64,000 nt of DNA from a virus (Duplodnaviria > Caudoviricetes): the IMG/VR virus record IMGVR_UViG_3300001869_000005, positions 33,973-97,972 of that record, one strand, 5' to 3'. The notes beneath the pieces are model-generated. The model was given only the letters and a program-made list of their open reading frames with translations, was not told where the DNA came from and did not search any database. Below, one piece after another: positions 1 through 64,000 of this stretch. The first letter of the stretch is position 1. The number at the start of each line of letters is the position of its first letter. The position numbers were made by a program, and so were the translations under genes.

Positions 1-387
1 TCATCTGTGTGGGATTTATGGCAACAATTACCTGAATCTGGAGAAACTCTTATCATTACCTCTTCTAGAAAGGACGCTCTATGCATTTGGGAGAATGCCA
101 GCATTCCTGCTTGTAGTCTTCAGGCAGAATCATATTTGCCTAAAGAACACGTCGTAGAAGAGCTTAAAAACAGGTTTACAAACGTATATATCCTATATGA
201 TAATGACTTTGACAAAAAAGAAAACTGGGGTGAACATCTTGGTGCTAAAATGTCAGAAAAATATGGTTTAACCCAATTACATTTACCTATAGAACTTAAA
301 GCAAAAGATGTAAGCGATCTATGTAAAATGTATGGAAGAAATACAGTAAATAAAACAATTAACTTATTAATAACAAATCATGAGTAA
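1..387 (+). CDS. DNA primase, C-terminal TOPRIM part (5' end outside window)
   Basis: LIITSSRKDALC and YILYDND (TOPRIM DxD) followed by KDVSD, typical of crAss-like primases. Confidence 0.8.
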   Translation, partial: SSVWDLWQQLPESGETLIITSSRKDALCIWENASIPACSLQAESYLPKEHVVEELKNRFTNVYILYDNDFDKKENWGEHLGAKMSEKYGLTQLHLPIELKAKDVSDLCKMYGRNTVNKTINLLITNHE

Positions 388-613
388 AGTAAGTACATTT
401 AAAACTCTGGGTACTAAATATCCAGAATTCAAAAATCTATCAACAAATCATTTTTCTCAACTTAATAGACTACAGGAGATATATCCAATTGTAAGAACAT
501 TACGAGAAGATTATCCTGCAGCTAAAACTGAATTTTATAATTATCCAACTATTCCCACAAAGGATTTGGGTAAGAAAATATTTGTATTTATTCAAAATAA
601 TTTAACCAATTAA
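380..613 (+). CDS. hypothetical protein (77 aa)
   Basis: ATG overlaps primase end, TAA stop, followed by terminator. Confidence 0.6.
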   Translation: MSKVSTFKTLGTKYPEFKNLSTNHFSQLNRLQEIYPIVRTLREDYPAAKTEFYNYPTIPTKDLGKKIFVFIQNNLTN

Positions 614-622
614 ATAATTTTT

Positions 623-648
623 GGGGAAGATAATCTCTTCCCCTTTTT
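623..648 (+). terminator. intrinsic terminator
   Basis: GGGGAAGA-taatc-TCTTCCCC stem followed by TTTTT. Confidence 0.75.
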
Positions 649-672
649 ATAAACCCTTATAGATTTTTAAAA

Positions 673-1167
673 ATGGATGAAGAACTCGACATTTACAACG
701 AATTAGCAAATCTAAGACCCTTTAAAGGGTCAGAGGATTGTTTAACTCCAGAAGAGTATTTAAAACTATATTTTGACTTAGGAAGACCTGAAACAAAGTT
801 TAGAAATGGCACAATACAATGTTCCAGAGATTGTAACAGAAGCTTTTTTGATTTATACTATCTTACAAAAGCCAAATTCAATGATGTTACATTAGAGGAC
901 GTTGCAAAAATTCTTATTAATTTATGTGAAGATTATGGTAATACGGGCATAAGTGCCTTATTTTGTCCCAATATTGAAAAAGTAGTATTTACTAATTTTT
1001 CGGAAAAAGGTTATGAATTAGAAGACTATAGTTTCTTTTATGACCAAGATTCTCTTATGACTAATGACCGGGATACTGAAAAATATGGTGTTGATAATAT
1101 ATCTTTTTTAGATATAATCTCATTATCTGGTAAAAAAAGAAGGGAAATTATTACTATAATATATTAA
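673..1167 (+). CDS. hypothetical protein, paralog of 1170-1664
   Basis: 164 aa; shares PxKGSE, QC..xNRSFxDLYxLTKAKF and CxNIxK with the next ORF. Confidence 0.75.
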   Translation: MDEELDIYNELANLRPFKGSEDCLTPEEYLKLYFDLGRPETKFRNGTIQCSRDCNRSFFDLYYLTKAKFNDVTLEDVAKILINLCEDYGNTGISALFCPNIEKVVFTNFSEKGYELEDYSFFYDQDSLMTNDRDTEKYGVDNISFLDIISLSGKKRREIITIIY

Positions 1168-1169
1168 TT

Positions 1170-1664
1170 ATGGAAGAAAAACAATTATATGTAATTCCTA
1201 AAGAAATTGAGGATGACTTATCTAGATTAGTTCCTTATAAAGGAAGTGAAGAAATTACTGATCCTATAGAATATATTCTTAATTATATAAACATAGGGGC
1301 ACCTTCAACATTTTACAATGATGGGGAATTACAATGTAGAAGTGGAAGAAACAGAAGTTTCTTGGACTTGTATTTTCTAACTAAGGCAAAATTTCCTGAA
1401 ATTACATTGTCAGAATTTGCTAAAATCTTTTTAGAATTGCACGAGGTTCCCTATGGAAACAGGTTTAAGATTATAGTATATGTATGTGGGAATATCCAAA
1501 AACCCGTATTATATATGGGATATAGCATTTATGGGGGGGCACTAAGTATTTCTACTGTGGAGCATATGGAGAAGTATTTATTCCGTAGTACATATACAGA
1601 TATTACAATAGCACAAATCTTTGATTTAGTTGGATTAGATTATTATCATTTTATAAAAGAATAA
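1170..1664 (+). CDS. hypothetical protein, paralog of 673-1167
   Basis: 164 aa; same motifs as the upstream ORF. Confidence 0.75.
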   Translation: MEEKQLYVIPKEIEDDLSRLVPYKGSEEITDPIEYILNYINIGAPSTFYNDGELQCRSGRNRSFLDLYFLTKAKFPEITLSEFAKIFLELHEVPYGNRFKIIVYVCGNIQKPVLYMGYSIYGGALSISTVEHMEKYLFRSTYTDITIAQIFDLVGLDYYHFIKE

Positions 1665-1666
1665 TT

Positions 1667-2032
1667 ATGTATATTGGAGTTTATGGAACCCTTAAAAAGG
1701 GTCAACACGCAAATTGGATGTTAGCGAACAGTCCTTTTATTGGAGAATTTAGGACAGACATACCTTTTCAAATGTATAATTTAGGGGCATATCCAGCATT
1801 AATCGCAGATGAAGAAAGTCATCCCATTACATTAGAAGTATATGCTGTTACCGATGAAGACATTTTAAATTGTCTTAATACGTATGAAGGATATCCAAGT
1901 CTTTATCAAAAAAGTGAAATCATGGTGGATAAGAAAGAATGGACAGAAGCTATAGAAGTAACAATCTATACTATGAAGAATAACCATAAAGATAGATTTA
2001 TGAGTGTTGTAGAATCTGGTAATTGGAAATAA
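1667..2032 (+). CDS. gamma-glutamylcyclotransferase (GGCT/AIG2-like)
   Basis: VYGTLKKG loop, YPAL, EVY, LNTYEGYP catalytic Glu motif. Confidence 0.9.
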   Translation: MYIGVYGTLKKGQHANWMLANSPFIGEFRTDIPFQMYNLGAYPALIADEESHPITLEVYAVTDEDILNCLNTYEGYPSLYQKSEIMVDKKEWTEAIEVTIYTMKNNHKDRFMSVVESGNWK

Positions 2033-2049
2033 TTTAAAATTAAAAAAAT

Positions 2050-2829
2050 ATGTTCGTACAAATTAGAAGTAAAAATGATACTGCTGCTGCCCTTAGAGGT
2101 AAAGTAGTTACTAGAAAAAGAACAGTACTGCGTTTGGGTAGTAATACCTCAACTGATCAAATCTTTCCAGAAGGAGTTCGTAGAGGTAAAGAAATCGTTG
2201 AAATCAATACAGTTGAAGCGTGTCATAATAGTGGTAACAAAATTACCATGAAACAAATGTTTGATGCTGCTGGAATAATTACTGCAGAATGGAAACCTTT
2301 GAATGAAGTCTTTGAAGAAAATAATGTCATAGATTGGGATCATTTCCCAGCCATCATTAAACACAAAAATTCCAGTAAAGGAAATGGTATTTTCTATATT
2401 GAAGACGGTGATCAATTAAGAACTTTTCAAAATGAACACAACAATCTTTCTAATTACATTATTGAGAAATTTTACAATTATGTAAAAGAATATCGACTCC
2501 ATGTCACAAAAGATGGTTGTTTCTATACATGTCGTAAAATGCTTAGAGATGATGCACAAGAAAGATGGCATCGTCACGACAGTAATTCTGTATGGATTCT
2601 TGAAGAGAATGAATTATTTGATAAACCATCAAATTGGGATGCAATTGTTGCTGAGTGTGTAAAAGCTATGCAATCAGTTGGTCTTGATATCTCCGCAATT
2701 GACATTAAGGTGAATAAACAACGTGAACCTAAATTTATTATTTTGGAGACAAATTCTGGGCCTGCCTTGGCAACTATTACTACAGAAAAATATATCAATA
2801 AATTACAAGAAATCGTAGATGAATTTTGA
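2050..2829 (+). CDS. ATP-grasp amide ligase (RimK-like, phage type)
   Basis: FPAIIK, SKGNGI, IEKF, EYRLHV, AIDI, ILETNSGP motifs. Confidence 0.85.
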   Translation: MFVQIRSKNDTAAALRGKVVTRKRTVLRLGSNTSTDQIFPEGVRRGKEIVEINTVEACHNSGNKITMKQMFDAAGIITAEWKPLNEVFEENNVIDWDHFPAIIKHKNSSKGNGIFYIEDGDQLRTFQNEHNNLSNYIIEKFYNYVKEYRLHVTKDGCFYTCRKMLRDDAQERWHRHDSNSVWILEENELFDKPSNWDAIVAECVKAMQSVGLDISAIDIKVNKQREPKFIILETNSGPALATITTEKYINKLQEIVDEF

Positions 2830-3619
2830 TCAGACTAGAAATTTTTATACTGTATACAAATATAAATTCTTAGATTCAACGGAATGGACTGTTCCTTTAC
2901 AAACTAATTGTTTTGGTACATTTTTTTCAGATACTAAAGTAAAAAATGCTATAGAAACAGAATCTTCAAAAAGTATAGAATTTAATATATTTGTTAACAC
3001 TGACCCTAAAAGTAATACCGCTCTTTGTAATTTATGTTTATTAAACAAAGAAGAAGTTATTAGTTTCCTTGACGAGATTAAACAATGGATAAACTTTTCT
3101 TATACATTAGAATACGAAGAAAAATGTTTTTACATTAATTTAATCACTAGTACTAATCTTCTAGGTAATAAATTACTATTAACTTTAGTAAGATTCTTAT
3201 GGGAAGGTCCTTTTAATATTTGTTTAAAAGAGGCAATAGAGTTAAAAAAAAGAAATTATTTCCCAAAGTTGACTCTTTTGTATACACATCTTTTAGTGCA
3301 AACATCTTTATATAGGGATTGCGCTCAGCCACACGGATTAATTTCTCATCCAACTAAGCCTATTCCAATTTATACAAAGTTAAAGTTAAAAAATAAACTT
3401 AAAATCCCAGCAAACGATCGTAACCCAGTGAATAATTTCTTTAATAATCCTGGAGGAGATTTTACTTTTTATGCAGGAGGATCTTTGTATAAAACAAATA
3501 CCCCCAACAATTTATTTTTAAAAGATGGGAAGTTGGCAATGGAAGATGCAGACATTAGTAGTCGTGTAGAAAATTATCATAATATTAATTATAAAACATT
3601 ATTTGGTGAACAAAAATAA
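2819..3619 (+). CDS. hypothetical protein within amidoligase cluster
   Basis: 266-aa ORF overlapping both neighbours; no recognised motif. Confidence 0.7.
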   Translation: MNFDQTRNFYTVYKYKFLDSTEWTVPLQTNCFGTFFSDTKVKNAIETESSKSIEFNIFVNTDPKSNTALCNLCLLNKEEVISFLDEIKQWINFSYTLEYEEKCFYINLITSTNLLGNKLLLTLVRFLWEGPFNICLKEAIELKKRNYFPKLTLLYTHLLVQTSLYRDCAQPHGLISHPTKPIPIYTKLKLKNKLKIPANDRNPVNNFFNNPGGDFTFYAGGSLYKTNTPNNLFLKDGKLAMEDADISSRVENYHNINYKTLFGEQK

Positions 3620-4253
3620 ATTAAAAGTATATGTTGTTGGACCTTCTACAGGATATGCAAGATTCATTCAGGATTATGTACTAGTTAATAATATGGCTTC
3701 TGCAGATATTATACTATTTACAGGAGGAGCAGATGTGAATCCAAAACTGTATGGGGAAGAAGCTCATCCTACAACATATTTTAATATGGAACGGGATTTA
3801 TTTGAAATACAAGAGTATAAGAAATCTCTAGAAGTGCCTAATGTTTTAAGAGTCGGAATCTGCCGCGGAAATCAGCTCTTGGGTATGTTAAATGGTTGTA
3901 AACTAGTACAAGATGTAACCCATCACGCAATTGGTAAAACCCATAAGGTTATTGTCTATGGAGAAGAGCCGACTATTTTTGATACTACTTCTTTACACCA
4001 TCAAATGGTGTATCCCTATAACATAAACAAAGATGAGTATGATATTTTAGCGGGTTCTTATCCTAAACTATCTGCTCATTATTATGGGGGAGGAATATCC
4101 TGGAAAGACTATTACAAAGAAGTAGAAGTAATCTATTTTCCAAAAACAAATTCTCTTGGAATACAAGGGCATCCGGAAATGATGGACAATTATAGTCCAT
4201 TCGTTAAATATCTTAATTCAATAATTTTATCTAAATTAAATAAAAATGGTTAA
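3603..4253 (+). CDS. class I glutamine amidotransferase-like / peptidase C26 (gamma-glutamyl hydrolase)
   Basis: FTGGADV, GICRG nucleophile elbow, SLHHQ, QGHPE triad; exact start uncertain. Confidence 0.88.
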   Translation: MVNKNKLKVYVVGPSTGYARFIQDYVLVNNMASADIILFTGGADVNPKLYGEEAHPTTYFNMERDLFEIQEYKKSLEVPNVLRVGICRGNQLLGMLNGCKLVQDVTHHAIGKTHKVIVYGEEPTIFDTTSLHHQMVYPYNINKDEYDILAGSYPKLSAHYYGGGISWKDYYKEVEVIYFPKTNSLGIQGHPEMMDNYSPFVKYLNSIILSKLNKNG

Positions 4254-5124
4254 TGTTAATTATATAGATCATGTTACAATTGGATCTGATCCAGAATTAT
4301 TTATTTTTAATAATAAAACAAAAACAGTTGTATCCTCTATTGGATTAATTCCTGGACATAAAAAAGATGCATTTGTTCCAGAAGGATTTCCAGAAGGTTT
4401 TGGTTTACAAACAGATAACATCCTTGGGGAATTTAATATTCCTCCAGTTGTTGTTAATTCTAATCGCCCTGTTGTAGCATTAGAATTTCTTCAGCACATA
4501 AACCGAATGAAGGATTATATCAGGGATTTTGTTAAAATCGTAAATCCAGATTATGACATAAAGTGTAGTGCTTCTGAAATGGTGCCAAATGATCAACTTT
4601 GTAGTGATGAAGCCACTCAGTTCGGATGCGATCCAGATTATAATGTATACACCTTGGGCCAAAATATGGCACCAGAAGGAACTAAAACAAATCTCCGGAG
4701 TACAGGCTGCCACATTCATTGTGGATATAAAAACCCAACGCTACAAACGTCTTTAAGTCTTATAAAAGTATTAGATTTATATCTGGGAGTTCCTTCAGTA
4801 TTAATTGATGCTGATACTAGAAGACGTTCCCTATATGGCAAAGCTGGTTGTTTTAGATTAACAGATTATGGATTAGAATATAGGGTTCTTTCTGGTTATT
4901 TCATAAAAACAGATGAACTTATTAATTGGATGTTTAATCAAACATTACAAGCAATTAATTATTTTAATACTTGTCTGGAACAGGCTTCTTCAGAAGGAAA
5001 TTTAGAAAACTTTAATATTGATTCATATTTACCTTCACAAGGATCAATATTAAATAGTATTAACAATGGTAACAAAATATCAGCAAAAAGATTAATTACA
5101 AAGTATGGTATTGAATTAGTATAA
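4246..5124 (+). CDS. phiEco32-like COOH-NH2 ligase type 2
   Basis: IGSDPELF, DN..EFN, GCDPD, RSTGCHIHCG, RRSLYGKAG.FR, YGLEYRVLS. Confidence 0.9.
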   Translation: MVNVNYIDHVTIGSDPELFIFNNKTKTVVSSIGLIPGHKKDAFVPEGFPEGFGLQTDNILGEFNIPPVVVNSNRPVVALEFLQHINRMKDYIRDFVKIVNPDYDIKCSASEMVPNDQLCSDEATQFGCDPDYNVYTLGQNMAPEGTKTNLRSTGCHIHCGYKNPTLQTSLSLIKVLDLYLGVPSVLIDADTRRRSLYGKAGCFRLTDYGLEYRVLSGYFIKTDELINWMFNQTLQAINYFNTCLEQASSEGNLENFNIDSYLPSQGSILNSINNGNKISAKRLITKYGIELV

Positions 5125-5186
5125 CTACTATTTTATTTACAGATAGTCTTTTTCTTTGAATTATTAATTAAAAAATAAAAAAGTAA

Positions 5187-6710
5187 ATGTTAAATATAAT
5201 TCTTATATCTTTATTAATACACTATATAATTCTATTAATAAAAAAACCTAATTTAAATGTTCTAAATTGTGGAATATTTGGATACGTAGGCATAGAAAGA
5301 CACCTAGATAAGAAAAGTTTTCTTACTCTAGGTTGTGTAAACGATTCTCGTGGGGGCGACTCTACAGGAATTTTTATTGATAGGCAATTTGAATATGGAG
5401 TAGGCCCTAAAAAATACTTTTCTGACTTTTTTCCAGACAGTGAGTTACTTAAAAATACAACCACTGCCAAAATTGCATTAGGGCATTGCAGAAAAGCTTC
5501 TGTAGGAGCCATTAATGCAGACACTGCTCAACCCGTGGTAATAAAAAACAGAGATACTGGGAAACCAGAATTTGTATTACTACATAATGGTACATTATTA
5601 AACCATAAAGAATTAGCTAAAAAATATTTATCTAATACACCAGATACATATACAGATAGTCAAATTATGGCTTATATTATTTACTATAATGGATTCGATG
5701 TTTTAGCAGAATATGAGGGAGCCGGGGTATTTGTAATTGCTGACTATAGAAAAACCCCAAATTCTCCAGACATTTATATGTTTAAGGGAGAATCTTTACA
5801 GTATTCTTACTCTAAGGATATAAGTGAAGAACGACCTATTTATATTTCTATAGAAGATAGAGGTATATGGTTTTCATCAATTCAAGATTTTTTAGAAACC
5901 ACTCGTTATGGGGATGGATTGATACGCACATTAAAAGGTAATCGCCTTTATCATATTAAAAATGGAGAAATAAAATCTCATACTGCATATGATAGAAGTA
6001 CAAGACATCAATCTGCAATAATTCAAACTTATAATACATATGCTCGTCGAGAATTTGAAGATTATGATGAATATTTACCTGCTGCAAAAGCTATAACTGG
6101 CCAAAATAATAGAGGAGCTACTTTTGTTTGCACAGATTATGTTACTCCAACTATTCGTCCAGCAACAAAATTAATTTTTGTAGATGGAAAATATGTAATG
6201 GACAACATAAATGCTCATGGTAAGTATAAATTAAGCGCTTACGGATATCAAACAACCTTTGAATCTGAAACTAATTTGGACTTTTGGTTTTTTGGAGGAG
6301 TATTATTGTATAATGAAAAGTGCTATAAAATTCTCACTGAAATTTTTAACTTGTTCGGGTTAGAAGATGTACAGGATTTTATAGATGGATTCCCAGAGGT
6401 TGTATACCCCTATAGTCCTTTAGTATGTTGGGATATTACGGATAAAAAATATGTAAAGTATGATTCTACAAAATCTGTTTTCTTTACTGGCACTATGGGA
6501 ATAATATTAGATGGAGATGATTGTGAATATACATTTGTTGATGGTAAGTTAATAACAAAAACAACTTATCCATATTCTGCAGATAAATTACAAATATCTC
6601 GATTTAAAAAAGCAGCAGAAAAATTTAAAGATATTAAAGTTGCAGCAGAAGTAAAAGATATCTGTGATTGGTTGGGTTATTTTACCGAAGTTAATAAAGA
6701 AGAAAATTAA
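5187..6710 (+). CDS. class II (Ntn) glutamine amidotransferase with hydrophobic N-terminal extension
   Basis: CGIFG, RGGDSTG, GHCRKAS, HNGT, TDS motifs; catalytic Cys is residue 28. Confidence 0.85.
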   Translation: MLNIILISLLIHYIILLIKKPNLNVLNCGIFGYVGIERHLDKKSFLTLGCVNDSRGGDSTGIFIDRQFEYGVGPKKYFSDFFPDSELLKNTTTAKIALGHCRKASVGAINADTAQPVVIKNRDTGKPEFVLLHNGTLLNHKELAKKYLSNTPDTYTDSQIMAYIIYYNGFDVLAEYEGAGVFVIADYRKTPNSPDIYMFKGESLQYSYSKDISEERPIYISIEDRGIWFSSIQDFLETTRYGDGLIRTLKGNRLYHIKNGEIKSHTAYDRSTRHQSAIIQTYNTYARREFEDYDEYLPAAKAITGQNNRGATFVCTDYVTPTIRPATKLIFVDGKYVMDNINAHGKYKLSAYGYQTTFESETNLDFWFFGGVLLYNEKCYKILTEIFNLFGLEDVQDFIDGFPEVVYPYSPLVCWDITDKKYVKYDSTKSVFFTGTMGIILDGDDCEYTFVDGKLITKTTYPYSADKLQISRFKKAAEKFKDIKVAAEVKDICDWLGYFTEVNKEEN

Positions 6711-6714
6711 ATAT

Positions 6715-8052
6715 ATGGTTGATAATAAAAAACAAACTGTTTTTGATTACGAAAATCAAGAAGAAATTTCTATGGATTCTGCATATGTAAGGCGCTTAAT
6801 TCAAGGAATTGTAGAAATACAGGGAAGAATTCCAAAAATGGGGTATTTCACTCCAAATAGAGCAAAAAACATTGTTGTAGAAGTTAAGGGAGGCACATAT
6901 GTAGCTCTTTCCAAAGATATATTTATTGATAAATTCTTAGTATATAACAATAATACTGGAAAATATGGATATCATATAGGAAAAGATGATTTAAATTACA
7001 TTAAAACTTTTTCTTTACACAAAGGCTCCGGTGATTTTCCTTACAGTTCTATAACAAGAGATTACAATGCTCAAAGAAATTTAGAGAAATTTGCTAGTAC
7101 AGCAAAAGCGTGTCATGTAAATCCTTCTAAATACAAATCCTTAGTCCCTTATACATTTGGATTAGAATATGAAACTTCTGCCGGGTATGTACCAGAAGAA
7201 CTGTGCTATTCAAAAGGATTAATACCTCTAAGAGATGGTTCAATCACAGGAGTTGAATATGCTTCTATAGTAATGAATTCACAAACTGGGTTTGAACTAT
7301 TAAGGGAACAATTGGATGTATTAAAAACTTATACAGAGTATGACAAGGAGTGTTCATTGCATATTCATTTTGGTGGATATCCTGTAGATGAAAAAGCAAT
7401 CACCGTTTTATATTTTATTTTTGAAAGGCTGCAATATGCATTACATCATAATGAAATTGTGCCGCATTACACATTCAGTACTTGCAAATATAAAAGCAGT
7501 GGTAAAGATTATTGTAAAATGCTTCCAGGACGAGATACTTTTAACTCAATTTATGAGTTTTTAAGTGGTGGGGGAACTCCATTTTTAGGAAGTTTTACAA
7601 TACCTCATCCGGGAGATCAACGACATGATACTAAATGGAATATCCATTCGCGGTATTATGCTATGAACCTTATCAATATGTGTTTTTATCAGACTCCTAA
7701 AACAGTAGAAATGCGGTTTTTAAGACCGTCTTATAATTACAACAAAATTGTAAATTGGATCTTTATATTTAGTAGTATATTGCAATTTGCTAATAAATAT
7801 GCTATAGAATCTACAAAAGGTTTAAAATATAATACAATTTACAACAAAATTTGTAATTTATTTGATGGGAGCATTAGTGATTTTGAAAGAATTTTTACAG
7901 AAGTATATCCTTCAGAAATTGTTTCAGAATTAATGAATTTCTTAACAACACTTTCTGCAATTAATCACAAACAGATACAATTAGGAGATTATATTGGCAA
8001 ATTAGACAAATTTGATGATAGTCTAATTACAACTAATGCATTAGAAGTTTGA
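6715..8052 (+). CDS. putative amidoligase (glutamine-synthetase-like fold, Amidoligase_2 type)
   Basis: TFGLEYET, RDGSI.GVEY, SLHIHFG, RYYAMN, TVEMR; ATG at 6715 preferred over 6664. Confidence 0.82.
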   Translation: MVDNKKQTVFDYENQEEISMDSAYVRRLIQGIVEIQGRIPKMGYFTPNRAKNIVVEVKGGTYVALSKDIFIDKFLVYNNNTGKYGYHIGKDDLNYIKTFSLHKGSGDFPYSSITRDYNAQRNLEKFASTAKACHVNPSKYKSLVPYTFGLEYETSAGYVPEELCYSKGLIPLRDGSITGVEYASIVMNSQTGFELLREQLDVLKTYTEYDKECSLHIHFGGYPVDEKAITVLYFIFERLQYALHHNEIVPHYTFSTCKYKSSGKDYCKMLPGRDTFNSIYEFLSGGGTPFLGSFTIPHPGDQRHDTKWNIHSRYYAMNLINMCFYQTPKTVEMRFLRPSYNYNKIVNWIFIFSSILQFANKYAIESTKGLKYNTIYNKICNLFDGSISDFERIFTEVYPSEIVSELMNFLTTLSAINHKQIQLGDYIGKLDKFDDSLITTNALEV

Positions 8053-8759
8053 TGAGTTTACCATTTTTTAAAGGTTGGAAACACCTTATAAATTCATCAA
8101 CAGTAAAAGACATTATTTCTATTCTGGATGTGGCTTACCAAGGCGGTAAAGTCACTCCAGAAAAGAAAGATGTTTTTAAATGTTTTATGAAATGCCCATA
8201 TGATAAACTTAAAGTAGTAATTATTGGTTTAGATCCATACCCTCAAAAAGGAATAGCTACAGGATTAGCATTTGCTAATAAACCAAATACCACAACATTA
8301 AGTCCTTCATTAAGTGTTATTAAAGAGGCTCTATTTAACCCACATGATCTAATTATATGGCCTGAGGGTAAAAATACAACTGATTTAAAAAATAATTTTG
8401 ATATAAGTTTAGAATATTGGGCAGAACAAGGAGTTTTATTACTAAATTCTGCTTTAACAACAATGTTAAACAATCCAGAGGCACATATAGATTTATGGAG
8501 ACCTTTTATATCAAAATTATTAATAAGTTTATCAGATAGAAATCCTGGAATTGTTTATATATTGTTTGGACGAGTTGCAAAAAATCTATCAGTCTATATT
8601 AATCACAATACTAATTGCGTCCTTATGGAAAATCATCCTGCCGCTTTTGCTCGATATGAACAAGAAATGGGAGATGATGTATTTATTGAGGCAAATAAGT
8701 ATTTAAAAAGTCAGTATAATGAAACAATTGATTGGTGTGGATACAGAAGACTTGGATGA
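8049..8759 (+). CDS. ung: uracil-DNA glycosylase, family 1
   Basis: KVVIIGLDPY (GQDPY variant), ATGLAF, WAEQGVLLLNSALT, HPA. Confidence 0.9.
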   Translation: MMSLPFFKGWKHLINSSTVKDIISILDVAYQGGKVTPEKKDVFKCFMKCPYDKLKVVIIGLDPYPQKGIATGLAFANKPNTTTLSPSLSVIKEALFNPHDLIIWPEGKNTTDLKNNFDISLEYWAEQGVLLLNSALTTMLNNPEAHIDLWRPFISKLLISLSDRNPGIVYILFGRVAKNLSVYINHNTNCVLMENHPAAFARYEQEMGDDVFIEANKYLKSQYNETIDWCGYRRLG

Positions 8760-9216
8760 TCAATTAGAAAATAAAAAAGTTAAGAATACCAAAAGAGTCC
8801 TATATGATGGGATTTATTTTAGAAGTAAACTAGAAGTAAATTGTTATAAACGACTTATTATAGCGGGCTTTACTCCTTTATATGAGCCACACAAATTTAG
8901 ACTTATTGATAAGTTAATTCTTGATAGGGTGCAATACTTTTGCCCCTATAAAGAAAAAAAACTAAAAAAGTATGGCCCATATCCAAGGATTATTCAAGGA
9001 ATAACTTATACTCCAGATTTTTATATCTTCTACAAGAACATTCATATTTATTTTGATACTAAAGGACATCCAAATGATGTCTATCCTCTAAAGAAAAAGA
9101 TGTTTTTAAGAAAACTAAGTGAACTTTCACAGGGAACGGGTGAACAGTATATCTTTTTTGAACCGCACAACATTGGGCAAATACAACAAAGTATTAATGT
9201 AATATTATCATTATGA
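8719..9216 (+). CDS. PD-(D/E)XK endonuclease (DUF1064 / resolvase-like)
   Basis: FRSKLE, YTPDF, DTKG motifs. Confidence 0.75.
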   Translation: MKQLIGVDTEDLDDQLENKKVKNTKRVLYDGIYFRSKLEVNCYKRLIIAGFTPLYEPHKFRLIDKLILDRVQYFCPYKEKKLKKYGPYPRIIQGITYTPDFYIFYKNIHIYFDTKGHPNDVYPLKKKMFLRKLSELSQGTGEQYIFFEPHNIGQIQQSINVILSL

Positions 9217-9485
9217 GTTTATTAAAAAAAATTATAAGTTTAACTAATAGTATTCCTAAAAAAGATGTTACTATTTTTGAAAAATGTATTACAGAAAGAA
9301 GATTTGATGATGCATTAGACCTTATTACTTCTATAATTATATTAATTAATAGAGCAGAAGAAAAATCTTATTATTTTGAAATAGACGTAGAACCCCTATT
9401 CTTACTACAGACATATTTAATTTTCTATATAGATCAACTTAATATTTATGAAACAAATGAATCTAACATAATTAAAAATGATTAA
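9213..9485 (+). CDS. hypothetical protein
   Basis: 90 aa, ATGA-coupled to upstream gene. Confidence 0.6.
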   Translation: MSLLKKIISLTNSIPKKDVTIFEKCITERRFDDALDLITSIIILINRAEEKSYYFEIDVEPLFLLQTYLIFYIDQLNIYETNESNIIKND

Positions 9486-10524
9486 AAAGAGTATTAAGGA
9501 ATTGGCATGGGATGTTCCAGAAGATGTTTATAGGGCTTCCCCAGCTTTTTCTTATTCAACATTAGCAACTTTTGAAAGAGAAGGTGCTAAATGTATTCCC
9601 CATCTACATGATAAAAAGAATTCGGAACCATTACGTTTTGGTTCTTTAGTAGATACACTATTAACTGCTCCTGAAGAAATGGATGATAAGTTCTTCATTG
9701 TTAAAATAAGTAAACCATCTGAAGCAATTGCTTCAATTGCAAATTTAATTTGGGAGCAAAGTGATAAATCCATTAAAGTTTTAACACAGTTTCCAGGAGA
9801 AATAATTTTAAAAGCAGCAAATGAAGTTGGTTATGGTATGTTTTGGAAAGACACTACCCGGTTAGATAAAATTATAGGAGAAGGTTCCACTTATTTTAAA
9901 CAACTGGCCTTAGCAGGAAATAAGATGATTATTTCAGATGCAGATTATGCATTGGGTCAATCAAATGTTGAAACACTCAAATTAAATAAATTTACAAAAG
10001 ATTTATTTTATGATAATCCATTTGAAACAGACATTGAAGCTCACTATCAATTGAAATTTAAAACTTCGTTTGATAATTTAGAGGTTAGATGCATGATGGA
10101 TCGCGTAATTTGTGATCATAACAAGAAAATCATTTATCCAATTGATTTAAAAACTACAGGCAAGCCAGAAGAAGTATTCTATGAATCCTTTATAACGTGG
10201 TCTTATTGGATACAAAGCAACATGTACTCCCAAATTCTGGAAAAAGTAATTTCTGAAGATGAATATTTCAAAGATTTTACAATTTATCCTTTTGAATTTG
10301 TATGTATTAACCGTTATAATAAATCTCCTCTCATTTGGGTAGACAATAATAACCTTACTACAGGAGATAGATTAGATAAGAATAATATACGCCATAAGTA
10401 TTGGAAAACCCTCGCAAAGGAGCTTAAATGGCATTTAGATAGTGGTATTTTTAACTATTCCTATGACTCTATTATGAGCAATGGAATAAGAGTACTGAAC
10501 AGTATAAAAGTTATAGATGAGTAA
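9478..10524 (+). CDS. PD-(D/E)XK exonuclease (ExoVIII/RecB/Cas4-like)
   Basis: SYSTL, FGSLVD, RCMMD, IDLKTT, YxxQxxxY. Confidence 0.8.
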   Translation: MIKKSIKELAWDVPEDVYRASPAFSYSTLATFEREGAKCIPHLHDKKNSEPLRFGSLVDTLLTAPEEMDDKFFIVKISKPSEAIASIANLIWEQSDKSIKVLTQFPGEIILKAANEVGYGMFWKDTTRLDKIIGEGSTYFKQLALAGNKMIISDADYALGQSNVETLKLNKFTKDLFYDNPFETDIEAHYQLKFKTSFDNLEVRCMMDRVICDHNKKIIYPIDLKTTGKPEEVFYESFITWSYWIQSNMYSQILEKVISEDEYFKDFTIYPFEFVCINRYNKSPLIWVDNNNLTTGDRLDKNNIRHKYWKTLAKELKWHLDSGIFNYSYDSIMSNGIRVLNSIKVIDE

Positions 10525-10564
10525 AAATTGTTTTAAATATAAATATTATACTAATAATTAAAAT

Positions 10565-11125
10565 ATGATAGGAAGCGTAATAACTACAATCCTCGTTCTC
10601 AGTGTGTTGTATATGTTTGGAAAGATGTTTGTAAAACATCTCAAAGCAGTAATGAAAGAAGAATTTCAATATTACTTTGGATTTATAAAAAAGAATACAA
10701 CTACTTATCAATATACAGTTTCTTTTAAAGAAGTGTATGAAAAAGATGGCTTAAATTTACCTGTATTAAAGGTAAAAATAGGAAATAAAAAGTGTAATTT
10801 ACTATTAGATAGTGGTGCAAATGTTAATATTTTAAACAAATCTGTTTTTGATGCAGTTAATGTAGAGAATAAATTAGTATTAGAAAATGAAGAAGACCCT
10901 ATAATTTTTGGAGGAGGCTCCTCAAAATCAGATGGTATTGCACAAATACCATTTTCTTATAAAACTATTAAATTCAATGAAACATTTGATGTTATGGATT
11001 TAAGTGAATGTTTTGATAAGGTCTCTCCAAATAATATTACAATAGACGGAGTTTTAGGAAATAAATTCTTTAAAGATAACCAATGGTCTTTGGACTTTGA
11101 TAAAATGATTGTATGGGTGAAATAA
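10565..11125 (+). CDS. membrane-anchored retropepsin-like aspartyl protease
   Basis: N-terminal hydrophobic helix; LLDSGA catalytic motif; DGVLG..F. Confidence 0.8.
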   Translation: MIGSVITTILVLSVLYMFGKMFVKHLKAVMKEEFQYYFGFIKKNTTTYQYTVSFKEVYEKDGLNLPVLKVKIGNKKCNLLLDSGANVNILNKSVFDAVNVENKLVLENEEDPIIFGGGSSKSDGIAQIPFSYKTIKFNETFDVMDLSECFDKVSPNNITIDGVLGNKFFKDNQWSLDFDKMIVWVK

Positions 11126-11376
11126 TTAAGTTAAAATCTAGAAACAATGAAACAAGTTTAATACAATTACATCCTTTAAATACAGATAAGGAAAGTAAAA
11201 CATATAAACTTGTAACTAATGCTGAATACATGAGATGTGGTTACACAGACAATGGTCTAATGTTTATAGATCCTCCTGGTGGGCCCTTTCTACAAGTAGG
11301 TGAAAGTATAAACAATAGAGTTATTAAAAGTATAGACCATTCTTATGAAGTAGGATATCTTATAACTTTTGAATGA
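11113..11376 (+). CDS. hypothetical protein
   Basis: 87 aa, overlaps both neighbours; FIDPPGGP motif. Confidence 0.65.
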   Translation: MGEIIKLKSRNNETSLIQLHPLNTDKESKTYKLVTNAEYMRCGYTDNGLMFIDPPGGPFLQVGESINNRVIKSIDHSYEVGYLITFE

Positions 11377-13433
11377 AAAAATATCTAGTAACAAATCAAT
11401 TTAAGTTATTTGAGTCTGAGGCATATACCTGTATTTCTGCAGAAGAATCTTTGCAATTATTAGATAAATTAAAAATAATTGGAGTAGATACAGAAACAGA
11501 TGGATTTGACGTTTTTACTAAAGCGTTAAAGTCTGTCCAATTGGGTTGTTTTGATTTTCAAATAATGATAGATTGTAGTACAGTTGATATACTGGCCTAT
11601 AAAGAATTTTTAGAAAGAAAAGATAAACTATTTTTATTTTGGAATGCTAAATTTGATCTAAAATTCCTGTATAAGAAAGGAATAGTCCCAAAAAAAATCT
11701 ATGATGGTTATCTTGCGGAAAGATTATTATGGCAAGGGTATAAACCAGGAAGTCATTCTATGAGTCTAGCTTCCGCTTCTGAAAATTATTTAGGAATACA
11801 TATGGATAAATCCGTTAGGGGTGAAATTATCTACAGGGACATTAATGAAAGCATTGTAGTTTACGGTTGTACGGATGTAAAATACTTAGAGAAAATAAAA
11901 GAATTACAAGAGATAGAATTGATTAAACAAAATCTATTAACGGCCCTTACAATAGAAAATGAATTTGTTAAAGTTTTGTCGTATATTGAATACAGTGGCA
12001 TTAAATTGGATCCCATTAAATGGAGGGCCAAAATGGACAAAGATCAGTATAACCTGGAAGAAGCCATTGTAAACATTAATAATTGGATTATAAACGCAAG
12101 TAAACAAGATCCTTTTTTACATAAATATGTTAAAATAGACAAACAAGGGGATTTATGGTCTGGATTTAACGATACGCCAGTGTGTATAATTAATTGGAAT
12201 TCGTCCAAGCAATTAATACCTTTATTTGAGCATCTTGGATTTGATTTATCCACAAAAGATAAAAAAACAGGATTAATTAAAAAATCAGTAGAAGCTAAAA
12301 TCATAGACATACAAAAAGATAAATCTACAATTACTATCCCCTATTTGGAATATACTAGTAGGGCTAAAGTGGTTAGCACTTATGGGCAAACTTTTATTAA
12401 TCAGATTAATCCAATAACTCATAGAATTCACACTCAATTTAATCAACTAATGGACACTGGTCGATTAAGTTGTGGGGGAAAAAATAAAAATACCAGGGAA
12501 GAATATGTGAATATTCAAAATTTACCCTCAGATGAGGAAACTAGACATAGTTTTGTTGCCCAAGAAGGCTATAGCCTCATAGACTGCGATTATACTGCCC
12601 AAGAGGATTTTGTTTTTACAGAATTATCCCAAGAGCCTAAATTAATTGAGTTCTACAACGATATTAAAAGAAAAAGAGATGGGCATAGTTTTGTAGCTAA
12701 AATTTGTTTTCCTGCGGAATTGGCTGATTTAGAAGAAGAGGAAGTTAAAGAGAAAAGACCCGATTTAAGGGCTTTGGCTAAAAAAGCTAAATTTAGTATT
12801 CATTATGGGGGTAACGGTTCCACAATTGCCAAAAACTTATCTCTACCAGAAGAACAGGGTTACGGTATTGAAAAAGCCTATCTTAGTGGATTTAGCAATA
12901 TTAATAACTACTTCAAACAGGTTAAAAAAGATATGTGGGATAAAGGATATATTTTAATATCTTCTTTAACTGGCCATAAAATGTTTATACCCAATTGGGA
13001 AGAATTAAAAGAAGAAGAGGCTTGTTTTAATAATGAATTTTGGGAACAATATAAGTTAATTAAAAGAGTTTGGGTTGAGAGTGGTGCCGACATAGAAAAT
13101 AAACCAAAGATGATGCAAAGAATAAGTCAATTCTTTAAGTCTAAAAGTGGATACGAAAGAAATTCATTAAATGCCCCAGTACAAGGAACAAGCGCCATTA
13201 TTACAAAAATAGCGGGAATTAAATACTTCAATCATCTTGTAGATAATAATTTGTTATTTAAGGTGTGGATTCCAAATTGTGTACACGATGAATACTTAGT
13301 AGAAACTCCAGATGAACTAATCAAACAAGAATCTAAGGCTCTGCAAATAGCAATGAATAGTGCTGGGGACATATTCTGTAAATCTGTTAAATTAAGGGCT
13401 GTACCAGAAGTTGCAAAATGTTGGGTACATTAA
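11373..13433 (+). CDS. polA: DNA polymerase family A with 3'-5' exonuclease
   Basis: VDTET, NAKFD, TGRLS, motif A DYTAQE, motif B RALAKKAKFSIHYG, NAPVQGTSA, motif C VHDE. Confidence 0.95.
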   Translation: MKKYLVTNQFKLFESEAYTCISAEESLQLLDKLKIIGVDTETDGFDVFTKALKSVQLGCFDFQIMIDCSTVDILAYKEFLERKDKLFLFWNAKFDLKFLYKKGIVPKKIYDGYLAERLLWQGYKPGSHSMSLASASENYLGIHMDKSVRGEIIYRDINESIVVYGCTDVKYLEKIKELQEIELIKQNLLTALTIENEFVKVLSYIEYSGIKLDPIKWRAKMDKDQYNLEEAIVNINNWIINASKQDPFLHKYVKIDKQGDLWSGFNDTPVCIINWNSSKQLIPLFEHLGFDLSTKDKKTGLIKKSVEAKIIDIQKDKSTITIPYLEYTSRAKVVSTYGQTFINQINPITHRIHTQFNQLMDTGRLSCGGKNKNTREEYVNIQNLPSDEETRHSFVAQEGYSLIDCDYTAQEDFVFTELSQEPKLIEFYNDIKRKRDGHSFVAKICFPAELADLEEEEVKEKRPDLRALAKKAKFSIHYGGNGSTIAKNLSLPEEQGYGIEKAYLSGFSNINNYFKQVKKDMWDKGYILISSLTGHKMFIPNWEELKEEEACFNNEFWEQYKLIKRVWVESGADIENKPKMMQRISQFFKSKSGYERNSLNAPVQGTSAIITKIAGIKYFNHLVDNNLLFKVWIPNCVHDEYLVETPDELIKQESKALQIAMNSAGDIFCKSVKLRAVPEVAKCWVH

Positions 13434-13466
13434 GATTGGCAATCAAATTTATTTTAAAATTAAAAT

Positions 13467-13781
13467 ATGGAAGAAATAATAAAAGAATTAAATAATTTAA
13501 AAATTCTTCAAAAAAGTGGAGAGTGGGTAGAAGATTTACCAGAAGAATTATACGAAAAATATTTTAAACGTAATTGCATTGATGAAGAAATAGACATTGA
13601 GAAACACCGATGGTATGAAACATCTATTTCAGTTTATGATACTTCTAAAGGTTTAATAGGAGTAAGACACGCTTCTCAACTCTACTCAGAATCATCAATG
13701 TGGGAAGATTTAGGATATACTATCAAATTTTTTGAAATGGAGTCATTTGAAATAATCACTTTTAGGAAAAAATATGAGTGA
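13467..13781 (+). CDS. hypothetical protein
   Basis: 104-aa acidic ORF with HRWYE motif. Confidence 0.65.
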   Translation: MEEIIKELNNLKILQKSGEWVEDLPEELYEKYFKRNCIDEEIDIEKHRWYETSISVYDTSKGLIGVRHASQLYSESSMWEDLGYTIKFFEMESFEIITFRKKYE

Positions 13782-14079
13782 AGAAAAATCTATAAGATAC
13801 AACGAGGGCAAACCAAAGTGGAGTCTAGTTCATTACGACTCCCTTATACCAATGATAAGAGTTCTTGAATTTGGAGCTAAAAAATATGCTCCATTCAATT
13901 GGCAAAAAGGATTAGATTTAAAAGAAATTCTTGAATCTATGCAACGCCATCTAGCAAAACTTATGGATAATGAGGAAATAGATACAGAATCTGGAATATC
14001 TCATATGGGTCATATCCAAGCAAATGCAATGTTTTATAATTATCATAAAAATAAAGAAAACATCTTAAAAGATCTATAA
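13774..14079 (+). CDS. dATP/dGTP diphosphohydrolase domain protein (DUF5664-like)
   Basis: YNEGKPKWSL, FGAKKY..NWQKG, RHL, D.ESG..H..H...NAMF. Confidence 0.85.
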   Translation: MSEEKSIRYNEGKPKWSLVHYDSLIPMIRVLEFGAKKYAPFNWQKGLDLKEILESMQRHLAKLMDNEEIDTESGISHMGHIQANAMFYNYHKNKENILKDL

Positions 14080-14080
14080 T

Positions 14081-14263
14081 ATGGTGGTAAAACAAGAACA
14101 CTCCTTATGCATACAAATAAGTGATGAAAAAGAATATTATATATTTTATGCTATAATTGAAAAAATTCTTGCAAAAAATAAGGAAATAGGATTTAATAGA
14201 TATAAATTAACCGCAGAAGAATCTGCCTTTTTAGAAGAACTTTATGAAAACATTAAAAAATGA
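14081..14263 (+). CDS. hypothetical protein
   Basis: 60 aa, tightly packed, ATGA overlap with next gene. Confidence 0.55.
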   Translation: MVVKQEHSLCIQISDEKEYYIFYAIIEKILAKNKEIGFNRYKLTAEESAFLEELYENIKK

Positions 14264-15159
14264 AATTACTATCACCTTCTTTTAATATAATAGAGCAAGA
14301 AAATAATTATAATCTCTACAAACATATTGCACACTGTTATTCAAGTGTGTATAAACAACCAACTCCTTCAACAGCAGAAGGTTGTGAAAAACTTGTAGAA
14401 TTATGTGAAGACAGTAAAAATTATAAAATTCTTGCACATGGAGCAGTGTATCTTGTTTTACCTCTAATGAATCACTATGTAGATAAATACAAAGATGGGA
14501 TAAAGTGCCATTGTTATGAAAGTATTGGGGACAGTAAGTTATATGTTACAACAACCTATGACCAGATAATAATAAATAATTATTACACTGACTTAGCATA
14601 TCTTTCAAGATATACACCTCTACATGAGAAATTTGTAACAATAAAATTTGTTGTTGATAAAATAAGTGCGACTCGTTTGTGCAATGCTGGTGAAAAATTT
14701 AATATAACCTCCAGTTCCCTATTTTCATTTGCTGAAAAAAAAGATGTTTCTTTTATAATCCCATCATGGGCTTCTATCGAAGAAGGTTCATATACACCAA
14801 TTATTATTAATGGAGTTAAGAAGTATAAAAACCCCCTAAATGAGACTAATTATAGTTGGTGTAAAAATGATAGCACTGAGAAATTAACTGAGGAACAAGA
14901 GAATTCTATTAAACAGCAAAATACTTCTTATGGTTTTTTAAACAGACGGTCTGAAATAGAAGAAAAAATAAAAGACATGTCTAACAATAAAGATTTTAAA
15001 TTAGCAAACTATAAGAACTTCTTAGGTCATTTTGGAGTATATGAATTAGTTATGACCGCAACTCTAGCAGATTGGAAAAAATTTACAAATACAAAAATAC
15101 TAACTATCGGAGGGACAACGCTAAATCAACTCTTCTTATTAATTCAATCACAATTATGA
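14260..15159 (+). CDS. ThyX (flavin-dependent thymidylate synthase)-like protein lacking the catalytic signature
   Basis: N-terminus, HGAVYL, HEK.VTIKF, FIIPSW and ELVMT...W.KF match the phage ThyX layout, but RHRxxSxxxxSxR is absent. Confidence 0.6.
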   Translation: MKLLSPSFNIIEQENNYNLYKHIAHCYSSVYKQPTPSTAEGCEKLVELCEDSKNYKILAHGAVYLVLPLMNHYVDKYKDGIKCHCYESIGDSKLYVTTTYDQIIINNYYTDLAYLSRYTPLHEKFVTIKFVVDKISATRLCNAGEKFNITSSSLFSFAEKKDVSFIIPSWASIEEGSYTPIIINGVKKYKNPLNETNYSWCKNDSTEKLTEEQENSIKQQNTSYGFLNRRSEIEEKIKDMSNNKDFKLANYKNFLGHFGVYELVMTATLADWKKFTNTKILTIGGTTLNQLFLLIQSQL

Positions 15160-15326
15160 ATGTAAAATTTTGTGAAAATAATAAACAAATTAAGCAAAGA
15201 AATTTAAAATTATTGCCAATGAGAGGAGATTTAATATCTTTTGATAAAAAAGATTATTATGTTGTTGATTCTATTGAACATCATTATGAATTAAATTGCA
15301 TAATTATAAGACTTACAAAAATATGA
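15156..15326 (+). CDS. hypothetical protein (56 aa)
   Basis: ATG at 15156 overlaps upstream TGA; ATGA-coupled on both sides. Confidence 0.55.
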   Translation: MNVKFCENNKQIKQRNLKLLPMRGDLISFDKKDYYVVDSIEHHYELNCIIIRLTKI

Positions 15327-16093
15327 AAGTAATAACTATAGGAGATGTGCATGGGGAAAGTGTTATTTGGAAAATAGCAGATTTAAAAAAACTCCAAGAA
15401 TCTCCTAAAGAAATCCCTCAATACGATGCATATATTTTTTTAGGAGATTATGTAGATACATATAATCCTCTTTTAAAAGCTCCTAAAATTATTAGTAATT
15501 TTAAGAAAATAATTCAATTAAAACAGAATTATCCCGATAATGTAATTTTACTTCTAGGAAATCATGATTTGGCCTATTTATTAGGACATTTCTTATTTCC
15601 TTGTAGTGGGCATGATCGTAACTATGACAAAGAAATTCAAAAGTTATTTTTAGATAATATTGAATTGTTTTGTCCTCTATATTCACTTAATAATTACGTA
15701 TTTACCCATGCAGGGATATCTCAAAAATGGTTAGATAGATTTAATTTTACACATGGTATTAAAACCTCTTCTATTCCAGTAAAAACTATAAATAATAGTT
15801 TCTATAAAGCTATAGCAGACAAAAATCATATGGATGTAAGTGATCCAATATTTGATTGTGGGATGATTAGAGGGGGAGGAAACATAGTCGGAGGCATATT
15901 TTGGGCAGATTTTAGAGAAACTTTTAAAGACATTGTCCCAGGGTATAAACAAATTGTTGGGCATACCCCAGTTAAAAAAATCGTGACACTAGATAACAAA
16001 AAGGAGGAAGACTCTTTTGGTAGTATTACCTATATAAATACCATCCCAACAGATGGACCACTTGAATCTATGTATTTAGAATTAGATATTTAA
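15323..16093 (+). CDS. calcineurin-like metallophosphoesterase
   Basis: GDVHG, GDYVD, GNHD, HAG, GHT; ATG 15323 preferred. Confidence 0.9.
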   Translation: MKVITIGDVHGESVIWKIADLKKLQESPKEIPQYDAYIFLGDYVDTYNPLLKAPKIISNFKKIIQLKQNYPDNVILLLGNHDLAYLLGHFLFPCSGHDRNYDKEIQKLFLDNIELFCPLYSLNNYVFTHAGISQKWLDRFNFTHGIKTSSIPVKTINNSFYKAIADKNHMDVSDPIFDCGMIRGGGNIVGGIFWADFRETFKDIVPGYKQIVGHTPVKKIVTLDNKKEEDSFGSITYINTIPTDGPLESMYLELDI

Positions 16094-16128
16094 TTACTGT
16101 TTTCATTAAAGGGTTTTACAGTAATAAC

Positions 16129-16164
16129 AAAAAGAAGGGTAATTTAATTATTACTCTTCTTTTT
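16129..16164 (+). terminator. intrinsic terminator (possibly bidirectional)
   Basis: AAAAAGAAGGGTAAT-ttaatt-ATTACTCTTCTTTTT inverted repeat. Confidence 0.7.
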
Positions 16165-16201
16165 AAATTAATTTTAATTAACCAAAAAATATAAAAACAA
16201 G

Positions 16202-16396
16202 ATGAAAAATCAGACTTGCGAATATAAATATAAAATAGGATGTACAGCATATTGTGAAATAAGACACAATAATTGCACTCCATGCACAGAGGTCGTAAGC
16301 AGGTGCAATGAAGCTAAACTTATCGACAGTAGAAAAACACCTAAAATGTATTATTCATTTAAAGATAGGTCACTTAAAGAATCTATAAAGCCATGA
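16202..16396 (+). CDS. small Cys-rich hypothetical protein
   Basis: 64 aa with 6 Cys including CxxC. Confidence 0.6.
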   Translation: MKNQTCEYKYKIGCTAYCEIRHNNCTPCTEVVSRCNEAKLIDSRKTPKMYYSFKDRSLKESIKP

Positions 16397-16596
16397 CCGA
16401 ACATAAAATTGGCGAAGTGTTTCTGGATACAGAGAAATTTCATGAGCCTAAAAAGGTAAAACGTATTCAAGGGAGTAACCTAAAGTCAAACTGCAGGCTA
16501 TGCGTATACTATGGTAAATCCGCAAAAATTTGCGCTAATGTTTTTTGCGAAGGAGTGTTTTATATTGAAACAGACGAACCATTAACAACTGAATAA
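16393..16596 (+). CDS. small Cys-rich hypothetical protein
   Basis: CxxC...CxxxxC, ATGA-coupled. Confidence 0.6.
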   Translation: MTEHKIGEVFLDTEKFHEPKKVKRIQGSNLKSNCRLCVYYGKSAKICANVFCEGVFYIETDEPLTTE

Positions 16597-16766
16597 TGAA
16601 AACACTTGAAAAAAATACTTTGAAACTGCTGAAGGTTAACAGAAGCGATTACAACAAGGCATATATTGACATTGAAAGCATTTTACTTGATGTCTATAAT
16701 CAAGGGCGAATGGTTGGTAAAAAAGAGGGAAAGAAGTTACTGAAAATCTTAATTAAACAGTTATGA
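16596..16766 (+). CDS. hypothetical protein (56 aa, not in ORF track)
   Basis: MKTLEKNTLK...LIKQL-TGA; overlaps both neighbours by TAATG / ATGA. Confidence 0.6.
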   Translation: MKTLEKNTLKLLKVNRSDYNKAYIDIESILLDVYNQGRMVGKKEGKKLLKILIKQL

Positions 16767-17479
16767 TACAGCAAGAAAAAGAACGGAAGGATATAATCAG
16801 AGCCGTAACAGAACTTTATAATGGCGTTGATAAGATTGATTTATCAGCATTGGTAGAATGTGTTTTACAAAGACAGAGTGAACTCCACAAACTTAGTGAA
16901 GAAAGTAAAGCAAAGATTACGGAACTTTTATGGGCGTTTTCCTGTGACGCATCCTCTGATCCAAAAGAAATCACAGAGGAAATCATACGCATTGCGTCAA
17001 TGGGTTATCCATCCGAAAATATCCAGGTTGAACCTCTGACATTTAGGGATCAGGATGCGCCAATGAAAAAATTAGTTGTACCGAGTACGGGAACTGGGAA
17101 AATGGGTATTACACACCCTAAAGTTATAGTAGAAGTTAGTGCCCCACCATCCGACCTTATTGGACAGGCAGATAAAGAGTTGATTGAGAAAATAGAAACA
17201 ATACTTGATCATAATTCAATTGAGGTAACAAAAGGAAATTACGCAACGGGAGAATTTGCCGTTGATAGCTCCGATTTTATTACTGTCGCTACTGAAATTG
17301 CCCAATTTCTACCATCTATGGTGAGCAAAGAACAGATGCTTGAATTTTCTATTTTTTGCCAAGATTATGAATTTATTAATGGTGAGTGGTACTATAAATA
17401 TGGGCATGGATCACATTTTACAAATGATCAATTTTATAAACAATTTGAAAAAATTAACATTAAAAAAGGGAAAGTCTAA
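16763..17479 (+). CDS. hypothetical protein
   Basis: 238-aa ORF, last gene of the + arm. Confidence 0.65.
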   Translation: MIQQEKERKDIIRAVTELYNGVDKIDLSALVECVLQRQSELHKLSEESKAKITELLWAFSCDASSDPKEITEEIIRIASMGYPSENIQVEPLTFRDQDAPMKKLVVPSTGTGKMGITHPKVIVEVSAPPSDLIGQADKELIEKIETILDHNSIEVTKGNYATGEFAVDSSDFITVATEIAQFLPSMVSKEQMLEFSIFCQDYEFINGEWYYKYGHGSHFTNDQFYKQFEKINIKKGKV

Positions 17480-17503
17480 ATGACTCTCCCTTTTCTTTTT
17501 TTT
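17462..17503. terminator. bidirectional terminator between convergent genome arms
   Basis: AAAAAAGGGAAAGTC-taaat-GACTCTCCCTTTTCTTTTT, A-tract before and T-tract after. Confidence 0.8.
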
Positions 17504-17520
17504 ACCACTCGTTTGTTTTA

Positions 17521-20500
17521 TTAATTCACTTTCAAGAACACCAATGCTTGATCTGGATTAAACACCTTATACAAGGTTCTATTCATTGGAACTGTTTCTA
17601 ACCAGAATTTCTCACCTTTATACATTCCTTTATATCTGCCACTCTAAATTTTATCCCCATAGTTAAAGATATTAAACACTTCTAAGACTCTCTGTACATA
17701 ATCACTTGCCGCAGCAGGAGATTTAACAATAGTCATTAACTACTTAGGTAATAACCAAGTAGGAGTCATAGCGCCAATTTCAGTCTATAAACGCCTCAAT
17801 TCATACTCAGCAAAGTGACTAAACCATGTATCTTCATCTGGCCATTCAACTAATCCAAGAGATAGGGTCAACAATGCAAATGTACCAAGTTCAGTAAAAG
17901 CTCGTTTAATATTACTCTTTTCTAATTTAGATAATTTGCCCCATTCCTCGCTTACAAGTGCAAACTAGAAACCTTTTAAATCTTTAGCAAATGATGCCAT
18001 AAAATTATAAAATGATCTATAATATCCTTCTGTCCAATCTCCTGCCTAATAGTTATATTGGGCTTTACCAGCCCTTCTATTCCAAGCCGCTGGCATCCAC
18101 TTTCTAAACATATAAACTAGTCGCATGATAGCATACTTCTAGCTCATATTCATGTCTTGCTTATTGTAGATTCCCTATAGTGATTGATTTACATATTTAA
18201 TTCTATTATAAATTTCGTCTCTATCTTTATTAGTGAATTCACTTCCGTCTAATTTGGTGTAACCCTTTTTAACAACTAATTTACCACCAAATTTTAAATC
18301 AGTTCCTTTAAATGGAACTACTTCCATTGCATCAATTAAATCTACTTCTTTTCCAGAAGAATCTTTCATTTTAATCTTACTCAACATTGCTAATCCAGAT
18401 ACACTAGACATCTAATGTTCACCAGCACGAGTAAGGAAGAAAAGAGTGCTTGTATTCATAAATCTTGCTAAACCCTTCTGATCCATCTATAATTCGTTGG
18501 CCCTACTTTCTGCATCCTGTGCAATATTGAAGTATTCTATTATAAGTGACAATTTATCTGTTTTAATTCTATTTCCAATATTTCCTAATAGACCCGGTAA
18601 CATCTATGTATATGTCTTATTTGCTTTAGCTAAATCCTTTATGTTGTAGTATTGACCAGAAACCGCTTCAATCATCATCATTACATTACCTGTAGCCATA
18701 TTGGAAGTACCAGCTAATGCATTCAATGCTAAATTATTAAGCGAGGTCATTCTATTTACAAAATCTGCAGTTTTACCTTTATCTATTTTACTATTTCCAA
18801 ATGTACCCTCATCTTCTTTGAATCTACCATAAATCTACATATCCATATAGTCATTGAACTTAGCAAGTGTATTAGAAGCACTCGACTACTTAGTCATTTT
18901 ATTACTAAATTCTCTACCATATCCTTGAATAGTCTACATAACAGGTTTACCGTTTTCAGTTATGTCTACAACTCGCCTTTTCATTACATCTCTGGTTAAT
19001 TCTAAAAGATGTATTGCTGAACTCATTTCATTAAATTCTACAGCCATACTTGCATATGCGGCTAATGAGGAAGTAGCATCTGTAGACAAGTCGTTCATAT
19101 TATCTAGTTTACTTACAAAATAGATTGGTAAAGTCATTACTTTATTACCTTCAAAATCTATAAGATTTGATTTATCCATTAACTATTCACCGCCAAATTC
19201 AATATCTTTTTCTCTCCTATAAAGTAAATCTTTGGCGCTTTCTGTAACTGTATTAAACGCCCCTTTTACAGATTTAGAACCTTTAATTCGTTCAATTAAA
19301 TCTCTACGAATCTATACAGCATTGTAATTGTTTCCAGACCCTTGTGGTAAGAATGAATCCAATTCTTTTTTAATGCGCATAAAATTATCATAATATTCTT
19401 TCTATGCAGCATTTAGTTTATTATATTTATCTGAAGCATATATACTTCTGTCGGGTAGACTATTTTCATCAACCGTTTCTGTATTAGCCTAATACCAATC
19501 ATATAAATCTTTCTATCTAGCTTCCCACTATTCTTGAGTAGGATGTAATCCATATTTAACATCAAGTCTTTTTCTCTCCGCATCTTTGGCCATTTCAAAG
19601 GCAGTATAATCTAATTCAGCAATGTATTTGCCAGTCAAATTACCATCCTTATCTCTATCATGCATAAAATCTGTGTTTTTGAATCCTTTAGATTCTAACA
19701 CTGCTTGCATTGATTGTAATTCTTTAATGTAATCTAATGTCCTTCTAATAGAATTCTATTTAAATGAATCAACACTGTGATTAAACAGCCTTAACATCTA
19801 ATCAGATGAATCGGCCATAGAGTCCATCCATCTGTCAAAGAAACCAATATCCTATGAGGAGTGGTCTAACAGTTCTTCTAAAGTAATAGTTTGTCCTTTT
19901 AACTTACCCATCTTCATTACTAAAGAGTCCCCTACAAAGGGTCTAAAAAAGTCTAATGCTAATGCATAACTAATATCCTTATACTATACATCTAATGCTA
20001 TACATAAGTCTGACAATTCTGATAAATTCCTCTTTAATTCATCTGGAAACTATTTAGTATCTTCCAAAGTATCTCTAGCAGCCTCATCTCTTAACTCTTT
20101 TACACTTTGACCATAAGATGCTGTAAAATTCTTAATAGTTCTTAACATACCCGCCATCTAATTTGTGGTTGTAGCACCACTAGTACCATCCTACATTTTA
20201 ACAAACGTAGCCTAATGAGACTTCAATTCAGTCGCAGCATTGGTAATAAACATATTTATACCATTGATAAATTGACCTTTTTCAATCTCATCATTTAATC
20301 CATTTATATAATCAGTGTTTAATTCCTCTACAATACCATGAATTTCCCTTTTTTCTGCAATCTTTTTCTATTTAATCTTATTCTAAATGATTGTAGTGAG
20401 AATTTCTTTCTATTTCTCCACCCTATCTTCTAGGGCAAATAATTTAGTTCTATTTCTCTATAGATTCTTTATATCAATCTAATCTGCAACTCTATTAGCT

Positions 20501-21552
20501 AGTATGTCTTGAGCAAATTCACCAACTTCTTGGTTAACCTACTCTATCGCTTTCTGTAAATCCTATTCTAAACCCTTCTTAGTTAATCCATTAAAGAATT
20601 GTTTAATTGCATCAAAAAACCTAGTCAATAAATTCTTATAAGGCACATTAGGAATCGACTCATTTTTAAGCCAATATTTAGATACTAACTATCCAAGTGC
20701 TTCTTTAGCTAACAAAAGACCGTCTCCTTTATACTATGCCTCATACGCACCATATGATTCACCCAGGATTTCCTAAACTACTCCTTCCTATCCAATAAGA
20801 TTTAAAAGTCTACTTACTATAGGATGATTCTATCCAAGTAATTCAATTATAGCATGCGCAAATTCTTCAGGAACTGCCTTTTCACCCCTATCATCTCTAC
20901 TTATTCTAATAACCTCTAGGAGCCCATCTACGGTCTTTTTAGCTGTTAAAGTATCCATAACACCATTAATACCCATCTATTCTTCTACTTCATTTAAAAA
21001 GCCATCTGAGATACCATAAGACTTGCCTAACTCTCTTAATCTTTTGTTTAAAGCTATATTAACATCCTATTCTTTTTCTAAATTCTATTGAGAATATAAA
21101 ATAGTAGCGTATGGATCATCTCTGCCTTCTACTATTTTTATATGACGTTTTCCATTAGCTGCTCTATTAGACTACATGTGGTAAGATAGAGATAAAGGAT
21201 TACTTGGGCTGTTAAACTTTTTTACAATTTCCCTAGCCATTTCCATAGTATAATTCTTTACCGCACCGTTTGAATTATATCTACCTTCCTAATGGTCTAG
21301 TTCATCTATATAAGATTCCTATGATTGTAACCCCATTAATACTTTAACTGGGCCAATTATAAATTCACCATTCTCATCAACCGGTAATACCTATTTATAT
21401 TCATCTATCTTTTCTGGATCAGTTAAACCTTTATATATTTGTGTCGCATTCTAATAGGTGGTAGATTGGAGCAAACCTCTATTTAGTTTGCTCTCAATCA
21501 CATTACCATTCCTATCAGTAATCGGCATCACTGTTATACACGAATTTGCCAT
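17521..21552 (-). CDS. giant virion cargo/ejection protein with zincin-like motif (code 15, ~1343 aa)
   Basis: fragments 18175, 18934, 19528 share one frame and end at TAG; start MANSCIT, stop TAA; PEEFAH at ~20854-20871. Confidence 0.8.
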
Positions 21553-21557
21553 ATTAA

Positions 21558-24500
21558 TTATTTAGTTTTACAAAATACTTGTCCATTCTCATCAGTAGGT
21601 TCATAAGTACTCTACATAATCTCTCTCTACATTTGTTTAAATTTTTCAGTAAAATTACCCTATTTATGTTCTACTACAGGAGGAGGAGTTTCATTTTCAA
21701 ATCCTTCCATAGGCATAGATTCTGGGCCTTCAACATCCTCATCTTCATATCCCTTGTATTTAGCATCAATTTGAGAAGTCATATCTTCCATATTTAATCC
21801 ATTTTGATACTCTAAGAACTTATTAGGTATTCCTATAGGATTATCTATAAGAGTGTATTGAGTTATATAGTAATCTCCTCCATCATCATTAACTAATTCG
21901 CTTGTTCCAATTACAGTATAATAGTATTCTACTCCATTTAATTTTTTCATAATTATCGGGAAATTAACCCCATCCCTAACCATTAATTGTCCATTGGTTT
22001 TTCCATCTGCAGAAGTACGAACATCAATAGTTTCATTTAGACTTTTTCCAACCAGAAATACAGAATCATTAATTTCATTCACTTCCGGTACAAACTTTCT
22101 CACATTTCTATGATTCATTAAGTATTGGTCTATAAACCCTCTATAAGCATCTTCTTTAGTAAACATCAAGTTCAATTTAATTAGCGTTCGTCTATATCCT
22201 GGAATTACTAATCTAATATTTACAGGGGCTAAATGAATAAAACTAGTTGGCCCAAATGCCAATCCATTTCTAAAGTAACTATATGCAAATAAATCCTTAG
22301 CTAATTTAGCACCTTCTTCACCCATAGAAAGTAACGAATCCCAATCTCTTGTTACAGTGTCTTTCTAATTAGGAGAAAGTGAGCCAACATTGTTAAAGGT
22401 AATTATTTTTTTATCTTTATCATCATTGATTACTGTTAAGCCTTTAATAAATGCTAATTCACCAAGTTCTTTATTGGATTTTTTTATCTTTTCAAATTCA
22501 TCTGGAAATTTATTAATGTAGTAATTCCTCTTCTATTCAGCTTCTTTAGCAGTTTTGCCACCAAAGAATTCTAACTCAGAAGTAATGTATACAAATAGAT
22601 CTGCATAAATCTATTTAACCTATTTAGCAGTTAAACTCCCTTTAGAGAATTCAGATCGTTTGGTTAAATTTTTAATCTAACTAACTACATATCTAAAAGA
22701 TTCTTGTGTGTATGGATAATATTGACTCAAAAGTAATTCTGCAGTTTCTAATCCAAGTGTATAATTAGCCTAAACTATTGGTAAAGGGCTACTATTAATT
22801 TTTTCTCTTAATTGATTAATATTTTCTTTTTTAGTAAAACTCTTATCTTTTAATATATTAGTTTTGATCAAATCTGCACTCTCAAGAGGAAAATTCTTAC
22901 TCTTACTTTCTATCATCAATTCTTTAACATCGTCAATCTTTAAATCTGTATCTGCTTGATGAGGCCCTGTAGATCCTCCAGTAGTATCACTACGCATAGA
23001 TGAAACTATACGTGAAAGTATCTACGACGGTTCATTTAAAGCCTTAAACGCATTAGCAATCTTTAATTGGAATACATAATACTATCTATGTTCAGTTGGA
23101 GTTAATTCTTTCCCTTTTGCTATGGCATTAGCATAAACAATTGCTGTAGCCATATCACTTTGAGATAATTCAGAATTCTTATAATCTTGTTCTTCTTTTG
23201 AATATTTAGTTTCACCAAAGAACTATTCAATTGTCTTTTTAACAGAATCTCTTTTACTTACTCCACTATCACTTAATAATTCATAATTGTCACTCATTTC
23301 AACCACAATAGGCTAAGACAAAAACAAACCAATTGTTCCATGAGTGTGGCCCTATCTAGCTAAAAACATTGCTAGATCTGCAGTAAACCCATTTAAATTT
23401 AAGTCACTCAATACAGGGTCTTTTACAGCATCTACAGAGGCTGCTACATACTCAGATGTGTTTCTACTAATATATTGTTTATGTTCATTTAGTATATCAT
23501 GCAGACTCAAATACTCCTTATTACCTAACTTAACACCAAATCCTTTTTTAATTGTTAGTTCGGTTCCCTGTATAACAGAATGATTTGCATTGTGATTTGC
23601 AAAAACACCAATTAGTGCTCCAGCAGTATGATTAGCTTTGTGGAAATTTGTCTAAGTAGAAGGACTAAGAGGATCTAATTGCTGTTTATACTTTTCAGAT
23701 CTTTCATCTAATTCCTTTAAACTTAAACTATTCAAGTACTTGGGAACATTTCCTTTAGATTCTACTAGTAGATTTCTATATTCTGCAAGAGAAATTCCCT
23801 TTAATACATTGATAACTCTAGCAGATTTCTTTAATCCATCAAAACCACCAGGATTAATCATATTTAATACAGTGTCAGCATTTGTAAGAATTCCCCACAT
23901 AGTATCAATGATTTCATTATTTCTGGCTTTTAATGTATTCTAATCAACTGATTTATTTACATCATATTTAACCTTTTCAATTATTTCTCCCAGAAGATAA
24001 TCTTTTTTGTTTTCTTGCCAAGTATTATAAATGTTACGTTCAGTACTATCTTCTGCATATACTTTACTACCATTTTCATCAACAACTTCTATATCCTTAA
24101 TATATGTGATTCCCTTAATTGTTTTAAACTATTCAGAGTTTACACTAGAATCTCCACCTAACTATTCTATTAACTCCTTAATAAATCCATTTCTATCATA
24201 TTTATTCCTGGTAGAAAATTCAGGAAGCATTATATATAATTTATCCACGTCAAAGTCAAGACCAGCTATTGTGGTAATTTCCTTAGGGAACATAATTGTA
24301 CTACCAGACTATTGTGGTAAAAAACCTTTAATATATAAAGGAAATATTGAATATTTATTCTCAGTTGGAATTCTATAACCAATTAATTTCCTTAATTCTT
24401 CTGGTAATACCTTCATAGGATCACCATTTTTATCCTTTAAATTTTTATGTACTGCATCTATATCTAGTTCACCTGTTTTTGGATCCATAAATTCCTTAAA

Positions 24501-27500
24501 ATACTTAGAAGAATACCAAGGCATATAGGTTTCAATGTATTCAATGTGTTTTTCATTTTTGTCATTAGTCCCCCATTTGATATTTAAATCATCTTGTACT
24601 CCAAATGATGTTACATGTACAAGAGAACCACCTTTAGTCTTCTATTTAGTAATCTCATTCTTAATTCCTGAATGCAATAGACTCTAAGTACGGTCTGAAT
24701 GAATCTAATCACTGTATGGAAGTGTAGGAAATCCATCTTCTGCAATTTCAAGAGCTTTAGCCATTTCTGGATTATATCTTTTATTGCCATTAACTTCCTT
24801 TTTTAATGTATTGTTGACGGCTTCTTTATCTCCCAATTCATCAACAGTCTTATAAAAAGAAGTTATTAGATTCTCAATATTTAGATCGTCAAAGTGTTTA
24901 CTAATCTCCGCTTTATTATATTTCTTTCCATTAACAATATAGTCAATCCCTTCTTTTAAATCACCTTTAATAAGTTTTTTAGCCTAAGTACCAATCCCCT
25001 AATTGGTATCCATGTAGTGACTAGGCACAGGTTGTACAAGAGCATAATCCTCGTAAGAAAGACTATGTACTACCTAAGGATTGTATCGTCCTACATTAGA
25101 GCTTATAGACTCCTGTAGGTATCCTTTAATTGCTTCTTTAGTAGTAAATTTATGCACATCTAACGCACCCTATCCTCCGACTTTTACAGCACTGGAAAAC
25201 TATACTACATCAATCTGATTCTCTTCCATAAATTCTTCAATAGCCGAAAGCTAAGGAGACTTTCTTAATATATTAGAAAAGATTAATAGGAATTCTGCAT
25301 TCTTATTTTGTATAGGAGTTTTAAGTGAATAATCCTAAGTAATCTTCCTTTTTTCATCTTTAACTAGTCCAGGATTAGCGATCTACGTATACATAAAAGG
25401 TTTTTTGGGTTGCCAAATTACATTGAAATCTTCAACATCAAATTTAACATCCTCACCTTTTTGCATCTTTTTAAGTTTATCAAAAACTCTCTGCATTTCA
25501 TCAGTCCACTAGCCAGACATATCCATAATTGCTCTATAGGAAGAAAGAGTTCTATATGCTTGAGCATCAGTTACTTCTACATTGTTATTACTATATTTAT
25601 CTAATATAAAATCTCTATCTTTTGCGGTAAGCATTTCTTTTTTGACAAATCCATTCAAAGCTTCTTTAATATCTTCTAAAGTATTTGAAACGGATTTAAA
25701 ATCCTTTAGAAATACTGTATTTTCAATATCTCTACCATATTCCGAAGTAGTGTCTAATCTTAATCCTGGAGTATGAATTTGTTTCATACGTTTCTATATA
25801 TCTCCCAGATTCTTGTAATAAGCTAAATCAGTAGTAGTGATCTACAACATCTATGATTGAGCATACCGTTGATTCCAGAAGTAATTTTTCAACTCCTTTT
25901 CAGCATTTTCTATACTACTAAGATTCTATAGATGTTTAAGAGTCTTTCCATCATCAGTCATTTTGAACAAACCGATCTTTCTATATCTTATTTTTTCCTG
26001 TTCATACAATGCATCTGTTTCATCCTTGATAATTTGTTTCAATTCTGTCCTGAATTCTTCCATAGTTTCAGGCATATCCTCATTTAATTTTTTATCAAAT
26101 AAAGGCATATAGTTGTTTAGGAATGGAAGAAATTGAAATTCTAAACCCCTTTTTTCAAAATTATCAATAGGGGCCATTAACCCCTTAGCAATTTGTTCTT
26201 GTCTATTTCTAACTATCTTAATTCTATCATATTCCTACATAGCTAAATCATAGAATCCATTTAAAAGAGTATTTTCCCAATCACCGCTAGTATCAGTTGT
26301 ATATTTATGAAACTTTACAAACTCTGCAGAAGGGGCATCAGCTAAAATAAATACTGGATACCACGCTACTTTATTATTAACATCTGAATAGTACTCATTA
26401 ATCATCATCATTGTGTGATCTAATGGGCTCAATTTAGAGTACTCCTTTTTATTGTAATTTAAATTAGTTTTATGTTGAATTAATTCTCTTGATTTAGGAT
26501 CTGTAACCAAATCTCTAATCCATGAGTTCCTATATTTTCCATTTGAATAAAACCAATTATACTATTTGTATTCCTTTTCAAAAAATGCCTATAACTCTTC
26601 CTCTGAATATTCCGTTCCCTTTAACTTATTCATTAAGTCTGCCATATATGAAGGAGCCGTATATGAGTAATAACTCTTCTAGTTCGCATATACAGAACTT
26701 TTCATCAATTGGGTTAAAGACCTTGATAAGATCTCTGCAATACTTTTATAATCACTTTTAAAGGTATTGGCAAAGTCTAAATGTACTGCCTTACTGTCAT
26801 TTAATTTAGTGGTAATTCTAGTAAGATTGTCCAATAATTTAACAAACATGTGATTAATATTCACAGTCATACCTTTTACATTGGGCACTTCTGGAATATA
26901 ATTTAATGCTTCTAAAAGACTGGTTACATCTGTATCTACTCCTACTGTAGCCAATACATCTCTTATCCTACCAATATTATCATTTACATATGCAGTAATC
27001 TCTTCAATGGGTTTACCTTTAATAGATTTAACCATCTCATCAATAGTAGCTCTAACTACTTCAAGATTATCCCGGTCAATATTACCAGCATCATCATATA
27101 ATGAATTAAAGGATAATAGAGTTTTACTTTCCATAGTAGCTCTCCATTCGTCCATAAGGTATCTAACTCCATCTGGTTTATTCAATTCTTTGGTCATATA
27201 TGTGTAAGATCCATCAGCCATTTTCTTTCGTATCTAAATCCAATAGGACATAAATACTTTTCTAAAATCCTGATAGAACACACTATGTAATTTCTAATCT
27301 TTCATTAAAGCACTTACAATACTATTAACCCAAGGTTTAGTATTAGCTAATCGTCTAAGTATAGGTAACATCTATCTGGAATTAGTCATACCACTCAATT
27401 GTTCAATTAGTATTCCATGAACTACTTCACTATCTAAATATACTGGCATATCTAAATCATCTAATGTTTCCGCTTTTTTAAAGTCTAATTTAGGAATTTG

Positions 27501-28502
27501 CATAAGTATCTTCCGAGTCTATTGACTTAATGCTTGTGTAGGATCAATGTGTTTATGTTTAATCATCCATCCATCCTTCACAGGATCATCGTCATTATCC
27601 TATATAACTCCTTCACCATCCTATAAGAGTGATTCAGGGATTTCTTCAGTCTCTAATCCTTTAAATATAGTTAGTTCATTATTAATAAACTTAACATCAA
27701 CTTTTTCATAATCCGCAAGTAATCTAGGAGTTTCTCTAGTAAGCAATTCAAAATTCTCAACCACTTTTTTAAATTCGCTCATCTAATAATCTGTAAATAT
27801 AACACTATTTGTGCTCTATTTGAGAAAGTAGTTCTTTACAAACTTATATATGTTTTCAACTCCATATTCATTGATAATTTCTTCTCGTGTAGAATTAGGT
27901 CTTAGTTTTGCTTGAATACCACTCACGTGTCTTATAAATTCTCTAGCAACTAGATTAACTCTATCAATTCGCATTTGTGGTCTATATACTTTATCTAATG
28001 CATTTGAAATGGTGATTTCTTTTATTTTAAAAATATCTTTGGCTGTCTATTCAATTTCTTTAACTTCATCTGTGTTTTCTATAGGAGTTTCAGTAGGAGT
28101 GGGTTGGATAGATTCAACAAGGGTAAATTCAATATCTTCATCTGGATTATTTTTAACTATATATATACCAGCACCTTGGCCCTAATAATTCTAAATAAAG
28201 ATCCTATCTCCTGTTTTAAGTCCATATTCATCCAGATCTAAAGCAGCATCTTGGTCTGTTGTAAAAGTAGGATAATTAGTTTCAATATTATTAGCAATCC
28301 CCAAATAATCCTTGAATTCTTCTTCTGTTGGATACGGTAATTCTTTTATTTTATTACTCAGATAGTCCGCTACAATCTATTTATCTAATGTTTTCTCTAG
28401 GTATGTACCTACATTATTAGCAGCAACAACAGGATCTAGTCCTGTTGCTTTTGCTAATTTTATAATTCTTTCATCTGGGATGAAACAAAATACTTTACTC
28501 AT
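21558..28502 (-). CDS. virion-packaged RNA polymerase (code 15, ~2314 aa)
   Basis: eight in-frame fragments joined across TAG; IGYRIPTE and AGLDFDVDKLY (24243-24257), the crAss RNAP catalytic DxDxD. Confidence 0.9.
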
Positions 28503-28508
28503 ATTTTA

Positions 28509-31500
28509 TTATTTTACACAGTTAATTGCATGTTCTTTTTGTTCTTGAGTTAAAGCGTCAAATGATTCGGGAGTAAACCCTTCTTTCATAAGAGGACCTT
28601 TTAAAAAACTTTCAAGATTTGCAAAGTTAGGTATTTTTTCTGACATTTCCTAATTTTTTGGAACATTTGTTTTACTATTTTTGAAATCAGTTGCTTTTTC
28701 ACCAAAACTACCCATTAAACTTGGATCTAAATCCAATTCAAAGTCGAGAAGAGGAGAAGAAGAAGTACTTTTAGAGGTTAATTCATCAATTTTTTCAACA
28801 GGAACATTCTGTTTATGAACATCTCCGTTTGTTTTATAGGCTAATGTGTTCACATTCAATATAGACCCATCTTGAACTTTCCACTCCTGTTCATTAATTT
28901 TATGATCTTGTATGAATGTGGGGCCAAATTTACCAGCAACACCATCTCTAATATAAGCTAAATCTACAATGGGTTTAATTTTAACCGCAGACATGATTAA
29001 ATTATTATCTTCGTCAACAACAAACCCATTATCTACAAAATATTTATCTCCTTTATAAGTTACTTCAGTTCCTTTAATCACACTCTCAGATTCAACTACT
29101 GGCTTGGGTTTTAAAGGAGTTGGTTTCTTATACAAAGTCTTATTAGTATCCAAACTAGGGGCTACAAAATCAATAGGAGTCCCTGATGGAGTTTTAGCCT
29201 ATAGATAGAACCACACACCCTTTACACCTGATTTGACCATAGCAGTCTTTAAAATGTTACTATCATAGATCTTCTCATTGTATCCAGGAGAATTAATCTA
29301 ACTTGCATCTACGTTGAATAGAATGTTATTCTTATACAAGGATTCATAAATCTAATCTTTGATAGAGTCAACATCATTTCTAACTAACTTCTTTGCAGGA
29401 TAGACCTTATTTGGGTTTTTATCTTGTTTAGTTAAATAAATCCTATCTGCTTTCTATAATTCTCTATATACACCATCTTCCCCTAAATCTTCCCGTCTAA
29501 TAATAAGGGTAGTTTTATCTTCACTTAAACCAATATGAATTGCCTATTTATTTTGACTAATACTCTAGCCATTCTCATCCTTTTTACTTTCGCCTAAGAA
29601 TAATGCTTTAGATAATTCATTGTATCCTTCAGTAGCATCTTCAGGTTGACGAGTATTTGCCAATATATCAACCGCTTTTTCAATCTATTGAAACATTGGG
29701 TTAGCCTATGTTGTTACATCTGCTCTGTTGAACTCCTCTTTATTAAAAGTTTTAATGGTTAAAGGAACAGACGCATAATTACCATCACCCATCAATTCGT
29801 GCATATAAACCATTCCTGGTTTTGTTGGAGGAATTATCTTATTTATACTAACATGTGGATGGTTAAAATAAAAGCTTAATCCCTTAGATGCAATAGAGAA
29901 TACTAATTTAGTTTTATCTACACCCTTTTTAGGATCATTTAAATCTGTATCATTACCTCTATCCTATTCAACATATCCACCATTGACCTAACCAACTACA
30001 CCTGTCTCAGTAATTTTACCTGTTTCAGCATATTCTTTTTCTATCCTGTCTCTAAGTTCTCTTAGACCCATAAATTCATCAACTCTTTTACCACCATGAA
30101 TGTTCCCAATAACTTGATTATCAGGCCCATGAGTAATAAATATGGCGTCTTTAAAAGGAGTTGCTTTACTTCTAAATTCAGGGTCTATCATATATCTCAC
30201 AGTATCCCCTTCTTTTACATTTCCAGCATTTAAGTAATCCCAAGTACCATGTTCCGTAAAGTAATCATATATAGGGCCTTGATGAGGAAATACTTCTTTC
30301 TATTTGATAAACTTACCCTTAGTTTTTTCATTAACTTCAAATTCGGGTACTTCATTATATAGATATTGTTTCTACTTGCCACTATTGGGTATATTAGGTT
30401 CAGAATTCTATTCTACAGGAGTTTTAGATTCTTCTTTAACAGTTGCACTAATAGAACCCGTGTTTGTCTATTGAGTTACTGGAGTTACATCTTTTCCTGG
30501 AGTTTCTATAACCTCTTCTGGAGTAGTTTCAGTGGGAATTAATCCTTCATTAGTTATTTTACCTACAGGAATTAAATCTTTATCTAACTATTCTGAATAA
30601 TCTTTCTAAACACGCGGCATCAGCTCTTTAAAAAGAGCCATAGCAGCAGTTGTTTCATCTGGCTTTAACATATTACCGGTAGATTTAAGAATAGTACCTT
30701 CAAACAATTCTCTAAATTTCTATTCCTAATCGGGACTAGTTATTTTAAATAAATCTTCTGGGGCATTAAGTTCTGGCATTAAACTTGTAATAGCCAATTT
30801 AACTCCTTCTTTAACCTCTTTTGATACCGGTGATTTCTCTACTTTACCCTAAAAATTAATAATGTTTGAACTTAAATTCTTATGCTATTTAGCAAAAGTA
30901 TTCCCAGCAACAACCATTTGATTGTTGAAATCTCTAGCATCGGCTTCTTTTTCAAAATTAGTATTTAAAAAATCTTTATACTCTTCATATGTAGTGAATT
31001 TATCGGCTATATCCTTTTTATCTTTTATTTCAGCATTATCAACTTTAACCTATTCTTTTTTAGATTCAGCAACTACTTTCTACTAATCCTATTTTAATCT
31101 TTCAGGATTTTGAATGTATCCATTATATCTCTCTAGGAATGAAACTCTAGCAGCTGATAATCTTTGGAGATCATTTATTTGACTAATTATTTCATCACTA
31201 TTTTTAAGTATAGACTCATTCTTTTTAACTTCTTGTTTAAGTCGTTCTAATTTACCCAATACTTGCGGTAAACCCCTTTTATCTTCTTTATTATCTAATT
31301 GAACTTCTTGATTAATAACCCTTCCTGTAGCAGTTTTGAGTTTATCTAATTGTTTACTTCGTGTTTTATCTATCTATTTAGCTAACTTAGAACCTTCATC
31401 CTACAAAGCAGCCAACAGATCTCCTGGAGATTGATTTAAAACCTCATCAATAGGAGATTCTACTTCATCTGCGTCAATATATACTCCACCATTTAATTGT

Positions 31501-33656
31501 TTAACAATGGGATTTAAATTAGTCCGCAAATCTTCATGAACTTGGTGAAATCTCTTTTCCCAATTGTCTACTTTACTAATCATCCAAACTAGTTCAGATA
31601 AATCATCTCCTTTAAATGTATCTCCAGACTTAATTGCTAAATTGTCAGCAATCTGTCTATAGTTATCTACAGTTGTTTTATCAGTCTCTGCTTGCTGTTT
31701 AAAATATTCTCTTAATTCCTTGTCAGTTTTATTTTGATAAGGCAATTCTTTTTTTGTATCAGACAATAAATCCTATCTAATCCCAGCAATATCTTCATCA
31801 CTAAGATTCTTCATACCATCTATGTGGTCATACAAATCTTGTATTCTACCACTTTTGTCAAATAAGATGGCATCACTAATAAGTTCAGAATGTTCTGCAT
31901 TCTTAAATTCAAATTCGTCTTTATTGTCTAATGCAGTTTCTTTATCTGCTTCAAAACTAATTCGTCTATTATTTGCTTTATAGTATTCCTGGAATTTAGG
32001 ATCTTGTAGTCTTTCATTTAACGCTGTAGCAAGCTATTGATCTTCTTGATACTTTTCATTTAATTCTCTTACTTCACCAATAGATCCATTCCATACAATA
32101 GGATGAGTTGCTTTACCATTCTTGTCAATACTTACTGATCCGCCTCTCATAGGAATACCTATCATCCCCATAAAACCACCAACAAAGCCATCTTGCCAAC
32201 CAGCCATAGTACCATACTCTTGTTTAGCACCTTGACCAATTGCATTTAACCAACTAATAGATTCTTTATTGGCATTTGGGTCAATCTAATGACCCATAAA
32301 ACTATTTAATTCTGCACCATAGTATTGTTGAAGAGTATTAGATATAGTCGATTGACCCATTTCTTCATAAACACCCTCAGTTAAAATAGGTTTAGTAACT
32401 GCCCATGCTTTTTTAAGTATGGAGGGCTTCACCACTTTAACTGATTTAGTTAATCCATTTTCTACAACATCATCAATTATATTTTTAGTTCTACTAGCAT
32501 TTTTAAATCCACCAGCATAACTTCTACCAAACTAAATATAATCAGATATGGTTAGTAAGGGTAAGTTAGTAAGAAAATCTCTATTGCCGTATTTAACCCT
32601 CTATTCTTCTATCTTGGCTAAACCATCTTCGTATCTTTGTTCAATACGTTGATTTAAAGTATTCTAACCCTCTTGAGTTAAATTACCATTTTTATCAAAT
32701 GCTTCTGGAGATTCATCAGTAAGTTTTTTAAATTCATCTTCCTCTAATTGAGGGATTGCTTGGTTTAACTATTGAGTTAATCCTTCAGCAAACTATGTTG
32801 AATTATTTACAGCCTCTAATCTGGCTTCACCTAAAGCTCCTGCAGTAGCACCAATTATTTTTAATTTCTAATTAGCGCTCCTTAATGTTTTAGCTGCTTT
32901 AAATGCATCTTCTGCAATTGCAGCACCATCTATAGTTGCATCACCAGTAGCAACCATTTTAAGTTTTTCAGCTAAATTAGCGGCTTTTTTACCATCTTGT
33001 GCAATTACAGAATAACCTTCATACAATTTCCTAGCCTCACCAAGTTTCATAAGCCCTTCAGCAGCTCCTGCTACGACCTTACCACTTAAAGCAGCACCAA
33101 CCATAAACCCAGTATTCTTTAATAGGGTATCACCAATAAAATTAGCAGTAAATATATTTTTATACCATTCACCATTTTCATTGTTTTTAGTTTCTTCCTA
33201 TGTATAATAATTGGGTAATAACTTTTCAAGATTATTATTCCATGCATTAAACCCCTGAGTTACGGGATTATCCCATAATCCAGAAAACTTACCTGTACTG
33301 GCAGCAGTTGCTATTCCAGCAATAGTTCCTAAAAAAGTATCTGCAAAAGTAGTAGCAGCAAGTGAGGTGCCTTTAATAACTCCTGCCCCTATTTTGTCAT
33401 ACCAAGGCTATTGTTCTGCTCTTAAATAATCAACATTTTCATCTATAACTCTTGAGGGAGTTATATTTTCATCATATTTAGAATTTTCTTGGACATACTA
33501 ACCCAAATTAGTTTCTTCTGGAGCGCCTAATAAAGAATTATGCGTTCCTAAATTAATATGATTACTTGTTTGAGCAAGAGTATACATTTTATCGGCTAAA
33601 CTTGGGGTCATATTTATAGACCCCTCGCCTGCCTTTAATCCTTTTAATCCTTTCAT
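28509..33656 (-). CDS. giant virion cargo/ejection protein (code 15, ~1715 aa)
   Basis: fragments 28650, 29988, 31401, 32868 in one frame; start MKGLKGLK, stop TAA; syntenic with crAss cargo genes. Confidence 0.8.
28622..28653 (-). promoter_or_regulatory. possible Bacteroidota sigma-A promoter upstream of RNAP gene
   Basis: TTAG-N20-TAACTTTG; lies inside coding sequence. Confidence 0.35.
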
Positions 33657-33678
33657 ATAATATTATTTATATTATTAA

Positions 33679-35688
33679 TCATTCAGTTCCTTTCTTTTTT
33701 GGTACCCCCTAAAATAAAGAAGATGTTTCAGATAATAATTGTGTAGATAAATTATTTAGACTTGTTCCTCTGACTCTCCCAGCTTGTGTGGTCTCATCAT
33801 CTAAGGAACTTGTATATGTTCTGACCTAACTTGGGTCACTCATATCATATACAATCTTAGCATAATCAAATGAACCATCGGGATTAACTTCTTTAACCAC
33901 GACACCATAAGAATAATTATCAATTCTTGTACCATACTTCTTTATATTTTCTGGATCAGATATGGCTTTTTCAAAATCTTTATTAGTTACCTATAAGACC
34001 TTTTTAGAATCAATATCTTTTGATTCATAACCACTTAAATACTTGCTTACTGAACTAATATGGTTACTGACTTTTCTGATAGGTGTTATACCTGTTGCAG
34101 TATATCTATCTTCTCCATTGGTTAAGACTAAACCTTTATCTCTATTCATACCTATTACAGTATTGTACTAACCATCTGAATTTTTATTAAATAATTTATC
34201 GGCTTGTTTTCGGCTTAACTCTGAACCTTCTGGTTCTCCTTGGGAATTTAATTTATAGATTCCAGTTTTATCACCAAGTTGTTTAGAGAAATTACTTATA
34301 CCTTCTAATACAGATTGATCTCCTCCTTGTAAGTTTAGAGGTATAACCACAGCAGTCTCTAATGATTTGGCTTTTTCCAAAGCATATCCTTGGTTAACTG
34401 TATTTTCAAAATCTCCACCAAGATGTTTATATTTATTGTAAATGCTTGTTATCTACGAAGCGTCTGAATCTCGCTATTTAACTAGATCCTATCTTTCTTT
34501 TTTCATTGCTGTTAAAGCCGTCTATAAATAATTTGCAGGATTTCTATTACCTTGTTCACCAGTATTAGCCTTTTTAATTCTTTCTTCCATATTTTTAATG
34601 TTATTGTCTACATTTTGAACAGATTTATTTATCTTTAAAATACTATCATTGATAAACCCTTTGTCTGTTTTTTTAAATCCCTACATTGGCTTTTCTAATG
34701 CGTTAACAACATCCTAATTATTATTTTTCCAACCCGTGTCTACACCGGAATAATTTTGAGTGTTTTTATTCCCACCCGCACCTTCTGCCTTTATTCTAGC
34801 AATAGCTAATTGTTCTTTATCTTTACCTTGTTGCCACTTAAATTGTTCAACTCTCTAATTATAATCTCTATTGGATTCTGCAGATATGAAATTACCATTA
34901 TGTTGTATCTCATTCTTAGTGTCACCAATTCCCGCATATAATCCTTGAATTATATCACTTCTCTGTTGATTCTTATCCACATTACCCCATTTATTTGAAG
35001 GCAACGCTTCCATTGCTTGATTAATTAATGCTTCTACTCTCGCAGATGATTTACCATTTGCTGCGTCTATAAGTTCCTATTGAGTTAATCCTGTAGAAGT
35101 CTTACGTTCAATTAATTGACCTCCCGCTGTAGTTTCCCACTTGCTTTTATTATTTTCCTGTTTAGCAAGAGTCTAAGCCATTTTAGCAGAATTAGCAATA
35201 CGGCTTGCTTGAGTTTCATATTGTGGAGTAATGTTAGGATTCTTTATAATTTCATCTAAAGAGATGTTCTATAAATCCGGTCTATCTGAATATAATGCAG
35301 AACCAGACATCATTGCCTATTGTCTTAACTTTGTATCCTAATCAATTAATTGTTTCCTCTAAGCATAAGCCTATTCAATAGGTACAATTTCCTTACCATA
35401 TCTCTATTTAAGCTATAATAACTATTGTCTATTAGTAGCATTCAAACCATTTTTCCCTAAAGAATTAGCCTGTGCCTATACATCATTAGCATATTTTTCA
35501 TATGCCGCATGAGTTAGTGGATCAGTACTTTGATTAGTCAATCCTTCCCAAATACTTGATTTATTAGATAAATCCTCTAAACCTGCTTCCTATTCCTTAT
35601 AGGCTTGACCATACATCATATAAGGTCTTATAAGTTCTTCAAATGAATATGGTTTAAATTTAGCCCCTATTGTTAGATAATTTCCCAT
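33679..35688 (-). CDS. virion cargo protein (crAss001 gp46-like, code 15, ~669 aa)
   Basis: start MGNYLTIGAKFKPYSFEELIRP, in frame with fragment 34168, ends TGA. Confidence 0.75.
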
Positions 35689-35689
35689 A

Positions 35690-37522
35690 TTATTTCTTCT
35701 TAGTATTTAATTTACCATCCATTGCTTTTTTAGTTGGTAGTGTACCAAATAGTCCTAGACTAGCCAAATATGCAATCATGTTTTTATCAATCTTTTCTTT
35801 ACCGAAATCTCCCAGACCTTCTACAAAATTATTAAGGTTGTTCATCTTAGCTCCTCTGGATTCTTGTCTAGCAGCAGCTTTCATTTGTGCTTTAGTCATA
35901 ATTGAGTTTTCTTTCATTCGAGTATTAATACCCTATTCCCAATTACTCTATTGTGCATTAAATTGATTAGTTCCCCTATTAAAATCAGCAGCCTGCATCT
36001 TTTGTGCCTAATTATATTCAGCGGCCTATCTACCCAATTTACCAAGACCTTCATTGTAAGAAGCATCTGCTCCTAATAGTCCGGCCATATAGGTAGCTCT
36101 ATTTCCCCCAGATAAATTCCTCATACTAGATCTTGTAGACGCTGCATTAGCGCCTAATTGATTAGTTAAGTAATTAGTATCTAAAGGTTTATAATTTACA
36201 TAGTCTCCTAATTTTTGACCACTAACACTTAAACTATCTAATCCTTGTAAATCTTTTACTGCAGAATAATCCGGTCGATTGGTTACTCCTAAAACATCAG
36301 TTAGACTTGCTAATCCAGATGCGGCAAGTGGAGCATATCTAAATAGATTATCTTGGTTTAAACCGTTAGATCCTTGAGTCTATTGAACACTCTGTTGAGC
36401 GCTTTGGTTTAATAAAGGTAAATCTCCTTTATTTGCAGTTAAATATGTATTAGCGTTATATACAGTGTTTGGGTCAAATCCAAACGGTTTTGTTTGAAAT
36501 TGATTTCTATCATTAAAAGGCAAAATAACTCCTGGATTAGTAATTTGTAAATTTGCTAAATTCTAATTAATTAACCCTCTTCCAAATAAACCACTAGGCG
36601 GGGTTCCAAAAGCAAAACTATTACTATTCTATTTATTCTACGCCTATTTTAGTATTTCCTAAGCCTGTTGTAACTTACCCATACTATCTTTTAAACCATT
36701 TTTACTTATAGGATCATTAGGTCTTTCAGAAGATTCTTTAGCATTCTTTTTAGCCTGTTCTGCAAATGTATTGTCTTTATCAACTCTTAATCTATTACTA
36801 AAAATATAATCTTTGAATTTGTATTCTCCTTCTTCTACAAGATTAGGTTTACCATTCTGCCCCATTCCCATAGGTACCCCACCAAGAGGATTCTATTCGT
36901 GAATACCTCCAGCATTAATCTCTATGCCTCCATTACCAAATTCACCACCATGTGTGGCTTGATTGGGTAAATTTGAGTATAAGTTTCCACCTTGGTCATA
37001 GAGTTTGCCTCCACCTGCCAATGATTGTGCTAATGAATTATTAAAATTATTCTAACCAATAGTATCTATTTGAGTATTAAATGCTTGTGTCTATTGATTT
37101 CTTAACAATCGTTCTTGTTCTTTCTTCTTATTATTTCCAAATATAGAAGTAAGTCCTCCAGATAAACCTCCCAATACACCCCCTATTGCAGCACCCCAAG
37201 GACCAAATGCCATTCCAGCACTTGCTCCTGAAGCTGCCCCACTCAATGCAGATCCTCCTGTATTAGTCTTTTGGATTTCTACAGGAGTATAATTCTGCAT
37301 CTAAGTCATTAACTGTTCATTAGTAGAAGCAGTTATTGGTTGATTCTATACTTGTGGCACATTAAGATTATTTATACCTTGTCCTAAAAGAGAACCTATA
37401 CCTCCTACAGCACCACTAATTGCTCCACTCCTTTGAGAAGTATTCATTGTTTTCCAACTACCTCCTAAATCAAAAAAATTATAATCTTTTGATTTTCTTA
37501 TATTTTTCTTTTTTGTTGTCAT
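35690..37522 (-). CDS. virion cargo protein with glycine-zipper helices (crAss001 gp45-like, code 15, ~610 aa)
   Basis: fragments 35690, 36659, 37091 in frame; GASAGMAFGPWGAAIGG zipper; GGIHE*NPLGGVP..NLVEEGE. Confidence 0.8.
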
Positions 37523-37538
37523 AATAATTAATTATATA

Positions 37539-37570
37539 CAAATATAAAAAATAATTTTTAATTATACAAG
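37539..37570 (-). promoter_or_regulatory. Bacteroidota sigma-A type promoter
   Basis: CTTG-N20-TATATTTG in intergenic gap before cargo genes. Confidence 0.7.
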
Positions 37571-37608
37571 TATTTATGTAAAATAATAAGTATTAGTAAA
37601 TAAAACAC

Positions 37609-40600
37609 TTATACATTATAATATATGTTTATATCATGTAGTACAGTTTCTAAGTTATTAGTACCATCTGATTCTAATTTCATATAGGCCCAATTTCCTC
37701 TAAGTCTATCTAATCCAGCGGGATGCACATTTAAAGGTTGCATAGGATCACCACCATTAGCAACTAAATAATTATTACTTGTTACTCTGGGTATAGGACT
37801 TCTCCAAGCTCTAAACTTTTCTTTTAAATTAGAAGGTATACCATTATTTACCACGAAAGTATGATTTCCTGATTGATATTCATTCCAAACACTTAATTTA
37901 GTAAAGTCTACAACTCTTTGTAAAGTTCTAGCAGGATTTCCTCCTATAGGACTATTATCCCAACTATCTGCTCTAAATTCAATCGTATTAAATACTTTAT
38001 TTAAAGTTGGGTTAGGATTCACAATTAAAGTTGTATAAAATGGACTTGCTGTAGTATTATCATAAAACTAATTATAATTTCCAGTATTATGTTTCCATAA
38101 TTTTGTAACTGTATTGTTTATGTCTCTTCTAATAGAATATAATGAATCCCACATATTTACTATGTAAGGAGTCTTTTCATAATTAAAAAAGGAAGTGAAC
38201 TATCCTATTAATTCAGAAAAACACAAGGCTGTTGTTTCACCAACAAAATAAACATCTTTGTTTACTTTATCATAATGTCCTGTAAAGTTCTTATAATCTT
38301 TTGGATTCCAAGAAAGTAACTCTGTAAAATTAGTTCTACTCCAAGATCTAAATCCAAGTTTATCTGATAAGTTGATTATCTAATCACTAATAAGATTAAT
38401 TGATTTATTTATATCGTCTATAAAGTATAATCCATTGGGTGTTTCAACAATACTATATTTATTTGATGTTCCTATATTAGATGATACATATCTTACACCA
38501 TCTACCTAACCACTATTTGCAAATTCAATCGGGAATCCATCAGATGCGTTTACCTATACTCTACTATTGTACAGTAACTTAAATATACCTTTATCCTAAA
38601 ATCCCACTAATTCATTATTGAATGATCTAATTGCTCTTATGGGGCCATATTTCCCATTAGCATCAAATGTATTAATCATATCAATATTAGTCCAAGTATC
38701 TGTCAATTCACCTGCAATTTTTTTAGCAGTCCAAGTGAATGTATTTGGAAAAGTATCTAAAGAAAATAATTCATAATTTAATCCCCTATAGATAAAGTAA
38801 TTATCTTTTTGACTATAAATAGGATTTAATAGATTTGTATTTAAAGGAGTAATGAATCTATTGTCCACCTTACCCCTATTGTTATCGGTTCTTGCATCTA
38901 GATTGATTCTAGTTTCACACAAGAACGATACTATTTCAGTCATGGTCTAGACATCATCTATACTATATGGGTAAGTTCTAATACAATCATATCTCTGTAT
39001 ATAGGTATCCCCAGCAGTGTAATTAATGGTCAAAGTTGTCAAAGCACTGTTATTAGCATCTACTAACGACACAACCTCTCCACCAACTTCCCAGGAGTTT
39101 GATTCAAAAGCGGATTCACTTTTACCCCCAAATATTGTATTGATATTAACAGTTCTAGTTAATTCTCCCAACCATACTCCGCCACCTAATATATTAGTAT
39201 TTGCCACAGTAATATCTGACTATTCTATACTTTCAGTACAACCCTCTTTATAAAATAATTCACCCGCAACTGCTTTATTTACACCATTTAATGCAGGTAA
39301 AATTACTTGTGTACCATTTGACTGCCAATTAAAATTAATAACAGCGTGTGGCGCAGATTTGTATTTCATGGCCACATTGTCTTGATATAGATTTGGTGTC
39401 CAAACCATTAATCCTGTTTGTGTATTACTCTAATAAGTAGATGTATTATTTGTTGGATAAGCGGCAAATTTATAAAAACCAACAATACCACCAATTGTGG
39501 GTAAAATTATTTTATTAATATTAGCCTAATAGTTATAATCTTCTAATCCTGAATGAGCCGGAGACTCTAAACTTATTACAACTTCTTCATTAGACGTAAA
39601 TAATTTAGGAACAGCAATTCCCTCTGTAAATGTGAAGGGGTTTACAAGATATGTATTTGCTGCAGAAAATCTTAAATTAGAGGTGTGCTTAGACGTCATT
39701 ATAGGGGCACCCGTTTGAGTAATAGGACTATTATTGAAAGGTCTTGTGGCCTACCAGGGAAACACAACAAAATTAGCATATGGAGTATTTCCTCCATTAT
39801 ACATACCATCATACCACATAGGAGTGGCTGCACAAACATTTATTCCTTTTGTTGCACTTATATTGAATTGTTTAATAGAAGGATTTACAAATCCTATACA
39901 TCCCGGATCAACAGCGTCTGTAGGTGTTACACTTGTATTAGATATAAATCCCGTCAAATGTGTCAATCCTACAATATTTAAATTTAAATCATCCAATCGC
40001 ATATTCCATAAACTTTCATCAAATTCTATTTCAGGTGAATTAAATGTAACTGTACTCGAATCCACTATAAACGCATCTGAATATTTCTCTATTAATGCGG
40101 TTTTTGTAGCTCTCGTTGGATCGGCATTATTTGTTGGCGCAATATACGGTGTTAATGGATAACTTATAGAATTATACACAGGATTACTGTGGCGAAAATT
40201 CTCAATTTCAGCACCTCTCGACAATGTATCATCTGGATATACCAAAGCTGGATTTACACCTGATATACTCCTATTATGTCTAAACTCCACAAAACCTCCC
40301 TCAAGACTAGCGTGAACATCATCTCCAAAATCACTTACTAAAGTAGTTGGTACCATTGGTCTTAAAAACCACGAAGACATTGCTGATGGGGAATTAGTGG
40401 CCCTATCCCCAATCTAATAAACTGTAGGATTTAATATTCCTTGAGCAACAACTCTTCGTTCTGTTAAAGATGGGTATACAATTAATCCTCTTGCTTTAAC
40501 ATAACCTGCGGATACTAACGTACTTATTAATGTATAATCATTTAATATATAACTTGCTTTAGATCCACTTATAGCAATATTAAAATTACTTCCACTTGTT

Positions 40601-42270
40601 ACTTTAGTTGTAGTTGGTTGAACTGTATTGTATGCATCTGAAATCCAAATCGCTTCAGACCACTTGCCAGTTTCGTGTTGGAACTAAATACCAAATCTAT
40701 ACCATTCACCACACTTTAGTGTCTTAGCATCAAAATCACTGTGGTCAAGTGTTCTAGAAGGTTCATATGGGTAGTGTGATGTGTTATTTAATATGGTTGT
40801 TTCCATACTAGAAACTAATGCCTTTGTAGAAAAAGTAATAGAATTAATATTGTTTACTTCTAATATATCCTTAACCGTAGAATTATTTACTACTAAACTT
40901 CCAGCAGTATCCACCACCAATTGTATATTACCTAAGAAAAGGGTATTATCTTTTTGACTAATTGTTTCGGCAACAATCTTTTCACTACCCGTATATAACA
41001 ATCCGGTAGAAGTCTGAGTCTCCCCTATACTGTTTGTATCTATAAATGTACTCTAAGAAGTTATTATAGATGTGGGGTAAGTTCCAAATATTAAATCTCC
41101 AACAATATTGTCTAAAATTACTTGGTGATATACTAATATTTCAGTTTTGGTTGTTCCATCAAAGTAGATTAATTCAATTGTCTCTCCTAAAGACTAGTCA
41201 TTATCTATTGATATAAAGGTTGTTCCATCATGCACTGTAGTAGTTATAGGAGAAGTATATTTAACCCATCCATTTGTAATACTAATTGGGACTCCAGTAG
41301 GGTCTAAATTTGGCGTACCTTCTACTGTTACATAAGTGTTTATATTCAAATCAAAATTTCCCTATATCCATATTGTTTCATTGGGTGCAAATATATGTGT
41401 AAAAATATCTTCAACTGGGATTGGTTCAAATTCTGAAAAATTTATATTCTTTACTGCAAGATCCTATACTTTTCTAATTACAGGTGTACTATTAATACTT
41501 GTTCTTATAATAGAATAAATTCTAACATAATTAAATGTATCATCTAAATTATCTAAACTTATATTAAAAGAATTCTCTACAGTAGAATCTGCAGTCTATC
41601 CTGTAACATCATTGGATAAGTAATACAAAGGAGAAGTATAGAATATATTAGTTTCTACCCCATATTTATTTACATATGAAAAAGCATATTGAATTACCCC
41701 AGCAGGAAAAGTTCCACCAGAATTATTTTTAGTAATACTTACAGTTTCTTTTAATTCTAAAGTTGGAGTATAATCAAAAGATTTATAAGTAAATGTATCT
41801 GTAGATTTAATATTAATAAATCTCATTTGATTTTTTCCATCTGTCCAATATACTTTCTATATATTTTCATTTTCATAAAAAGGAATTGTTTCTATTGGGT
41901 GAGTAACATCAAAATTTAAATTTCCTTCAAATAATTTATCAACAGCTAAAGTATTAGGCGTTGTAGTATTAGTAAGACTATATATTCTATCGTAACCTAT
42001 ATTAGAACCATTTGTGGCATTCTAAGTTGTAAATAGTACCAGAGTATCATTCATTACACAATATCCGATAGGATAGCCTAAAATAGAAGTCTCTCCAGTT
42101 GTTGTTATTCCCTAAGTACCTCTTTCATTAGAGAGACTTAAAAAAGTATTACTATCTTTAGCAGTAATACGCATATTCATATTTTCAAAGGCAAACTTAG
42201 AATCAAAGGCTGATTCAGAAGTATCCCTCTACATTCCTATTGTTTTATAATTTGCTACTTGTATTGCCAT
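37609..42270 (-). CDS. tail muzzle / stabilisation protein (P22 gp10-like, crAss001 gp44-like; code 15, ~1553 aa)
   Basis: seven fragments in one frame; start ..GM*RDTSESAF..FENMNMRITA, YWTDG, GVIQYAFSY, C-terminal RLRG.WAYMKL. Confidence 0.85.
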
Positions 42271-42272
42271 AA

Positions 42273-42947
42273 TTATATTCTTTTACCTAATTCTCTAAAC
42301 CCCCGTTGATATTCATGTTTTCTTATAAGCATAGAAGAATACATATTATAGAATGATTCAGCCGTATCTAAATTGAGTCGATTGAATTCTGCTTGACAAT
42401 CACCGGCTGCAAAAGAATATTCTTGCTGGGTATTCTACAATACTCCAGGACTAATCTTACCCAAATCAAATAGAATAGTAAACCAACTCTTCTTTACAAA
42501 CAATTCTAATGCTCTAGTAAAACTACTGTTGTCTGGCAAAAGTGGATAACCTTCTTCGTCTGTAGAAATTGCTCTATAGGATAATTCTATAGTTCCTTCT
42601 TTTACAGTTGTGTAGAGAAGTGTTCCTTGAATCTTATAGGTTAAATCAGTGACTTCTTCAAGTTGATCACTCATATGGAAACTATCGGTGGATAGTCTAA
42701 ACATAAACATACCTTCTTCATTAATAAATCTAATTTGATTTATTTGATAGAAGTCGTCTGGTAAACTTGCTCTATAGTCTACAAGAGTTAATGTTGTTAC
42801 CTTTTCTTCAAACATAGAAGGAGTTCCCATCAATCGCATGAAGTTAACCGTCATATCTATAACCTACTCTAACGTAATGTCTTGTAACAAAGGATGCTGC
42901 ATTATACGATCCATTGTTGTTCTTATTGATGTTTGTTGATTAACCAT
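42273..42947 (-). CDS. tail ring protein (crAss001 gp43-like; code 15, 224 aa)
   Basis: MDRIMQHPLLQDITLE*; YRASLPDDFY, DEEGYPLLPD. Confidence 0.8.
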
Positions 42948-42951
42948 GTTT

Positions 42952-43494
42952 TTAATATTTATATAACAAAAAGGCGTCAATTAAACCCTCTTGTATGTTG
43001 TATTTTAATTTCTTTTTTAAATCTCTTGTTAGAGTGAACTTATAAAAACTTTTATTTTCGTAAGTTGCTCTATATTTAATATAGACCGCTTTATATAATT
43101 CCTTTGTTTCGTGTCTTAAAATAGTTTTATTTTCTCTGGCCTCCGCGTCCTCATACCAAAGTTTTAAAGTTTCATTCCAATTAATATGATATGATATACG
43201 TAATTTACCATCTTTTATTCTAGCAGAAGCAGGTCGTTTTAATACTTGTAAAGAACCCATTCTTTCTGGTAGTACAACTTGTTCTCCAATTAATAACGAT
43301 TCTCCTATTTTTTTATTAACCGCTCTAATTATTTGATAATATTGAGTTGATTCTAAAACCTCCTATTTTTTTGAATGGCAAAGTTTCATATAATATCTAT
43401 ACGCCTACTAAGCACCATATGAATGAGTAATCTTATATACTCTGGGTTCACTTACTTTTTTAATTTTTTTTATAAAATCTTCACAACTTTCCAT
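42952..43494 (-). CDS. IHF/HU-like basic protein of the crAss tail block (code 15, 180 aa)
   Basis: VVLPERMGSL, INWNETLKLW; tandem TAG TAG at 43405-43410. Confidence 0.65.
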
Positions 43495-43496
43495 AA

Positions 43497-44477
43497 TTAT
43501 TTCTTAACCTATATATTAGAAAGATCATCGGAGGCGTTATTGTCGTCGTCTTTAGGAAGATATTTAAACCCAGACAGTTCTTTAACGGTTAATTCTATTA
43601 ATGGAGAAATGAGTGCTTCTTCTATAGGAAATGTTTTATCCATTAAATCTGATACTGTTTCATCCTGTAGAGAAGCCGCTTCTATACAATCCTAAAATAT
43701 TGCTGTGAAATAAACTTTTGTTAGATCTAAAAAAGTTATAGAATTAGATTTAAAGTATAAATAAGTATCTGGGTTTATAGAACAATATATTGTATTTTCT
43801 AAAAATTTATTATATCCAACATACCGCATTCTATCTCTACTTACTAAAGCTATATCCCCTTTGTAATAATCTATTGGATATACTCTTGGATTTCCAATTT
43901 GCATTATATAGGGAATTTTATCTATAGTTTTTAAATATGTATCTCCCACTATTGTTTGTGGATAAATTGTATAAACATAAGATATTGGGGAATCCCCCTA
44001 GATAAATACAGGAACTTGTGTAAATAATTCTGTTGAAGTTACTATAATATTATTTCCAATTAATTGTGCCGTAAAAGAAGTATCTGTATTAATGCTACTA
44101 ACAATAAGGTCTTTAACAAATGATATATCTTGAACTTGTTCATAAGTAAGATCTAACGCAATAATATTATTTGAGCCAAAGCTTAAATATCCACAAAGAA
44201 GAACTCCTTCCCAAGAAGTAGTGGCCGTAATACCACTTAATCGTATTTCTATCCGTCTACAAGGAATGATAGGAATATACTGTTCTAAGTCTAGCGATAA
44301 TGTCTAATAATTACTTTCTGGCATTTGTTTTTTTATATCACTGTATCGTTGTTTTAATAGAAAAGATCTATACTTATTTAATAAAAACAGTACGTGATCT
44401 TCTGTATAATAACTATCGTCGGACATTAATTTAAGCTCGTCCAAAGCCATGTAAGTAAGTTCTCTAAAAGTACTCAT
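43497..44477 (-). CDS. tail ring protein (crAss001 gp40-like) with ~100-aa insertion (code 15, 326 aa)
   Basis: MSTFRELTYMALDELKLMSDDSYYTEDHV; RDRMRYVGYNKFL; DDNNASDDLS. Confidence 0.82.
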
Positions 44478-44514
44478 ATATTTTTATAGTTTTTGTTATA
44501 AATAATAAATCCCC

Positions 44515-44546
44515 GCAAGATAAGAAAAATATTTCTAATTTGCAAG
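44515..44546 (-). promoter_or_regulatory. probable sigma-A type promoter (variant -7 box)
   Basis: CTTG-N20-TATCTTGC upstream of ring gene. Confidence 0.5.
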
Positions 44547-44608
44547 GGAGTTACTATTTTATTTATAGTCTATTAGTTTTATTATTAGGAGTCAAGTAAT
44601 TAAACAAT

Positions 44609-44635
44609 TAAAGGGGGCCTTATGAGCCCCCTTTA
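44609..44635 (-). terminator. intrinsic terminator after auxiliary capsid gene
   Basis: TAAAGGGGGC-cttatga-GCCCCCTTTA. Confidence 0.75.
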
Positions 44636-44649
44636 TATTTTAAGATAGA

Positions 44650-45900
44650 TTAGACTCCTAGATGAGTAATCGTTAATCCTGTAGCTGTTTCAATTGCTCC
44701 TACTATACTATTAGCTAATACATTACTTGTAGCATTAGTGGATCCTACTTTGGGTACAACAATAGAAATATCTTTTTCAGATTTTTGAGCATCTTCACCA
44801 GTTCCATCATAGTAATAATGAATATCAATTACATTATATGCTAATGTGGGATCTACAAGATAAGTAGTTCTTATTACATTCGGGAAATGGATCATTCTAT
44901 ATTGATCACCTCGTTCACCCATTGCGAAGTATTCCAGATCAGCAATTTTCTTACCGTCTAAAACATAAGTAGTAGGAGAAAGTGTAGTTACAGTACCCCA
45001 GATAACTTCGTCACCACTCGCTACAATTGTTGTAGGTTGTATAGTAAAGTTTACAGGAACCTGTTCAAACACACCGAGAGTCCATTCTTGAGCAACTTCT
45101 TCAAGTACAATACCTGTAGTAGTTCCACTAATTAACACAACCGGCGTTGTTTCTGCCACAACTGCCGTTCCATCTATACCTGTAACAGTAACAAGAGCAT
45201 TGGCAGCAGCATCTGCAACAACAGCAGCCTTTAAATCTGCAATAGTAGCACCAGCAGCTGTAAGACTAACAGAAATTGCATTACCTGTAACAGTAACGGA
45301 AACAGCATCTTCTGCTACAGAATCAATGGTAAATGTAATAGCATTACCTGCAGTACCTACCTTATTAGCTGTAATAGTTACACCTGTATTAGTAACCATG
45401 GCTTTAGCAGCCTGTGTACCAGCCAAACTAAAAGACAACAACGGAGAAACCTCACGTTGAAAATTCTTTTCCAACGAACTTAACATTGTCTAATAAAATA
45501 CTTCAGCGGTCATACCTGTTATAGCATGAACAGCTCCATATTTGAAATATTGATCCTCTTCTGATAAACCAATATAATTTCTAAAAGCCAAACGCAGAAT
45601 ATAATCCTGCCCTGCAACAGGAGCACCACTATTAACGGTTGAACTCAAAGATAAATTATATTTCTTTAAAGCACTTTTAAGAGAATCTGCATCTGTAACC
45701 CTAATGGAAACAATTTTACTCTATTGGATTAAATCACTCCTGGTTTGTCCACCAGCCCCAAGGTATTGAAAGTACAAATGGGTTTTATCTGTATCAGTTT
45801 TTACAGCAATTGATCCTGCAGCATCTGTAGAAGCAACTGTTGATTTTAAAGCTTTGGCGACATAAACTTGTCGTACTTGATTAGTGCTAAAAGTAGCCAT
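44650..45900 (-). CDS. auxiliary capsid protein (crAss001 gp36-like) with sheath-like insertion (code 15, 416 aa)
   Basis: MATFSTNQVRQVYVAKAL; ADLEYFAMGERGDQYR; QKSEKDI. Confidence 0.85.
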
Positions 45901-45944
45901 AATTATAAATGTTTAATTAAACAATAGAAAATATTTGATTTGTG

Positions 45945-46658
45945 TTATTTTATTTTTGTTTGAAGTTTACTATTAAATGCTAATTCAACAGCTCTTTTTA
46001 AAATTTCCCTATGTAATATAGGATTCATTGTGCACTCTGTAATAATGCTTACCCCATTAATGGCTATACCTGTTGGAAGAGTTGTTAAAATAATCGGATT
46101 AGGTCTTTCTAAATAACGCGTTGTATATGACGCTATACCATATTTAGAAACCAATTCTACAGTAACAAGGTCTATATCTAATTTTAATACTCGTTTACTA
46201 TTAGGCCCTTTATAGGGATTATTCAATATTTTAAAATATTCATCCTATTTAACAGGAACAACAGAAGCTGTCTTACCATTTATATAAGACGGTGTATTAG
46301 TAGTATCAAATTTAACAGATTCATAAGTAGTAAACAGGGTTTCATTTGGTACTGTATAAAATACTGAATCTGGGGATACTCCAATTATTCCTGCAGTTTT
46401 AGTAGTTATAACAACTGTTTTTATAAAGTTGGCTAAATACTTTCTAGATTCTTCTGTATCCTCAAATGATTGAGAGTCTATATTATAACCATTATATAAG
46501 TTTCTAACCAAATCTTCTTGAACCTGTGTTAGAAATACAGACTTTTCATACTCATCTAAATTTATAGAAATATTACTAGTGGTACTACCAATAGGATTAA
46601 TAGTCCTATAACTGTCTAAGAGAGTATCAAATTCATCAGAAAATTCTTTAGTAGTCAT
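45945..46658 (-). CDS. tail ring protein (crAss001 gp35-like; code 15, 237 aa)
   Basis: two fragments joined at TAG 46245; LDEYEKSVFLT, ECxMNPILHREILxRAVELA. Confidence 0.85.
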
Positions 46659-47662
46659 TATTCTCCTCTTTGATTAAGTTGTACTGTACTTGTTAAATCT
46701 CCTATGTAAGCCGATTTAGCTAACTCAACAGCTCTGTCTAATACTTCTCTGTGCACAATAGGATTTAATTCACATTCTGTAGGAGTACTTACTCCATCAA
46801 TTGTCAATCCTGTATATACACCAGTAAGATCTACTAAGATTATTGGTTGCGGGCGTTTGATATATCTAACATTATAGGTAGCGTTAGATACAGTTCCACT
46901 ATGAGGAATTATTTCTACATTAGGTATACCCGCCGTTGCCCCATCTTTAATAAGCCTCCATACTTGATACTTTAACGGTTCCTTAAAAGGTTTAGACATT
47001 ACTCTATCATATTCTTGAAAATCTATTGGAATAACCCTGTAGGTTATAGAATTATTAGTATAAACCTCATTCAGAATTAAAAGAACATTGTTTGGTAATA
47101 CAAATATTTGTCCCCTTAAATCAAAAGGAGTTATAGTTGAACCAGTTCCTCCAGTTAATGCTGTGGGACCTGATGCCGTTATTGGAGCAGTTGTAATTAC
47201 TGTTTTTTCTACATTTAATAAATACCTTACAATACTATTAGTATTTAAGAGTGTTTTTATTGTTGTAATAGTTGCATTAGCTGCACAAGTTAATGTAATT
47301 GCTGTGCCTGTTACTGAAACCGCAGAAGAACCTATTACTGTAGTAATAGTGATACTATTACCAAGAGTACCTGCTTCTCTAGTATAAAAATAAATTCCCC
47401 CAATAGTTCCAAAAGCATTCACTCCTGTTACTATATCTCCAGATTGCATAATTAGTTCAGAAAAATCTATCTACCTCTTTGGGGAATCATCAAAACCTTC
47501 TTTATATTTATTACCGTTTGGGTTAAAATGATTGAATATAATTTCATTCTGTGCCTTAGTAAGGAATACAGATTTTTCGTATTCGTTTAATCCAGCAGCG
47601 GCATTGCTCATGATGTTGTTATACAGTACATCAAATTCGTTTGAGAATTCTCCCGTAGTCAT
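46658..47662 (-). CDS. tail ring protein (crAss001 gp34-like) with sheath-like insertion (code 15, 334 aa)
   Basis: EFSNEFDVLYNNIMSNAA.GLNEYEKS; DDSPKR*IDFSEL; ECELNPIVHREVLDRAVELAK. Confidence 0.85.
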
Positions 47663-47667
47663 AATTA

Positions 47668-48681
47668 TTATTTTAATTTAGCCTCAAGTAAGAATTTAAT
47701 ATCTTGCCGTTTTGGGCTGTTTAAATATTTTGCAGCTATGTTTAAAGTAGGTTCTTCATTGTGTTCACACAATGGAGAATTATCTTCCCTTAAATATAAA
47801 AAGTTACCCCTTTTAGAAACTAAACCCGCTTCGATACTTCTTGTAATCAAAACTTTAGTATTGAGTAATGGGTCAGTAACAACTTTAAGAAACAATTTAC
47901 TATCAGTCTAAATTAGATTATTAATTTTTGTATGCAAAGAATCTAATTTCTCATGTTGCGATAACGGCCTATTAGTCATTGTTTCCACAATTACTCTTAA
48001 TACATCTGCTTCTGTTTCAATTTTACCAAACTCTTTATAACAACGCATCGTAGTACTCATACTATCCTTAGCTGTTTTAGTTTCCTCTCCTTCTGTAATT
48101 ATAACAAACTGGTAGGTAGCTTTTGGATTATCCTATAAGGCATACAATGTTGGGGCAATTTCATTTTTATTAGACAAAAGAACTTTATATCGAATATAAT
48201 CATCTGGGTCCATTAGATTAAAATAATTATCTTGTTTGGTTAATCTAACCATGTAATTATCCCAATAATTATCTACTTTCCTATAGATACTCAAAGCATT
48301 ATACTCCAGTCCCATGATCTATTCCAGATAAGTTTTTTCGGAGTCTGTAAGTACATTAACATACATTCCTGAAGACAACCTCTGTACTGTAAAATATCTA
48401 AGGGCGTTCTCTGCCATTCCTCCAGAGAGAATATGTTTAGGATTTGGTCCTACCATTCCCCCTTCTTTAGGAATATGTCTTACTATAACACGTTCATTTC
48501 GCAAACAATTTATTAAAGGTTGCGATTCATTTGTTACGTTTTTTTGATAAGTCTTTTCAGACTTAACTGGTTCACTTTTTTGAATTTCTACAACAGGTAA
48601 TTCCTATTCGATGTCTAAGACATCAATAGCAAATTCTTGTCCCTTGTAATTTACTTTTTCTTCCACTTCTTTTTTTACCAT
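47668..48681 (-). CDS. conserved crAss capsid-module protein (code 15, 337 aa)
   Basis: fragments 47668, 48133, 48319 in one frame; ATG 48681 preceded by AGGAG. Confidence 0.75.
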
Positions 48682-48705
48682 TTTTCTCCTAAAATTTAAA
48701 AAAAT

Positions 48706-48734
48706 AAGGGAAGGGAGTAATTCCCTCCCCTTTT
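48706..48734 (-). terminator. terminator after major capsid gene
   Basis: AAGGGAAGGGA-gtaat-TCCCTCCCCTT with flanking A/T tracts. Confidence 0.7.
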
Positions 48735-48742
48735 ATTGTTTA

Positions 48743-50257
48743 TTAACCCTGTAATATAGCAGGAATTAAGGACATTGTTCTAGTTGGATCAAGAACACAC
48801 AATCCCAATGTTGCCATACGGTGGATCACTGCCGAGTCTTCATCAAAAGACATATAAGGATTTCCCTTTTGCCCAGTGAAAGGATTTCTCAATCCCCATT
48901 GATAACCTCTATATTCAGTATCACCCTTAATTTTACACTTAAAGATATTCGGTTGATCCATTGTACCAATGTACAAAATATCATATCTATAAGACATTGC
49001 AACACCACCATTGGGATGCAAAATCTTGTTTCTTACTGGATCATCATAGAAAGAGTCAACATCCAACTTAACACGTACTCCATTAGGAGCTTTGTACTCT
49101 ACAAACTGGAATCCAGCAGAAAGAGCATTAGTGTGAAGTTTAGACTGAACCTTTTCAATAACTCCAATAGAACTATTGTCTAACATGAATTGCGTCCATC
49201 CAGAAATAACATTCAATACTGCTTTGTGGAATTGAATAGCCCCACGTTCACCAGTCTTGATTACAAAGTAACGATCCCCAAAATCAAGTTTAGCAGCAGA
49301 CAATTCATACAATGCGTCTTCCAAAAGTTTCAAACTAAAGGTGTTATAAGACATTGTATTTGCTACTTCCATCTATTCAAATAAACCGGCACCTGTTTTA
49401 ATTACACCACCAGATTTACCAAAATTCATATACTCACCATTTGAATTTCTGTTAGAAGTACCAAAGGCAAGAGCATTGTTTTTATATTCAGAGAACTATT
49501 GTTCTACTTCCCAATCTACATTATGCATCCACATGGTTGCAATATCCTTACTCAAACCACCACCATCGGTAGCTTTTGTAATAGGAATACCTACGGCCAG
49601 TTTTTTGTTAAGCATGGCTCCACCAACCTTATGTTGGATTCGAATCTGAGACCATTCATTACGCATAGAGACAGGAGACGTAAACCTAACATCACCAACT
49701 TTTCTAGAGAATTCTTTTTCTACAGGAGCAAAGTCAATAGAATATCTTTCACCCGACAACAGTCGTTCTGCGGGAATACCAATGGTATTTCCACCCATTA
49801 ATTCTACCTTATAGACGGCGTTTGTTCCTTCTATTCTGGAATCTCCCAACACACGTTGCGGATAAACCTGATTTAGATTACCAACAATTACTTCACCATC
49901 GGCGAACCAATCTTCTGGGAATACTAAATAAAAAGGAGCTGTTCCAACACCTACATTTGCAGAACTGGAAGTAACTACTACTCCATTCTCATCTCGTGCT
50001 TCTATAAGAGGAATATTCCTACGAGAGGAACCAATTACATCCCAATAGTATTCACTATCATCCTCAAATTCCCGTGTAGGAAATTGATTCAAAAATGTAT
50101 CAAGGCTTTTACCTCTATAATAAGCTAACAACTAAACCATAAGATTAGTTGCTTTTTGTGGAGCCAACTGAAAAATTGAACCTAAATGATTTTCTTTAGT
50201 CAAACCTTTCCAATGTTGGAATCCTACCATTTGGTATTTACCCAATTTACCTGCCAT
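48743..50257 (-). CDS. major capsid protein (code 15, 504 aa)
   Basis: MAGKLGKYQMVGFQHWKGLT..APQKATNLMV*LLAYYRGKS; three in-frame TAG (50132, 49496, 49373). Confidence 0.95.
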
Positions 50258-50294
50258 AATTTATTAATTTAAAAGTGTTATTTGTTTCTTATGA

Positions 50295-51428
50295 TTATGC
50301 GTCGATCTACCAATCTTTTCCTATAAAAGATTCAGTATCTTCATCTATTCCACTAACAAATTTTAAATTACCATCAGAATTTCTAGCAGTATTATTAAAA
50401 GTATTCTCAAGTTCTCTTAAACTTTTATTCACTTCCTTCTTTACTTTACCTTTTACTAGAGCGTCGAGGTTTTTAAAACCATTAGTTAATGTGAAGATTA
50501 ACCCCAGATTTTTTATAAAATCAGTTTTGTTCTCAGTTTGATACTTTTGAACAGCTGTTAATAATTCTCCATCTGAGTTTTTAAAGACTGGTTTACTAAT
50601 ATTTTCGTAAATCTTTTGTCTAACAGTCTTATCAAGCTATAGTTCACCAAAAAAGTCTTTATCTTCTAAGATAGATTTTTTTAATGCTTCTGCTTGTTGT
50701 TTTCTTTCTTGTACTCTTCCTTCTTCTTCTTGCTTGGCTTCTTCTATAAGAGTCTTATACTCTGTACTAAAATATTCCTTGTTACTGCTTAATGCCTCTT
50801 TAGCATCTTCTACATCACTTCCAGCGGTAATAGATTTATTTACTTCTCGCTGAGCTCTTTCTTTACTGTATCCTCTATTGAGGAAATCCTAATAAATAAG
50901 TTGCTTTCTAAGTGTGTCACCTTGTTCTGATTCATCTGTAATTGTTTCTTCTTTTATAGACTCCAAATATTCCAAAGTACCTTCATACTTTTTAATATCA
51001 TCTGGTTCTATTCCAGAATTTAAAGCTTCGTCAATTCGTTTCTACCTATCATCAAATTTTGCCTAAATCTACTTTTCAGTCATTTCAGCAAAATCTTCTG
51101 GGGTTTTAATACTCTCTAAAGATGCATCGTCAAGGTCGGGGAAGATACCTTCTTCTTTCAAGGCTTTAGCAATGGAAGAGTAGAAGTTTTTAGGAGAAGA
51201 ACTTGTATCCTTGTCAGATTCAGTATCTTCCTTACCCTTGTCTTCATCTTCACCACTTACGCTCTCTGGTTTATCTGCAAACAATGTGTCTACATTAACC
51301 TCAGTAGTTACTTCTTTTTCTTTTTTACCCTCTTTTTCATCAGGTTGGGCATCCTCAATAACTTCATTAGAAAACAGATCGTCTATTTCATCTGCCTCTA
51401 AAATATTGTTTAAGTCTAGTTCTTCCAT
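50295..51428 (-). CDS. acidic protein upstream of MCP, probable scaffold (code 15, 377 aa)
   Basis: acidic N-terminus, SIAKALKEEGIFPDL, ends GKDW*IDA-TAA. Confidence 0.75.
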
Positions 51429-51457
51429 TTTTTCTCCTTAAATTTTAAACTTGATTG

Positions 51458-51489
51458 CAAAGATAAGTATAATTTTAATCTTGAACAAT
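51458..51489 (-). promoter_or_regulatory. Bacteroidota sigma-A type promoter for capsid operon
   Basis: ATTG-N20-TATCTTTG. Confidence 0.7.
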
Positions 51490-51531
51490 ATTATAAGTAT
51501 TAAAATTATACTAGTATAAATTTTTTATTTA

Positions 51532-51966
51532 TTATACGTTTAAATAGAATGAATGATTTCTATTTCCTTTTCTTTTTGAAGCCAAATGTACCCAAGTATC
51601 ACCCGTTTTTGTATTCTTTTCAGCAATCAACTAATCAAAAGAAACCTTTAAATCCTTTAAAGCTGCTAATATTAGATTAAAAGATTCTTTAGTATTCTTT
51701 CCTCTAACACCAACATCTATTGCTGTTCCAGATAAATGCGCTGAATTAGAAACTCCACCAACAACTTTGTTTAATTTAGGACATCTATACCAAGATGTTA
51801 TATCAAAGGGAATCCCTATTTTGGTTCTAACTGGTTGTAATACTGTGTCAGCAAACCAATCTGCATCTTTTTCAATAACTTTAGACATTGAATTATCAAT
51901 ACCTTTTTCTATTGCTTTACTGGACCTGATTGCTTCGATGATAGTAAAATTATCGCTCAAATTCAT
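51532..51966 (-). CDS. endolysin, peptidase M15A family (code 15, 144 aa)
   Basis: ITSWYRC..LN..VGG..NSAHL.G.AID, then FD*LIAE...WVH past the TAG at 51631. Confidence 0.88.
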
Positions 51967-51976
51967 TATTTAATTA

Positions 51977-52429
51977 TTAACCTGGTTTAAAAAATCCTAG
52001 TATTATTGATGCAGCAGAGATTAATATTGCTATTGCAGCTACTATAAATGTTCCCACATTTTTAATACCTTCGTCCTTTCCACTTCCCGCACTCCTACTC
52101 TCACTTAAACTTTTCAAGTCGGTTGAAATTCGTTCCAAATTCTTATTATAGTTTTCTGCAAAATTATCAAATCGCTTTTCAGCAGCTATTTCCGCTTTTA
52201 GTACAGCCTTTTCAGAGGCCGCCATTGCTACATTAACAGCTCTTTCCTACGCATCAAGTGCTGATTTTACAGCTTCTTTTGATTCCTGTGAATTTTTGTT
52301 AATGAGTTTTTCCAAAGCATTATAACGATCTTCAAAGCGTTTGTCAGAAATGGAGATGATTGATGTAAAAAACTCTTTTAGTCCTACTTGTTCGGTCGAG
52401 TTTTGGAGGGCTTTTTCTGCTGCTGTCAT
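51977..52429 (-). CDS. coiled-coil protein with C-terminal TM helix (lysis cassette; code 15, 150 aa)
   Basis: two in-frame fragments joined at TAG 52247; FIVAAIAILISAASIILGFF. Confidence 0.7.
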
Positions 52430-52474
52430 TTTTCCTTCATTTTAATTTAGTGTTTTAAAATTATAAGATTAGAA

Positions 52475-53155
52475 TTATTTGGCTATTAATATACCTAAAC
52501 CTAATCCCGTACCTAGTCCTATCCATACTTTATTCCTATTGAACCAATTATTTTGTTTTGCCAATTGTTTCGTTAAGGCATTGTTTAAATCTTCTCTGAT
52601 TTTTAATAAATCTACTTTACTTTTAATTGTCTAATCCTTTATAATACTTCCCGCATTGCAAGCATCTAATCCTGTACTATCTGCAGTAACTATAATATTC
52701 AATTCATTGATTTCTTCATTTAACGCATCCGTTTCATCTTTAAGACCATTAACCTATAATTGATAGGCATTTACCACTTTCTTACAGTTTGTGTCTAAGG
52801 AGTCCCCATATTGATTCAGAAGACTATCTACATTGTTCTATAAACCCTAGTTCTATTTGACTAATTTATTTGCCCTTGCTTCCCACTAATCTGCTCTTCT
52901 TTTAGCTGCATCACTTTTACTCTTTTCTACCTTCTATATACTATCCTATATAAATACTAACTATTTATTCTTTTCACTCTCTATGGAGTCTCTTAGAGTC
53001 TCTTTAGCATTTATAAGTTCAGTCTCAAAAAGTATACGCTAATTATTACGGAAATTGGCATTACTACACATTAATGTTATTACCATTAATAATGCACAAA
53101 GACCTATTACTGAGCCCTTCCAATATTTTTTAAAAAAATCTAATATTTGTTTCAT
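52475..53155 (-). CDS. putative spanin, unimolecular-like architecture (code 15, 226 aa; absent from ORF track)
   Basis: MKQILDFFKKYWKGSVIGLCALLMVITLMC signal, coiled coil, C-terminal WIGLGTGLGLGILIAK; 10 in-frame TAG. Confidence 0.65.
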
Positions 53156-53165
53156 AAATTTATCT

Positions 53166-53498
53166 TTAAATTTTTACTTTATCTGAAGGAATATCTTTAT
53201 CTATAGTTTCATTCATTTCTTCTTTTATTACCTTTATTTCTTCCTTAGCTTCTGCAATTACTTTCTAATCAGGAATATTCTTTTGCCCCGCATAACCTGT
53301 TATAAATCCAGAAATTAATACTGATGCACCAATTATTGAACCAACCCAATCTGGAAATACTATGTTTGGCATTAATGCCACAGTACCCCAAGCCGCTGGT
53401 ACAGCAATAGTTGTTGCTGCTGCAATATTTCTTATTACTTTCCATCGTTTGGGAGTCTAACGTTTCCAATTACGTTCAAAGTTTTTTAAACATTTCAT
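53166..53498 (-). CDS. putative holin (code 15, 110 aa; absent from ORF track)
   Basis: MKCLKNFERNWKR*TPKRWKVIRNIAAATTIAVPAAWG.. two hydrophobic segments and a charged tail; 2 TAG. Confidence 0.65.
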
Positions 53499-53513
53499 AT
53501 GTTTTTTTCATGA

Positions 53514-53846
53514 TTATAAATATTTTAAAAATGAATAATGTTTTCTTGTTTTAATATACTCCACGTCACTGTTTGAGTATGCCTCTCGTTCAAAAGAAAT
53601 ATTCCTATATGCCAGTTTTCCATATTTAAATAACTTAATAACCCATTCTAAAAGATACAAAATAAAAAATGGCAATACGAGAAGTTCCTTTTGTTGTTCT
53701 ATATGAACTCCCTCATGGTTGATAGTCCTATTTAGAACATATTTTGATTTACCGTCAAAATAGTTTTTACGCAAAAAGATGAAAGGAAAAATTGTTATTC
53801 CAACAAATCCTTTTGGAAGCAATAGATTACACATTATTATTTTCAT
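53514..53846 (-). CDS. small membrane protein with HExxH zinc-peptidase-like motif
   Basis: GITIFPFIF, NHEGVH, ISFEREAY. Confidence 0.7.
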   Translation of the reverse strand: MKIIMCNLLLPKGFVGITIFPFIFLRKNYFDGKSKYVLNRTINHEGVHIEQQKELLVLPFFILYLLEWVIKLFKYGKLAYRNISFEREAYSNSDVEYIKTRKHYSFLKYL

Positions 53847-53848
53847 TC

Positions 53849-55225
53849 TTATTTAATTTGAAAGTCATGATAATCAATAACAGTAGCTGAACCAGAATTT
53901 GGAACACCGTCCCATAATTTACAACGTACAGTTATAATTGCTGCACTTGGATTTAAAATACCCAAAGAAAATGGAAAAGTTTCACTATCATTTGTTGGAA
54001 TATTCCACTAATAATTACTATCGGTAACATAAGAAATCACTGGTAAATTATATATATAATTTTGTCCTATTTGATTATCTATTACCTATGCTTCAAAATA
54101 GTAGTTAACACTTGTTGAACCTGGAACTCTATCTGTCGTATTAAAGGAAATCCATACATTACCATTATTAATTACAGTTGAATTAGAATAAGTTAACCTC
54201 TACGAAGTCCAATTTGTATCTAAAACTATCCCCGTTGCTAAAAATTGTCGATTAGTAAAGGATGTTATAACACTATCAATTGTCCGTAAAGAATATTTAA
54301 CCATATTAGTTAATGATGAATCGTCCGCTTCTACCATAAAAACTTCAATATAAAGTGGTCCACCATTAGTTAAGGTATTCATTTCAGCTGCTGAAAATTC
54401 AAGACTAGCGCCATAAAGAATTGGATGGCTAACACCATCATCAAGAAATTGTGTACCATACTTAGTAACTGATATAGTTGTTACTGTATTTGTAATGGTA
54501 CACCCAACTGTACAATATTTAAGATCTAACTTAAAAACATCTTGCAATCCAGTTGAACCAACATCTGTCGGATTTGTATCATAATCGTTATATCCTCGCG
54601 CTGTGAATGTTACATTGTAATTTGTGTCTAATGTTATTTCTTTTGGAATATCAATTACAGTCATACTATCCCACGCAGCGTTATGCACATATCCCCTAAA
54701 ATCTCCTAATCTAAAGACTTCATCATATGCAGCACTGGGTAAATGATGCACCCAAACAACATTTTCATAATTAGAATGATGACCAGCATATTCAATTGCA
54801 AAACCATTTCTAACTACTGGCGCGTAAGAGGGCACATATCCATCACTTCTCCAGTATTTTGTTGTTGATACAACAAATGGTGTAATGGATGGGATTGGTT
54901 TTTTCTTTGACCATTTATTTATTCCCGTATAACTACACAATGTTCCCACATCATTAGAGGCTCTACCTATCTTACTTGCTACATAACTTGTACTAATACC
55001 ATAAGTGGTCAATACACAGGTTGCTGTTCCTGCATCAGATGTAGCAGTAATTGTTACTGCTCCAACACCTTTACCAATTAAACATGATACAAGACCATCC
55101 ACAACAGTAACACTGACTGGATCTGAACTTGTCCAAACAATAGTACTACCTGTAGTATTTCCTGATAATCGTAATTTATCCCCCGCATACAAAATTGCAG
55201 TTGATGGAGTAACTGTTACTGCCAT
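53849..55225 (-). CDS. Ig-like (Big_2) domain virion protein (code 15, 458 aa)
   Basis: VTVTPST..WTSSD..V.V.DGLV; INKWSKKKP, FRLGDFRGY; extends through TAGs to TAA at 53849. Confidence 0.75.
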
Positions 55226-55239
55226 AATTTATTTATTTT

Positions 55240-55713
55240 TTAATCAACTATTTTAAAATACATAAGAACATCCAATACTATAGAAGGTAAACTATCAGGA
55301 AGATTATCTACATCAATTTTATAAAATGTAGGTGTTTCTTCCAATTCTTCTTCCAGAATAGATTCTTGATATTCTTTTAACTTACTATTGAATTCAACCA
55401 AAGCGTCTTTATGAGTTTCTTCCAATACTTTGAATTCTTTCATAAATGCTTTAAATTTCTTTTCATCTTCGGGGGATACTCTAGTAACTCCTTGTTCATC
55501 AACTTGACCATGTTTAACAATCAACTCATTCCTATCTTTATTGAAATCAGTTAATATAACATCATACTCTTCTTCAATCTTTTTCAAGATCTCAATTTCT
55601 TTTGCTAAATAACCTTGGTTCTTAATAATACCATAACGATACTTCACTGAACCTTCAATCTTAATTGCTTCTCCCAAAGCTTTACTCAAAACGATAACTT
55701 CTCTCTTTTTCAT
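55240..55713 (-). CDS. hypothetical acidic helical protein (fibre-region accessory)
   Basis: 157-aa intact ORF. Confidence 0.7.
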   Translation of the reverse strand: MKKREVIVLSKALGEAIKIEGSVKYRYGIIKNQGYLAKEIEILKKIEEEYDVILTDFNKDRNELIVKHGQVDEQGVTRVSPEDEKKFKAFMKEFKVLEETHKDALVEFNSKLKEYQESILEEELEETPTFYKIDVDNLPDSLPSIVLDVLMYFKIVD

Positions 55714-55743
55714 TGTTGTTTTAAATTTGTTAAAAAATTATTG

Positions 55744-55775
55744 CAAAGATGTATAAAATTTTTCATATATGCAAT
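55744..55775 (-). promoter_or_regulatory. probable sigma-A type promoter
   Basis: ATTG-N20-CATCTTTG (one mismatch to TAnnTTTG). Confidence 0.55.
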
Positions 55776-55797
55776 AGACTAAATAATTTATTAATAC

Positions 55798-56103
55798 TTA
55801 TTCTATAATTAATGTTTTTTCAATTTCCGTAATTGTATCAAGGATAAGTTGCGAGGCTTCGCTCAAATATTCCTTGTTTGTATTCAGGTTCACCGATATG
55901 TTGTTGCCATTACAGTTGAATGACCCAAAAGTTGGTTGCGGTGTTGCTGCTGGTGTTGTTGCCGGCAAAACTGTTACAGAGCCATTAAAGCTGACCACTT
56001 TCAGATTATCATCCAGTGATACCTGGCCTTCGATTTTCACATTTGCGGCATTTGCTTTAGCCGTGTACTGCGTTTTTTTGTTTGCTAATGTTAGATTTTC
56101 CAT
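55798..56103 (-). CDS. hypothetical protein (possible fibre chaperone)
   Basis: 101-aa intact ORF directly after fibre gene. Confidence 0.65.
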   Translation of the reverse strand: MENLTLANKKTQYTAKANAANVKIEGQVSLDDNLKVVSFNGSVTVLPATTPAATPQPTFGSFNCNGNNISVNLNTNKEYLSEASQLILDTITEIEKTLIIE

Positions 56104-56123
56104 CTTTTTAAATTTAAATTGTT

Positions 56124-58622
56124 TTATTTTAAGTATTTGACATGAATCTTAACCGTGTCACCGGAATAAAATCCGTCTAAATTATTTGTGACAGTTATCG
56201 TAGATCCTGTATACACCCAGCTACAGTTGTTTGCAGATCCGGGGTATTGCTCCCCGTATAAATTCCCTCCAGAAGCGAGAACGCTTATTGCGATAGATAC
56301 AATATTTGCTTTTGTGGCCTTTGACCAAGATGCGGAAACAGACATGGTTTCATCAGTCATAACATCTATATAAACGTAGTCATCAGCCATCGACTCATTT
56401 CCATCAGTAGAAAGCGCCAAAGCGCTTACTACCGTATCAGCAACATCAGCATAAGCTGAAATACCTCCTGTAGCGTAAAGATTACCAGCTACACGAACAT
56501 TGCCGTAATCGTCTATTGTTATAGCAGCAGATAAATTTGAAGCGTTTCTTAAAGTAAGGTCTGTTATTATAGCACCGTTCGGGAATGAGGGTATTCCCGT
56601 TGAAACTGGCACTTGGATAGCCCCGGAAGCATAAACGAAGTTCTCAAAACTTCCATTTCCATCATCACCAAACATCCCACCTATCATTCTACCCTGCATG
56701 GTGTCGTACATTCCTATCTCATAGCCATCAAATAAAGCCCAGTTGGCAAAAACAATTCCCCCATCGTTAGGTGAAATAGAATTTATAGCATGGCTGTAAT
56801 TTGAAGTTATTGAGCCACCAAAATACCCAGTGCCAAAACCATCAACATAACATTTTTGAACTCCGTTAGCTCGTAAATCCAAGAACTTAAAAGCACTGGT
56901 TGCAGGTCTGTCTGTATAGCCATAAAACAAAGAATTATTGAATGCTGCATTAGTGTTATGAAGAGTAAATGCGGTTGAAGATTGTAAACTTCCGGTAACC
57001 CTGAAGCGACCTGCAACATCAAGCTCAACACCTGGATTAATTATTCCAATTCCGACGTTACCGTTGATTGTTGTATTCCCCGTCCCACTTACGATGAGAT
57101 TGCCAGCAAGTATAGCATTAGAAGCATTATCAATGGATAATGCAATATCCGAAGCAGACCTATAAAATTGTAAAACATTAAGACCATTATTACTGATTTC
57201 CCACGAACCGGTCGTGCCTGTCAGTCTTACCGAAGCATTGCCAGTAGCATCTACACCTGATATTTGCAATACTTTACCAAATCCAGGCATACTTCCAGGC
57301 ACTGTCGTCCCGATGCCTACGTTGCCGTTTGATTGTTTTATTGTAACTACATTAGGAGTACCTACCCATCCGATTCTCCAATCATCAGTAGTTGGATCAA
57401 GTGCCATCCTGCCATTATCCGCCGTGTTTCCGAGTATATTTAATGATGAACTGTTTTTAATTGTTAAATTTCCACCTACACTAAAATTTGTCCCATCCGT
57501 CCATATCCCACTATTTGCTAATCCGCCCAATGTATGGTAGGGCAGATAGCCTGCGGTGAGGTTGGATAGTTTGGCGGTAGTGGCGGTGACTGTTCCTGAA
57601 AATATAGCTGATGAATTTGAGAACCTAAAGGGAAGTTGCGACTTGGTTACATCATAAAACCCGAAGTAGTCATCATCTCCCATTCCAATACCTTGCCCAA
57701 AAACCCAACTTCTACCAATACTATTTGATATAAAGGCATTTTGAGTTCCTGAATTATAATTAGAGGTTATCCCTCCTGTTGCGGAAACGGTGGAAGAGAA
57801 GGACGAAGAACCATCAGCATTAATTTTAAATACATCATAATGTCCATTGGTGCTAAAACCTACCCACCCATCATTTGCTTGAATAATAGCAAAGGCCTTA
57901 CTCCAATCTGTCGCTAAAGTTCTATTTTGCAGCTGTAGATTAAAATAATTTTGTGCTGGACTTTCGCCCCTTATGGCTGTACCATTGTTATTTAATGCAT
58001 TAACTTGAGTGGCATACAAGTTCTTTGCATTCCAGTCTACGGTACTAAGATTCGAGTTTCCTGAATCCCATATTTTTCTCCACGAATCGAATGTTGTCCC
58101 GCCGTAAAAACTTCTCCAGTATTTATCATGCGCGACGCCGGCGAGTGAGGTGAACTCCTGTTCGAACCAATCGGAAGAATACACGTTCTGTTTCAAAATG
58201 CCAATACTATTAACTGGTATATTAGCCCAGTAGTAGTCCATCTTAATAAATGAATTCGCGTCTGTCGGACGTGTATTGGCATCGTAACCTGCCCCCCAAG
58301 TATGTGTCACCAAAGGAAAATTTTCCGGGTTCAGGTTTCCCGCGTGCCATACCCCATAAGAGTTAACGGTAAGACCTCCTGTGAAATTCTTTTCCCCTGT
58401 TATGGTCTGTACAGTATCAGAATATACAAGCGTTGAAGGTTTGTTTAGTATATGAGACCAATCATTCAGAGTAATAATAGTATTTGCTGCATTTTTAATA
58501 AATAGACTTTCATATCCTGTAGCATAATTTAAAGCCAATTCCCCATACACCATTGTTACTGGGGCAGAGGGAACTTGACTTACTACGGTTGTAGAATTTC
58601 TTACTTTTATGGTATTACTCAT
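56124..58622 (-). CDS. tail fibre / receptor-binding protein (832 aa, no TAG)
   Basis: YGELALNY N-terminal domain, WRKIWDSGN, GNVGIGT repeats, GNLYATGGISAY. Confidence 0.85.
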   Translation of the reverse strand: MSNTIKVRNSTTVVSQVPSAPVTMVYGELALNYATGYESLFIKNAANTIITLNDWSHILNKPSTLVYSDTVQTITGEKNFTGGLTVNSYGVWHAGNLNPENFPLVTHTWGAGYDANTRPTDANSFIKMDYYWANIPVNSIGILKQNVYSSDWFEQEFTSLAGVAHDKYWRSFYGGTTFDSWRKIWDSGNSNLSTVDWNAKNLYATQVNALNNNGTAIRGESPAQNYFNLQLQNRTLATDWSKAFAIIQANDGWVGFSTNGHYDVFKINADGSSSFSSTVSATGGITSNYNSGTQNAFISNSIGRSWVFGQGIGMGDDDYFGFYDVTKSQLPFRFSNSSAIFSGTVTATTAKLSNLTAGYLPYHTLGGLANSGIWTDGTNFSVGGNLTIKNSSSLNILGNTADNGRMALDPTTDDWRIGWVGTPNVVTIKQSNGNVGIGTTVPGSMPGFGKVLQISGVDATGNASVRLTGTTGSWEISNNGLNVLQFYRSASDIALSIDNASNAILAGNLIVSGTGNTTINGNVGIGIINPGVELDVAGRFRVTGSLQSSTAFTLHNTNAAFNNSLFYGYTDRPATSAFKFLDLRANGVQKCYVDGFGTGYFGGSITSNYSHAINSISPNDGGIVFANWALFDGYEIGMYDTMQGRMIGGMFGDDGNGSFENFVYASGAIQVPVSTGIPSFPNGAIITDLTLRNASNLSAAITIDDYGNVRVAGNLYATGGISAYADVADTVVSALALSTDGNESMADDYVYIDVMTDETMSVSASWSKATKANIVSIAISVLASGGNLYGEQYPGSANNCSWVYTGSTITVTNNLDGFYSGDTVKIHVKYLK

Positions 58623-58635
58623 ATATGAATTTTAA

Positions 58636-60333
58636 TTAATAAGTCCCACAGTCTATAGTAGATGTTGTGGATAGTACAGTACCATCTACAGGTAATGTTA
58701 TTGATGTTGCTGCAGTTACAGTTAAAGTTGTATTATACGCTCCCGATAAAGTAAGATTACCACCAATAGTAATAGTACGAGTACTATTGTTTACACCTGT
58801 ACCCCCGTAAGTACCTATTAAGATACCACTAGTCAACTTATCAGTGCTAAGGGAAGGTATATCTGCAGCTATAAGTGCTCTAAAACTAGGTACACCAGCA
58901 GAACCATTAGGAGATGCTAAAACATAATTAGCAGTTTTAGAAGCATAAGGATTGACCGTATCTCCATAAGCTGTTGGCAAAGAATAAGCTGCTGCAAAAG
59001 CCCCTGATTGAAGTGTACCACCAACACCTATATTTAAAGTAGATCCACTAGTACCGTTTAATGTAAGTGTTTGAAGTACTGTAAGTGTTTTAGACGTTGT
59101 GCCCCCAGCAACAGAAAATCCAGTAGTTAAAGCAGTTAACTATACTCCGCCAGAATTTCCAGCTTCAAGAGTTAATACTCTATTATATATTCTATTAATA
59201 GTATAAGCATTAAAGGTTTCATTGCTTTCTACTTCGCCAACTCTGAAAGCATATAAATCAGTAGTTAAATCTGAATAAACATGGATGGCTTCAACCAATC
59301 CACCCCCACCACTTCCAGAACCATCACTGGTTCCATAAGCAGTAACTTCTCCCAGAGAATAGAAATCCATATTGGCTTGAATTCTAGGGCCAGTCTACTC
59401 AGTAAACATCTTCCTATATTCATTATAGAATCCTTGAACCTATGAAGCAGCAATTGCTTTGTTTGATCCTTGAGCAATGGTTCCTAATGAACCAGCAGTC
59501 CAAGAACTACCAAACCATGTTCCAGCAGTTAAACCAGAAGTTAAATCTACATATAAAGTACTGTAATCCTGTGTTGTGTCGGTACCAGGAACTCTAGTGG
59601 TTTTAAGAGATATGTTATCATATAATTTAGTACTTGGTTCTAATTGACTACCTACTATAGTTCCCTATGTAGAAGCTGTACTATTTTGGGTACAAGCGAA
59701 TTTAACAGTTGTAAGAGTACATCCTACTACTAACCAAGTACCATTAAATCCTGTTGACACCGCACCTGTAACAGTAATATATGACCCCACATCAAATGGT
59801 TCTTCTGTAGCGGCTGCAAAAGTAGCAGTAACAGTTGTGCCATTCCCTACCATTGCTATTGATGTTTTAGTAGTACTAACAGGCACTCCAAGAGTATAAT
59901 TAATAGATGCTTTACTACCAAGCATTGACATGATGGTATAACTATCATCTTCTGGAATAGTAGATAAGAATGCTTTTACTTCATTCCATGAATCTATAAT
60001 GTTATCACTATCTGCTACCAGTATATCTAGTGCATCCGTAATATATTTAAGTGTTCTAATCTATGTAGGGTCTGTTGTACCCAGTATATTAGTTTGCAAC
60101 CAACCTAGTGATTTAAACTACGCTAAAGTGGTGATTAGGGCAGTAGATGTTGCCTCCGTAACTTCTGTATTAGTTACTAAAGGAAGAAATAATGTAGGAT
60201 CAATTGCATTTGAATTCAATCCTATTTCTCCGTAATATAAACCACCTGAATCAGGAGCTTTTACAATAGAACCGTTCTAAACAGTTCTTGCATTACTGCG
60301 AATATGTTTGACAACCTAACTAGTTCTTGCCAT
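58636..60333 (-). CDS. fibre protein (code 15, 565 aa)
   Basis: fragments 58636, 59140, 59665 in one frame; N-terminal YYGEIGLN, ANYVLASPNG..PSFRAL, C-terminal IDCGTY. Confidence 0.8.
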
Positions 60334-60357
60334 GTAAAATTATTTTATTTTGTGTTT

Positions 60358-61575
60358 TTAAAAAGTTCCTGGATTTATATTGGTAGCCAAATCATATACA
60401 ATTTTTACTGATTCTGCAGATGCAATTCTATGAATTCCACCCAAAAAATCATTAGCTAATGCAAGTGGTTGAAAGTTCTCATCTGTTATTCCATCTGCAA
60501 ATTCATATCGTATAAACTCATCGTCTAATTTTAGTACTACACTAAGTCCAATATATCTATATTCAGCGGTAACTCGTGAAAGATATTGTATAGCCGTTTC
60601 TATTGGTAGTCCATTTAAGTCTGCTATTGCCCTTCTTACATGATCATATAATTTCTTTTTCCATGTAGTACCTTCTTTTACAATTACTTGCGCTTGAGTA
60701 TCTACGACATCTACCGTATCTTCAATATTAGTAAGAGCCCCTAATGTTAAAGGACGAGTAAATAAATCCCATCCTAATTTAGCAGAAAGAACATAATCTT
60801 CTGTAGTTCCTACTATATAATCTGTCCATAAATCTAATCTGTCATAAGCAGCAGGATTTTCACTTGAACCAATTCCATATGCAGTTATTTCTGAATTAGA
60901 AGTTATATTTCCACTAATCCACATATTCGCATTTTGTGCAATAATGGATTGATTAGCAATAAAATCTCCCGTATTGTTATTTGCAGCCGTCCCAAAAGTT
61001 CTATAGGCTAATACGTTAGTACCAATTACTAAACCTAGTGTGGTAGGTGTGATTGCAGTTGCCGCTCCTAAAAGATCATATAAGCCACTATGATTACCCC
61101 AACCATAGGCCGCTGCCGCCTTAATGTTTATTTCATTAATAGTAAAAGCATTAAATGTATCTGTCAAAATAGAATTAGAAAACACTCCTCCTAAATTCAG
61201 GAAATTATAGACATTTTCTATCAATCCTCCTCCGCCACCCCCACCGTCTGTACCAATCCCATATGCACTAATTTCACCATTGGAGGTTATGTTTCCTGTG
61301 ATCCATATAGATGCATTCTATGCAGAAATAGATTGATTTTGTATATAATCATGAGTTGCTTGTGAATGGTCATATGCAACTTTACCTCTATCTCCCCTAT
61401 ATGCAGTGGTGGATGTTTCCCCAAGAGTTAATGAGGCACTAACTCCCGCCAATGCTTCATTAATACCATCTACTAAAACTTTAGAACCATTATGTAGATA
61501 AGGTGAATAGGTATCTTGTTTTTCTTGTAAATAGAGTTTGTATCTAACATCCCCCATTTCTTGTCTTAAACTCAT
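60358..61575 (-). CDS. fibre protein with internal repeat (code 15, 405 aa)
   Basis: LGETSTTAYRGDRGK.AYDHSQ; two copies of NQSIxA(Q)NAxxWIxGNITSN; ends NINPGTF. Confidence 0.8.
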
Positions 61576-61594
61576 ATCTACAAAGTTTTAATTG

Positions 61595-64000
61595 TTATTT
61601 ACTTACAGGATTAGACTTCTTTTGCATTTTTTTAATAGTCAAGTCCTTCTCCCTTAACTGTACATCGTCGGCATGTACCTATTTATCGTGAGATAACTTC
61701 ATATCAAACTATCTGATTTTCTCTAATAGAACATCTTTATCCTTTTGAGAGTAATCTTCCGGTTCTTGAATTCCATCATCTCCTCCTTCTGTATTAGCAT
61801 TTGCGCCTATATGAGCAATTAATAGTTTAGTCTCATTGTCTCTAATACTAGCGGATTCTTTTTGTTGCAATTCTTGCATTTTAAACTCATTCTGCATTTG
61901 AATTAGTCTTTCATTGCTCTATTGTTCTGCCTAACTTGCCTAAGCCTATCTTTCTTGAATTGACTGTTCGTCTTTTTCAATAAGTTTTTGTTTTTCTGCA
62001 AGAGAACAAGAACTATATAATTTCATAATTGTGGAAAAAGAAAGAGTCTAATTCTATAAAGCCGCTTGCGCAAGAGTATCTAATTTAGCAGATAATTGCT
62101 GCATACCATTACTATTGTCTACTACAAGACCATAGTCAGCTTCTGCAAAATCATCTCCATCTATATCCATTATCTACATGGACCCATCAGATAGAATATA
62201 CTAAAACTTCTTACTTCTGCCCTTCATTGCAATTTTTGCAGTTTCCAAAAAGGCTTCTAATGCCCTTCTTTTAACATCTTCGTGTATAACAAATAACCAT
62301 TCGGTTATATGGGAAGACTATAGATTAGATCTCTCAACTCCACCAACCGTTTCTCTGTTACTTACTTGACCTTCCCTCTGTGGAGATATACCGGCAACTT
62401 CACCCATTTCCATTTTAATAAACGCTAAGAGGTTTATTTGTTGTTGAATGTAATTACCCGTTTCTGCATCAATAACTCCATTAGAAGCATTATTCATAGC
62501 TCCTGCAAGTTTTCCTGTAGCAGCACCTATATTACCTTCTTTGAAACTATCGGTTACAGAGATGTGATTTACTTTTGCATAGTACATCCACTTCTCAACA
62601 TCCCATCCTTTTGGTACTTTAGCTAAATCTAAACTTACAATTTTACCCCAATTGGCGGCCATTGCTTTATTTAGTCTATCGTGTATAGCATCATATAAGT
62701 AATTATATGGCTTCATCATATCTACAAGAGAAAAAGGTCTGCTATCATTTAAATTATAAATAGAACCCACAATACCAAAATGGCATCTTGATGGGTTAGA
62801 TAATCTATTGTATTGAATAACCTTTGGTCGCATATTAACATAGATGTCATTACCTATCTTAGTACCTTCCCAAGCTTCATTAATATAATAAATAGATTCT
62901 TCTTCTCCCATACTCTTATTTAATTCATAAGTTTCTGGGTAAAAAGTAAATACCTCTTCACCACTTTGTGGATCATATGATTTTACTTTCTTTATTTTTC
63001 TTCTGGACTTCCAATACATTCTAATAACTCTAAGATTACCAGCCAAATCATATGGTAATAATGAGTTAGAAATAGAGTCAGAAAATAAATTCATTGGATC
63101 AAAATAGAACCCATTACTACTAAGTTCCTCTCCAACCATATTATTATTTACATAACCAAATCTTTCATCTAAGTTATCCATAGAATCTACTGCAGCTTGC
63201 CCAACATGGTCTGGAAGTTTTTCAATATAATCCATGTCTTTTTTAGTAAGCACGTCATAAAAAACGTCTATTACTTTTCCAGGATTCCAATAATCTTCCA
63301 GTAGTACAATATCAGCATCTTCAATTTTATTACTATAACCAGATTTAAATACTCTTAATTTTAAAGGATTAACTCTCTCAATTGTAGGTTCTCCACCAAC
63401 AATGTCACATTGATAAATTTCTTCACCAACAGCCATTCCATCCATAAACCCCTAATTAAATAATAAGGGTATATTATATTCTTTTATATAATGATTTAAC
63501 AACGCATTTGCTCTAACTTCTCTCATATCCTACCAACTATACATAAAATAGTCATTCATTTTTTGTAATGACTATTCATATTCTTCTTGGCTCTGTGAGT
63601 TATCAGATACTAACTATTGTAAATTTTGTACTAACTAATTCTTTTTATTATCTTCTATTTCAGATATAGCGTTTGGATTAGTCACAACAACTTTAAAATC
63701 AAATAATCTTTTTGATTCTTCTCCTCTAAGAACATTTAGTTTGCTGTTCATTATAGGGTAATGCTATATCTTGTCTGGAACATAACCAGCTCTTACATTT
63801 TCAGGATTTAGAACTAACTCTAAATCTGACATATGTATTTTACCATTAAGTAAATCATAATTAATTTTCTTATGGATCACAGTCTTTCTTACAAGACTGT
63901 AATTAAAAAATGTTTTAGAATCTGCCCAATCAAGACATTTCTTTCTCCATTCTTTATTCTTTCTACTAAACGGTAACTATTGTGGTGGAAAATTTATTAA
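61595..64000 (-). CDS. portal protein (code 15; start a few codons beyond window)
   Basis: LINFPPQ*LPFSRKNKEWRK..YSLVRKTVIHKKINYDLLNG; INEAWEGTKIG; AGISPQREG..RETVGGVER. Confidence 0.9.

Follow-up and report, generated by a model that had tools for sequence, protein, structure and literature searches.

The phage analysed here very probably uses genetic code 15 for only part of its genes, combining a TAG-neutral plus arm with a minus arm in which TAG stands for glutamine and with a suppressor tRNA of its own, an arrangement in which TAG would act as a late translational lock. The window, by which we mean the whole stretch of 64,000 nucleotides that was analysed, forms the final 64 kb of the 97,972-bp genome (31% GC) of a crAss-like gut phage. 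Judged from its sequence, the phage is a Steigviridae (beta-group) crAss-like member of the Crassvirales, of which the window covers about two thirds, and it has the hallmark genes, a crAss-like order, modules collinear with those of crAss001 and the DFDVD motif. The major capsid protein (MCP) is 84% identical to that of crAss001 and 88% to that of cr128_1, the portal protein is 70% identical to that of Bacteroides phage crAss001 and 66-73% to those of Kehishuvirus, DAC15 and IAS virus, and a portal tree (quick IQ-TREE only) places the phage inside a 97%-supported set with crAss001. No GenBank phage exceeds ~74% nucleotide identity to the genome, and the closest IMG/VR relatives reach 88% portal identity; the genome is at most that of an undescribed species or genus.

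A plus arm that can be read in both codes

The plus-strand features of the window are as follows (coordinates are those of the window unless marked as genome positions):

1..17479, plus strand: TAG-neutral replication and nucleotide-metabolism arm, 26 ORFs, 0 in-frame TAG, all stopping with TAA or TGA
8049-8759, plus strand: homologue of crAss001 Gp74 UDG
8719-9216, plus strand: homologue of crAss001 Gp72 resolvase
9478-10524, plus strand: homologue of crAss001 Gp70 exonuclease
11373-13433, plus strand: homologue of crAss001 Gp64 DNA polymerase I (PolA)
14260-15159, plus strand: homologue of crAss001 Gp54 ThyX

The lack of in-frame TAGs and of TAG stops in this arm had been described in the first-pass annotation and extends to every ORF listed, at a coding density of ~96% under table 11. 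There was no TAG among 323 plus-arm glutamine codons (log10 P ~ -68 at the minus-arm rate of 0.38), and TAG stops were found in 0/26 ORFs in the window and in at most 1/67 in the whole plus arm, compared with 19/108 genes of crAss001 and 42/285 in standard-code relatives (15-18%). With TAG absent both as sense and as stop codon, the arm is read identically in either code, and the full purge of TAG stops argues for selection for correct reading in both code states. Recoding is restricted to the module of structural and lysis genes; the exceptions are four TAG-free minus-arm genes and a possible TAG stop at genome 27870. The latter would be the sole TAG stop of the genome (genome 27870-27872) and ends a 67-aa plus-arm ORF. 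It might, although we consider this unlikely, become fused in frame with the next gene (165 aa) under the suppressor, giving a stage-specific isoform. A single recoded gene at genome 27669-28376 was rejected, since only the stretch beyond the TAG is matched by homologues, which leaves two ORFs; the in-frame TAGs in the window ORFs starting at 2723 and 3525 were also rejected, as each lies in an upstream extension running into the gene before it.

TAG as a sense codon in the minus arm

The features of the minus strand are:

17521..64000, minus strand: TAG-recoded virion, packaging and lysis arm, 27 genes, 23 with in-frame TAG, 266 TAG
17521..21552, minus strand: homologue of crAss001 Gp49, virion RNAP-associated giant protein, 1343 aa, 47 TAG (66% of its glutamine codons)
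21558..28502, minus strand: virion RNA polymerase, homologue of crAss001 Gp50, 2314 aa, 51 TAG, DFDVD motif at residue 1416
28509..33656, minus strand: homologue of crAss001 Gp47, 1715 aa, 39 TAG, tandem TAGTAG at 31080-31085
42952-43494, minus strand: HU/IHF-like gene, 180 aa, tandem in-frame TAGTAG at 43405-43410
48743..50257, minus strand: MCP, homologue of crAss001 Gp32, 504 aa, 3 TAG, all aligned to Q
51532..53498, minus strand: lysis cassette of four genes
51532-51966, minus strand: endolysin, 1 TAG
within 51532..53498, minus strand: 150-aa lysis-cassette protein, 1 TAG
52475-53155, minus strand: spanin-like protein, 10 TAG vs 5 CAA
53166-53498, minus strand: 110-aa lysis-cassette protein, 2 TAG
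55240..58622, minus strand: TAG-free, GC-richer island in the recoded arm, genes of 157, 101 and 832 aa
61595..64000, minus strand: portal protein, 17 TAG in 761 aa from a GTG start

Calling the genes of each arm under table 15 instead of table 11, as the first-pass annotation had suggested, raised the coding density of the minus arm in the window from 47.6% to 98.0%, while treating TGA or TAA as a sense codon was rejected because neither gene call increased it. The frames are broken by TAG alone and never by TGA or TAA, all 27 genes stop with TAA or TGA and none with TAG, and the largest ORF under table 11 is only 832 aa. With TAG as a sense codon the genes become full length, giving contiguous ORFs of 1343, 2314, 1715, 669, 610 and 1553 aa next to the MCP and portal genes. 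The rejoining of minus-arm genes across TAG, their expected sizes (504 aa for the MCP, 2314 aa for the RNAP, ~800 aa for the portal) and the two tandem TAGs had all been pointed out from the letters alone, and were confirmed here. For the portal, the frame is open to the contig end (801 aa), and the crAss001-like N-terminus crosses the junction into genome positions 1-6. Since table 11 shatters the minus arm, fragmenting half of the phage and leaving most virion genes missed or mis-sized, genes in this record are best predicted with TAG read as glutamine or with a dual-code caller.

Counted over the minus strand of the whole genome, glutamine would be encoded by 294 TAG, 400 CAA and 73 CAG codons, making TAG the second commonest, with a TAG share per glutamine codon of 0.38 in the minus arm. 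This share is uneven: conserved genes such as that for the MCP (only 14% of glutamine codons) have few TAGs and fast-evolving genes have many. TAGs also occur close to the N-terminus, at codon 4 of TerL, codon 6 of a 565-aa protein and codon 14 of the 110-aa lysis-cassette protein. Four of the 27 minus-arm genes in the window are TAG-free, and the minus-strand genes on either side of the tRNA described below (genome 6545-11714) are mostly so; the clean early/late switch proposed in the first-pass annotation stands by arm, with a boundary that does not exactly follow the strand switch, and 'early' is a loose term for a plus arm made up mostly of replication (middle-class) genes.

The TAG-free island sits in a tail-fibre-like cassette which is without homologue even in the closest relatives, and its 832-aa gene has a GC content of 40.6% vs ~31% for the genome. 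The 832-aa protein had no match in Pfam or PHROG, a search of 5.8 billion proteins gave just two weak sequence relatives, and the ESM Atlas leads were tail-fibre-like and all sub-threshold. With regard to codon context, the base following TAG in the minus arm is A/G-rich, with C at 3.7% vs 13% after CAA/CAG (P = 1e-6). In six recoded relatives this bias replicated weakly (P = 0.048) with overall no depletion of C, so that selection for a suppression-friendly context is not claimed; in relatives, the base after TAG resembles that after CAG.

Suppressor tRNA and decoding machinery

The first-pass annotation had placed the decoding machinery outside the window, and indeed no tRNA gene was found within the 64 kb; the genome contains one tRNA with anticodon CUA:

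genome 7782-7857, minus strand, outside the window and 26 kb before its start: tRNA with anticodon CUA (ARAGORN and Rfam, 42.3 bits)

This tRNA-CUA has a canonical cloverleaf with U33/A37 and an encoded CCA end. In a comparison of five lineages there were compensatory changes in 12 of the 22 pairs, with an invariant CUCUA segment in the anticodon loop and conservation of a weak U1-G/A72 pair. The tRNA-CUA was present in 6/7 recoded portal loci (counting those that extend 7 kb or more upstream) vs 0/43 standard-code loci; a phage-encoded CUA suppressor is frequent in the code-15 group, albeit not universal. Its body was about equally similar to Lys, Arg and Gln tRNAs in a set of 174 phage tRNAs, and the suppressors of relatives were marginally closest to phage tRNA-Gln (0.66-0.68 vs 0.64). 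It carries U10; G10 is an identity element for the E. coli GlnRS. When IMG/VR was scanned for the exact pattern of the anticodon arm, there was no match.

Six-frame searches of the whole 97,972-bp genome gave no match at E<=1 for release factor (PF00472 RF-1) or Glu/GlnRS (PF00749). The machinery that the first-pass annotation had suggested looking for in the rest of the genome is represented by the tRNA, with no GlnRS or release-factor gene found, and of a 'code-change module' (suppressor tRNA, release factor and aminoacyl-tRNA synthetase) only the tRNA was detected. The Bacteroides-type promoter motif TTTG...TAnnTTTG has 6 matches vs 0.9 expected on the minus strand of genome 1-12.3 kb, one of them 370 nt upstream of the tRNA-CUA; there is a near-identical copy upstream of the tRNA in one relative (L011), and matching motifs in three others (L019, L031 and L025). 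Two ORFs lie upstream of the tRNA-CUA: directly upstream is a TAG-free ORF of 108 aa (genome 7876-8202), whose synteny with the tRNA extends to the recoded relatives closest to this phage (L009, L010 and L011), and a 300-aa ORF with 8 TAGs (genome 8846-9748) has the same orientation as the tRNA.

Glutamine as the residue at TAG

The assignment of TAG to glutamine in the minus arm is supported by its alignment with homologues. At 227 TAG columns aligned with the standard-code phage crAss001, Q was the commonest residue (63), with E, N and D next, and the maximum-likelihood residue was Q, by 84-91 nats over Glu as next best. Both alignments with homologues, these 227 columns and those of the portal, are in agreement with the first-pass annotation, which had placed TAG at glutamine positions of homologous motifs: NLMVQLL, SPKRQIDF and GMQRD are found in crAss001, while the endolysin motif FD-TAG-LI has no counterpart there. 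In the virion RNA polymerase, 18/47 aligned TAG columns are Q in crAss001. The portal alignment is more extensive, with Gln commonest in 14/17 TAG columns and present in 333/519 cells from 32 standard-code relatives; recoded relatives have TAG or Q at the same columns.

That TAG might be decoded as another residue (Glu, Lys, Tyr, Leu, Trp or pyrrolysine, for instance) is very improbable. One could point to the label 'Pyl' given by ARAGORN, which is its default for a CUA anticodon, to the tRNA body that is not clearly Gln-like, and to the share of Q at crAss001-aligned TAG columns of only 26%. However, at the same divergence CAA/CAG columns are likewise only 33% Q, and the TAG spectrum (Q, then E, N, D, R and K) mirrors theirs. 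Next to the likelihood difference, about 30 standard-code relatives all have Q at several of the portal TAG columns, and the glutamine content balances only if TAG is included (2.68% CAR plus 1.93% TAG gives 4.61%, vs 4.33% Q in crAss001). No pyrrolysine machinery was noticed in the 98-kb genome, for which the families queried were RF-1 and tRNA-synt_1c only, and in related phages mass spectrometry detected Q (PMC9523058).

TAG as a proposed translational lock and alternative explanations

In the model we favour, the host ribosome would first translate the TAG-neutral genes after infection. The suppressor tRNA, behind its promoter-like motif, would presumably be transcribed by the host RNA polymerase and charged with glutamine by the host GlnRS, and as it accumulates the TAG-containing mRNAs for virion, terminase and lysis proteins would become translatable in full; the timing of tRNA expression is suggested by the promoter-like motif and by the relatives. 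TAG would hence be a translational lock on late products, weighing most on the lysis and injected proteins and least on the capsid protein, which is abundant. Transcription of early genes would be independent of the recoded RNAP genes of the same cycle, since the enzyme would be packaged in the virion as in phi14:2, where the virion RNAP transcribes early genes and the host RNAP the middle and late genes (10.1101/2020.03.07.982082). A strict 'late only' timing is too simple, as the homologues of gp49 and gp50 are the most recoded genes here and yet belong in crAss001 to the middle class, together with the replication and nucleotide-metabolism genes (PMC8375218). The TAG-rich 300-aa ORF located upstream of the tRNA and the four TAG-free minus-arm genes also speak against the model.

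The assembly of the record from a metagenome is all that speaks for the TAGs being sequencing or assembly errors, or for the minus arm consisting of decaying pseudogenes. This explanation, to which we attach next to no probability, is already refuted: TAG is the only interruption of the frames, relatives that were assembled independently out of other samples share TAG positions with this genome, which also has the matching tRNA, and protein lengths agree with crAss001. Hardly more credible is programmed read-through at low efficiency, with the tRNA competing with RF1 and most ribosomes still stopping at TAG. It would fit with a single suppressor gene and with finding no RF2 gene, RF1 antagonist or GlnRS in the genome, but ORFs with 39-51 TAGs and tandem TAGTAG would then give almost no full-length protein (at 0.75 per codon, 51 codons leave ~4e-7), these TAG-rich ORFs encode essential virion proteins of a length conserved with crAss001, and TAG never serves as a stop in minus-arm genes. 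For an ORF with 51 TAGs, a full-length yield of 10-50% needs ~96-99% read-through per codon, and no RF2, GlnRS or other accessory factor that could account for such efficiency was found. Conceivably, though in our view this is unlikely, the suppressor tRNA alone does not suffice and a further phage gene, its function so far unrecognised, serves to remove or out-compete host RF1; candidates may be the unannotated 108-aa and 300-aa ORFs near the tRNA. If so, these ORFs and the tRNA would make up a minimal 'code-switch cassette' driven by a host promoter.

A more serious alternative, if still the less probable one, is that the split code is real without being a timing device, either through neutral accumulation of TAG (CAG to TAG under AT pressure) or because the suppressor was selected for damage to the host by read-through of host TAG stops, as proposed by Yutin 2021 (PMC7886860). 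The low GC content, the rarity of CAG next to the common TAG in minus-strand genes, the similarity of the bases following TAG and CAG in relatives, and the concentration of TAG in fast-evolving rather than relatively conserved genes are all compatible with this, and so are the at least 2-3 changes of code state over short distances on the portal tree. The tRNA also seems to lie within the strand block of the late genes, and may add little timing beyond that of transcription. Against it stand the TAGs in lysis genes, matching a bias that is significant across many genomes (Borges 2021, 10.1101/2021.08.26.457843), the N-terminal TAGs, and the complete loss of TAG stops in the plus arm, which points to selection for dual reading; none of these, however, separates cause from consequence. 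We continue to prefer the translational lock.

Comparison with known systems

In E. coli supE-type suppression, a tRNA-Gln with a CUA anticodon inserts glutamine at UAG as a partial suppressor in competition with RF1, and UAG is still a stop codon. The phage tRNA shares the CUA anticodon, the predicted insertion of glutamine at UAG and the weak first acceptor pair from U1, whereas its similarity to tRNA-Gln is weak and TAG is here a frequent sense codon and never a stop. The combination of standard-code-compatible early genes with a suppressor tRNA and with recoding of late and lysis genes is also found in Lak, Agate, Jade, Garnet and related clades (Borges 2021/22; Ivanova et al. 2014), although these are unrelated phage lineages, some with TGA=Trp; some of them, such as Jade and Lak phages, carry the 'code-change module', and accessory RF2 or aminoacyl-tRNA synthetase genes occur in some other recoded clades, while none were found here.

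The cultured crAss001 (Kehishuvirus primarius) uses the standard code, and shares collinear late and replication modules, the giant RNAP proteins Gp47, Gp49 and Gp50, and a tRNA block at the head of the late arm. It differs in having 25 tRNAs with no suppressor, no in-frame TAG and 18% of its genes ending in TAG; its gp49 and gp50 are middle genes on the replication strand, whereas their homologues here are heavily recoded and co-oriented with the late arm, and the tail-fibre cassettes are unrelated.

The closest parallel is with the recoded beta, delta and zeta crAss-like phages, in which code 15 is known, as the first-pass annotation had noted for some crAss-like phages. Yutin 2021 described TAG=Gln restricted to late genes together with suppressor tRNAs in these groups (PMC7886860), Borges 2021 a standard-code replication arm vs a recoded structural and lysis arm with the lysis genes most recoded (10.1101/2021.08.26.457843), and Peters 2022 peptides with glutamine at TAG in two crAss-like phages, including a 94-kb infant-gut phage (PMC9523058). 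The split-code architecture is therefore already published and proteomically validated in this phage order, and the genome opens no new question. Our phage belongs to the same order, and by portal and MCP to the same family; it likewise limits TAG=Gln to its module for structure, packaging and lysis, with a standard-code-compatible replication module, its own tRNA-CUA, lysis genes among the most TAG-rich and a code state that varies between close relatives, and like Yutin's delta-group genome (PMC7886860) it combines a TerL intein with recoding. There is no difference in kind, and the phage adds another clean example of a codon with a meaning that changes during infection.

TAG is a sense codon in one arm of the genome

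The 97,972-bp record (CheckV completeness 100%) is organised in three gene blocks, given here in coordinates of the whole record ("genome") and of the window:
genome 91–11714, minus strand, gene block
genome 12240–51451 (window 1–17479), plus strand, gene block
genome 51493–97852 (window 17521–63880), minus strand, gene block

The GC skew changes sign between window 16000 and 20000, near the convergent junction. Since the portal frame stays open across the contig ends (window 63880–64000 plus genome 1–93), the nominally linear record is a complete circular permutation, cut within the first codons of the portal gene; the junction is spanned by a portal N-terminus homologous to that of crAss001 (…LNFP.Q.LPFS…), with an in-frame GTG at genome 4–6. 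The major capsid protein (MCP; window 48743–50257, minus strand) shares 84% identity with Gp32 of Bacteroides phage crAss001 and 88% with its counterpart in uncultured phage cr128_1, while portal identity is 66–73% with Kehishuvirus, DAC15, IAS virus and other Steigviridae. No GenBank phage exceeded ~74% nucleotide identity to the genome, and matches covered small parts only.

With the standard code (table 11) the longest open reading frame (ORF) in the minus arm of the window is 832 aa and coding density is 47.6%, rising to 98.0% when TAG is read as sense, while making TGA or TAA sense gave no gain; the plus arm is already ~96% coding under table 11. Reading TAG as Gln turns the minus arm into a gap-free series of ORFs (1343, 2314, 1715, 669, 610 and 1553 aa), together with the MCP of 504 aa and a portal of at least 761 aa. 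This recovers the MCP and the 2314-aa RNA polymerase (RNAP) at the sizes which the first-pass annotation had obtained by rejoining frames across TAG, and agrees with its portal of ~800 aa. There are 266 in-frame TAGs in 23 of the 27 minus-arm genes of the window, all of which stop at TAA or TGA, and the tandem TAGTAG pairs reported at window 43405–43410 and 31080–31085 are both present.

The plus arm of the window was as described earlier, with neither in-frame TAG nor TAG stops in any of its 26 ORFs. If TAG made up 0.38 of Gln codons, as it does in the minus arm, the log10 P of seeing none in the 323 Gln codons of the plus arm would be about −68. The lack of TAG stops (at most 1/67 plus-arm genes genome-wide) is also non-random, because 42/285 genes in standard-code relatives and 19/108 in crAss001 end in TAG. 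Calling genes with TAG as Gln placed in-frame TAGs in two plus-arm ORFs, which were rejected as upstream extensions overlapping the preceding gene. The division of the genome into arms with and without sense TAG is thus confirmed.

The sole candidate TAG stop of the genome ends a 67-aa ORF within genome 27669–28376 (plus strand, L007:15469–16176, L007 being a piece of this genome outside the window). The ATG of a 165-aa ORF lies two codons past this TAG, in frame, and homologues match the 165-aa part only; with the suppressor active, both would be read as one 235-aa fusion.

TAG is read as glutamine

All minus-strand proteins were aligned to those of the complete genome of crAss001, a standard-code phage. 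Glutamine was the most frequent residue (63) in the 227 TAG columns with a crAss001 residue opposite, followed by E, N, D, R and K, and the phage's own CAA/CAG columns had the same residue spectrum, with 33% Q. The maximum-likelihood residue at TAG was Q, by 84–91 log units over Glu, with a substitution table derived from these crAss001 alignments. In the portal, Q was most frequent in 14 of 17 TAG columns among 32 standard-code IMG/VR relatives, six columns having no more than one aligned relative with a residue other than Q, and recoded relatives have either TAG or Q at the matching sites. Adding TAG (1.93%) to CAA/CAG (2.68%) gives 4.61% of residues in the aligned late proteins, against 4.33% Q in crAss001. 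Three of the four motifs that the first-pass annotation gave for TAG as Gln align exactly to Q in crAss001, while the fourth has no homologue there. Together this supports TAG as a glutamine codon.

The base following sense TAG in minus-strand genes is A or G in 78% and C in 3.7%, versus 13% C after CAA/CAG (P = 1e-6), and 55% of true stops have T as the next base. Six recoded relatives show this bias weakly (P = 0.048) and do not generally share the C depletion.

A suppressor tRNA is encoded outside the window

The first-pass annotation had placed the decoding machinery outside the window, and no tRNA was found within it; ARAGORN and Rfam searches of the remaining 34 kb identified a tRNA with anticodon CUA adjoining a tRNA-Met. 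A search of the whole genome for release-factor and Glu/GlnRS domains found neither. The features of this region are:
genome 8229–8260, minus strand, Bacteroides-type promoter motif (motif match)
genome 7876–8202, minus strand, 108-aa TAG-free ORF of no known family
genome 7782–7857, minus strand, tRNA-CUA (ARAGORN and Rfam)
genome 7483–7555, minus strand, tRNA-Met(CAU) (ARAGORN and Rfam)
genome 6545–7465, minus strand, TAG-free DNA-polymerase 3'-5' exonuclease-like gene, following tRNA-Met

The first four form, in this order, a compact unit (genome 7483–8260, minus strand, on the outside-window piece L006). The ORF-tRNA synteny is preserved in the closest recoded relatives (loci L009, L010 and L011), of which only L011 has the promoter motif. 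Outside the window, ARAGORN also called a tmRNA at genome 19003–19377 (plus strand); the region is non-coding and structured, and the call is probably spurious.

In the tRNA-CUA the CCA end is encoded and U33/A37 are present; its body resembles phage tRNA-Gln weakly and not decisively. Among 53 portal-bearing relatives (10 recoded, 43 standard-code), tRNA-CUA was present in 6 of the 7 recoded loci with enough upstream flank and in 0/43 standard-code loci, although as many as 25 tRNAs occur in some of the latter. The closest recoded relative is IMGVR_UViG_3300025575_000001 (98,996 bp). The cloverleaf is conserved across five distinct suppressor sequences, 12 of its 22 pairs showing compensatory changes; the CUCUA segment of the loop is invariant, and the first pair, U1-G/A72, stays weak. 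The promoter motif (TTTG, 17–23 nt, TAnnTTTG) has six copies on the minus strand of genome 1–12.3 kb, where 0.9 are expected. One of them is 370 nt upstream of tRNA-CUA. The tRNA is likewise preceded by a near-identical copy in L011, and by matching motifs in the relatives' loci L019, L031 and L025.

Proposed order of translation and its limits

The genome combines a replication arm that is neutral to TAG, an arm of virion, packaging and lysis genes in which TAG means Gln, and a phage tRNA to match. We propose that the TAG-free genes would be translated first by the host ribosome, and that the host would supply both the RNA polymerase that transcribes the suppressor tRNA and the GlnRS that charges it, full translation of TAG-bearing mRNAs being possible only once the charged tRNA is present. 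New synthesis of the recoded giant RNAP proteins may not be required early, since the homologous RNAP of phi14:2 is packaged in the virion and transcribes the early genes, with host RNAP transcribing middle and late genes (10.1101/2020.03.07.982082). Read-through must be efficient, as a gene with 51 TAGs and a full-length yield of 10–50% requires roughly 96–99% per codon.

While the split in code stands, the label "early" given to the plus arm is loose: its homologues of crAss001 UDG, resolvase, exonuclease, PolA and ThyX are middle genes in that phage (PMC8375218). The homologues of crAss001 gp49/gp50 are the most TAG-rich genes in this genome; in crAss001 (53433–64723) they lie on the replication strand, opposite to the structural genes, and are transcribed as middle class, whereas here the gp50-gp49 block (window 17521–28502) is co-oriented with gp47, the structural genes and the late arm. 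Nor does the code boundary coincide exactly with the strand switch: the minus-strand genes around the tRNA (genome 6545–11714), including the exonuclease-like gene and two homing nucleases, are TAG-free save one 300-aa ORF with 8 TAGs, and four minus-arm genes in the window lack TAG.

Three adjacent genes (157, 101 and 832 aa; window 55240–58622, minus strand) form a TAG-free island inside the recoded arm. Their 28 Gln codons include no TAG (P ~1e-6 at the arm's rate), and the 101- and 832-aa genes have 39–41% GC versus ~31% for the genome. The whole cassette at 53849–61575 lacks homologues, even in relatives whose portal is 88% identical, and the 832-aa protein has two weak relatives only among 5.8 billion proteins, with leads that are tail-fibre-like only. 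The island looks like a receptor-binding module recently acquired from a standard-code source.

The large terminase (genome 91–3516, minus strand, L006:91–3516) is 1141 aa long, compared to 762 aa in crAss001, and carries, at about residues 391–728, an intein with a LAGLIDADG homing-endonuclease domain; TAG occurs 16 times across extein and intein, beginning with codon 4.

Comparison with other recoded crAss-like phages

The share of TAG among Gln codons ranges from 0.08–0.14 in the MCP and some tail genes to 0.43–0.66 in the three giant proteins and 0.67 in the spanin-like gene and the adjacent 110-aa lysis-cassette protein, which fits the lysis-gene bias of Borges et al. (10.1101/2021.08.26.457843). 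A quick portal tree requires at least 2–3 changes of code state among close relatives, as also reported by Yutin (PMC7886860), Borges (10.1101/2021.08.26.457843) and Peters (PMC9523058). The phenomenon itself is already known: Borges et al. mapped a crAss-like genome whose replication arm keeps the standard code and whose structural and lysis arm is recoded, with a suppressor tRNA also present, and proposed the timing model, while Peters et al. (2022) detected Gln peptides at TAG in two crAss-like phages, with none in early proteins. As such crAss-like phages are described in all three studies, this genome is another member of a published kind, and the practical value of the result lies in its correct annotation.

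Follow-up and report, generated by a model that had tools for sequence, protein, structure and literature searches.

The question raised by this locus is whether a run of genes for enzymes that make and cleave amide bonds, carried by a gut phage, forms a single pathway, and if so, on what that pathway acts. The window, meaning the whole stretch of 64,000 nucleotides that was analyzed (IMGVR_UViG_3300001869_000005:33973-97972), comes from a 97,972-bp gut phage genome that resembles cr108_1 (Steigviridae) in synteny and at 69% DNA identity. Its major head protein can be read only with TAG as glutamine, late genes hold up to 51 in-frame TAGs, and a tRNA with anticodon CTA is encoded elsewhere in the genome. 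The host genome of the cluster is that of a crAss-like phage, as the original prediction had said, but it is not the first such case, since cr108_1 and Cellulophaga phage phi14:2 have annotated copies. The cluster is also free of TAG, as claimed, but not specifically so: between 7 and 17479, in-frame TAGs are absent from all 23 plus-strand genes, which stop with TAA or TGA. The absence of TAG is a trait of the whole early/replication strand, and not a design feature of the cluster.

Seven contiguous, tightly packed ORFs were verified on the plus strand at 1667-8052. By family assignment, they encode three amide-bond ligases of two folds and three amide-cleaving enzymes, and Pfam or PHROG profile matches for all six bore out the predicted gene identities. 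The catalytic motifs are present as well: in all six enzyme families, the catalytic residues are either invariant among relatives or kept in at least 90% of them. Gaps between the genes range from -17 to +62 nt, with several overlaps and otherwise spacings of 2-62 nt; no convincing terminator was seen inside the cluster, and the best-formed hairpins with T-runs bracket the block (623-643 and 16129-16164). For comparison between genomes, we used 81 related loci, anchored on the COOH-NH2 ligase, on viral contigs of crAss size or larger. The cluster passed the co-conservation check that had been set beforehand as a refutation test: the order class I glutamine amidotransferase (GAT1), COOH-NH2 ligase, class II glutamine amidotransferase (GAT-II), amidoligase was seen again in 71-77 of the 81 loci. 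The cluster is far from a chance assembly. Its component set is conserved over unrelated phage lineages that include these loci as well as the phages SU10, UFV-P2, tf, 4_4572 and phi14:2, and the fact that the set is kept despite a rearranged order argues for one pathway.

Nor is the cluster new: it is the crAss-phage copy of the phiEco32-type amidoligase cassette, known since Iyer et al. 2009 (Mol Biosyst; cited in PMC10580990). For podoviruses of the RIO-1-like, LUZ24-like and Kuravirus groups, it goes by the name “peptidoglycan modification cassette” (Hardies 2013; PMC5498523). A link to phiEco32-like phages had been predicted, and the same set was indeed found, in another order, in Kuravirus SU10, Vicosavirus UFV-P2, Krylovvirus tf and Lahexavirus 4_4572, as well as in Cellulophaga phi14:2. 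Both types share COOH-NH2 ligase type 2, Amidoligase_2, the Ntn GAT-II, the ATP-grasp ligase and GGCT, along with the position among early and replication genes; they differ in gene order, and in the crAss-type version there are, in addition, a class I GATase of the C26 type and a protein, in one or two copies, whose family we name unk266. Proteobacterial versions instead have phrog_4877 and two other uncharacterized proteins. Motifs and weak Foldseek matches suggest that phrog_4877 and its companions could be remote unk266 homologs, a kinship for which HMM searches gave no support. In cr108_1 (NC_055878) and phi14:2 (NC_021806), both Steigviridae/Asinivirinae, the cassette fills the same slot between primase and UDG in the same orientation. 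The former has the full crAss-type set (38-58% protein identity to that of the window) with two unk266 copies and without an adjacent GGACT, and the latter has GGCT, ATP-grasp, COOH-NH2 ligase, GAT-II and amidoligase without unk266 and GAT1; relative to both, the phage of the window has two extra 164-aa paralogs and a leader on GAT-II. The pairs GGACT/ATP-grasp and COOH-NH2 ligase/GAT-II are adjacent again in phi14:2, as are ATP-grasp and GGCT in UFV-P2. The statement that no product is established agrees with the literature that we searched, in which no functional study, experiment or product was found for any cassette member.

At the core of the cassette stands the phiEco32-like COOH-NH2 ligase type 2 (4246..5124, plus strand, 292 aa), a GCS/GS-like carboxylate-amine ligase and the anchor gene that defines all related loci. 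It matches PF14395 well above the cut-off (9e-12; 45.2 bits against 25 bits) and PHROG 3815 (5e-59), keeps E17, E62, H156, H158, R193, R194, E211 and R213, and shows ~60 invariant columns in its alignment (A1); its relatives number 2365 at E<=1e-5, with 451 IMG/VR stretches and 303 GenBank phage records. The second core ligase, the GS-like Amidoligase_2, most likely starts at ATG 6715 and not at GTG 6664 (6715..8052, plus strand, 445 aa) and occurs in 74 of the 81 loci. The protein of the window falls slightly below the PF12224 cut-off (21.1 bits against 22 bits) and matches PHROG 2443 (8e-13), and 35 of 36 aligned relatives match PF12224 (best 6.5e-15). Residues E151, E153, D174, E181, H216, H218 and R313 are invariant, as are the E-x-E, H-x-H and R motifs, and E332 and R334 are also conserved (at least 90% or invariant); the first ~150 residues lie outside the assigned domain. 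GAT1, a class I glutamine amidotransferase/peptidase C26-type thiol amidohydrolase (3603..4253, plus strand, 216 aa), is the third core part (75 of 81 loci) and matches Pfam Peptidase_C26 (4.9e-14) and PHROG 7218 (2.6e-33). Judged by its sequence, it is of the C26 gamma-glutamyl-hydrolase type, and its closest solved chain is 3fij Lin1909 (3e-7). It weakly matches the NCBIfam gamma-glutamyl-CDP-amidate hydrolase (0.002), and its Cys-His-Glu triad is kept across 66 relatives (C87 in at least 90%, H190 and E192 invariant).

Just upstream of GAT1, and overlapping both flanking genes, lies unk266 (2819..3619, plus strand, 266 aa), which has no sequence match in Pfam, PHROG, NCBIfam or PDB. Iterative HMM searches found it in 69 of the 81 loci, always with and just upstream of GAT1 (median gap 6 nt) and as a tandem pair in 24 loci, and its profile matches 733 representative clusters at E<=0.001. 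C31, F32, N71, R125 and E129 are near-invariant, and C73, H172 and Y253 are also conserved. In BFVD, cr108_1 proteins (5e-9) are followed by weak matches in other cassette-bearing phages. An AF2 model (pLDDT 79, pTM 0.84) gave no clear match among PDB folds (best Z 5.9), and the fold offers no functional clue.

Other parts come and go. The RimK-like ATP-grasp amino-acid ligase (2050..2829, plus strand, 259 aa; Pfam RimK 1.5e-5, PHROG 2599 5e-33) is frequent, being present in 57 of the 81 loci. It matches NCBIfam rimK_fam below the cut-off (2.8e-10), conserves K104, E147, R149, D218, E233 and N235, and shares 69% DNA identity with the cr108_1 ATP-grasp gene over the corresponding segment. The gamma-glutamylamine cyclotransferase (GGACT/AIG2-like; 1667..2032, plus strand, 121 aa; Pfam PF06094 5e-19, PHROG 2520 2e-23), with Y6, G7 and E74 invariant in 14 relatives, adjoins the cassette in only 16 of the 81 loci and is an accessory part; here, as in the phiEco32-type cassette, ATP-grasp ligase and GGCT/AIG2 cyclotransferase share one co-directional cluster. 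Directly 5' of GGACT, two tandem paralogous 164-aa ORFs (673-1167 and 1170-1664, plus strand; 44% mutual identity, 3e-27) matched no Pfam or PHROG family. As they accompany GGACT upstream of the cassette in further loci (L003-L005, L040, L057 and L059), they may be accessory members too.

GAT-II (5187..6710, plus strand, 507 aa; Pfam GATase_6 4e-12) opens with a hydrophobic leader of 27 aa (5187-5267); its Ntn domain runs from Cys28 to ~282 and is followed by a disordered linker and by a C-terminal domain (~6108-6707) that has no family assignment. C28 is invariant, and R55, N134, G135 and D157 are conserved. In comparisons of its AF2 model (pLDDT 86), PurF, GlmS, AsnB and EgtC reached Z scores of 22.3, 22.0, 20.5 and 20.1, all within residues 28 to ~325; the match of the Ntn domain to EgtC, a gamma-glutamyl amidohydrolase that stands alone (rmsd 2.5, 201 aligned), is about as good as those to PurF, GlmS and AsnB. 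The alignments to PurF, GlmS, AsnB and TsnB9 end at model residue ~283-325, and a profile of the C-terminal domain found no sequence match in PDB; in these comparisons, no known synthase domain matched it. Because this poorly conserved domain retains only Gly and aromatic residues, and no polar ones, a hydrolase or docking role would fit GAT-II better than a synthase role.

What could such a set of enzymes do together? Which substrates are used, which writer works with which eraser, what the acceptor is and what biological purpose is served are matters of inference. We tentatively favor, at somewhat less than even weight, a pathway in the host cytoplasm by which the cassette builds a short amide or peptide containing glutamate on an acceptor other than a protein, and then trims it. 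The three ATP-dependent carboxylate-amine ligases (RimK-like ATP-grasp, GCS-like COOH-NH2 ligase and GS-like Amidoligase_2) would make amide bonds that involve glutamate; the C26/class I GATase, the EgtC-like Ntn class II GATase and the GGACT cyclotransferase would split gamma-glutamyl or glutamine amides; and unk266, with its conserved Cys, Arg and Glu, would perform the single step unaccounted for by known enzymes. A metabolite with an amine group is one candidate for the acceptor, and a peptide precursor of the cell wall is another. Three known systems each join one ligase type and one cleaving type present here: PuuA/PuuD (putrescine) a GS-like ligase and a C26 hydrolase, EgtA/EgtC (ergothioneine) a GCS-type ligase and an Ntn amidohydrolase, and BtrJ/BtrG (butirosin) an ATP-grasp ligase and an AIG2-like cyclotransferase. 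In all three, glutamate on an amine is a temporary handle that is later removed, and we therefore favor assembly and trimming on a non-protein acceptor; GGACT enzymes, moreover, act on free gamma-glutamyl-amines. The likeness holds at the level of folds and families, with no claim to orthology, and oxidases, methyltransferases, carrier proteins or acyltransferases stand between writing and erasing in those systems, whereas unk266 alone is available for such a step here. It weighs against our explanation that the cassette encodes neither a tailoring enzyme nor a transporter or carrier protein, and that the fold of unk266 gives no hint of a function. Because GGACT and the ATP-grasp ligase occur in 16 and 57 of the 81 loci, the symmetry of three pairs is not universal. 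Both GATases could also feed ammonia to neighboring ligases for carboxylate amidation as in MurT/GatD, which would likewise count against it.

Non-protein acceptors could include a cell-wall precursor, and to that extent this explanation overlaps with one of cell-wall remodeling. There, the cassette would make or edit unusual amide links in the stem peptides of peptidoglycan, or in the cytoplasmic precursors of these peptides, as a block to superinfection or in preparation for lysis; amidation of carboxylates, with ammonia taken from glutamine, is one possible route. We consider cell-wall remodeling unlikely. It has been put forward for this very cassette, as a hypothesis, in PMC5498523, PMC11945000 (citing Hardies 2013) and PMC10580990 (citing Iyer 2009), and the predicted envelope tag for superinfection exclusion or anti-defense repeats it. 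Most named carriers have diderm hosts, and MurT/GatD, a ligase and GATase pair, amidates peptidoglycan (PMC3267633). As in MurT/GatD and other ligase/GATase amidotransferases, an ATP-dependent ligase gene here lies beside a glutamine amidotransferase gene; MurT, however, has the Mur-ligase fold and GatD is a CobQ-type GATase, and neither family was detected here. The Pfam and NCBIfam matches of every cassette protein lack the Mur-ligase family, and included no signal peptides or peptidoglycan-binding domains. The leader of GAT-II bears on this explanation in both directions. Most GAT-II homologs (35/42) begin MC..., and 7/42 have a leader before the Cys; six of these leaders, that of the window included, are hydrophobic and 23-30 aa long, and the seventh (L041) is a 12-aa non-hydrophobic extension. 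A hydrophobic leader could take GAT-II to the membrane, the site of lipid II. With its Cys behind 27 residues, however, processing must be assumed for the protein of the window, and an Ntn enzyme becomes active only once its leader is lost, which would free it from the membrane.

A general role in nitrogen metabolism has also been claimed, for phage ZRK32 (PMC10945688), in which the same genes occur and which is among our tblastn matches (H87). That the enzymes merely raise glutamine/glutamate turnover or amino-acid supply strikes us as extremely improbable: the ZRK32 claim is based on growth effects without enzyme data, five to seven conserved enzymes, including the unk266 family and two non-canonical ligases, far exceed bulk glutamine needs, and the ligases are not orthologs of GlnA or GshA/B and matched no NCBIfam equivalog.

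The surroundings of the cassette form a replication/nucleotide-metabolism block (primase, UDG, exonuclease, PolA, a dGTP_diPhyd_N protein and a ThyX-like ORF). This would suit a hypermodification in which ligases and amidotransferases place an amino-acid-derived group on a base of DNA or tRNA, or on a precursor nucleotide; in other phages, GATase fusions do contribute to deazaguanine modification of DNA. We nevertheless hold hypermodification to be very unlikely. In none of the genomes inspected is the cassette accompanied by a base-hydroxymethylase, kinase, glycosylase-like transferase or DpdA-type enzyme, and in podoviruses accessory genes are commonly placed in the replication module (PMC5498523).

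In PhiCrAss001, the slot between primase and UDG is filled by a different cassette of five genes with ThiF (8e-16) and Prok-JAB (weak, 20.4 bits), none of which was found in the genome of the window, ThiF included, or in the 81 cassette loci. An E1-like/JAB toolkit of the protein-conjugation type in the same slot points to protein or peptide tagging and away from a metabolite, although the common slot may merely reflect a hotspot of accessory genes. Tagging is the main rival to our explanation, if a somewhat doubtful one. Here the ligases would modify host or phage proteins, at side chains or C-termini, with glutamate or a short peptide; RimK acts in this way on ribosomal protein S6, and the GS-like PafA attaches Pup. 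Reversal or recycling of the mark would fall to the thiol amidohydrolases and GGACT. The ATP-grasp enzyme is nearest to RimK-type protein glutamate ligases, pupylation shows that GS-like ligase and deamidase pairs tag proteins, and the classical GGACT substrate is epsilon-(gamma-glutamyl)-lysine freed from isopeptide-linked proteins. Against this, characterized C26, Ntn-GAT and GGACT enzymes use small substrates, the C-terminus of unk266 is not conserved, and neither a small tag protein nor a conserved acceptor was evident on inspection.

Whichever acceptor is used, the cluster is best explained as one functional module expressed from a TAG-free early/replication strand. To the known cassette, our analysis adds the C-terminal domain of GAT-II, the strand-wide absence of TAG and unk266, a large and hitherto unannotated family tied to the class I GATase, as well as the exchange seen in PhiCrAss001, which suggests that ThiF/JAB and amidoligase cassettes are interchangeable modules of one genomic slot.

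The interval 1667-8052 is filled by seven open reading frames that all run in the same direction, and profile searches gave families to six of them. Listed in order, all on the + strand, these are a GGACT/AIG2-like gamma-glutamyl cyclotransferase (1667-2032), a RimK-like ATP-grasp ligase (2050-2829), a peptidase C26/class I glutamine amidotransferase (GAT1; 3603-4253), a phiEco32-like COOH-NH2 ligase type 2 (PF14395; 4246-5124), a class II (Ntn) glutamine amidotransferase (GAT-II; 5187-6710) and an Amidoligase_2 protein (PF12224; 6715-8052). The remaining gene (2819-3619, +) encodes a protein of 266 aa, here called unk266, which is without a family in Pfam, PHROGs and NCBIfam. The amidoligase of the window scores 21.1 bits, slightly below the Pfam cut-off, and the same family is matched by 35 of 36 aligned relatives (best E 6.5e-15). 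In alignments with relatives drawn from 80 IMG/VR loci, the expected catalytic residues of all six enzyme families showed no or almost no variation. With profile searches and conserved catalytic residues in agreement, every gene identity originally predicted for this interval proved correct; only the start of the amidoligase had to be moved, from a GTG at 6664 to the most likely ATG at 6715, just past the GAT-II stop. The amidoligase and COOH-NH2 ligase profiles found no solved structures by sequence, and the HIV RT entries returned for them, at E about 0.1, were dismissed as noise. Immediately 5' of the cyclotransferase gene lie two tandem paralogous ORFs of 164 aa (673-1167 and 1170-1664; 44% identity), which are without a known family and have relatives at the same position in six related loci.

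The cluster is a further member of a known cassette whose function is unsolved, and copies within Crassvirales, in the crAss-like phages cr108_1 and Cellulophaga phi14:2, had already been annotated. This set of families is also found, with its genes in other orders, in Kuravirus SU10, Vicosavirus UFV-P2, Krylovvirus tf and Lahexavirus 4_4572, as well as in phi14:2, a crAss-related phage. The COOH-NH2 ligase alone was found in 303 GenBank phage records, chiefly from Pseudomonas and Escherichia phages, and had 2365 relatives in a metagenome protein set. A seven-gene "peptidoglycan modification cassette" has been described in RIO-1-like, phiEco32-like and LUZ24-like podoviruses, with the hypothesis that it alters the cell surface against superinfection or prepares lysis (PMC5498523; PMC11945000; PMC10580990); all three papers draw on Iyer 2009 and Hardies 2013. 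The novelty of the present copy is low. The cassette genes have also been read as nitrogen-metabolism auxiliary genes (PMC10945688); we regard a role in bulk nitrogen metabolism as less likely than the amide-building role considered below. Neither these papers nor our literature searches yielded an enzyme assay or a product for the cassette.

Several features indicate how closely the genes belong together. Neighbouring genes overlap or lie 2-62 nt apart, and the best-formed terminator-like hairpins with T-runs flank the cluster from outside (623-643 and 16129-16164). A scan for sigma-70 promoters was uninformative, with 100 sites observed and 102 expected. For the comparison across loci, an alignment-based scan of IMG/VR for the COOH-NH2 ligase found 451 stretches, of which 80 were retained; together with cr108_1, these made up 81 loci. 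By tblastn, the COOH-NH2 ligase was accompanied by GAT1 at 75 of the 81, by GAT-II at 77, by the amidoligase at 74, by the ATP-grasp ligase at 57 and by the cyclotransferase at 16, and gene order was nearly always as in the window. Co-conservation of the cluster genes, which the original prediction had named as its own refutation test, is upheld by these counts.

An iterative HMM search seeded with the 266-aa protein found relatives of unk266 in 69 of the 81 loci, always accompanied by GAT1 (median gap 6 nt) and present as two tandem copies in 24 loci. Against 1.84 billion representative proteins, the resulting profile matched 733 clusters at E<=0.001. Among 182 sequences, conservation is 94-99% at C31, F32, N71, R125 and E129 and 84-91% at C73, H172 and Y253, a residue pattern suggestive of an enzyme or metal-binding protein and not of a passive substrate. 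AF2 modelled the protein with fair confidence (pLDDT 79, pTM 0.84), but solved structures include no clear relative of it. Searched with Foldseek, the PDB held nothing at E<=0.001; a wide structure comparison with VIA gave only generic ferredoxin/ACT-like matches (Z <= 5.9); neither profile searching of the PDB nor the ESM Atlas returned anything usable, and ankyrin-like feature matches had few features in common. Among the viral structures of BFVD, the significant matches were two cr108_1 proteins encoded between the ATP-grasp ligase and GAT1, and two from a further crAss-like virus. At weak E-values (1e-3 to 1e-1) came uncharacterised proteins of phages 4_4572, PaP4, tf, GAP52, CW02 and LAh_6, of which we found 4_4572, PaP4 and tf to carry the cassette; CW02 is also a reported carrier (PMC5498523). 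The tf match is 307 aa long, the same length as tf_18, whose gene lies immediately 5' of the tf COOH-NH2 ligase. With hhalign, the two signature motifs of unk266 aligned to gp19 and gp20 of UFV-P2, at scores that are not significant against single sequences. HMM searches for homology between unk266 and the unknown proteins of LUZ24-like and Kuravirus cassettes were negative, and an unk266-like component common to all cassettes is therefore a lead that these similarities may offer, not a result.

In GAT-II, the Ntn domain spans residues 28 to about 282 and matches, with Z 20-22, the multidomain enzymes PurF, GlmS and AsnB as well as EgtC, a gamma-glutamyl amidohydrolase that stands alone; none of the three multidomain enzymes could be aligned past residue 325 or so. 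For the C-terminal 200 residues the model is good, with conservation limited to glycines and aromatic residues; a PDB profile search by sequence was empty for this domain, and the Atlas gave no lead. Such a pattern would be more in keeping with docking or binding than with a synthase, although the domain may still have a known fold. At the N terminus, 35 of 42 homologues start with MC, while in the window protein and six further ones the catalytic Cys is preceded by a leader, which in the window and five of the others is 23-30 aa long and hydrophobic. The leader of the window (27 aa, hydrophobic; 5187-5267) is kept in the close relatives L003 and L005, and L046, L059 and L077 have hydrophobic leaders similar to it. 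L081 has a basic leader of 23 aa, and L041 only a short extension of 12 aa. Where present, the leader must be removed for GAT-II to be active.

The virus record is 97,972 bp long and rated complete by CheckV, the window being its right-hand 64 kb. Its nearest named genome is cr108_1 (Steigviridae, Asinivirinae), with identical gene order. From 1 to 17.5 kb, the + strand holds the end of the primase gene, the cassette, and genes for UDG, a resolvase-like protein, an exonuclease, PolA and nucleotide-metabolism proteins. Within this block, a 186-aa ORF directly 5' of the DNA polymerase gene (10565-11125) has weak, below-cut-off matches to retroviral-type aspartyl proteases (Asp_protease_2, 5.5e-4) and occupies the position of the PhiCrAss001 Gp66 'aspartyl protease', and a stand-alone 101-aa protein (13774-14079) matches the dATP/dGTP diphosphohydrolase N-terminal domain (PF18909, 1.3e-24) without an attached MazG domain. 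Late genes on the - strand are readable only with TAG=Q; one such ORF has 2314 aa and 51 TAGs, and the major head protein is among them (phrog_11589, 3e-115). One 832-aa late-strand ORF (56124-58622, -) lacks in-frame TAG although its neighbours require TAG=Q; it lies where the window has its highest GC content (0.40 versus about 0.31) and has no PHROG match. The cluster had been described as free of TAG, which is true, but none of the 23 + strand genes has an in-frame TAG, and each stops at TAA or TGA; lack of TAG therefore characterises the early strand as a whole and is not peculiar to the cluster. The original interpretation is borne out in part: the gene identities hold, the function proposed is a hypothesis, and the TAG argument says nothing particular to this cluster. 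A part of the cassette in TAG recoding, for instance in charging a suppressor tRNA, was rejected, as the cassette also occurs in phages of hosts and lineages without known recoding. Outside the window, ARAGORN placed a tRNA with anticodon CTA beside a tRNA-Met (genome position 7782-7857; L087, -), which is likely an amber suppressor for the late genes. It also made a tmRNA-like call at 19003-19377 (L088 2003-2377, +), possibly spurious or else reflecting a structured RNA of the phage.

The cassette combines three ligase types with three enzyme types that cleave glutamine or gamma-glutamyl amides. In characterised pathways, PuuA acts with PuuD (a GS-like ligase and a C26 hydrolase), EgtA with EgtC (a GCS-type ligase and an Ntn amidohydrolase) and BtrJ with BtrG (an ATP-grasp ligase and an AIG2-like cyclotransferase); in each, glutamate serves as a temporary handle that is put on an amine and afterwards taken off. 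Each ligase type of the cassette thus has a characterised partner among its cleaving types. Adjacency, both in the window and in phi14:2, favours two pairs: the cyclotransferase with the ATP-grasp ligase, and the COOH-NH2 ligase with GAT-II. On the basis of these partnerships and of the two adjacent pairs, we favour, tentatively and at somewhat less than an even chance, an assembly-and-trimming line by which a short glutamate-containing amide would be built and trimmed on a non-protein acceptor, with unk266 performing the step otherwise unexplained. A cell-wall precursor could be that acceptor, a reading that, taken separately, is improbable. Modification of nucleic acids is also less likely than this line.

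The main rival, tagging of proteins, is doubtful; it gains from an observation on PhiCrAss001 (NC_049977). Asinivirinae differ in what lies between primase and UDG: where the window (388-8048), cr108_1 and phi14:2 have the amidoligase cassette, PhiCrAss001 (1774-6993) has Gp79, Gp78, Gp77 (weak Prok-JAB match, 20.4 bits), Gp76 (ThiF, 8e-16) and Gp75, that is, an E1-like gene, a weak JAB match and three unknown genes. None of these five genes was found in the genome of the window's virus or in the 81 cassette loci. A bolder version, in which the crAss-type cassette with its Cys/Arg/Glu unk266 would be a non-ubiquitin protein- or peptide-tagging system interchangeable with the ThiF/JAB cassette in gut crAss-like phages, seems unlikely; if true, the two cassettes would be alternative write-and-erase conjugation toolkits for one host-takeover task. 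Comparing the amidoligase and E1/JAB cassettes in one slot could steer experiments.

While the window leaves the general picture unchanged, it shows that the module is common in gut phage genomes of crAss size too, and it defines an additional conserved protein family, unk266, of the crAss-type cassette. The cassette is of moderate interest, being both widespread and unsolved: carried by therapeutic Pseudomonas and E. coli phages and by abundant gut crAss-like phages, it is among the most widespread multi-enzyme modules of virulent phages still without a known product, and identifying that product would account for an early infection step that many phage lineages have conserved.

Follow-up and report, generated by a model that had tools for sequence, protein, structure and literature searches.

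Why do three giant proteins that are almost free of cysteine carry it just where one of them ends and the next begins? The question is raised by three neighboring minus-strand genes, here called A, RNAP and C, in a 64,000-nucleotide window (the whole stretch of viral DNA analysed). Crassviruses are the most abundant human gut phages, and their cargo consists of five proteins, amounting to >0.8 MDa per set. The original prediction was that Cys residues at the facing ends link A, RNAP and C into a chain that follows gene order. The genes concerned, whose cargo roles are probable assignments, are as follows.

37609-42270: virion protein, phrog_28748 match
35690..37522, minus strand: cargo protein 1 homolog, 610 aa, zero Cys (Pfam PF25725, E 1.5e-41)
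33679..35688, minus strand: cargo protein 2 homolog, 669 aa, zero Cys (Pfam PF25712, E 4.5e-59)
28509..33656, minus strand: gene A, first giant cargo protein, code-15 ORF of 1715 aa with TAG read as Gln
21558..28502, minus strand: RNAP gene, virion-type, code-15 ORF of 2314 aa
24243..24257, minus strand: DFDVD catalytic motif of the RNAP, aa 1416-1420
17521..21552, minus strand: gene C, third giant cargo protein, code-15 ORF of 1343 aa

Sequence comparisons place this block among the crassviruses. By its DFDxD motif and its homology to gp66, the RNAP fits a crAss-like virion RNA polymerase of the two-barrel type: phmmer matched it to PDB 6VR4 (phi14:2 gp66) with E 2e-27 over aa 874-1560, and tblastn to crassvirus RNAPs, with 35-40% identity to Bacteroides-phage RNAPs (38% for those of Kehishuvirus). 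A Steigviridae A-family HMM matches the gene A product over its full length; homologs of A are crAss001 gp47 and phi14:2 g067, and those of C are crAss001 gp49 and phi14:2 g065. PHROGs and Pfam searches of A, RNAP and C returned no domains. The crassvirus cargo block layout (crAss001 gp44-gp50) is present, in which the muzzle protein and cargo proteins 1 and 2 directly precede the trio, and A, RNAP and C are probably three cargo proteins that a crAss-like phage packages and ejects. Packaging and ejection of the RNAP are likewise probable by analogy with phi14:2 and crAss001, whose trio proteins were detected in virions by mass spectrometry (crAss001: PMC10172136).

The trio ORFs were translated under code 15, with TAG read as Gln, and a tRNA with anticodon CUA is present elsewhere in the genome. 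At 31 window TAG positions (residues 1-700 of C), standard-code homologs had Cys in 0 of 310 alignment cells; these columns are polar, at a divergence too great to name the residue. The window phage appears to use TAG as Gln in its late genes. The full translations contain the following Cys codons.

28518..28520, minus strand: TGT codon of C1713, the only Cys of A and the third residue from its C-terminus
28485..28487, minus strand: C6 of the RNAP, one of its two Cys
21570..21572, minus strand: C2311 of the RNAP, its other Cys and the fourth residue from its C-terminus
21538..21540, minus strand: C5 of protein C
20002..20004, minus strand: internal C517 of protein C, outside the junction rule

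Thus the trio has five Cys in 5372 aa, four of them within six residues of the termini at the A/RNAP and RNAP/C junctions. All Cys coordinates of the original prediction were exact in the code-15 translations. Its near-absence of Cys, drawn from a sample of about 1550 aa, holds over the full 5372 aa, no Cys is present at the two free ends (where A starts and C stops), and the one internal Cys it placed near 20002 is C517, which is kept in the closest relatives only (L005 C515, L006 C512, P0005 C517). With the two upstream cargo proteins included, the cargo has 5 Cys in 6651 aa (0.075%), against mostly ~1-2.4% Cys in the early plus-strand proteins of the window. The trio is Cys-depleted far below the rest of the phage proteome, like the N4/DEV and T7 ejection proteins. 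The chance that five random Cys fill all four 6-residue junction windows is ~2e-10, and that they fill any four of the six termini ~3e-9, both figures being post hoc, although the pattern is found again in independent lineages. Of all neighboring gene pairs on one strand in the window, a C-terminal Cys faces an N-terminal Cys at these two junctions only.

Conservation of the terminal Cys in Crassvirales homologs, a check proposed with the original prediction, was found at 25-40% identity. Among Steigviridae-like loci drawn from IMG/VR and GenBank, many of them closely related so that the counts overstate independent lineages, the C-terminal Cys of A is present in 76/77 (missing only from L010, where the ORF is truncated), a Cys at RNAP position 3-7 in 77/77, an RNAP Cys 0-8 residues from the C-end in 80/80, and Cys5 of C in 81/81. 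The pattern is kept in every intact locus of this type checked, down to 25% identity in Mahstovirus, Kolpuevirus and Pamirivirus. The terminal residue is the sole Cys in 63 of 67 full-length A proteins and 76 of 80 C proteins from these loci; among the 120 database C homologs listed, Cys5 is invariant, and it is the only Cys in 111. The 5398 aa of the phi14:2 trio contain 4 Cys, each at a junction terminus (the last residue of g067, residues 3 and 2179/2180 of g066, and residue 3 of g065). Kehishuvirus-type genomes encode A on the opposite strand and still have its terminal Cys, so the pattern is not a nucleotide artefact of gene junctions; the use of both TGT and TGC for the terminal Cys also speaks against such an artefact.

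Families in which two of the proteins are joined show what happens at a junction that no longer exists. In Intestiviridae, blastp places RNAP and C in one giant, and the A/RNAP pair alone is kept: the giant starts M-x(1-3)-C (the start codon of some giants having been picked by the M-x-C motif), and the preceding A-like protein ends C-x in 75/75 loci. The free C-end of this giant has no Cys, the nearest one being 69 or more residues away, and none was found near the fused RNAP-C junction in crAss002 or Rudgehvirus. In Suoliviridae the reciprocal fusion joins A and RNAP, the Steigviridae A-family HMM matching the giant just ahead of its RNAP part (E 1e-14 to 1e-17), and only the pair at the junction with C is kept. 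The giant has a Cys near its C-end (one, cr273, deviates, its last Cys being 49 residues short of the end) and the following protein has one at position 3-6; three mapped giants have none at the N-end or near the fused A-RNAP junction. An Intestiviridae A-family HMM was contaminated by the RNAP fragment L100, and its match to crAss002 gp33 was disregarded; the Steigviridae HMM results stand.

FpV4 gp32, a single giant that contains the RNAP and whose A-like N-half is assigned by position only, with no match to the A HMM, has a lone Cys at position 4286 of its 4287 aa; the next protein begins MAC, and only this pair is left. As judged from these sequences, free junctions carry a Cys pair and fused ones lack it. 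Less in keeping with this, some fused giants have many internal Cys, up to 23, and in 23 of 69 giants at least one Cys falls within the broad expected zone of the fused junction. A phi14:2 preprint mentions a fully fused polyprotein. Separately, lone terminal Cys without an obvious partner occur in cargo-1-like proteins (crAss002 gp30 and Rudgehvirus, 'RCGG'; FpV4 gp30, Cys5).

AlphaFold2 (AF2) models describe the segments that bear the terminal Cys, including the following module.

28512..28631, minus strand: C-terminal helical module of A, ~40 aa, with C1713 in its last helix (AF2 model)

In the model covering the C-terminal 300 aa of A, pLDDT is 92-95 for the final 40 aa and <50 for residues 140-256, a long linker, and the C-terminal consensus across homologs is E-x-x-Q/H-A-I/V-x-C. 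In the model of protein C, C5 lies just ahead of a confident beta-hairpin, with residues 1-4 at low confidence. Docking modules common to the four termini were considered and dropped, as hhalign among the four terminal 140-aa regions gave no homology past the first ~10 residues.

The reading that we favor, with a better than even chance of being right, is that head-to-tail disulfide staples form an A-RNAP-C chain in the virion. The trio would have been purged of Cys as in other podophage ejection proteins, save for one on a short tail at each partner-facing terminus. C1713 of A would bond C6 of the RNAP, and C2311 of the RNAP would bond C5 of protein C, most likely as disulfides, stapling small terminal docking segments into one linear chain of ~610 kDa with 1:1:1 stoichiometry. 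Because the links are end to end, such a chain could be threaded, unfolded, through a narrow channel, and the reducing host cytoplasm would then free the three proteins. The originally proposed pairing in gene order draws support from conservation at 25-40% identity, its independence of adjacency, the fusion rule and the A4 cryo-EM disulfide of the same geometry; the formation of the bonds, their disulfide nature and their roles in co-packaging, ordered ejection and reductive release are what we infer. A broader version, in which end-to-end disulfide chaining is a general podophage device that arose independently in Crassvirales, FpV4-like phages and A4, is possible but on balance doubtful. 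It would make the crassvirus trio a pseudo-polyprotein of ~0.6 MDa threaded through the tail in fixed order, with a redox-gated switch: the tethered virion RNA polymerase would be inactive, to be freed and activated only in the reducing cytoplasm of the host.

The cytoplasm in which virions assemble is reducing, and the gut habitat of crassviruses is anoxic, which counts against a disulfide. Both circumstances favor a thiolate-metal bond, and the same head-to-tail pairing could be made by a bridging Zn or Fe ion held by two or four thiolates and other ligands; the four terminal Cys of the window suffice for one tetrahedral site. We nevertheless judge a metal bridge unlikely, since fused-pair families retain just two terminal Cys, too few for a Cys4 site, no conserved His or Cys partners adjoin the terminal Cys across homologs, the solved A4 analogue is a disulfide, and crAss001 virions contain disulfides.

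The terminal Cys might instead bond other partners, such as a second molecule of their own protein (in homodimers or polymers), the opposite end of the RNAP, or an anchor on the capsid, portal or cargo 1. Which thiol meets which rests here on sequence comparison, and the lone Cys of the cargo-1-like proteins above speak for such a reading. Homotypic or anchoring models, however, do not predict the fusion rule, by which the fused junction loses both Cys and the other retains both in two reciprocal fusion types; Cys is altogether absent from the two upstream cargo proteins of the window, and the A4 pairing is heterotypic and in gene order, making this reading improbable too.

Least probable by our estimate is that no cross-link forms and that the Cys are processing or modification sites, a zincin cysteine switch, remnants of polyprotein cleavage or an intein, or post-ejection redox or metal sensors: relatives have HExxH in the C homolog or in A, ~200 aa ahead of its C-terminus, and the authors of the phi14:2 preprint suggest that in some phages there is a zincin-like protease and a polyprotein is cleaved, but Cys pairs that always face each other and are missing at fused junctions are left unexplained by all these ideas. 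A zincin cysteine switch was rejected, as HExxH is missing from A, RNAP and C of the window and also from cr106 A and phi14:2 g067, which keep the Cys; terminal Cys are kept in relatives both with and without the motif. A split intein was rejected on the positions of the Cys, too near the termini for intein halves (3-7 residues at the N-end, 0-8 at the C-end), along with the lack of a Pfam intein domain and of homology among the terminal modules. A lipobox reading was rejected as well, the sequence showing neither a signal peptide nor a lipobox ahead of the N-terminal Cys.

If the head-to-tail staples are real, a covalent tether would offer a simple mechanism for 1:1:1 co-packaging, with each protein pulled through the tail behind the preceding one. 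It would also explain why fusions and fissions of the block are tolerated across families, peptide bond and Cys pair being interchangeable. The Cys rule aids annotation as well, for example in correcting the start codon of crAss002 gp33.

Among known systems, the ejection proteins of Schitoviridae (N4 gp50; DEV gp71-73) have no Cys, for which the authors invoke passage through the envelope (PMC11445570), and T7 gp15 and gp16 likewise have zero. The window resembles N4, DEV and T7 in that Cys is nearly purged from giant ejected proteins, the virion RNAP included, whereas those phages lack conserved terminal Cys pairs and crassviruses retain junction Cys on the same depleted background. The phi14:2 trio g067-g066-g065 and crAss001 gp47, gp50 and gp49 are homologs that lie in the same block behind cargo 1, cargo 2 and the muzzle, with the same terminal Cys; the window differs in its shorter A without the HExxH region, zero internal RNAP Cys and TAG read as Gln in late genes. 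The published papers searched on phi14:2 and crAss001 cargo make no mention of the Cys, and no paper was found that reports terminal Cys links for crassviruses.

Covalent Cys-Cys staples between different structural proteins are nonetheless known from the crassvirus virion: crAss001 has intermolecular disulfides in tail hub and ring proteins and gp57 (Bayfield et al. 2023, PMC10172136). These involve external tail hub and ring proteins and gp57, in contrast to the internal cargo considered here. That structure did not resolve the cargo trio, and the mass spectrometry with and without reduction was done on single bands cut from a gel (PMC10172136).

The closest parallel is cyanopodophage A4 (Anabaena phage A-4L), in which cryo-EM shows the C-terminal helix of gp27 inserted into gp26 and held by a Cys1715-Cys5 disulfide (PNAS 2025, PMC12002296). 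In the A-4L genome, gp27 (1717 aa) lies directly upstream of gp26 (1114 aa), and each has that single Cys. Blastp of A and C against gp27 and gp26 gave no match, PDB sequence searches (phmmer with single proteins; a C-family profile) gave no gp27/gp26-type match for A or C, and Foldseek and VIA with an AF2 model of C 1-700 (pTM 0.33) gave generic helical matches only; as far as these comparisons reach, the A4 precedent is an analogy and not a homology. In A4 a single link joins two members of a pentameric core, which lacks an RNA polymerase, whereas the window would have two links among three proteins with the RNAP in the center, and the A4 disulfide was seen in the pre-ejectosome, those of the window being predicted. 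The likeness lies in adjacent, co-oriented genes, in an upstream giant whose lone Cys is third from the C-end, a position borne in A too by a terminal helical module, and in Cys5 of the next protein: the window has a lone Cys near the C-terminus in A (C1713/1715), one at the same end of the RNAP (C2311/2314), and Cys around residue 5 in both the RNAP (C6) and protein C (C5).

Under the standard genetic code, the region from 17.5 to 33.7 kb contains only short ORFs. Read with translation table 15, in which TAG is a sense codon, the minus strand of this region yields three adjacent giant genes with intergenic gaps of 6 and 5 nt:

28509-33656, minus strand, protein A (1715 aa, 39 TAG codons)
21558-28502, minus strand, RNAP (2314 aa, 51 TAG codons)
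17521-21552, minus strand, protein C (1343 aa, 47 TAG codons)

The middle protein contains a DFDVD motif, matches the virion RNA polymerase of Cellulophaga phage phi14:2 (6VR4, E = 2e-27), and is ~38% identical to the RNAPs of Bacteroides crassviruses. The two genes upstream of A correspond to the Pfam families "Crassvirus cargo protein 2" and "cargo protein 1". On the strength of these matches, the block of cargo 1, cargo 2, A (crAss001 gp47), RNAP (gp50), and C (gp49) is assigned as a Steigviridae-like crAss cargo module. The window itself contains zero tRNA genes; elsewhere in the 97,972-bp record, a gene for an amber suppressor tRNA with anticodon CUA adjoins a tRNA-Met gene (G000:C1:7785-7857 in the virus genome; 1799-1874 of fetched locus L250), and is consistent with the late genes having TAG recoded. 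In several relatives (loci L007, L009, L021, L047, and L070, and also L086 18918-19759), ~0.9 kb interrupts the RNAP gene directly after "..LIGYR(V/I)", and the gene resumes at "PLYIKGF", just upstream of DFDxD. The corresponding site in the unbroken window gene is 24297-24386 (RNAP aa 1373-1402). In cr116 the gap contains an endonuclease-like gene. These interruptions resemble an intron or the insertion site of a homing endonuclease.

Full translations with a position count reproduced every Cys coordinate of the original prediction, in which four terminal Cys string A, RNAP, and C together in gene order through disulfide or metal links. A contains a single Cys, C1713, three from the end; RNAP contains only two, C6 and C2311 of 2314; and C contains C5 and the internal C517, with no others. 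The two free ends, at the N-terminus of A and the C-terminus of C, were claimed to be Cys-free and indeed lack Cys in the full translations. Cargo proteins 1 and 2 contain zero Cys, giving 5 Cys in 6651 aa for the five cargo proteins together, while Cys makes up ~1-2.4% of most early plus-strand proteins of the window. The chance of five randomly placed Cys filling all four six-residue junction windows is ~2e-10. Because this figure is post hoc, recurrence of the pattern in other lineages is the more telling test.

Five further late minus-strand proteins (42273-42980, 42952-43494, 53166-53498, 53514-53846, and 58636-60333) also carry a terminal Cys, located within 6 residues of the N-terminus (C5, C4, C3, C6) or 4 from the C-terminus (C562/565), exceeding the expectation for Cys-poor late proteins. 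Those of 42273-42980 and 42952-43494 show no conservation in Kehishuvirus tikkala. These Cys may relate to the tail disulfides of crAss001.

The terminal Cys of the cargo proteins are conserved in Crassvirales homologs, as predicted. Among the matches listed, Cys5 is present in 120/120 C homologs, and in 111 of the 120 it is the sole Cys of ~1345 aa. Across 79 IMG/VR loci fetched by C-family alignment, together with GenBank relatives, Cys lies 1-3 residues from the end of A (76/77, the exception being a truncated ORF), at position 3-7 of RNAP (77/77), 0-8 residues from the RNAP C-terminus (80/80), and at position 5 of C (81/81). Mahstovirus, Kolpuevirus, and Pamirivirus, at 25% identity, keep the rule, and so does Mahlunavirus. 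The trio of phi14:2, g067, g066, and g065, which are proven virion content, totals 5398 aa with 4 Cys: one as the final residue of g067, two in g066 (residues 3 and 2179/2180), and one at residue 3 of g065. Both TGT and TGC occur as junction Cys codons. In Kehishuvirus-type genomes, A does not precede RNAP but converges on C, and the Cys rule still holds, ruling out an explanation by junction nucleotides or translational coupling.

Other families fit these three functions into two genes. In Intestiviridae (crAss002, Rudgehvirus, and 75 IMG/VR loci), blastp places RNAP then C in a single chain of 4.1-4.7 kaa starting with M-x(1-3)-C. The gene immediately preceding the fusion encodes an A homolog (HMM, E = 3.5e-7), with a C-x ending in 75/75 loci. 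No Cys is found within the last 69 residues of the free C-terminus of the fusion, nor near the fused RNAP-C junction of crAss002 and Rudgehvirus; 23 of 69 fusion proteins contain a Cys somewhere in a broad central zone. The annotated start of crAss002 gp33 (L088 17088-17190) lies 32 codons upstream of an MSC start, and in most close relatives the ORF has no Met ahead of that one; given this conservation, the annotated start is probably wrong.

Suoliviridae encode a giant of 4.5-5.8 kaa whose second half contains RNAP. Just ahead of the RNAP part, the giant is matched by the Steigviridae A-family HMM (E = 1e-14 to 1e-17), which identifies it, by homology, as collinear A + RNAP. No Cys is present at its N-terminus or at the inferred A-RNAP junction. 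A Cys is found near its C-terminus, in most cases 1-10 residues from the end but 49 in one case, and the next gene encodes a C homolog with Cys3-6 in 24/24 IMG/VR loci and eight GenBank genomes. The most extreme example is Flavobacterium phage FpV4, where gp32 (4287 aa) has residue 4286 as its sole Cys and the protein after it begins MAC. Thus, a facing Cys pair is present at every free A-RNAP-C junction and never at the outer ends, and is missing from the mapped fused junctions, as expected if the pair replaces a peptide bond in joining neighbors. The predicted head-to-tail pairing is well supported by comparative sequence evidence, namely conservation and the fusion rule.

Two side features were seen in these families. 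Proteins at the cargo 1 position (L088 gp30, L243 g49, L089 gp30, and L090 gp50) have a single terminal Cys with no obvious partner: "RCGG" near the C-terminus in Intestiviridae, Cys5 in FpV4, and Cys12 in cr115. In the Suoliviridae C homolog cr115 gp53, residues ~42-242 share 27-46% identity with many non-crassvirus-looking viral contigs (L191-L240), and may represent a widespread N-terminal domain.

The best-supported reading of these patterns is that virion disulfides A C1713-RNAP C6 and RNAP C2311-C C5 would form a linear 1:1:1 A-RNAP-C chain. AF2 models are in keeping with docking ends on tethers: the C-terminal 40 aa of A are modeled with confidence as three helices, the last of which contains the Cys, and a low-confidence linker of >100 residues precedes them; C5 of protein C lies at the edge of low-confidence residues 1-4, ahead of a confident beta-hairpin. 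Such end-to-end links would leave unfolded chains free to pass through the tail, and the general loss of other Cys would prevent wrong cross-links. Such a chain may allow the trio to be packaged together, ejected in order, and released by reduction in the cytoplasm. Bridging of the same facing pairs by a metal is less likely, as are bonds to partners other than the neighboring cargo proteins, given pairs confined to free junctions, and terminal Cys with no linking role, which would leave the facing pairs unexplained. A zincin cysteine switch is excluded in the window because A and C have no HExxH, and inteins and lipoboxes do not fit the sequence.

The HExxH zincin motif occurs ~200 aa before the C-terminus of A homologs in several genera (aa 2146 in cr128 A, L248; aa 1814 in crAss002 gp32, L088) and in the A-derived part of Suoliviridae giants (aa 1854 in cr10, L087). 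In phi14:2 it is found instead in the C homolog (g065 aa 245, L241). The 1715-aa window A lacks the entire HExxH-bearing region.

Full-text literature searches found no paper on Cys at the termini of crassvirus cargo proteins. For crAss001, the structural atlas describes disulfides between molecules of the tail and portal vertex; it does not resolve gp47, gp49, and gp50, and their Cys are unmentioned (PMC10172136). The phi14:2 preprint describes gene fusions and a zincin-like domain and does not mention cysteines. For N4-like phages, it is established that ejected proteins are depleted of Cys (PMC11445570). T7 gp15 and gp16 are likewise Cys-free (L252, genes 14-16), and the only Cys of gp14 is residue 2. 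In cyanopodophage A4 (Anabaena phage A-4L), cryo-EM revealed a disulfide between gp27 Cys1715 and gp26 Cys5 (PMC12002296). The A-4L genome shows that gp27 (1717 aa) and gp26 (1114 aa) have one Cys apiece, the disulfide one, and that the gp27 gene lies immediately upstream of that for gp26, so that both terminal-Cys geometry and gene order match the window junctions. No sequence similarity was found between the A4 proteins and A or C, and structural searches with protein C gave no specific match; the likeness is therefore probably one of analogy, not membership. By this analogy, the crassvirus Cys pairs may be classed as a variant of the A4-type head-to-tail staple: A4 has one staple, whereas the crassvirus version would be doubled, flanking the virion RNA polymerase, and conserved across the entire phage order.
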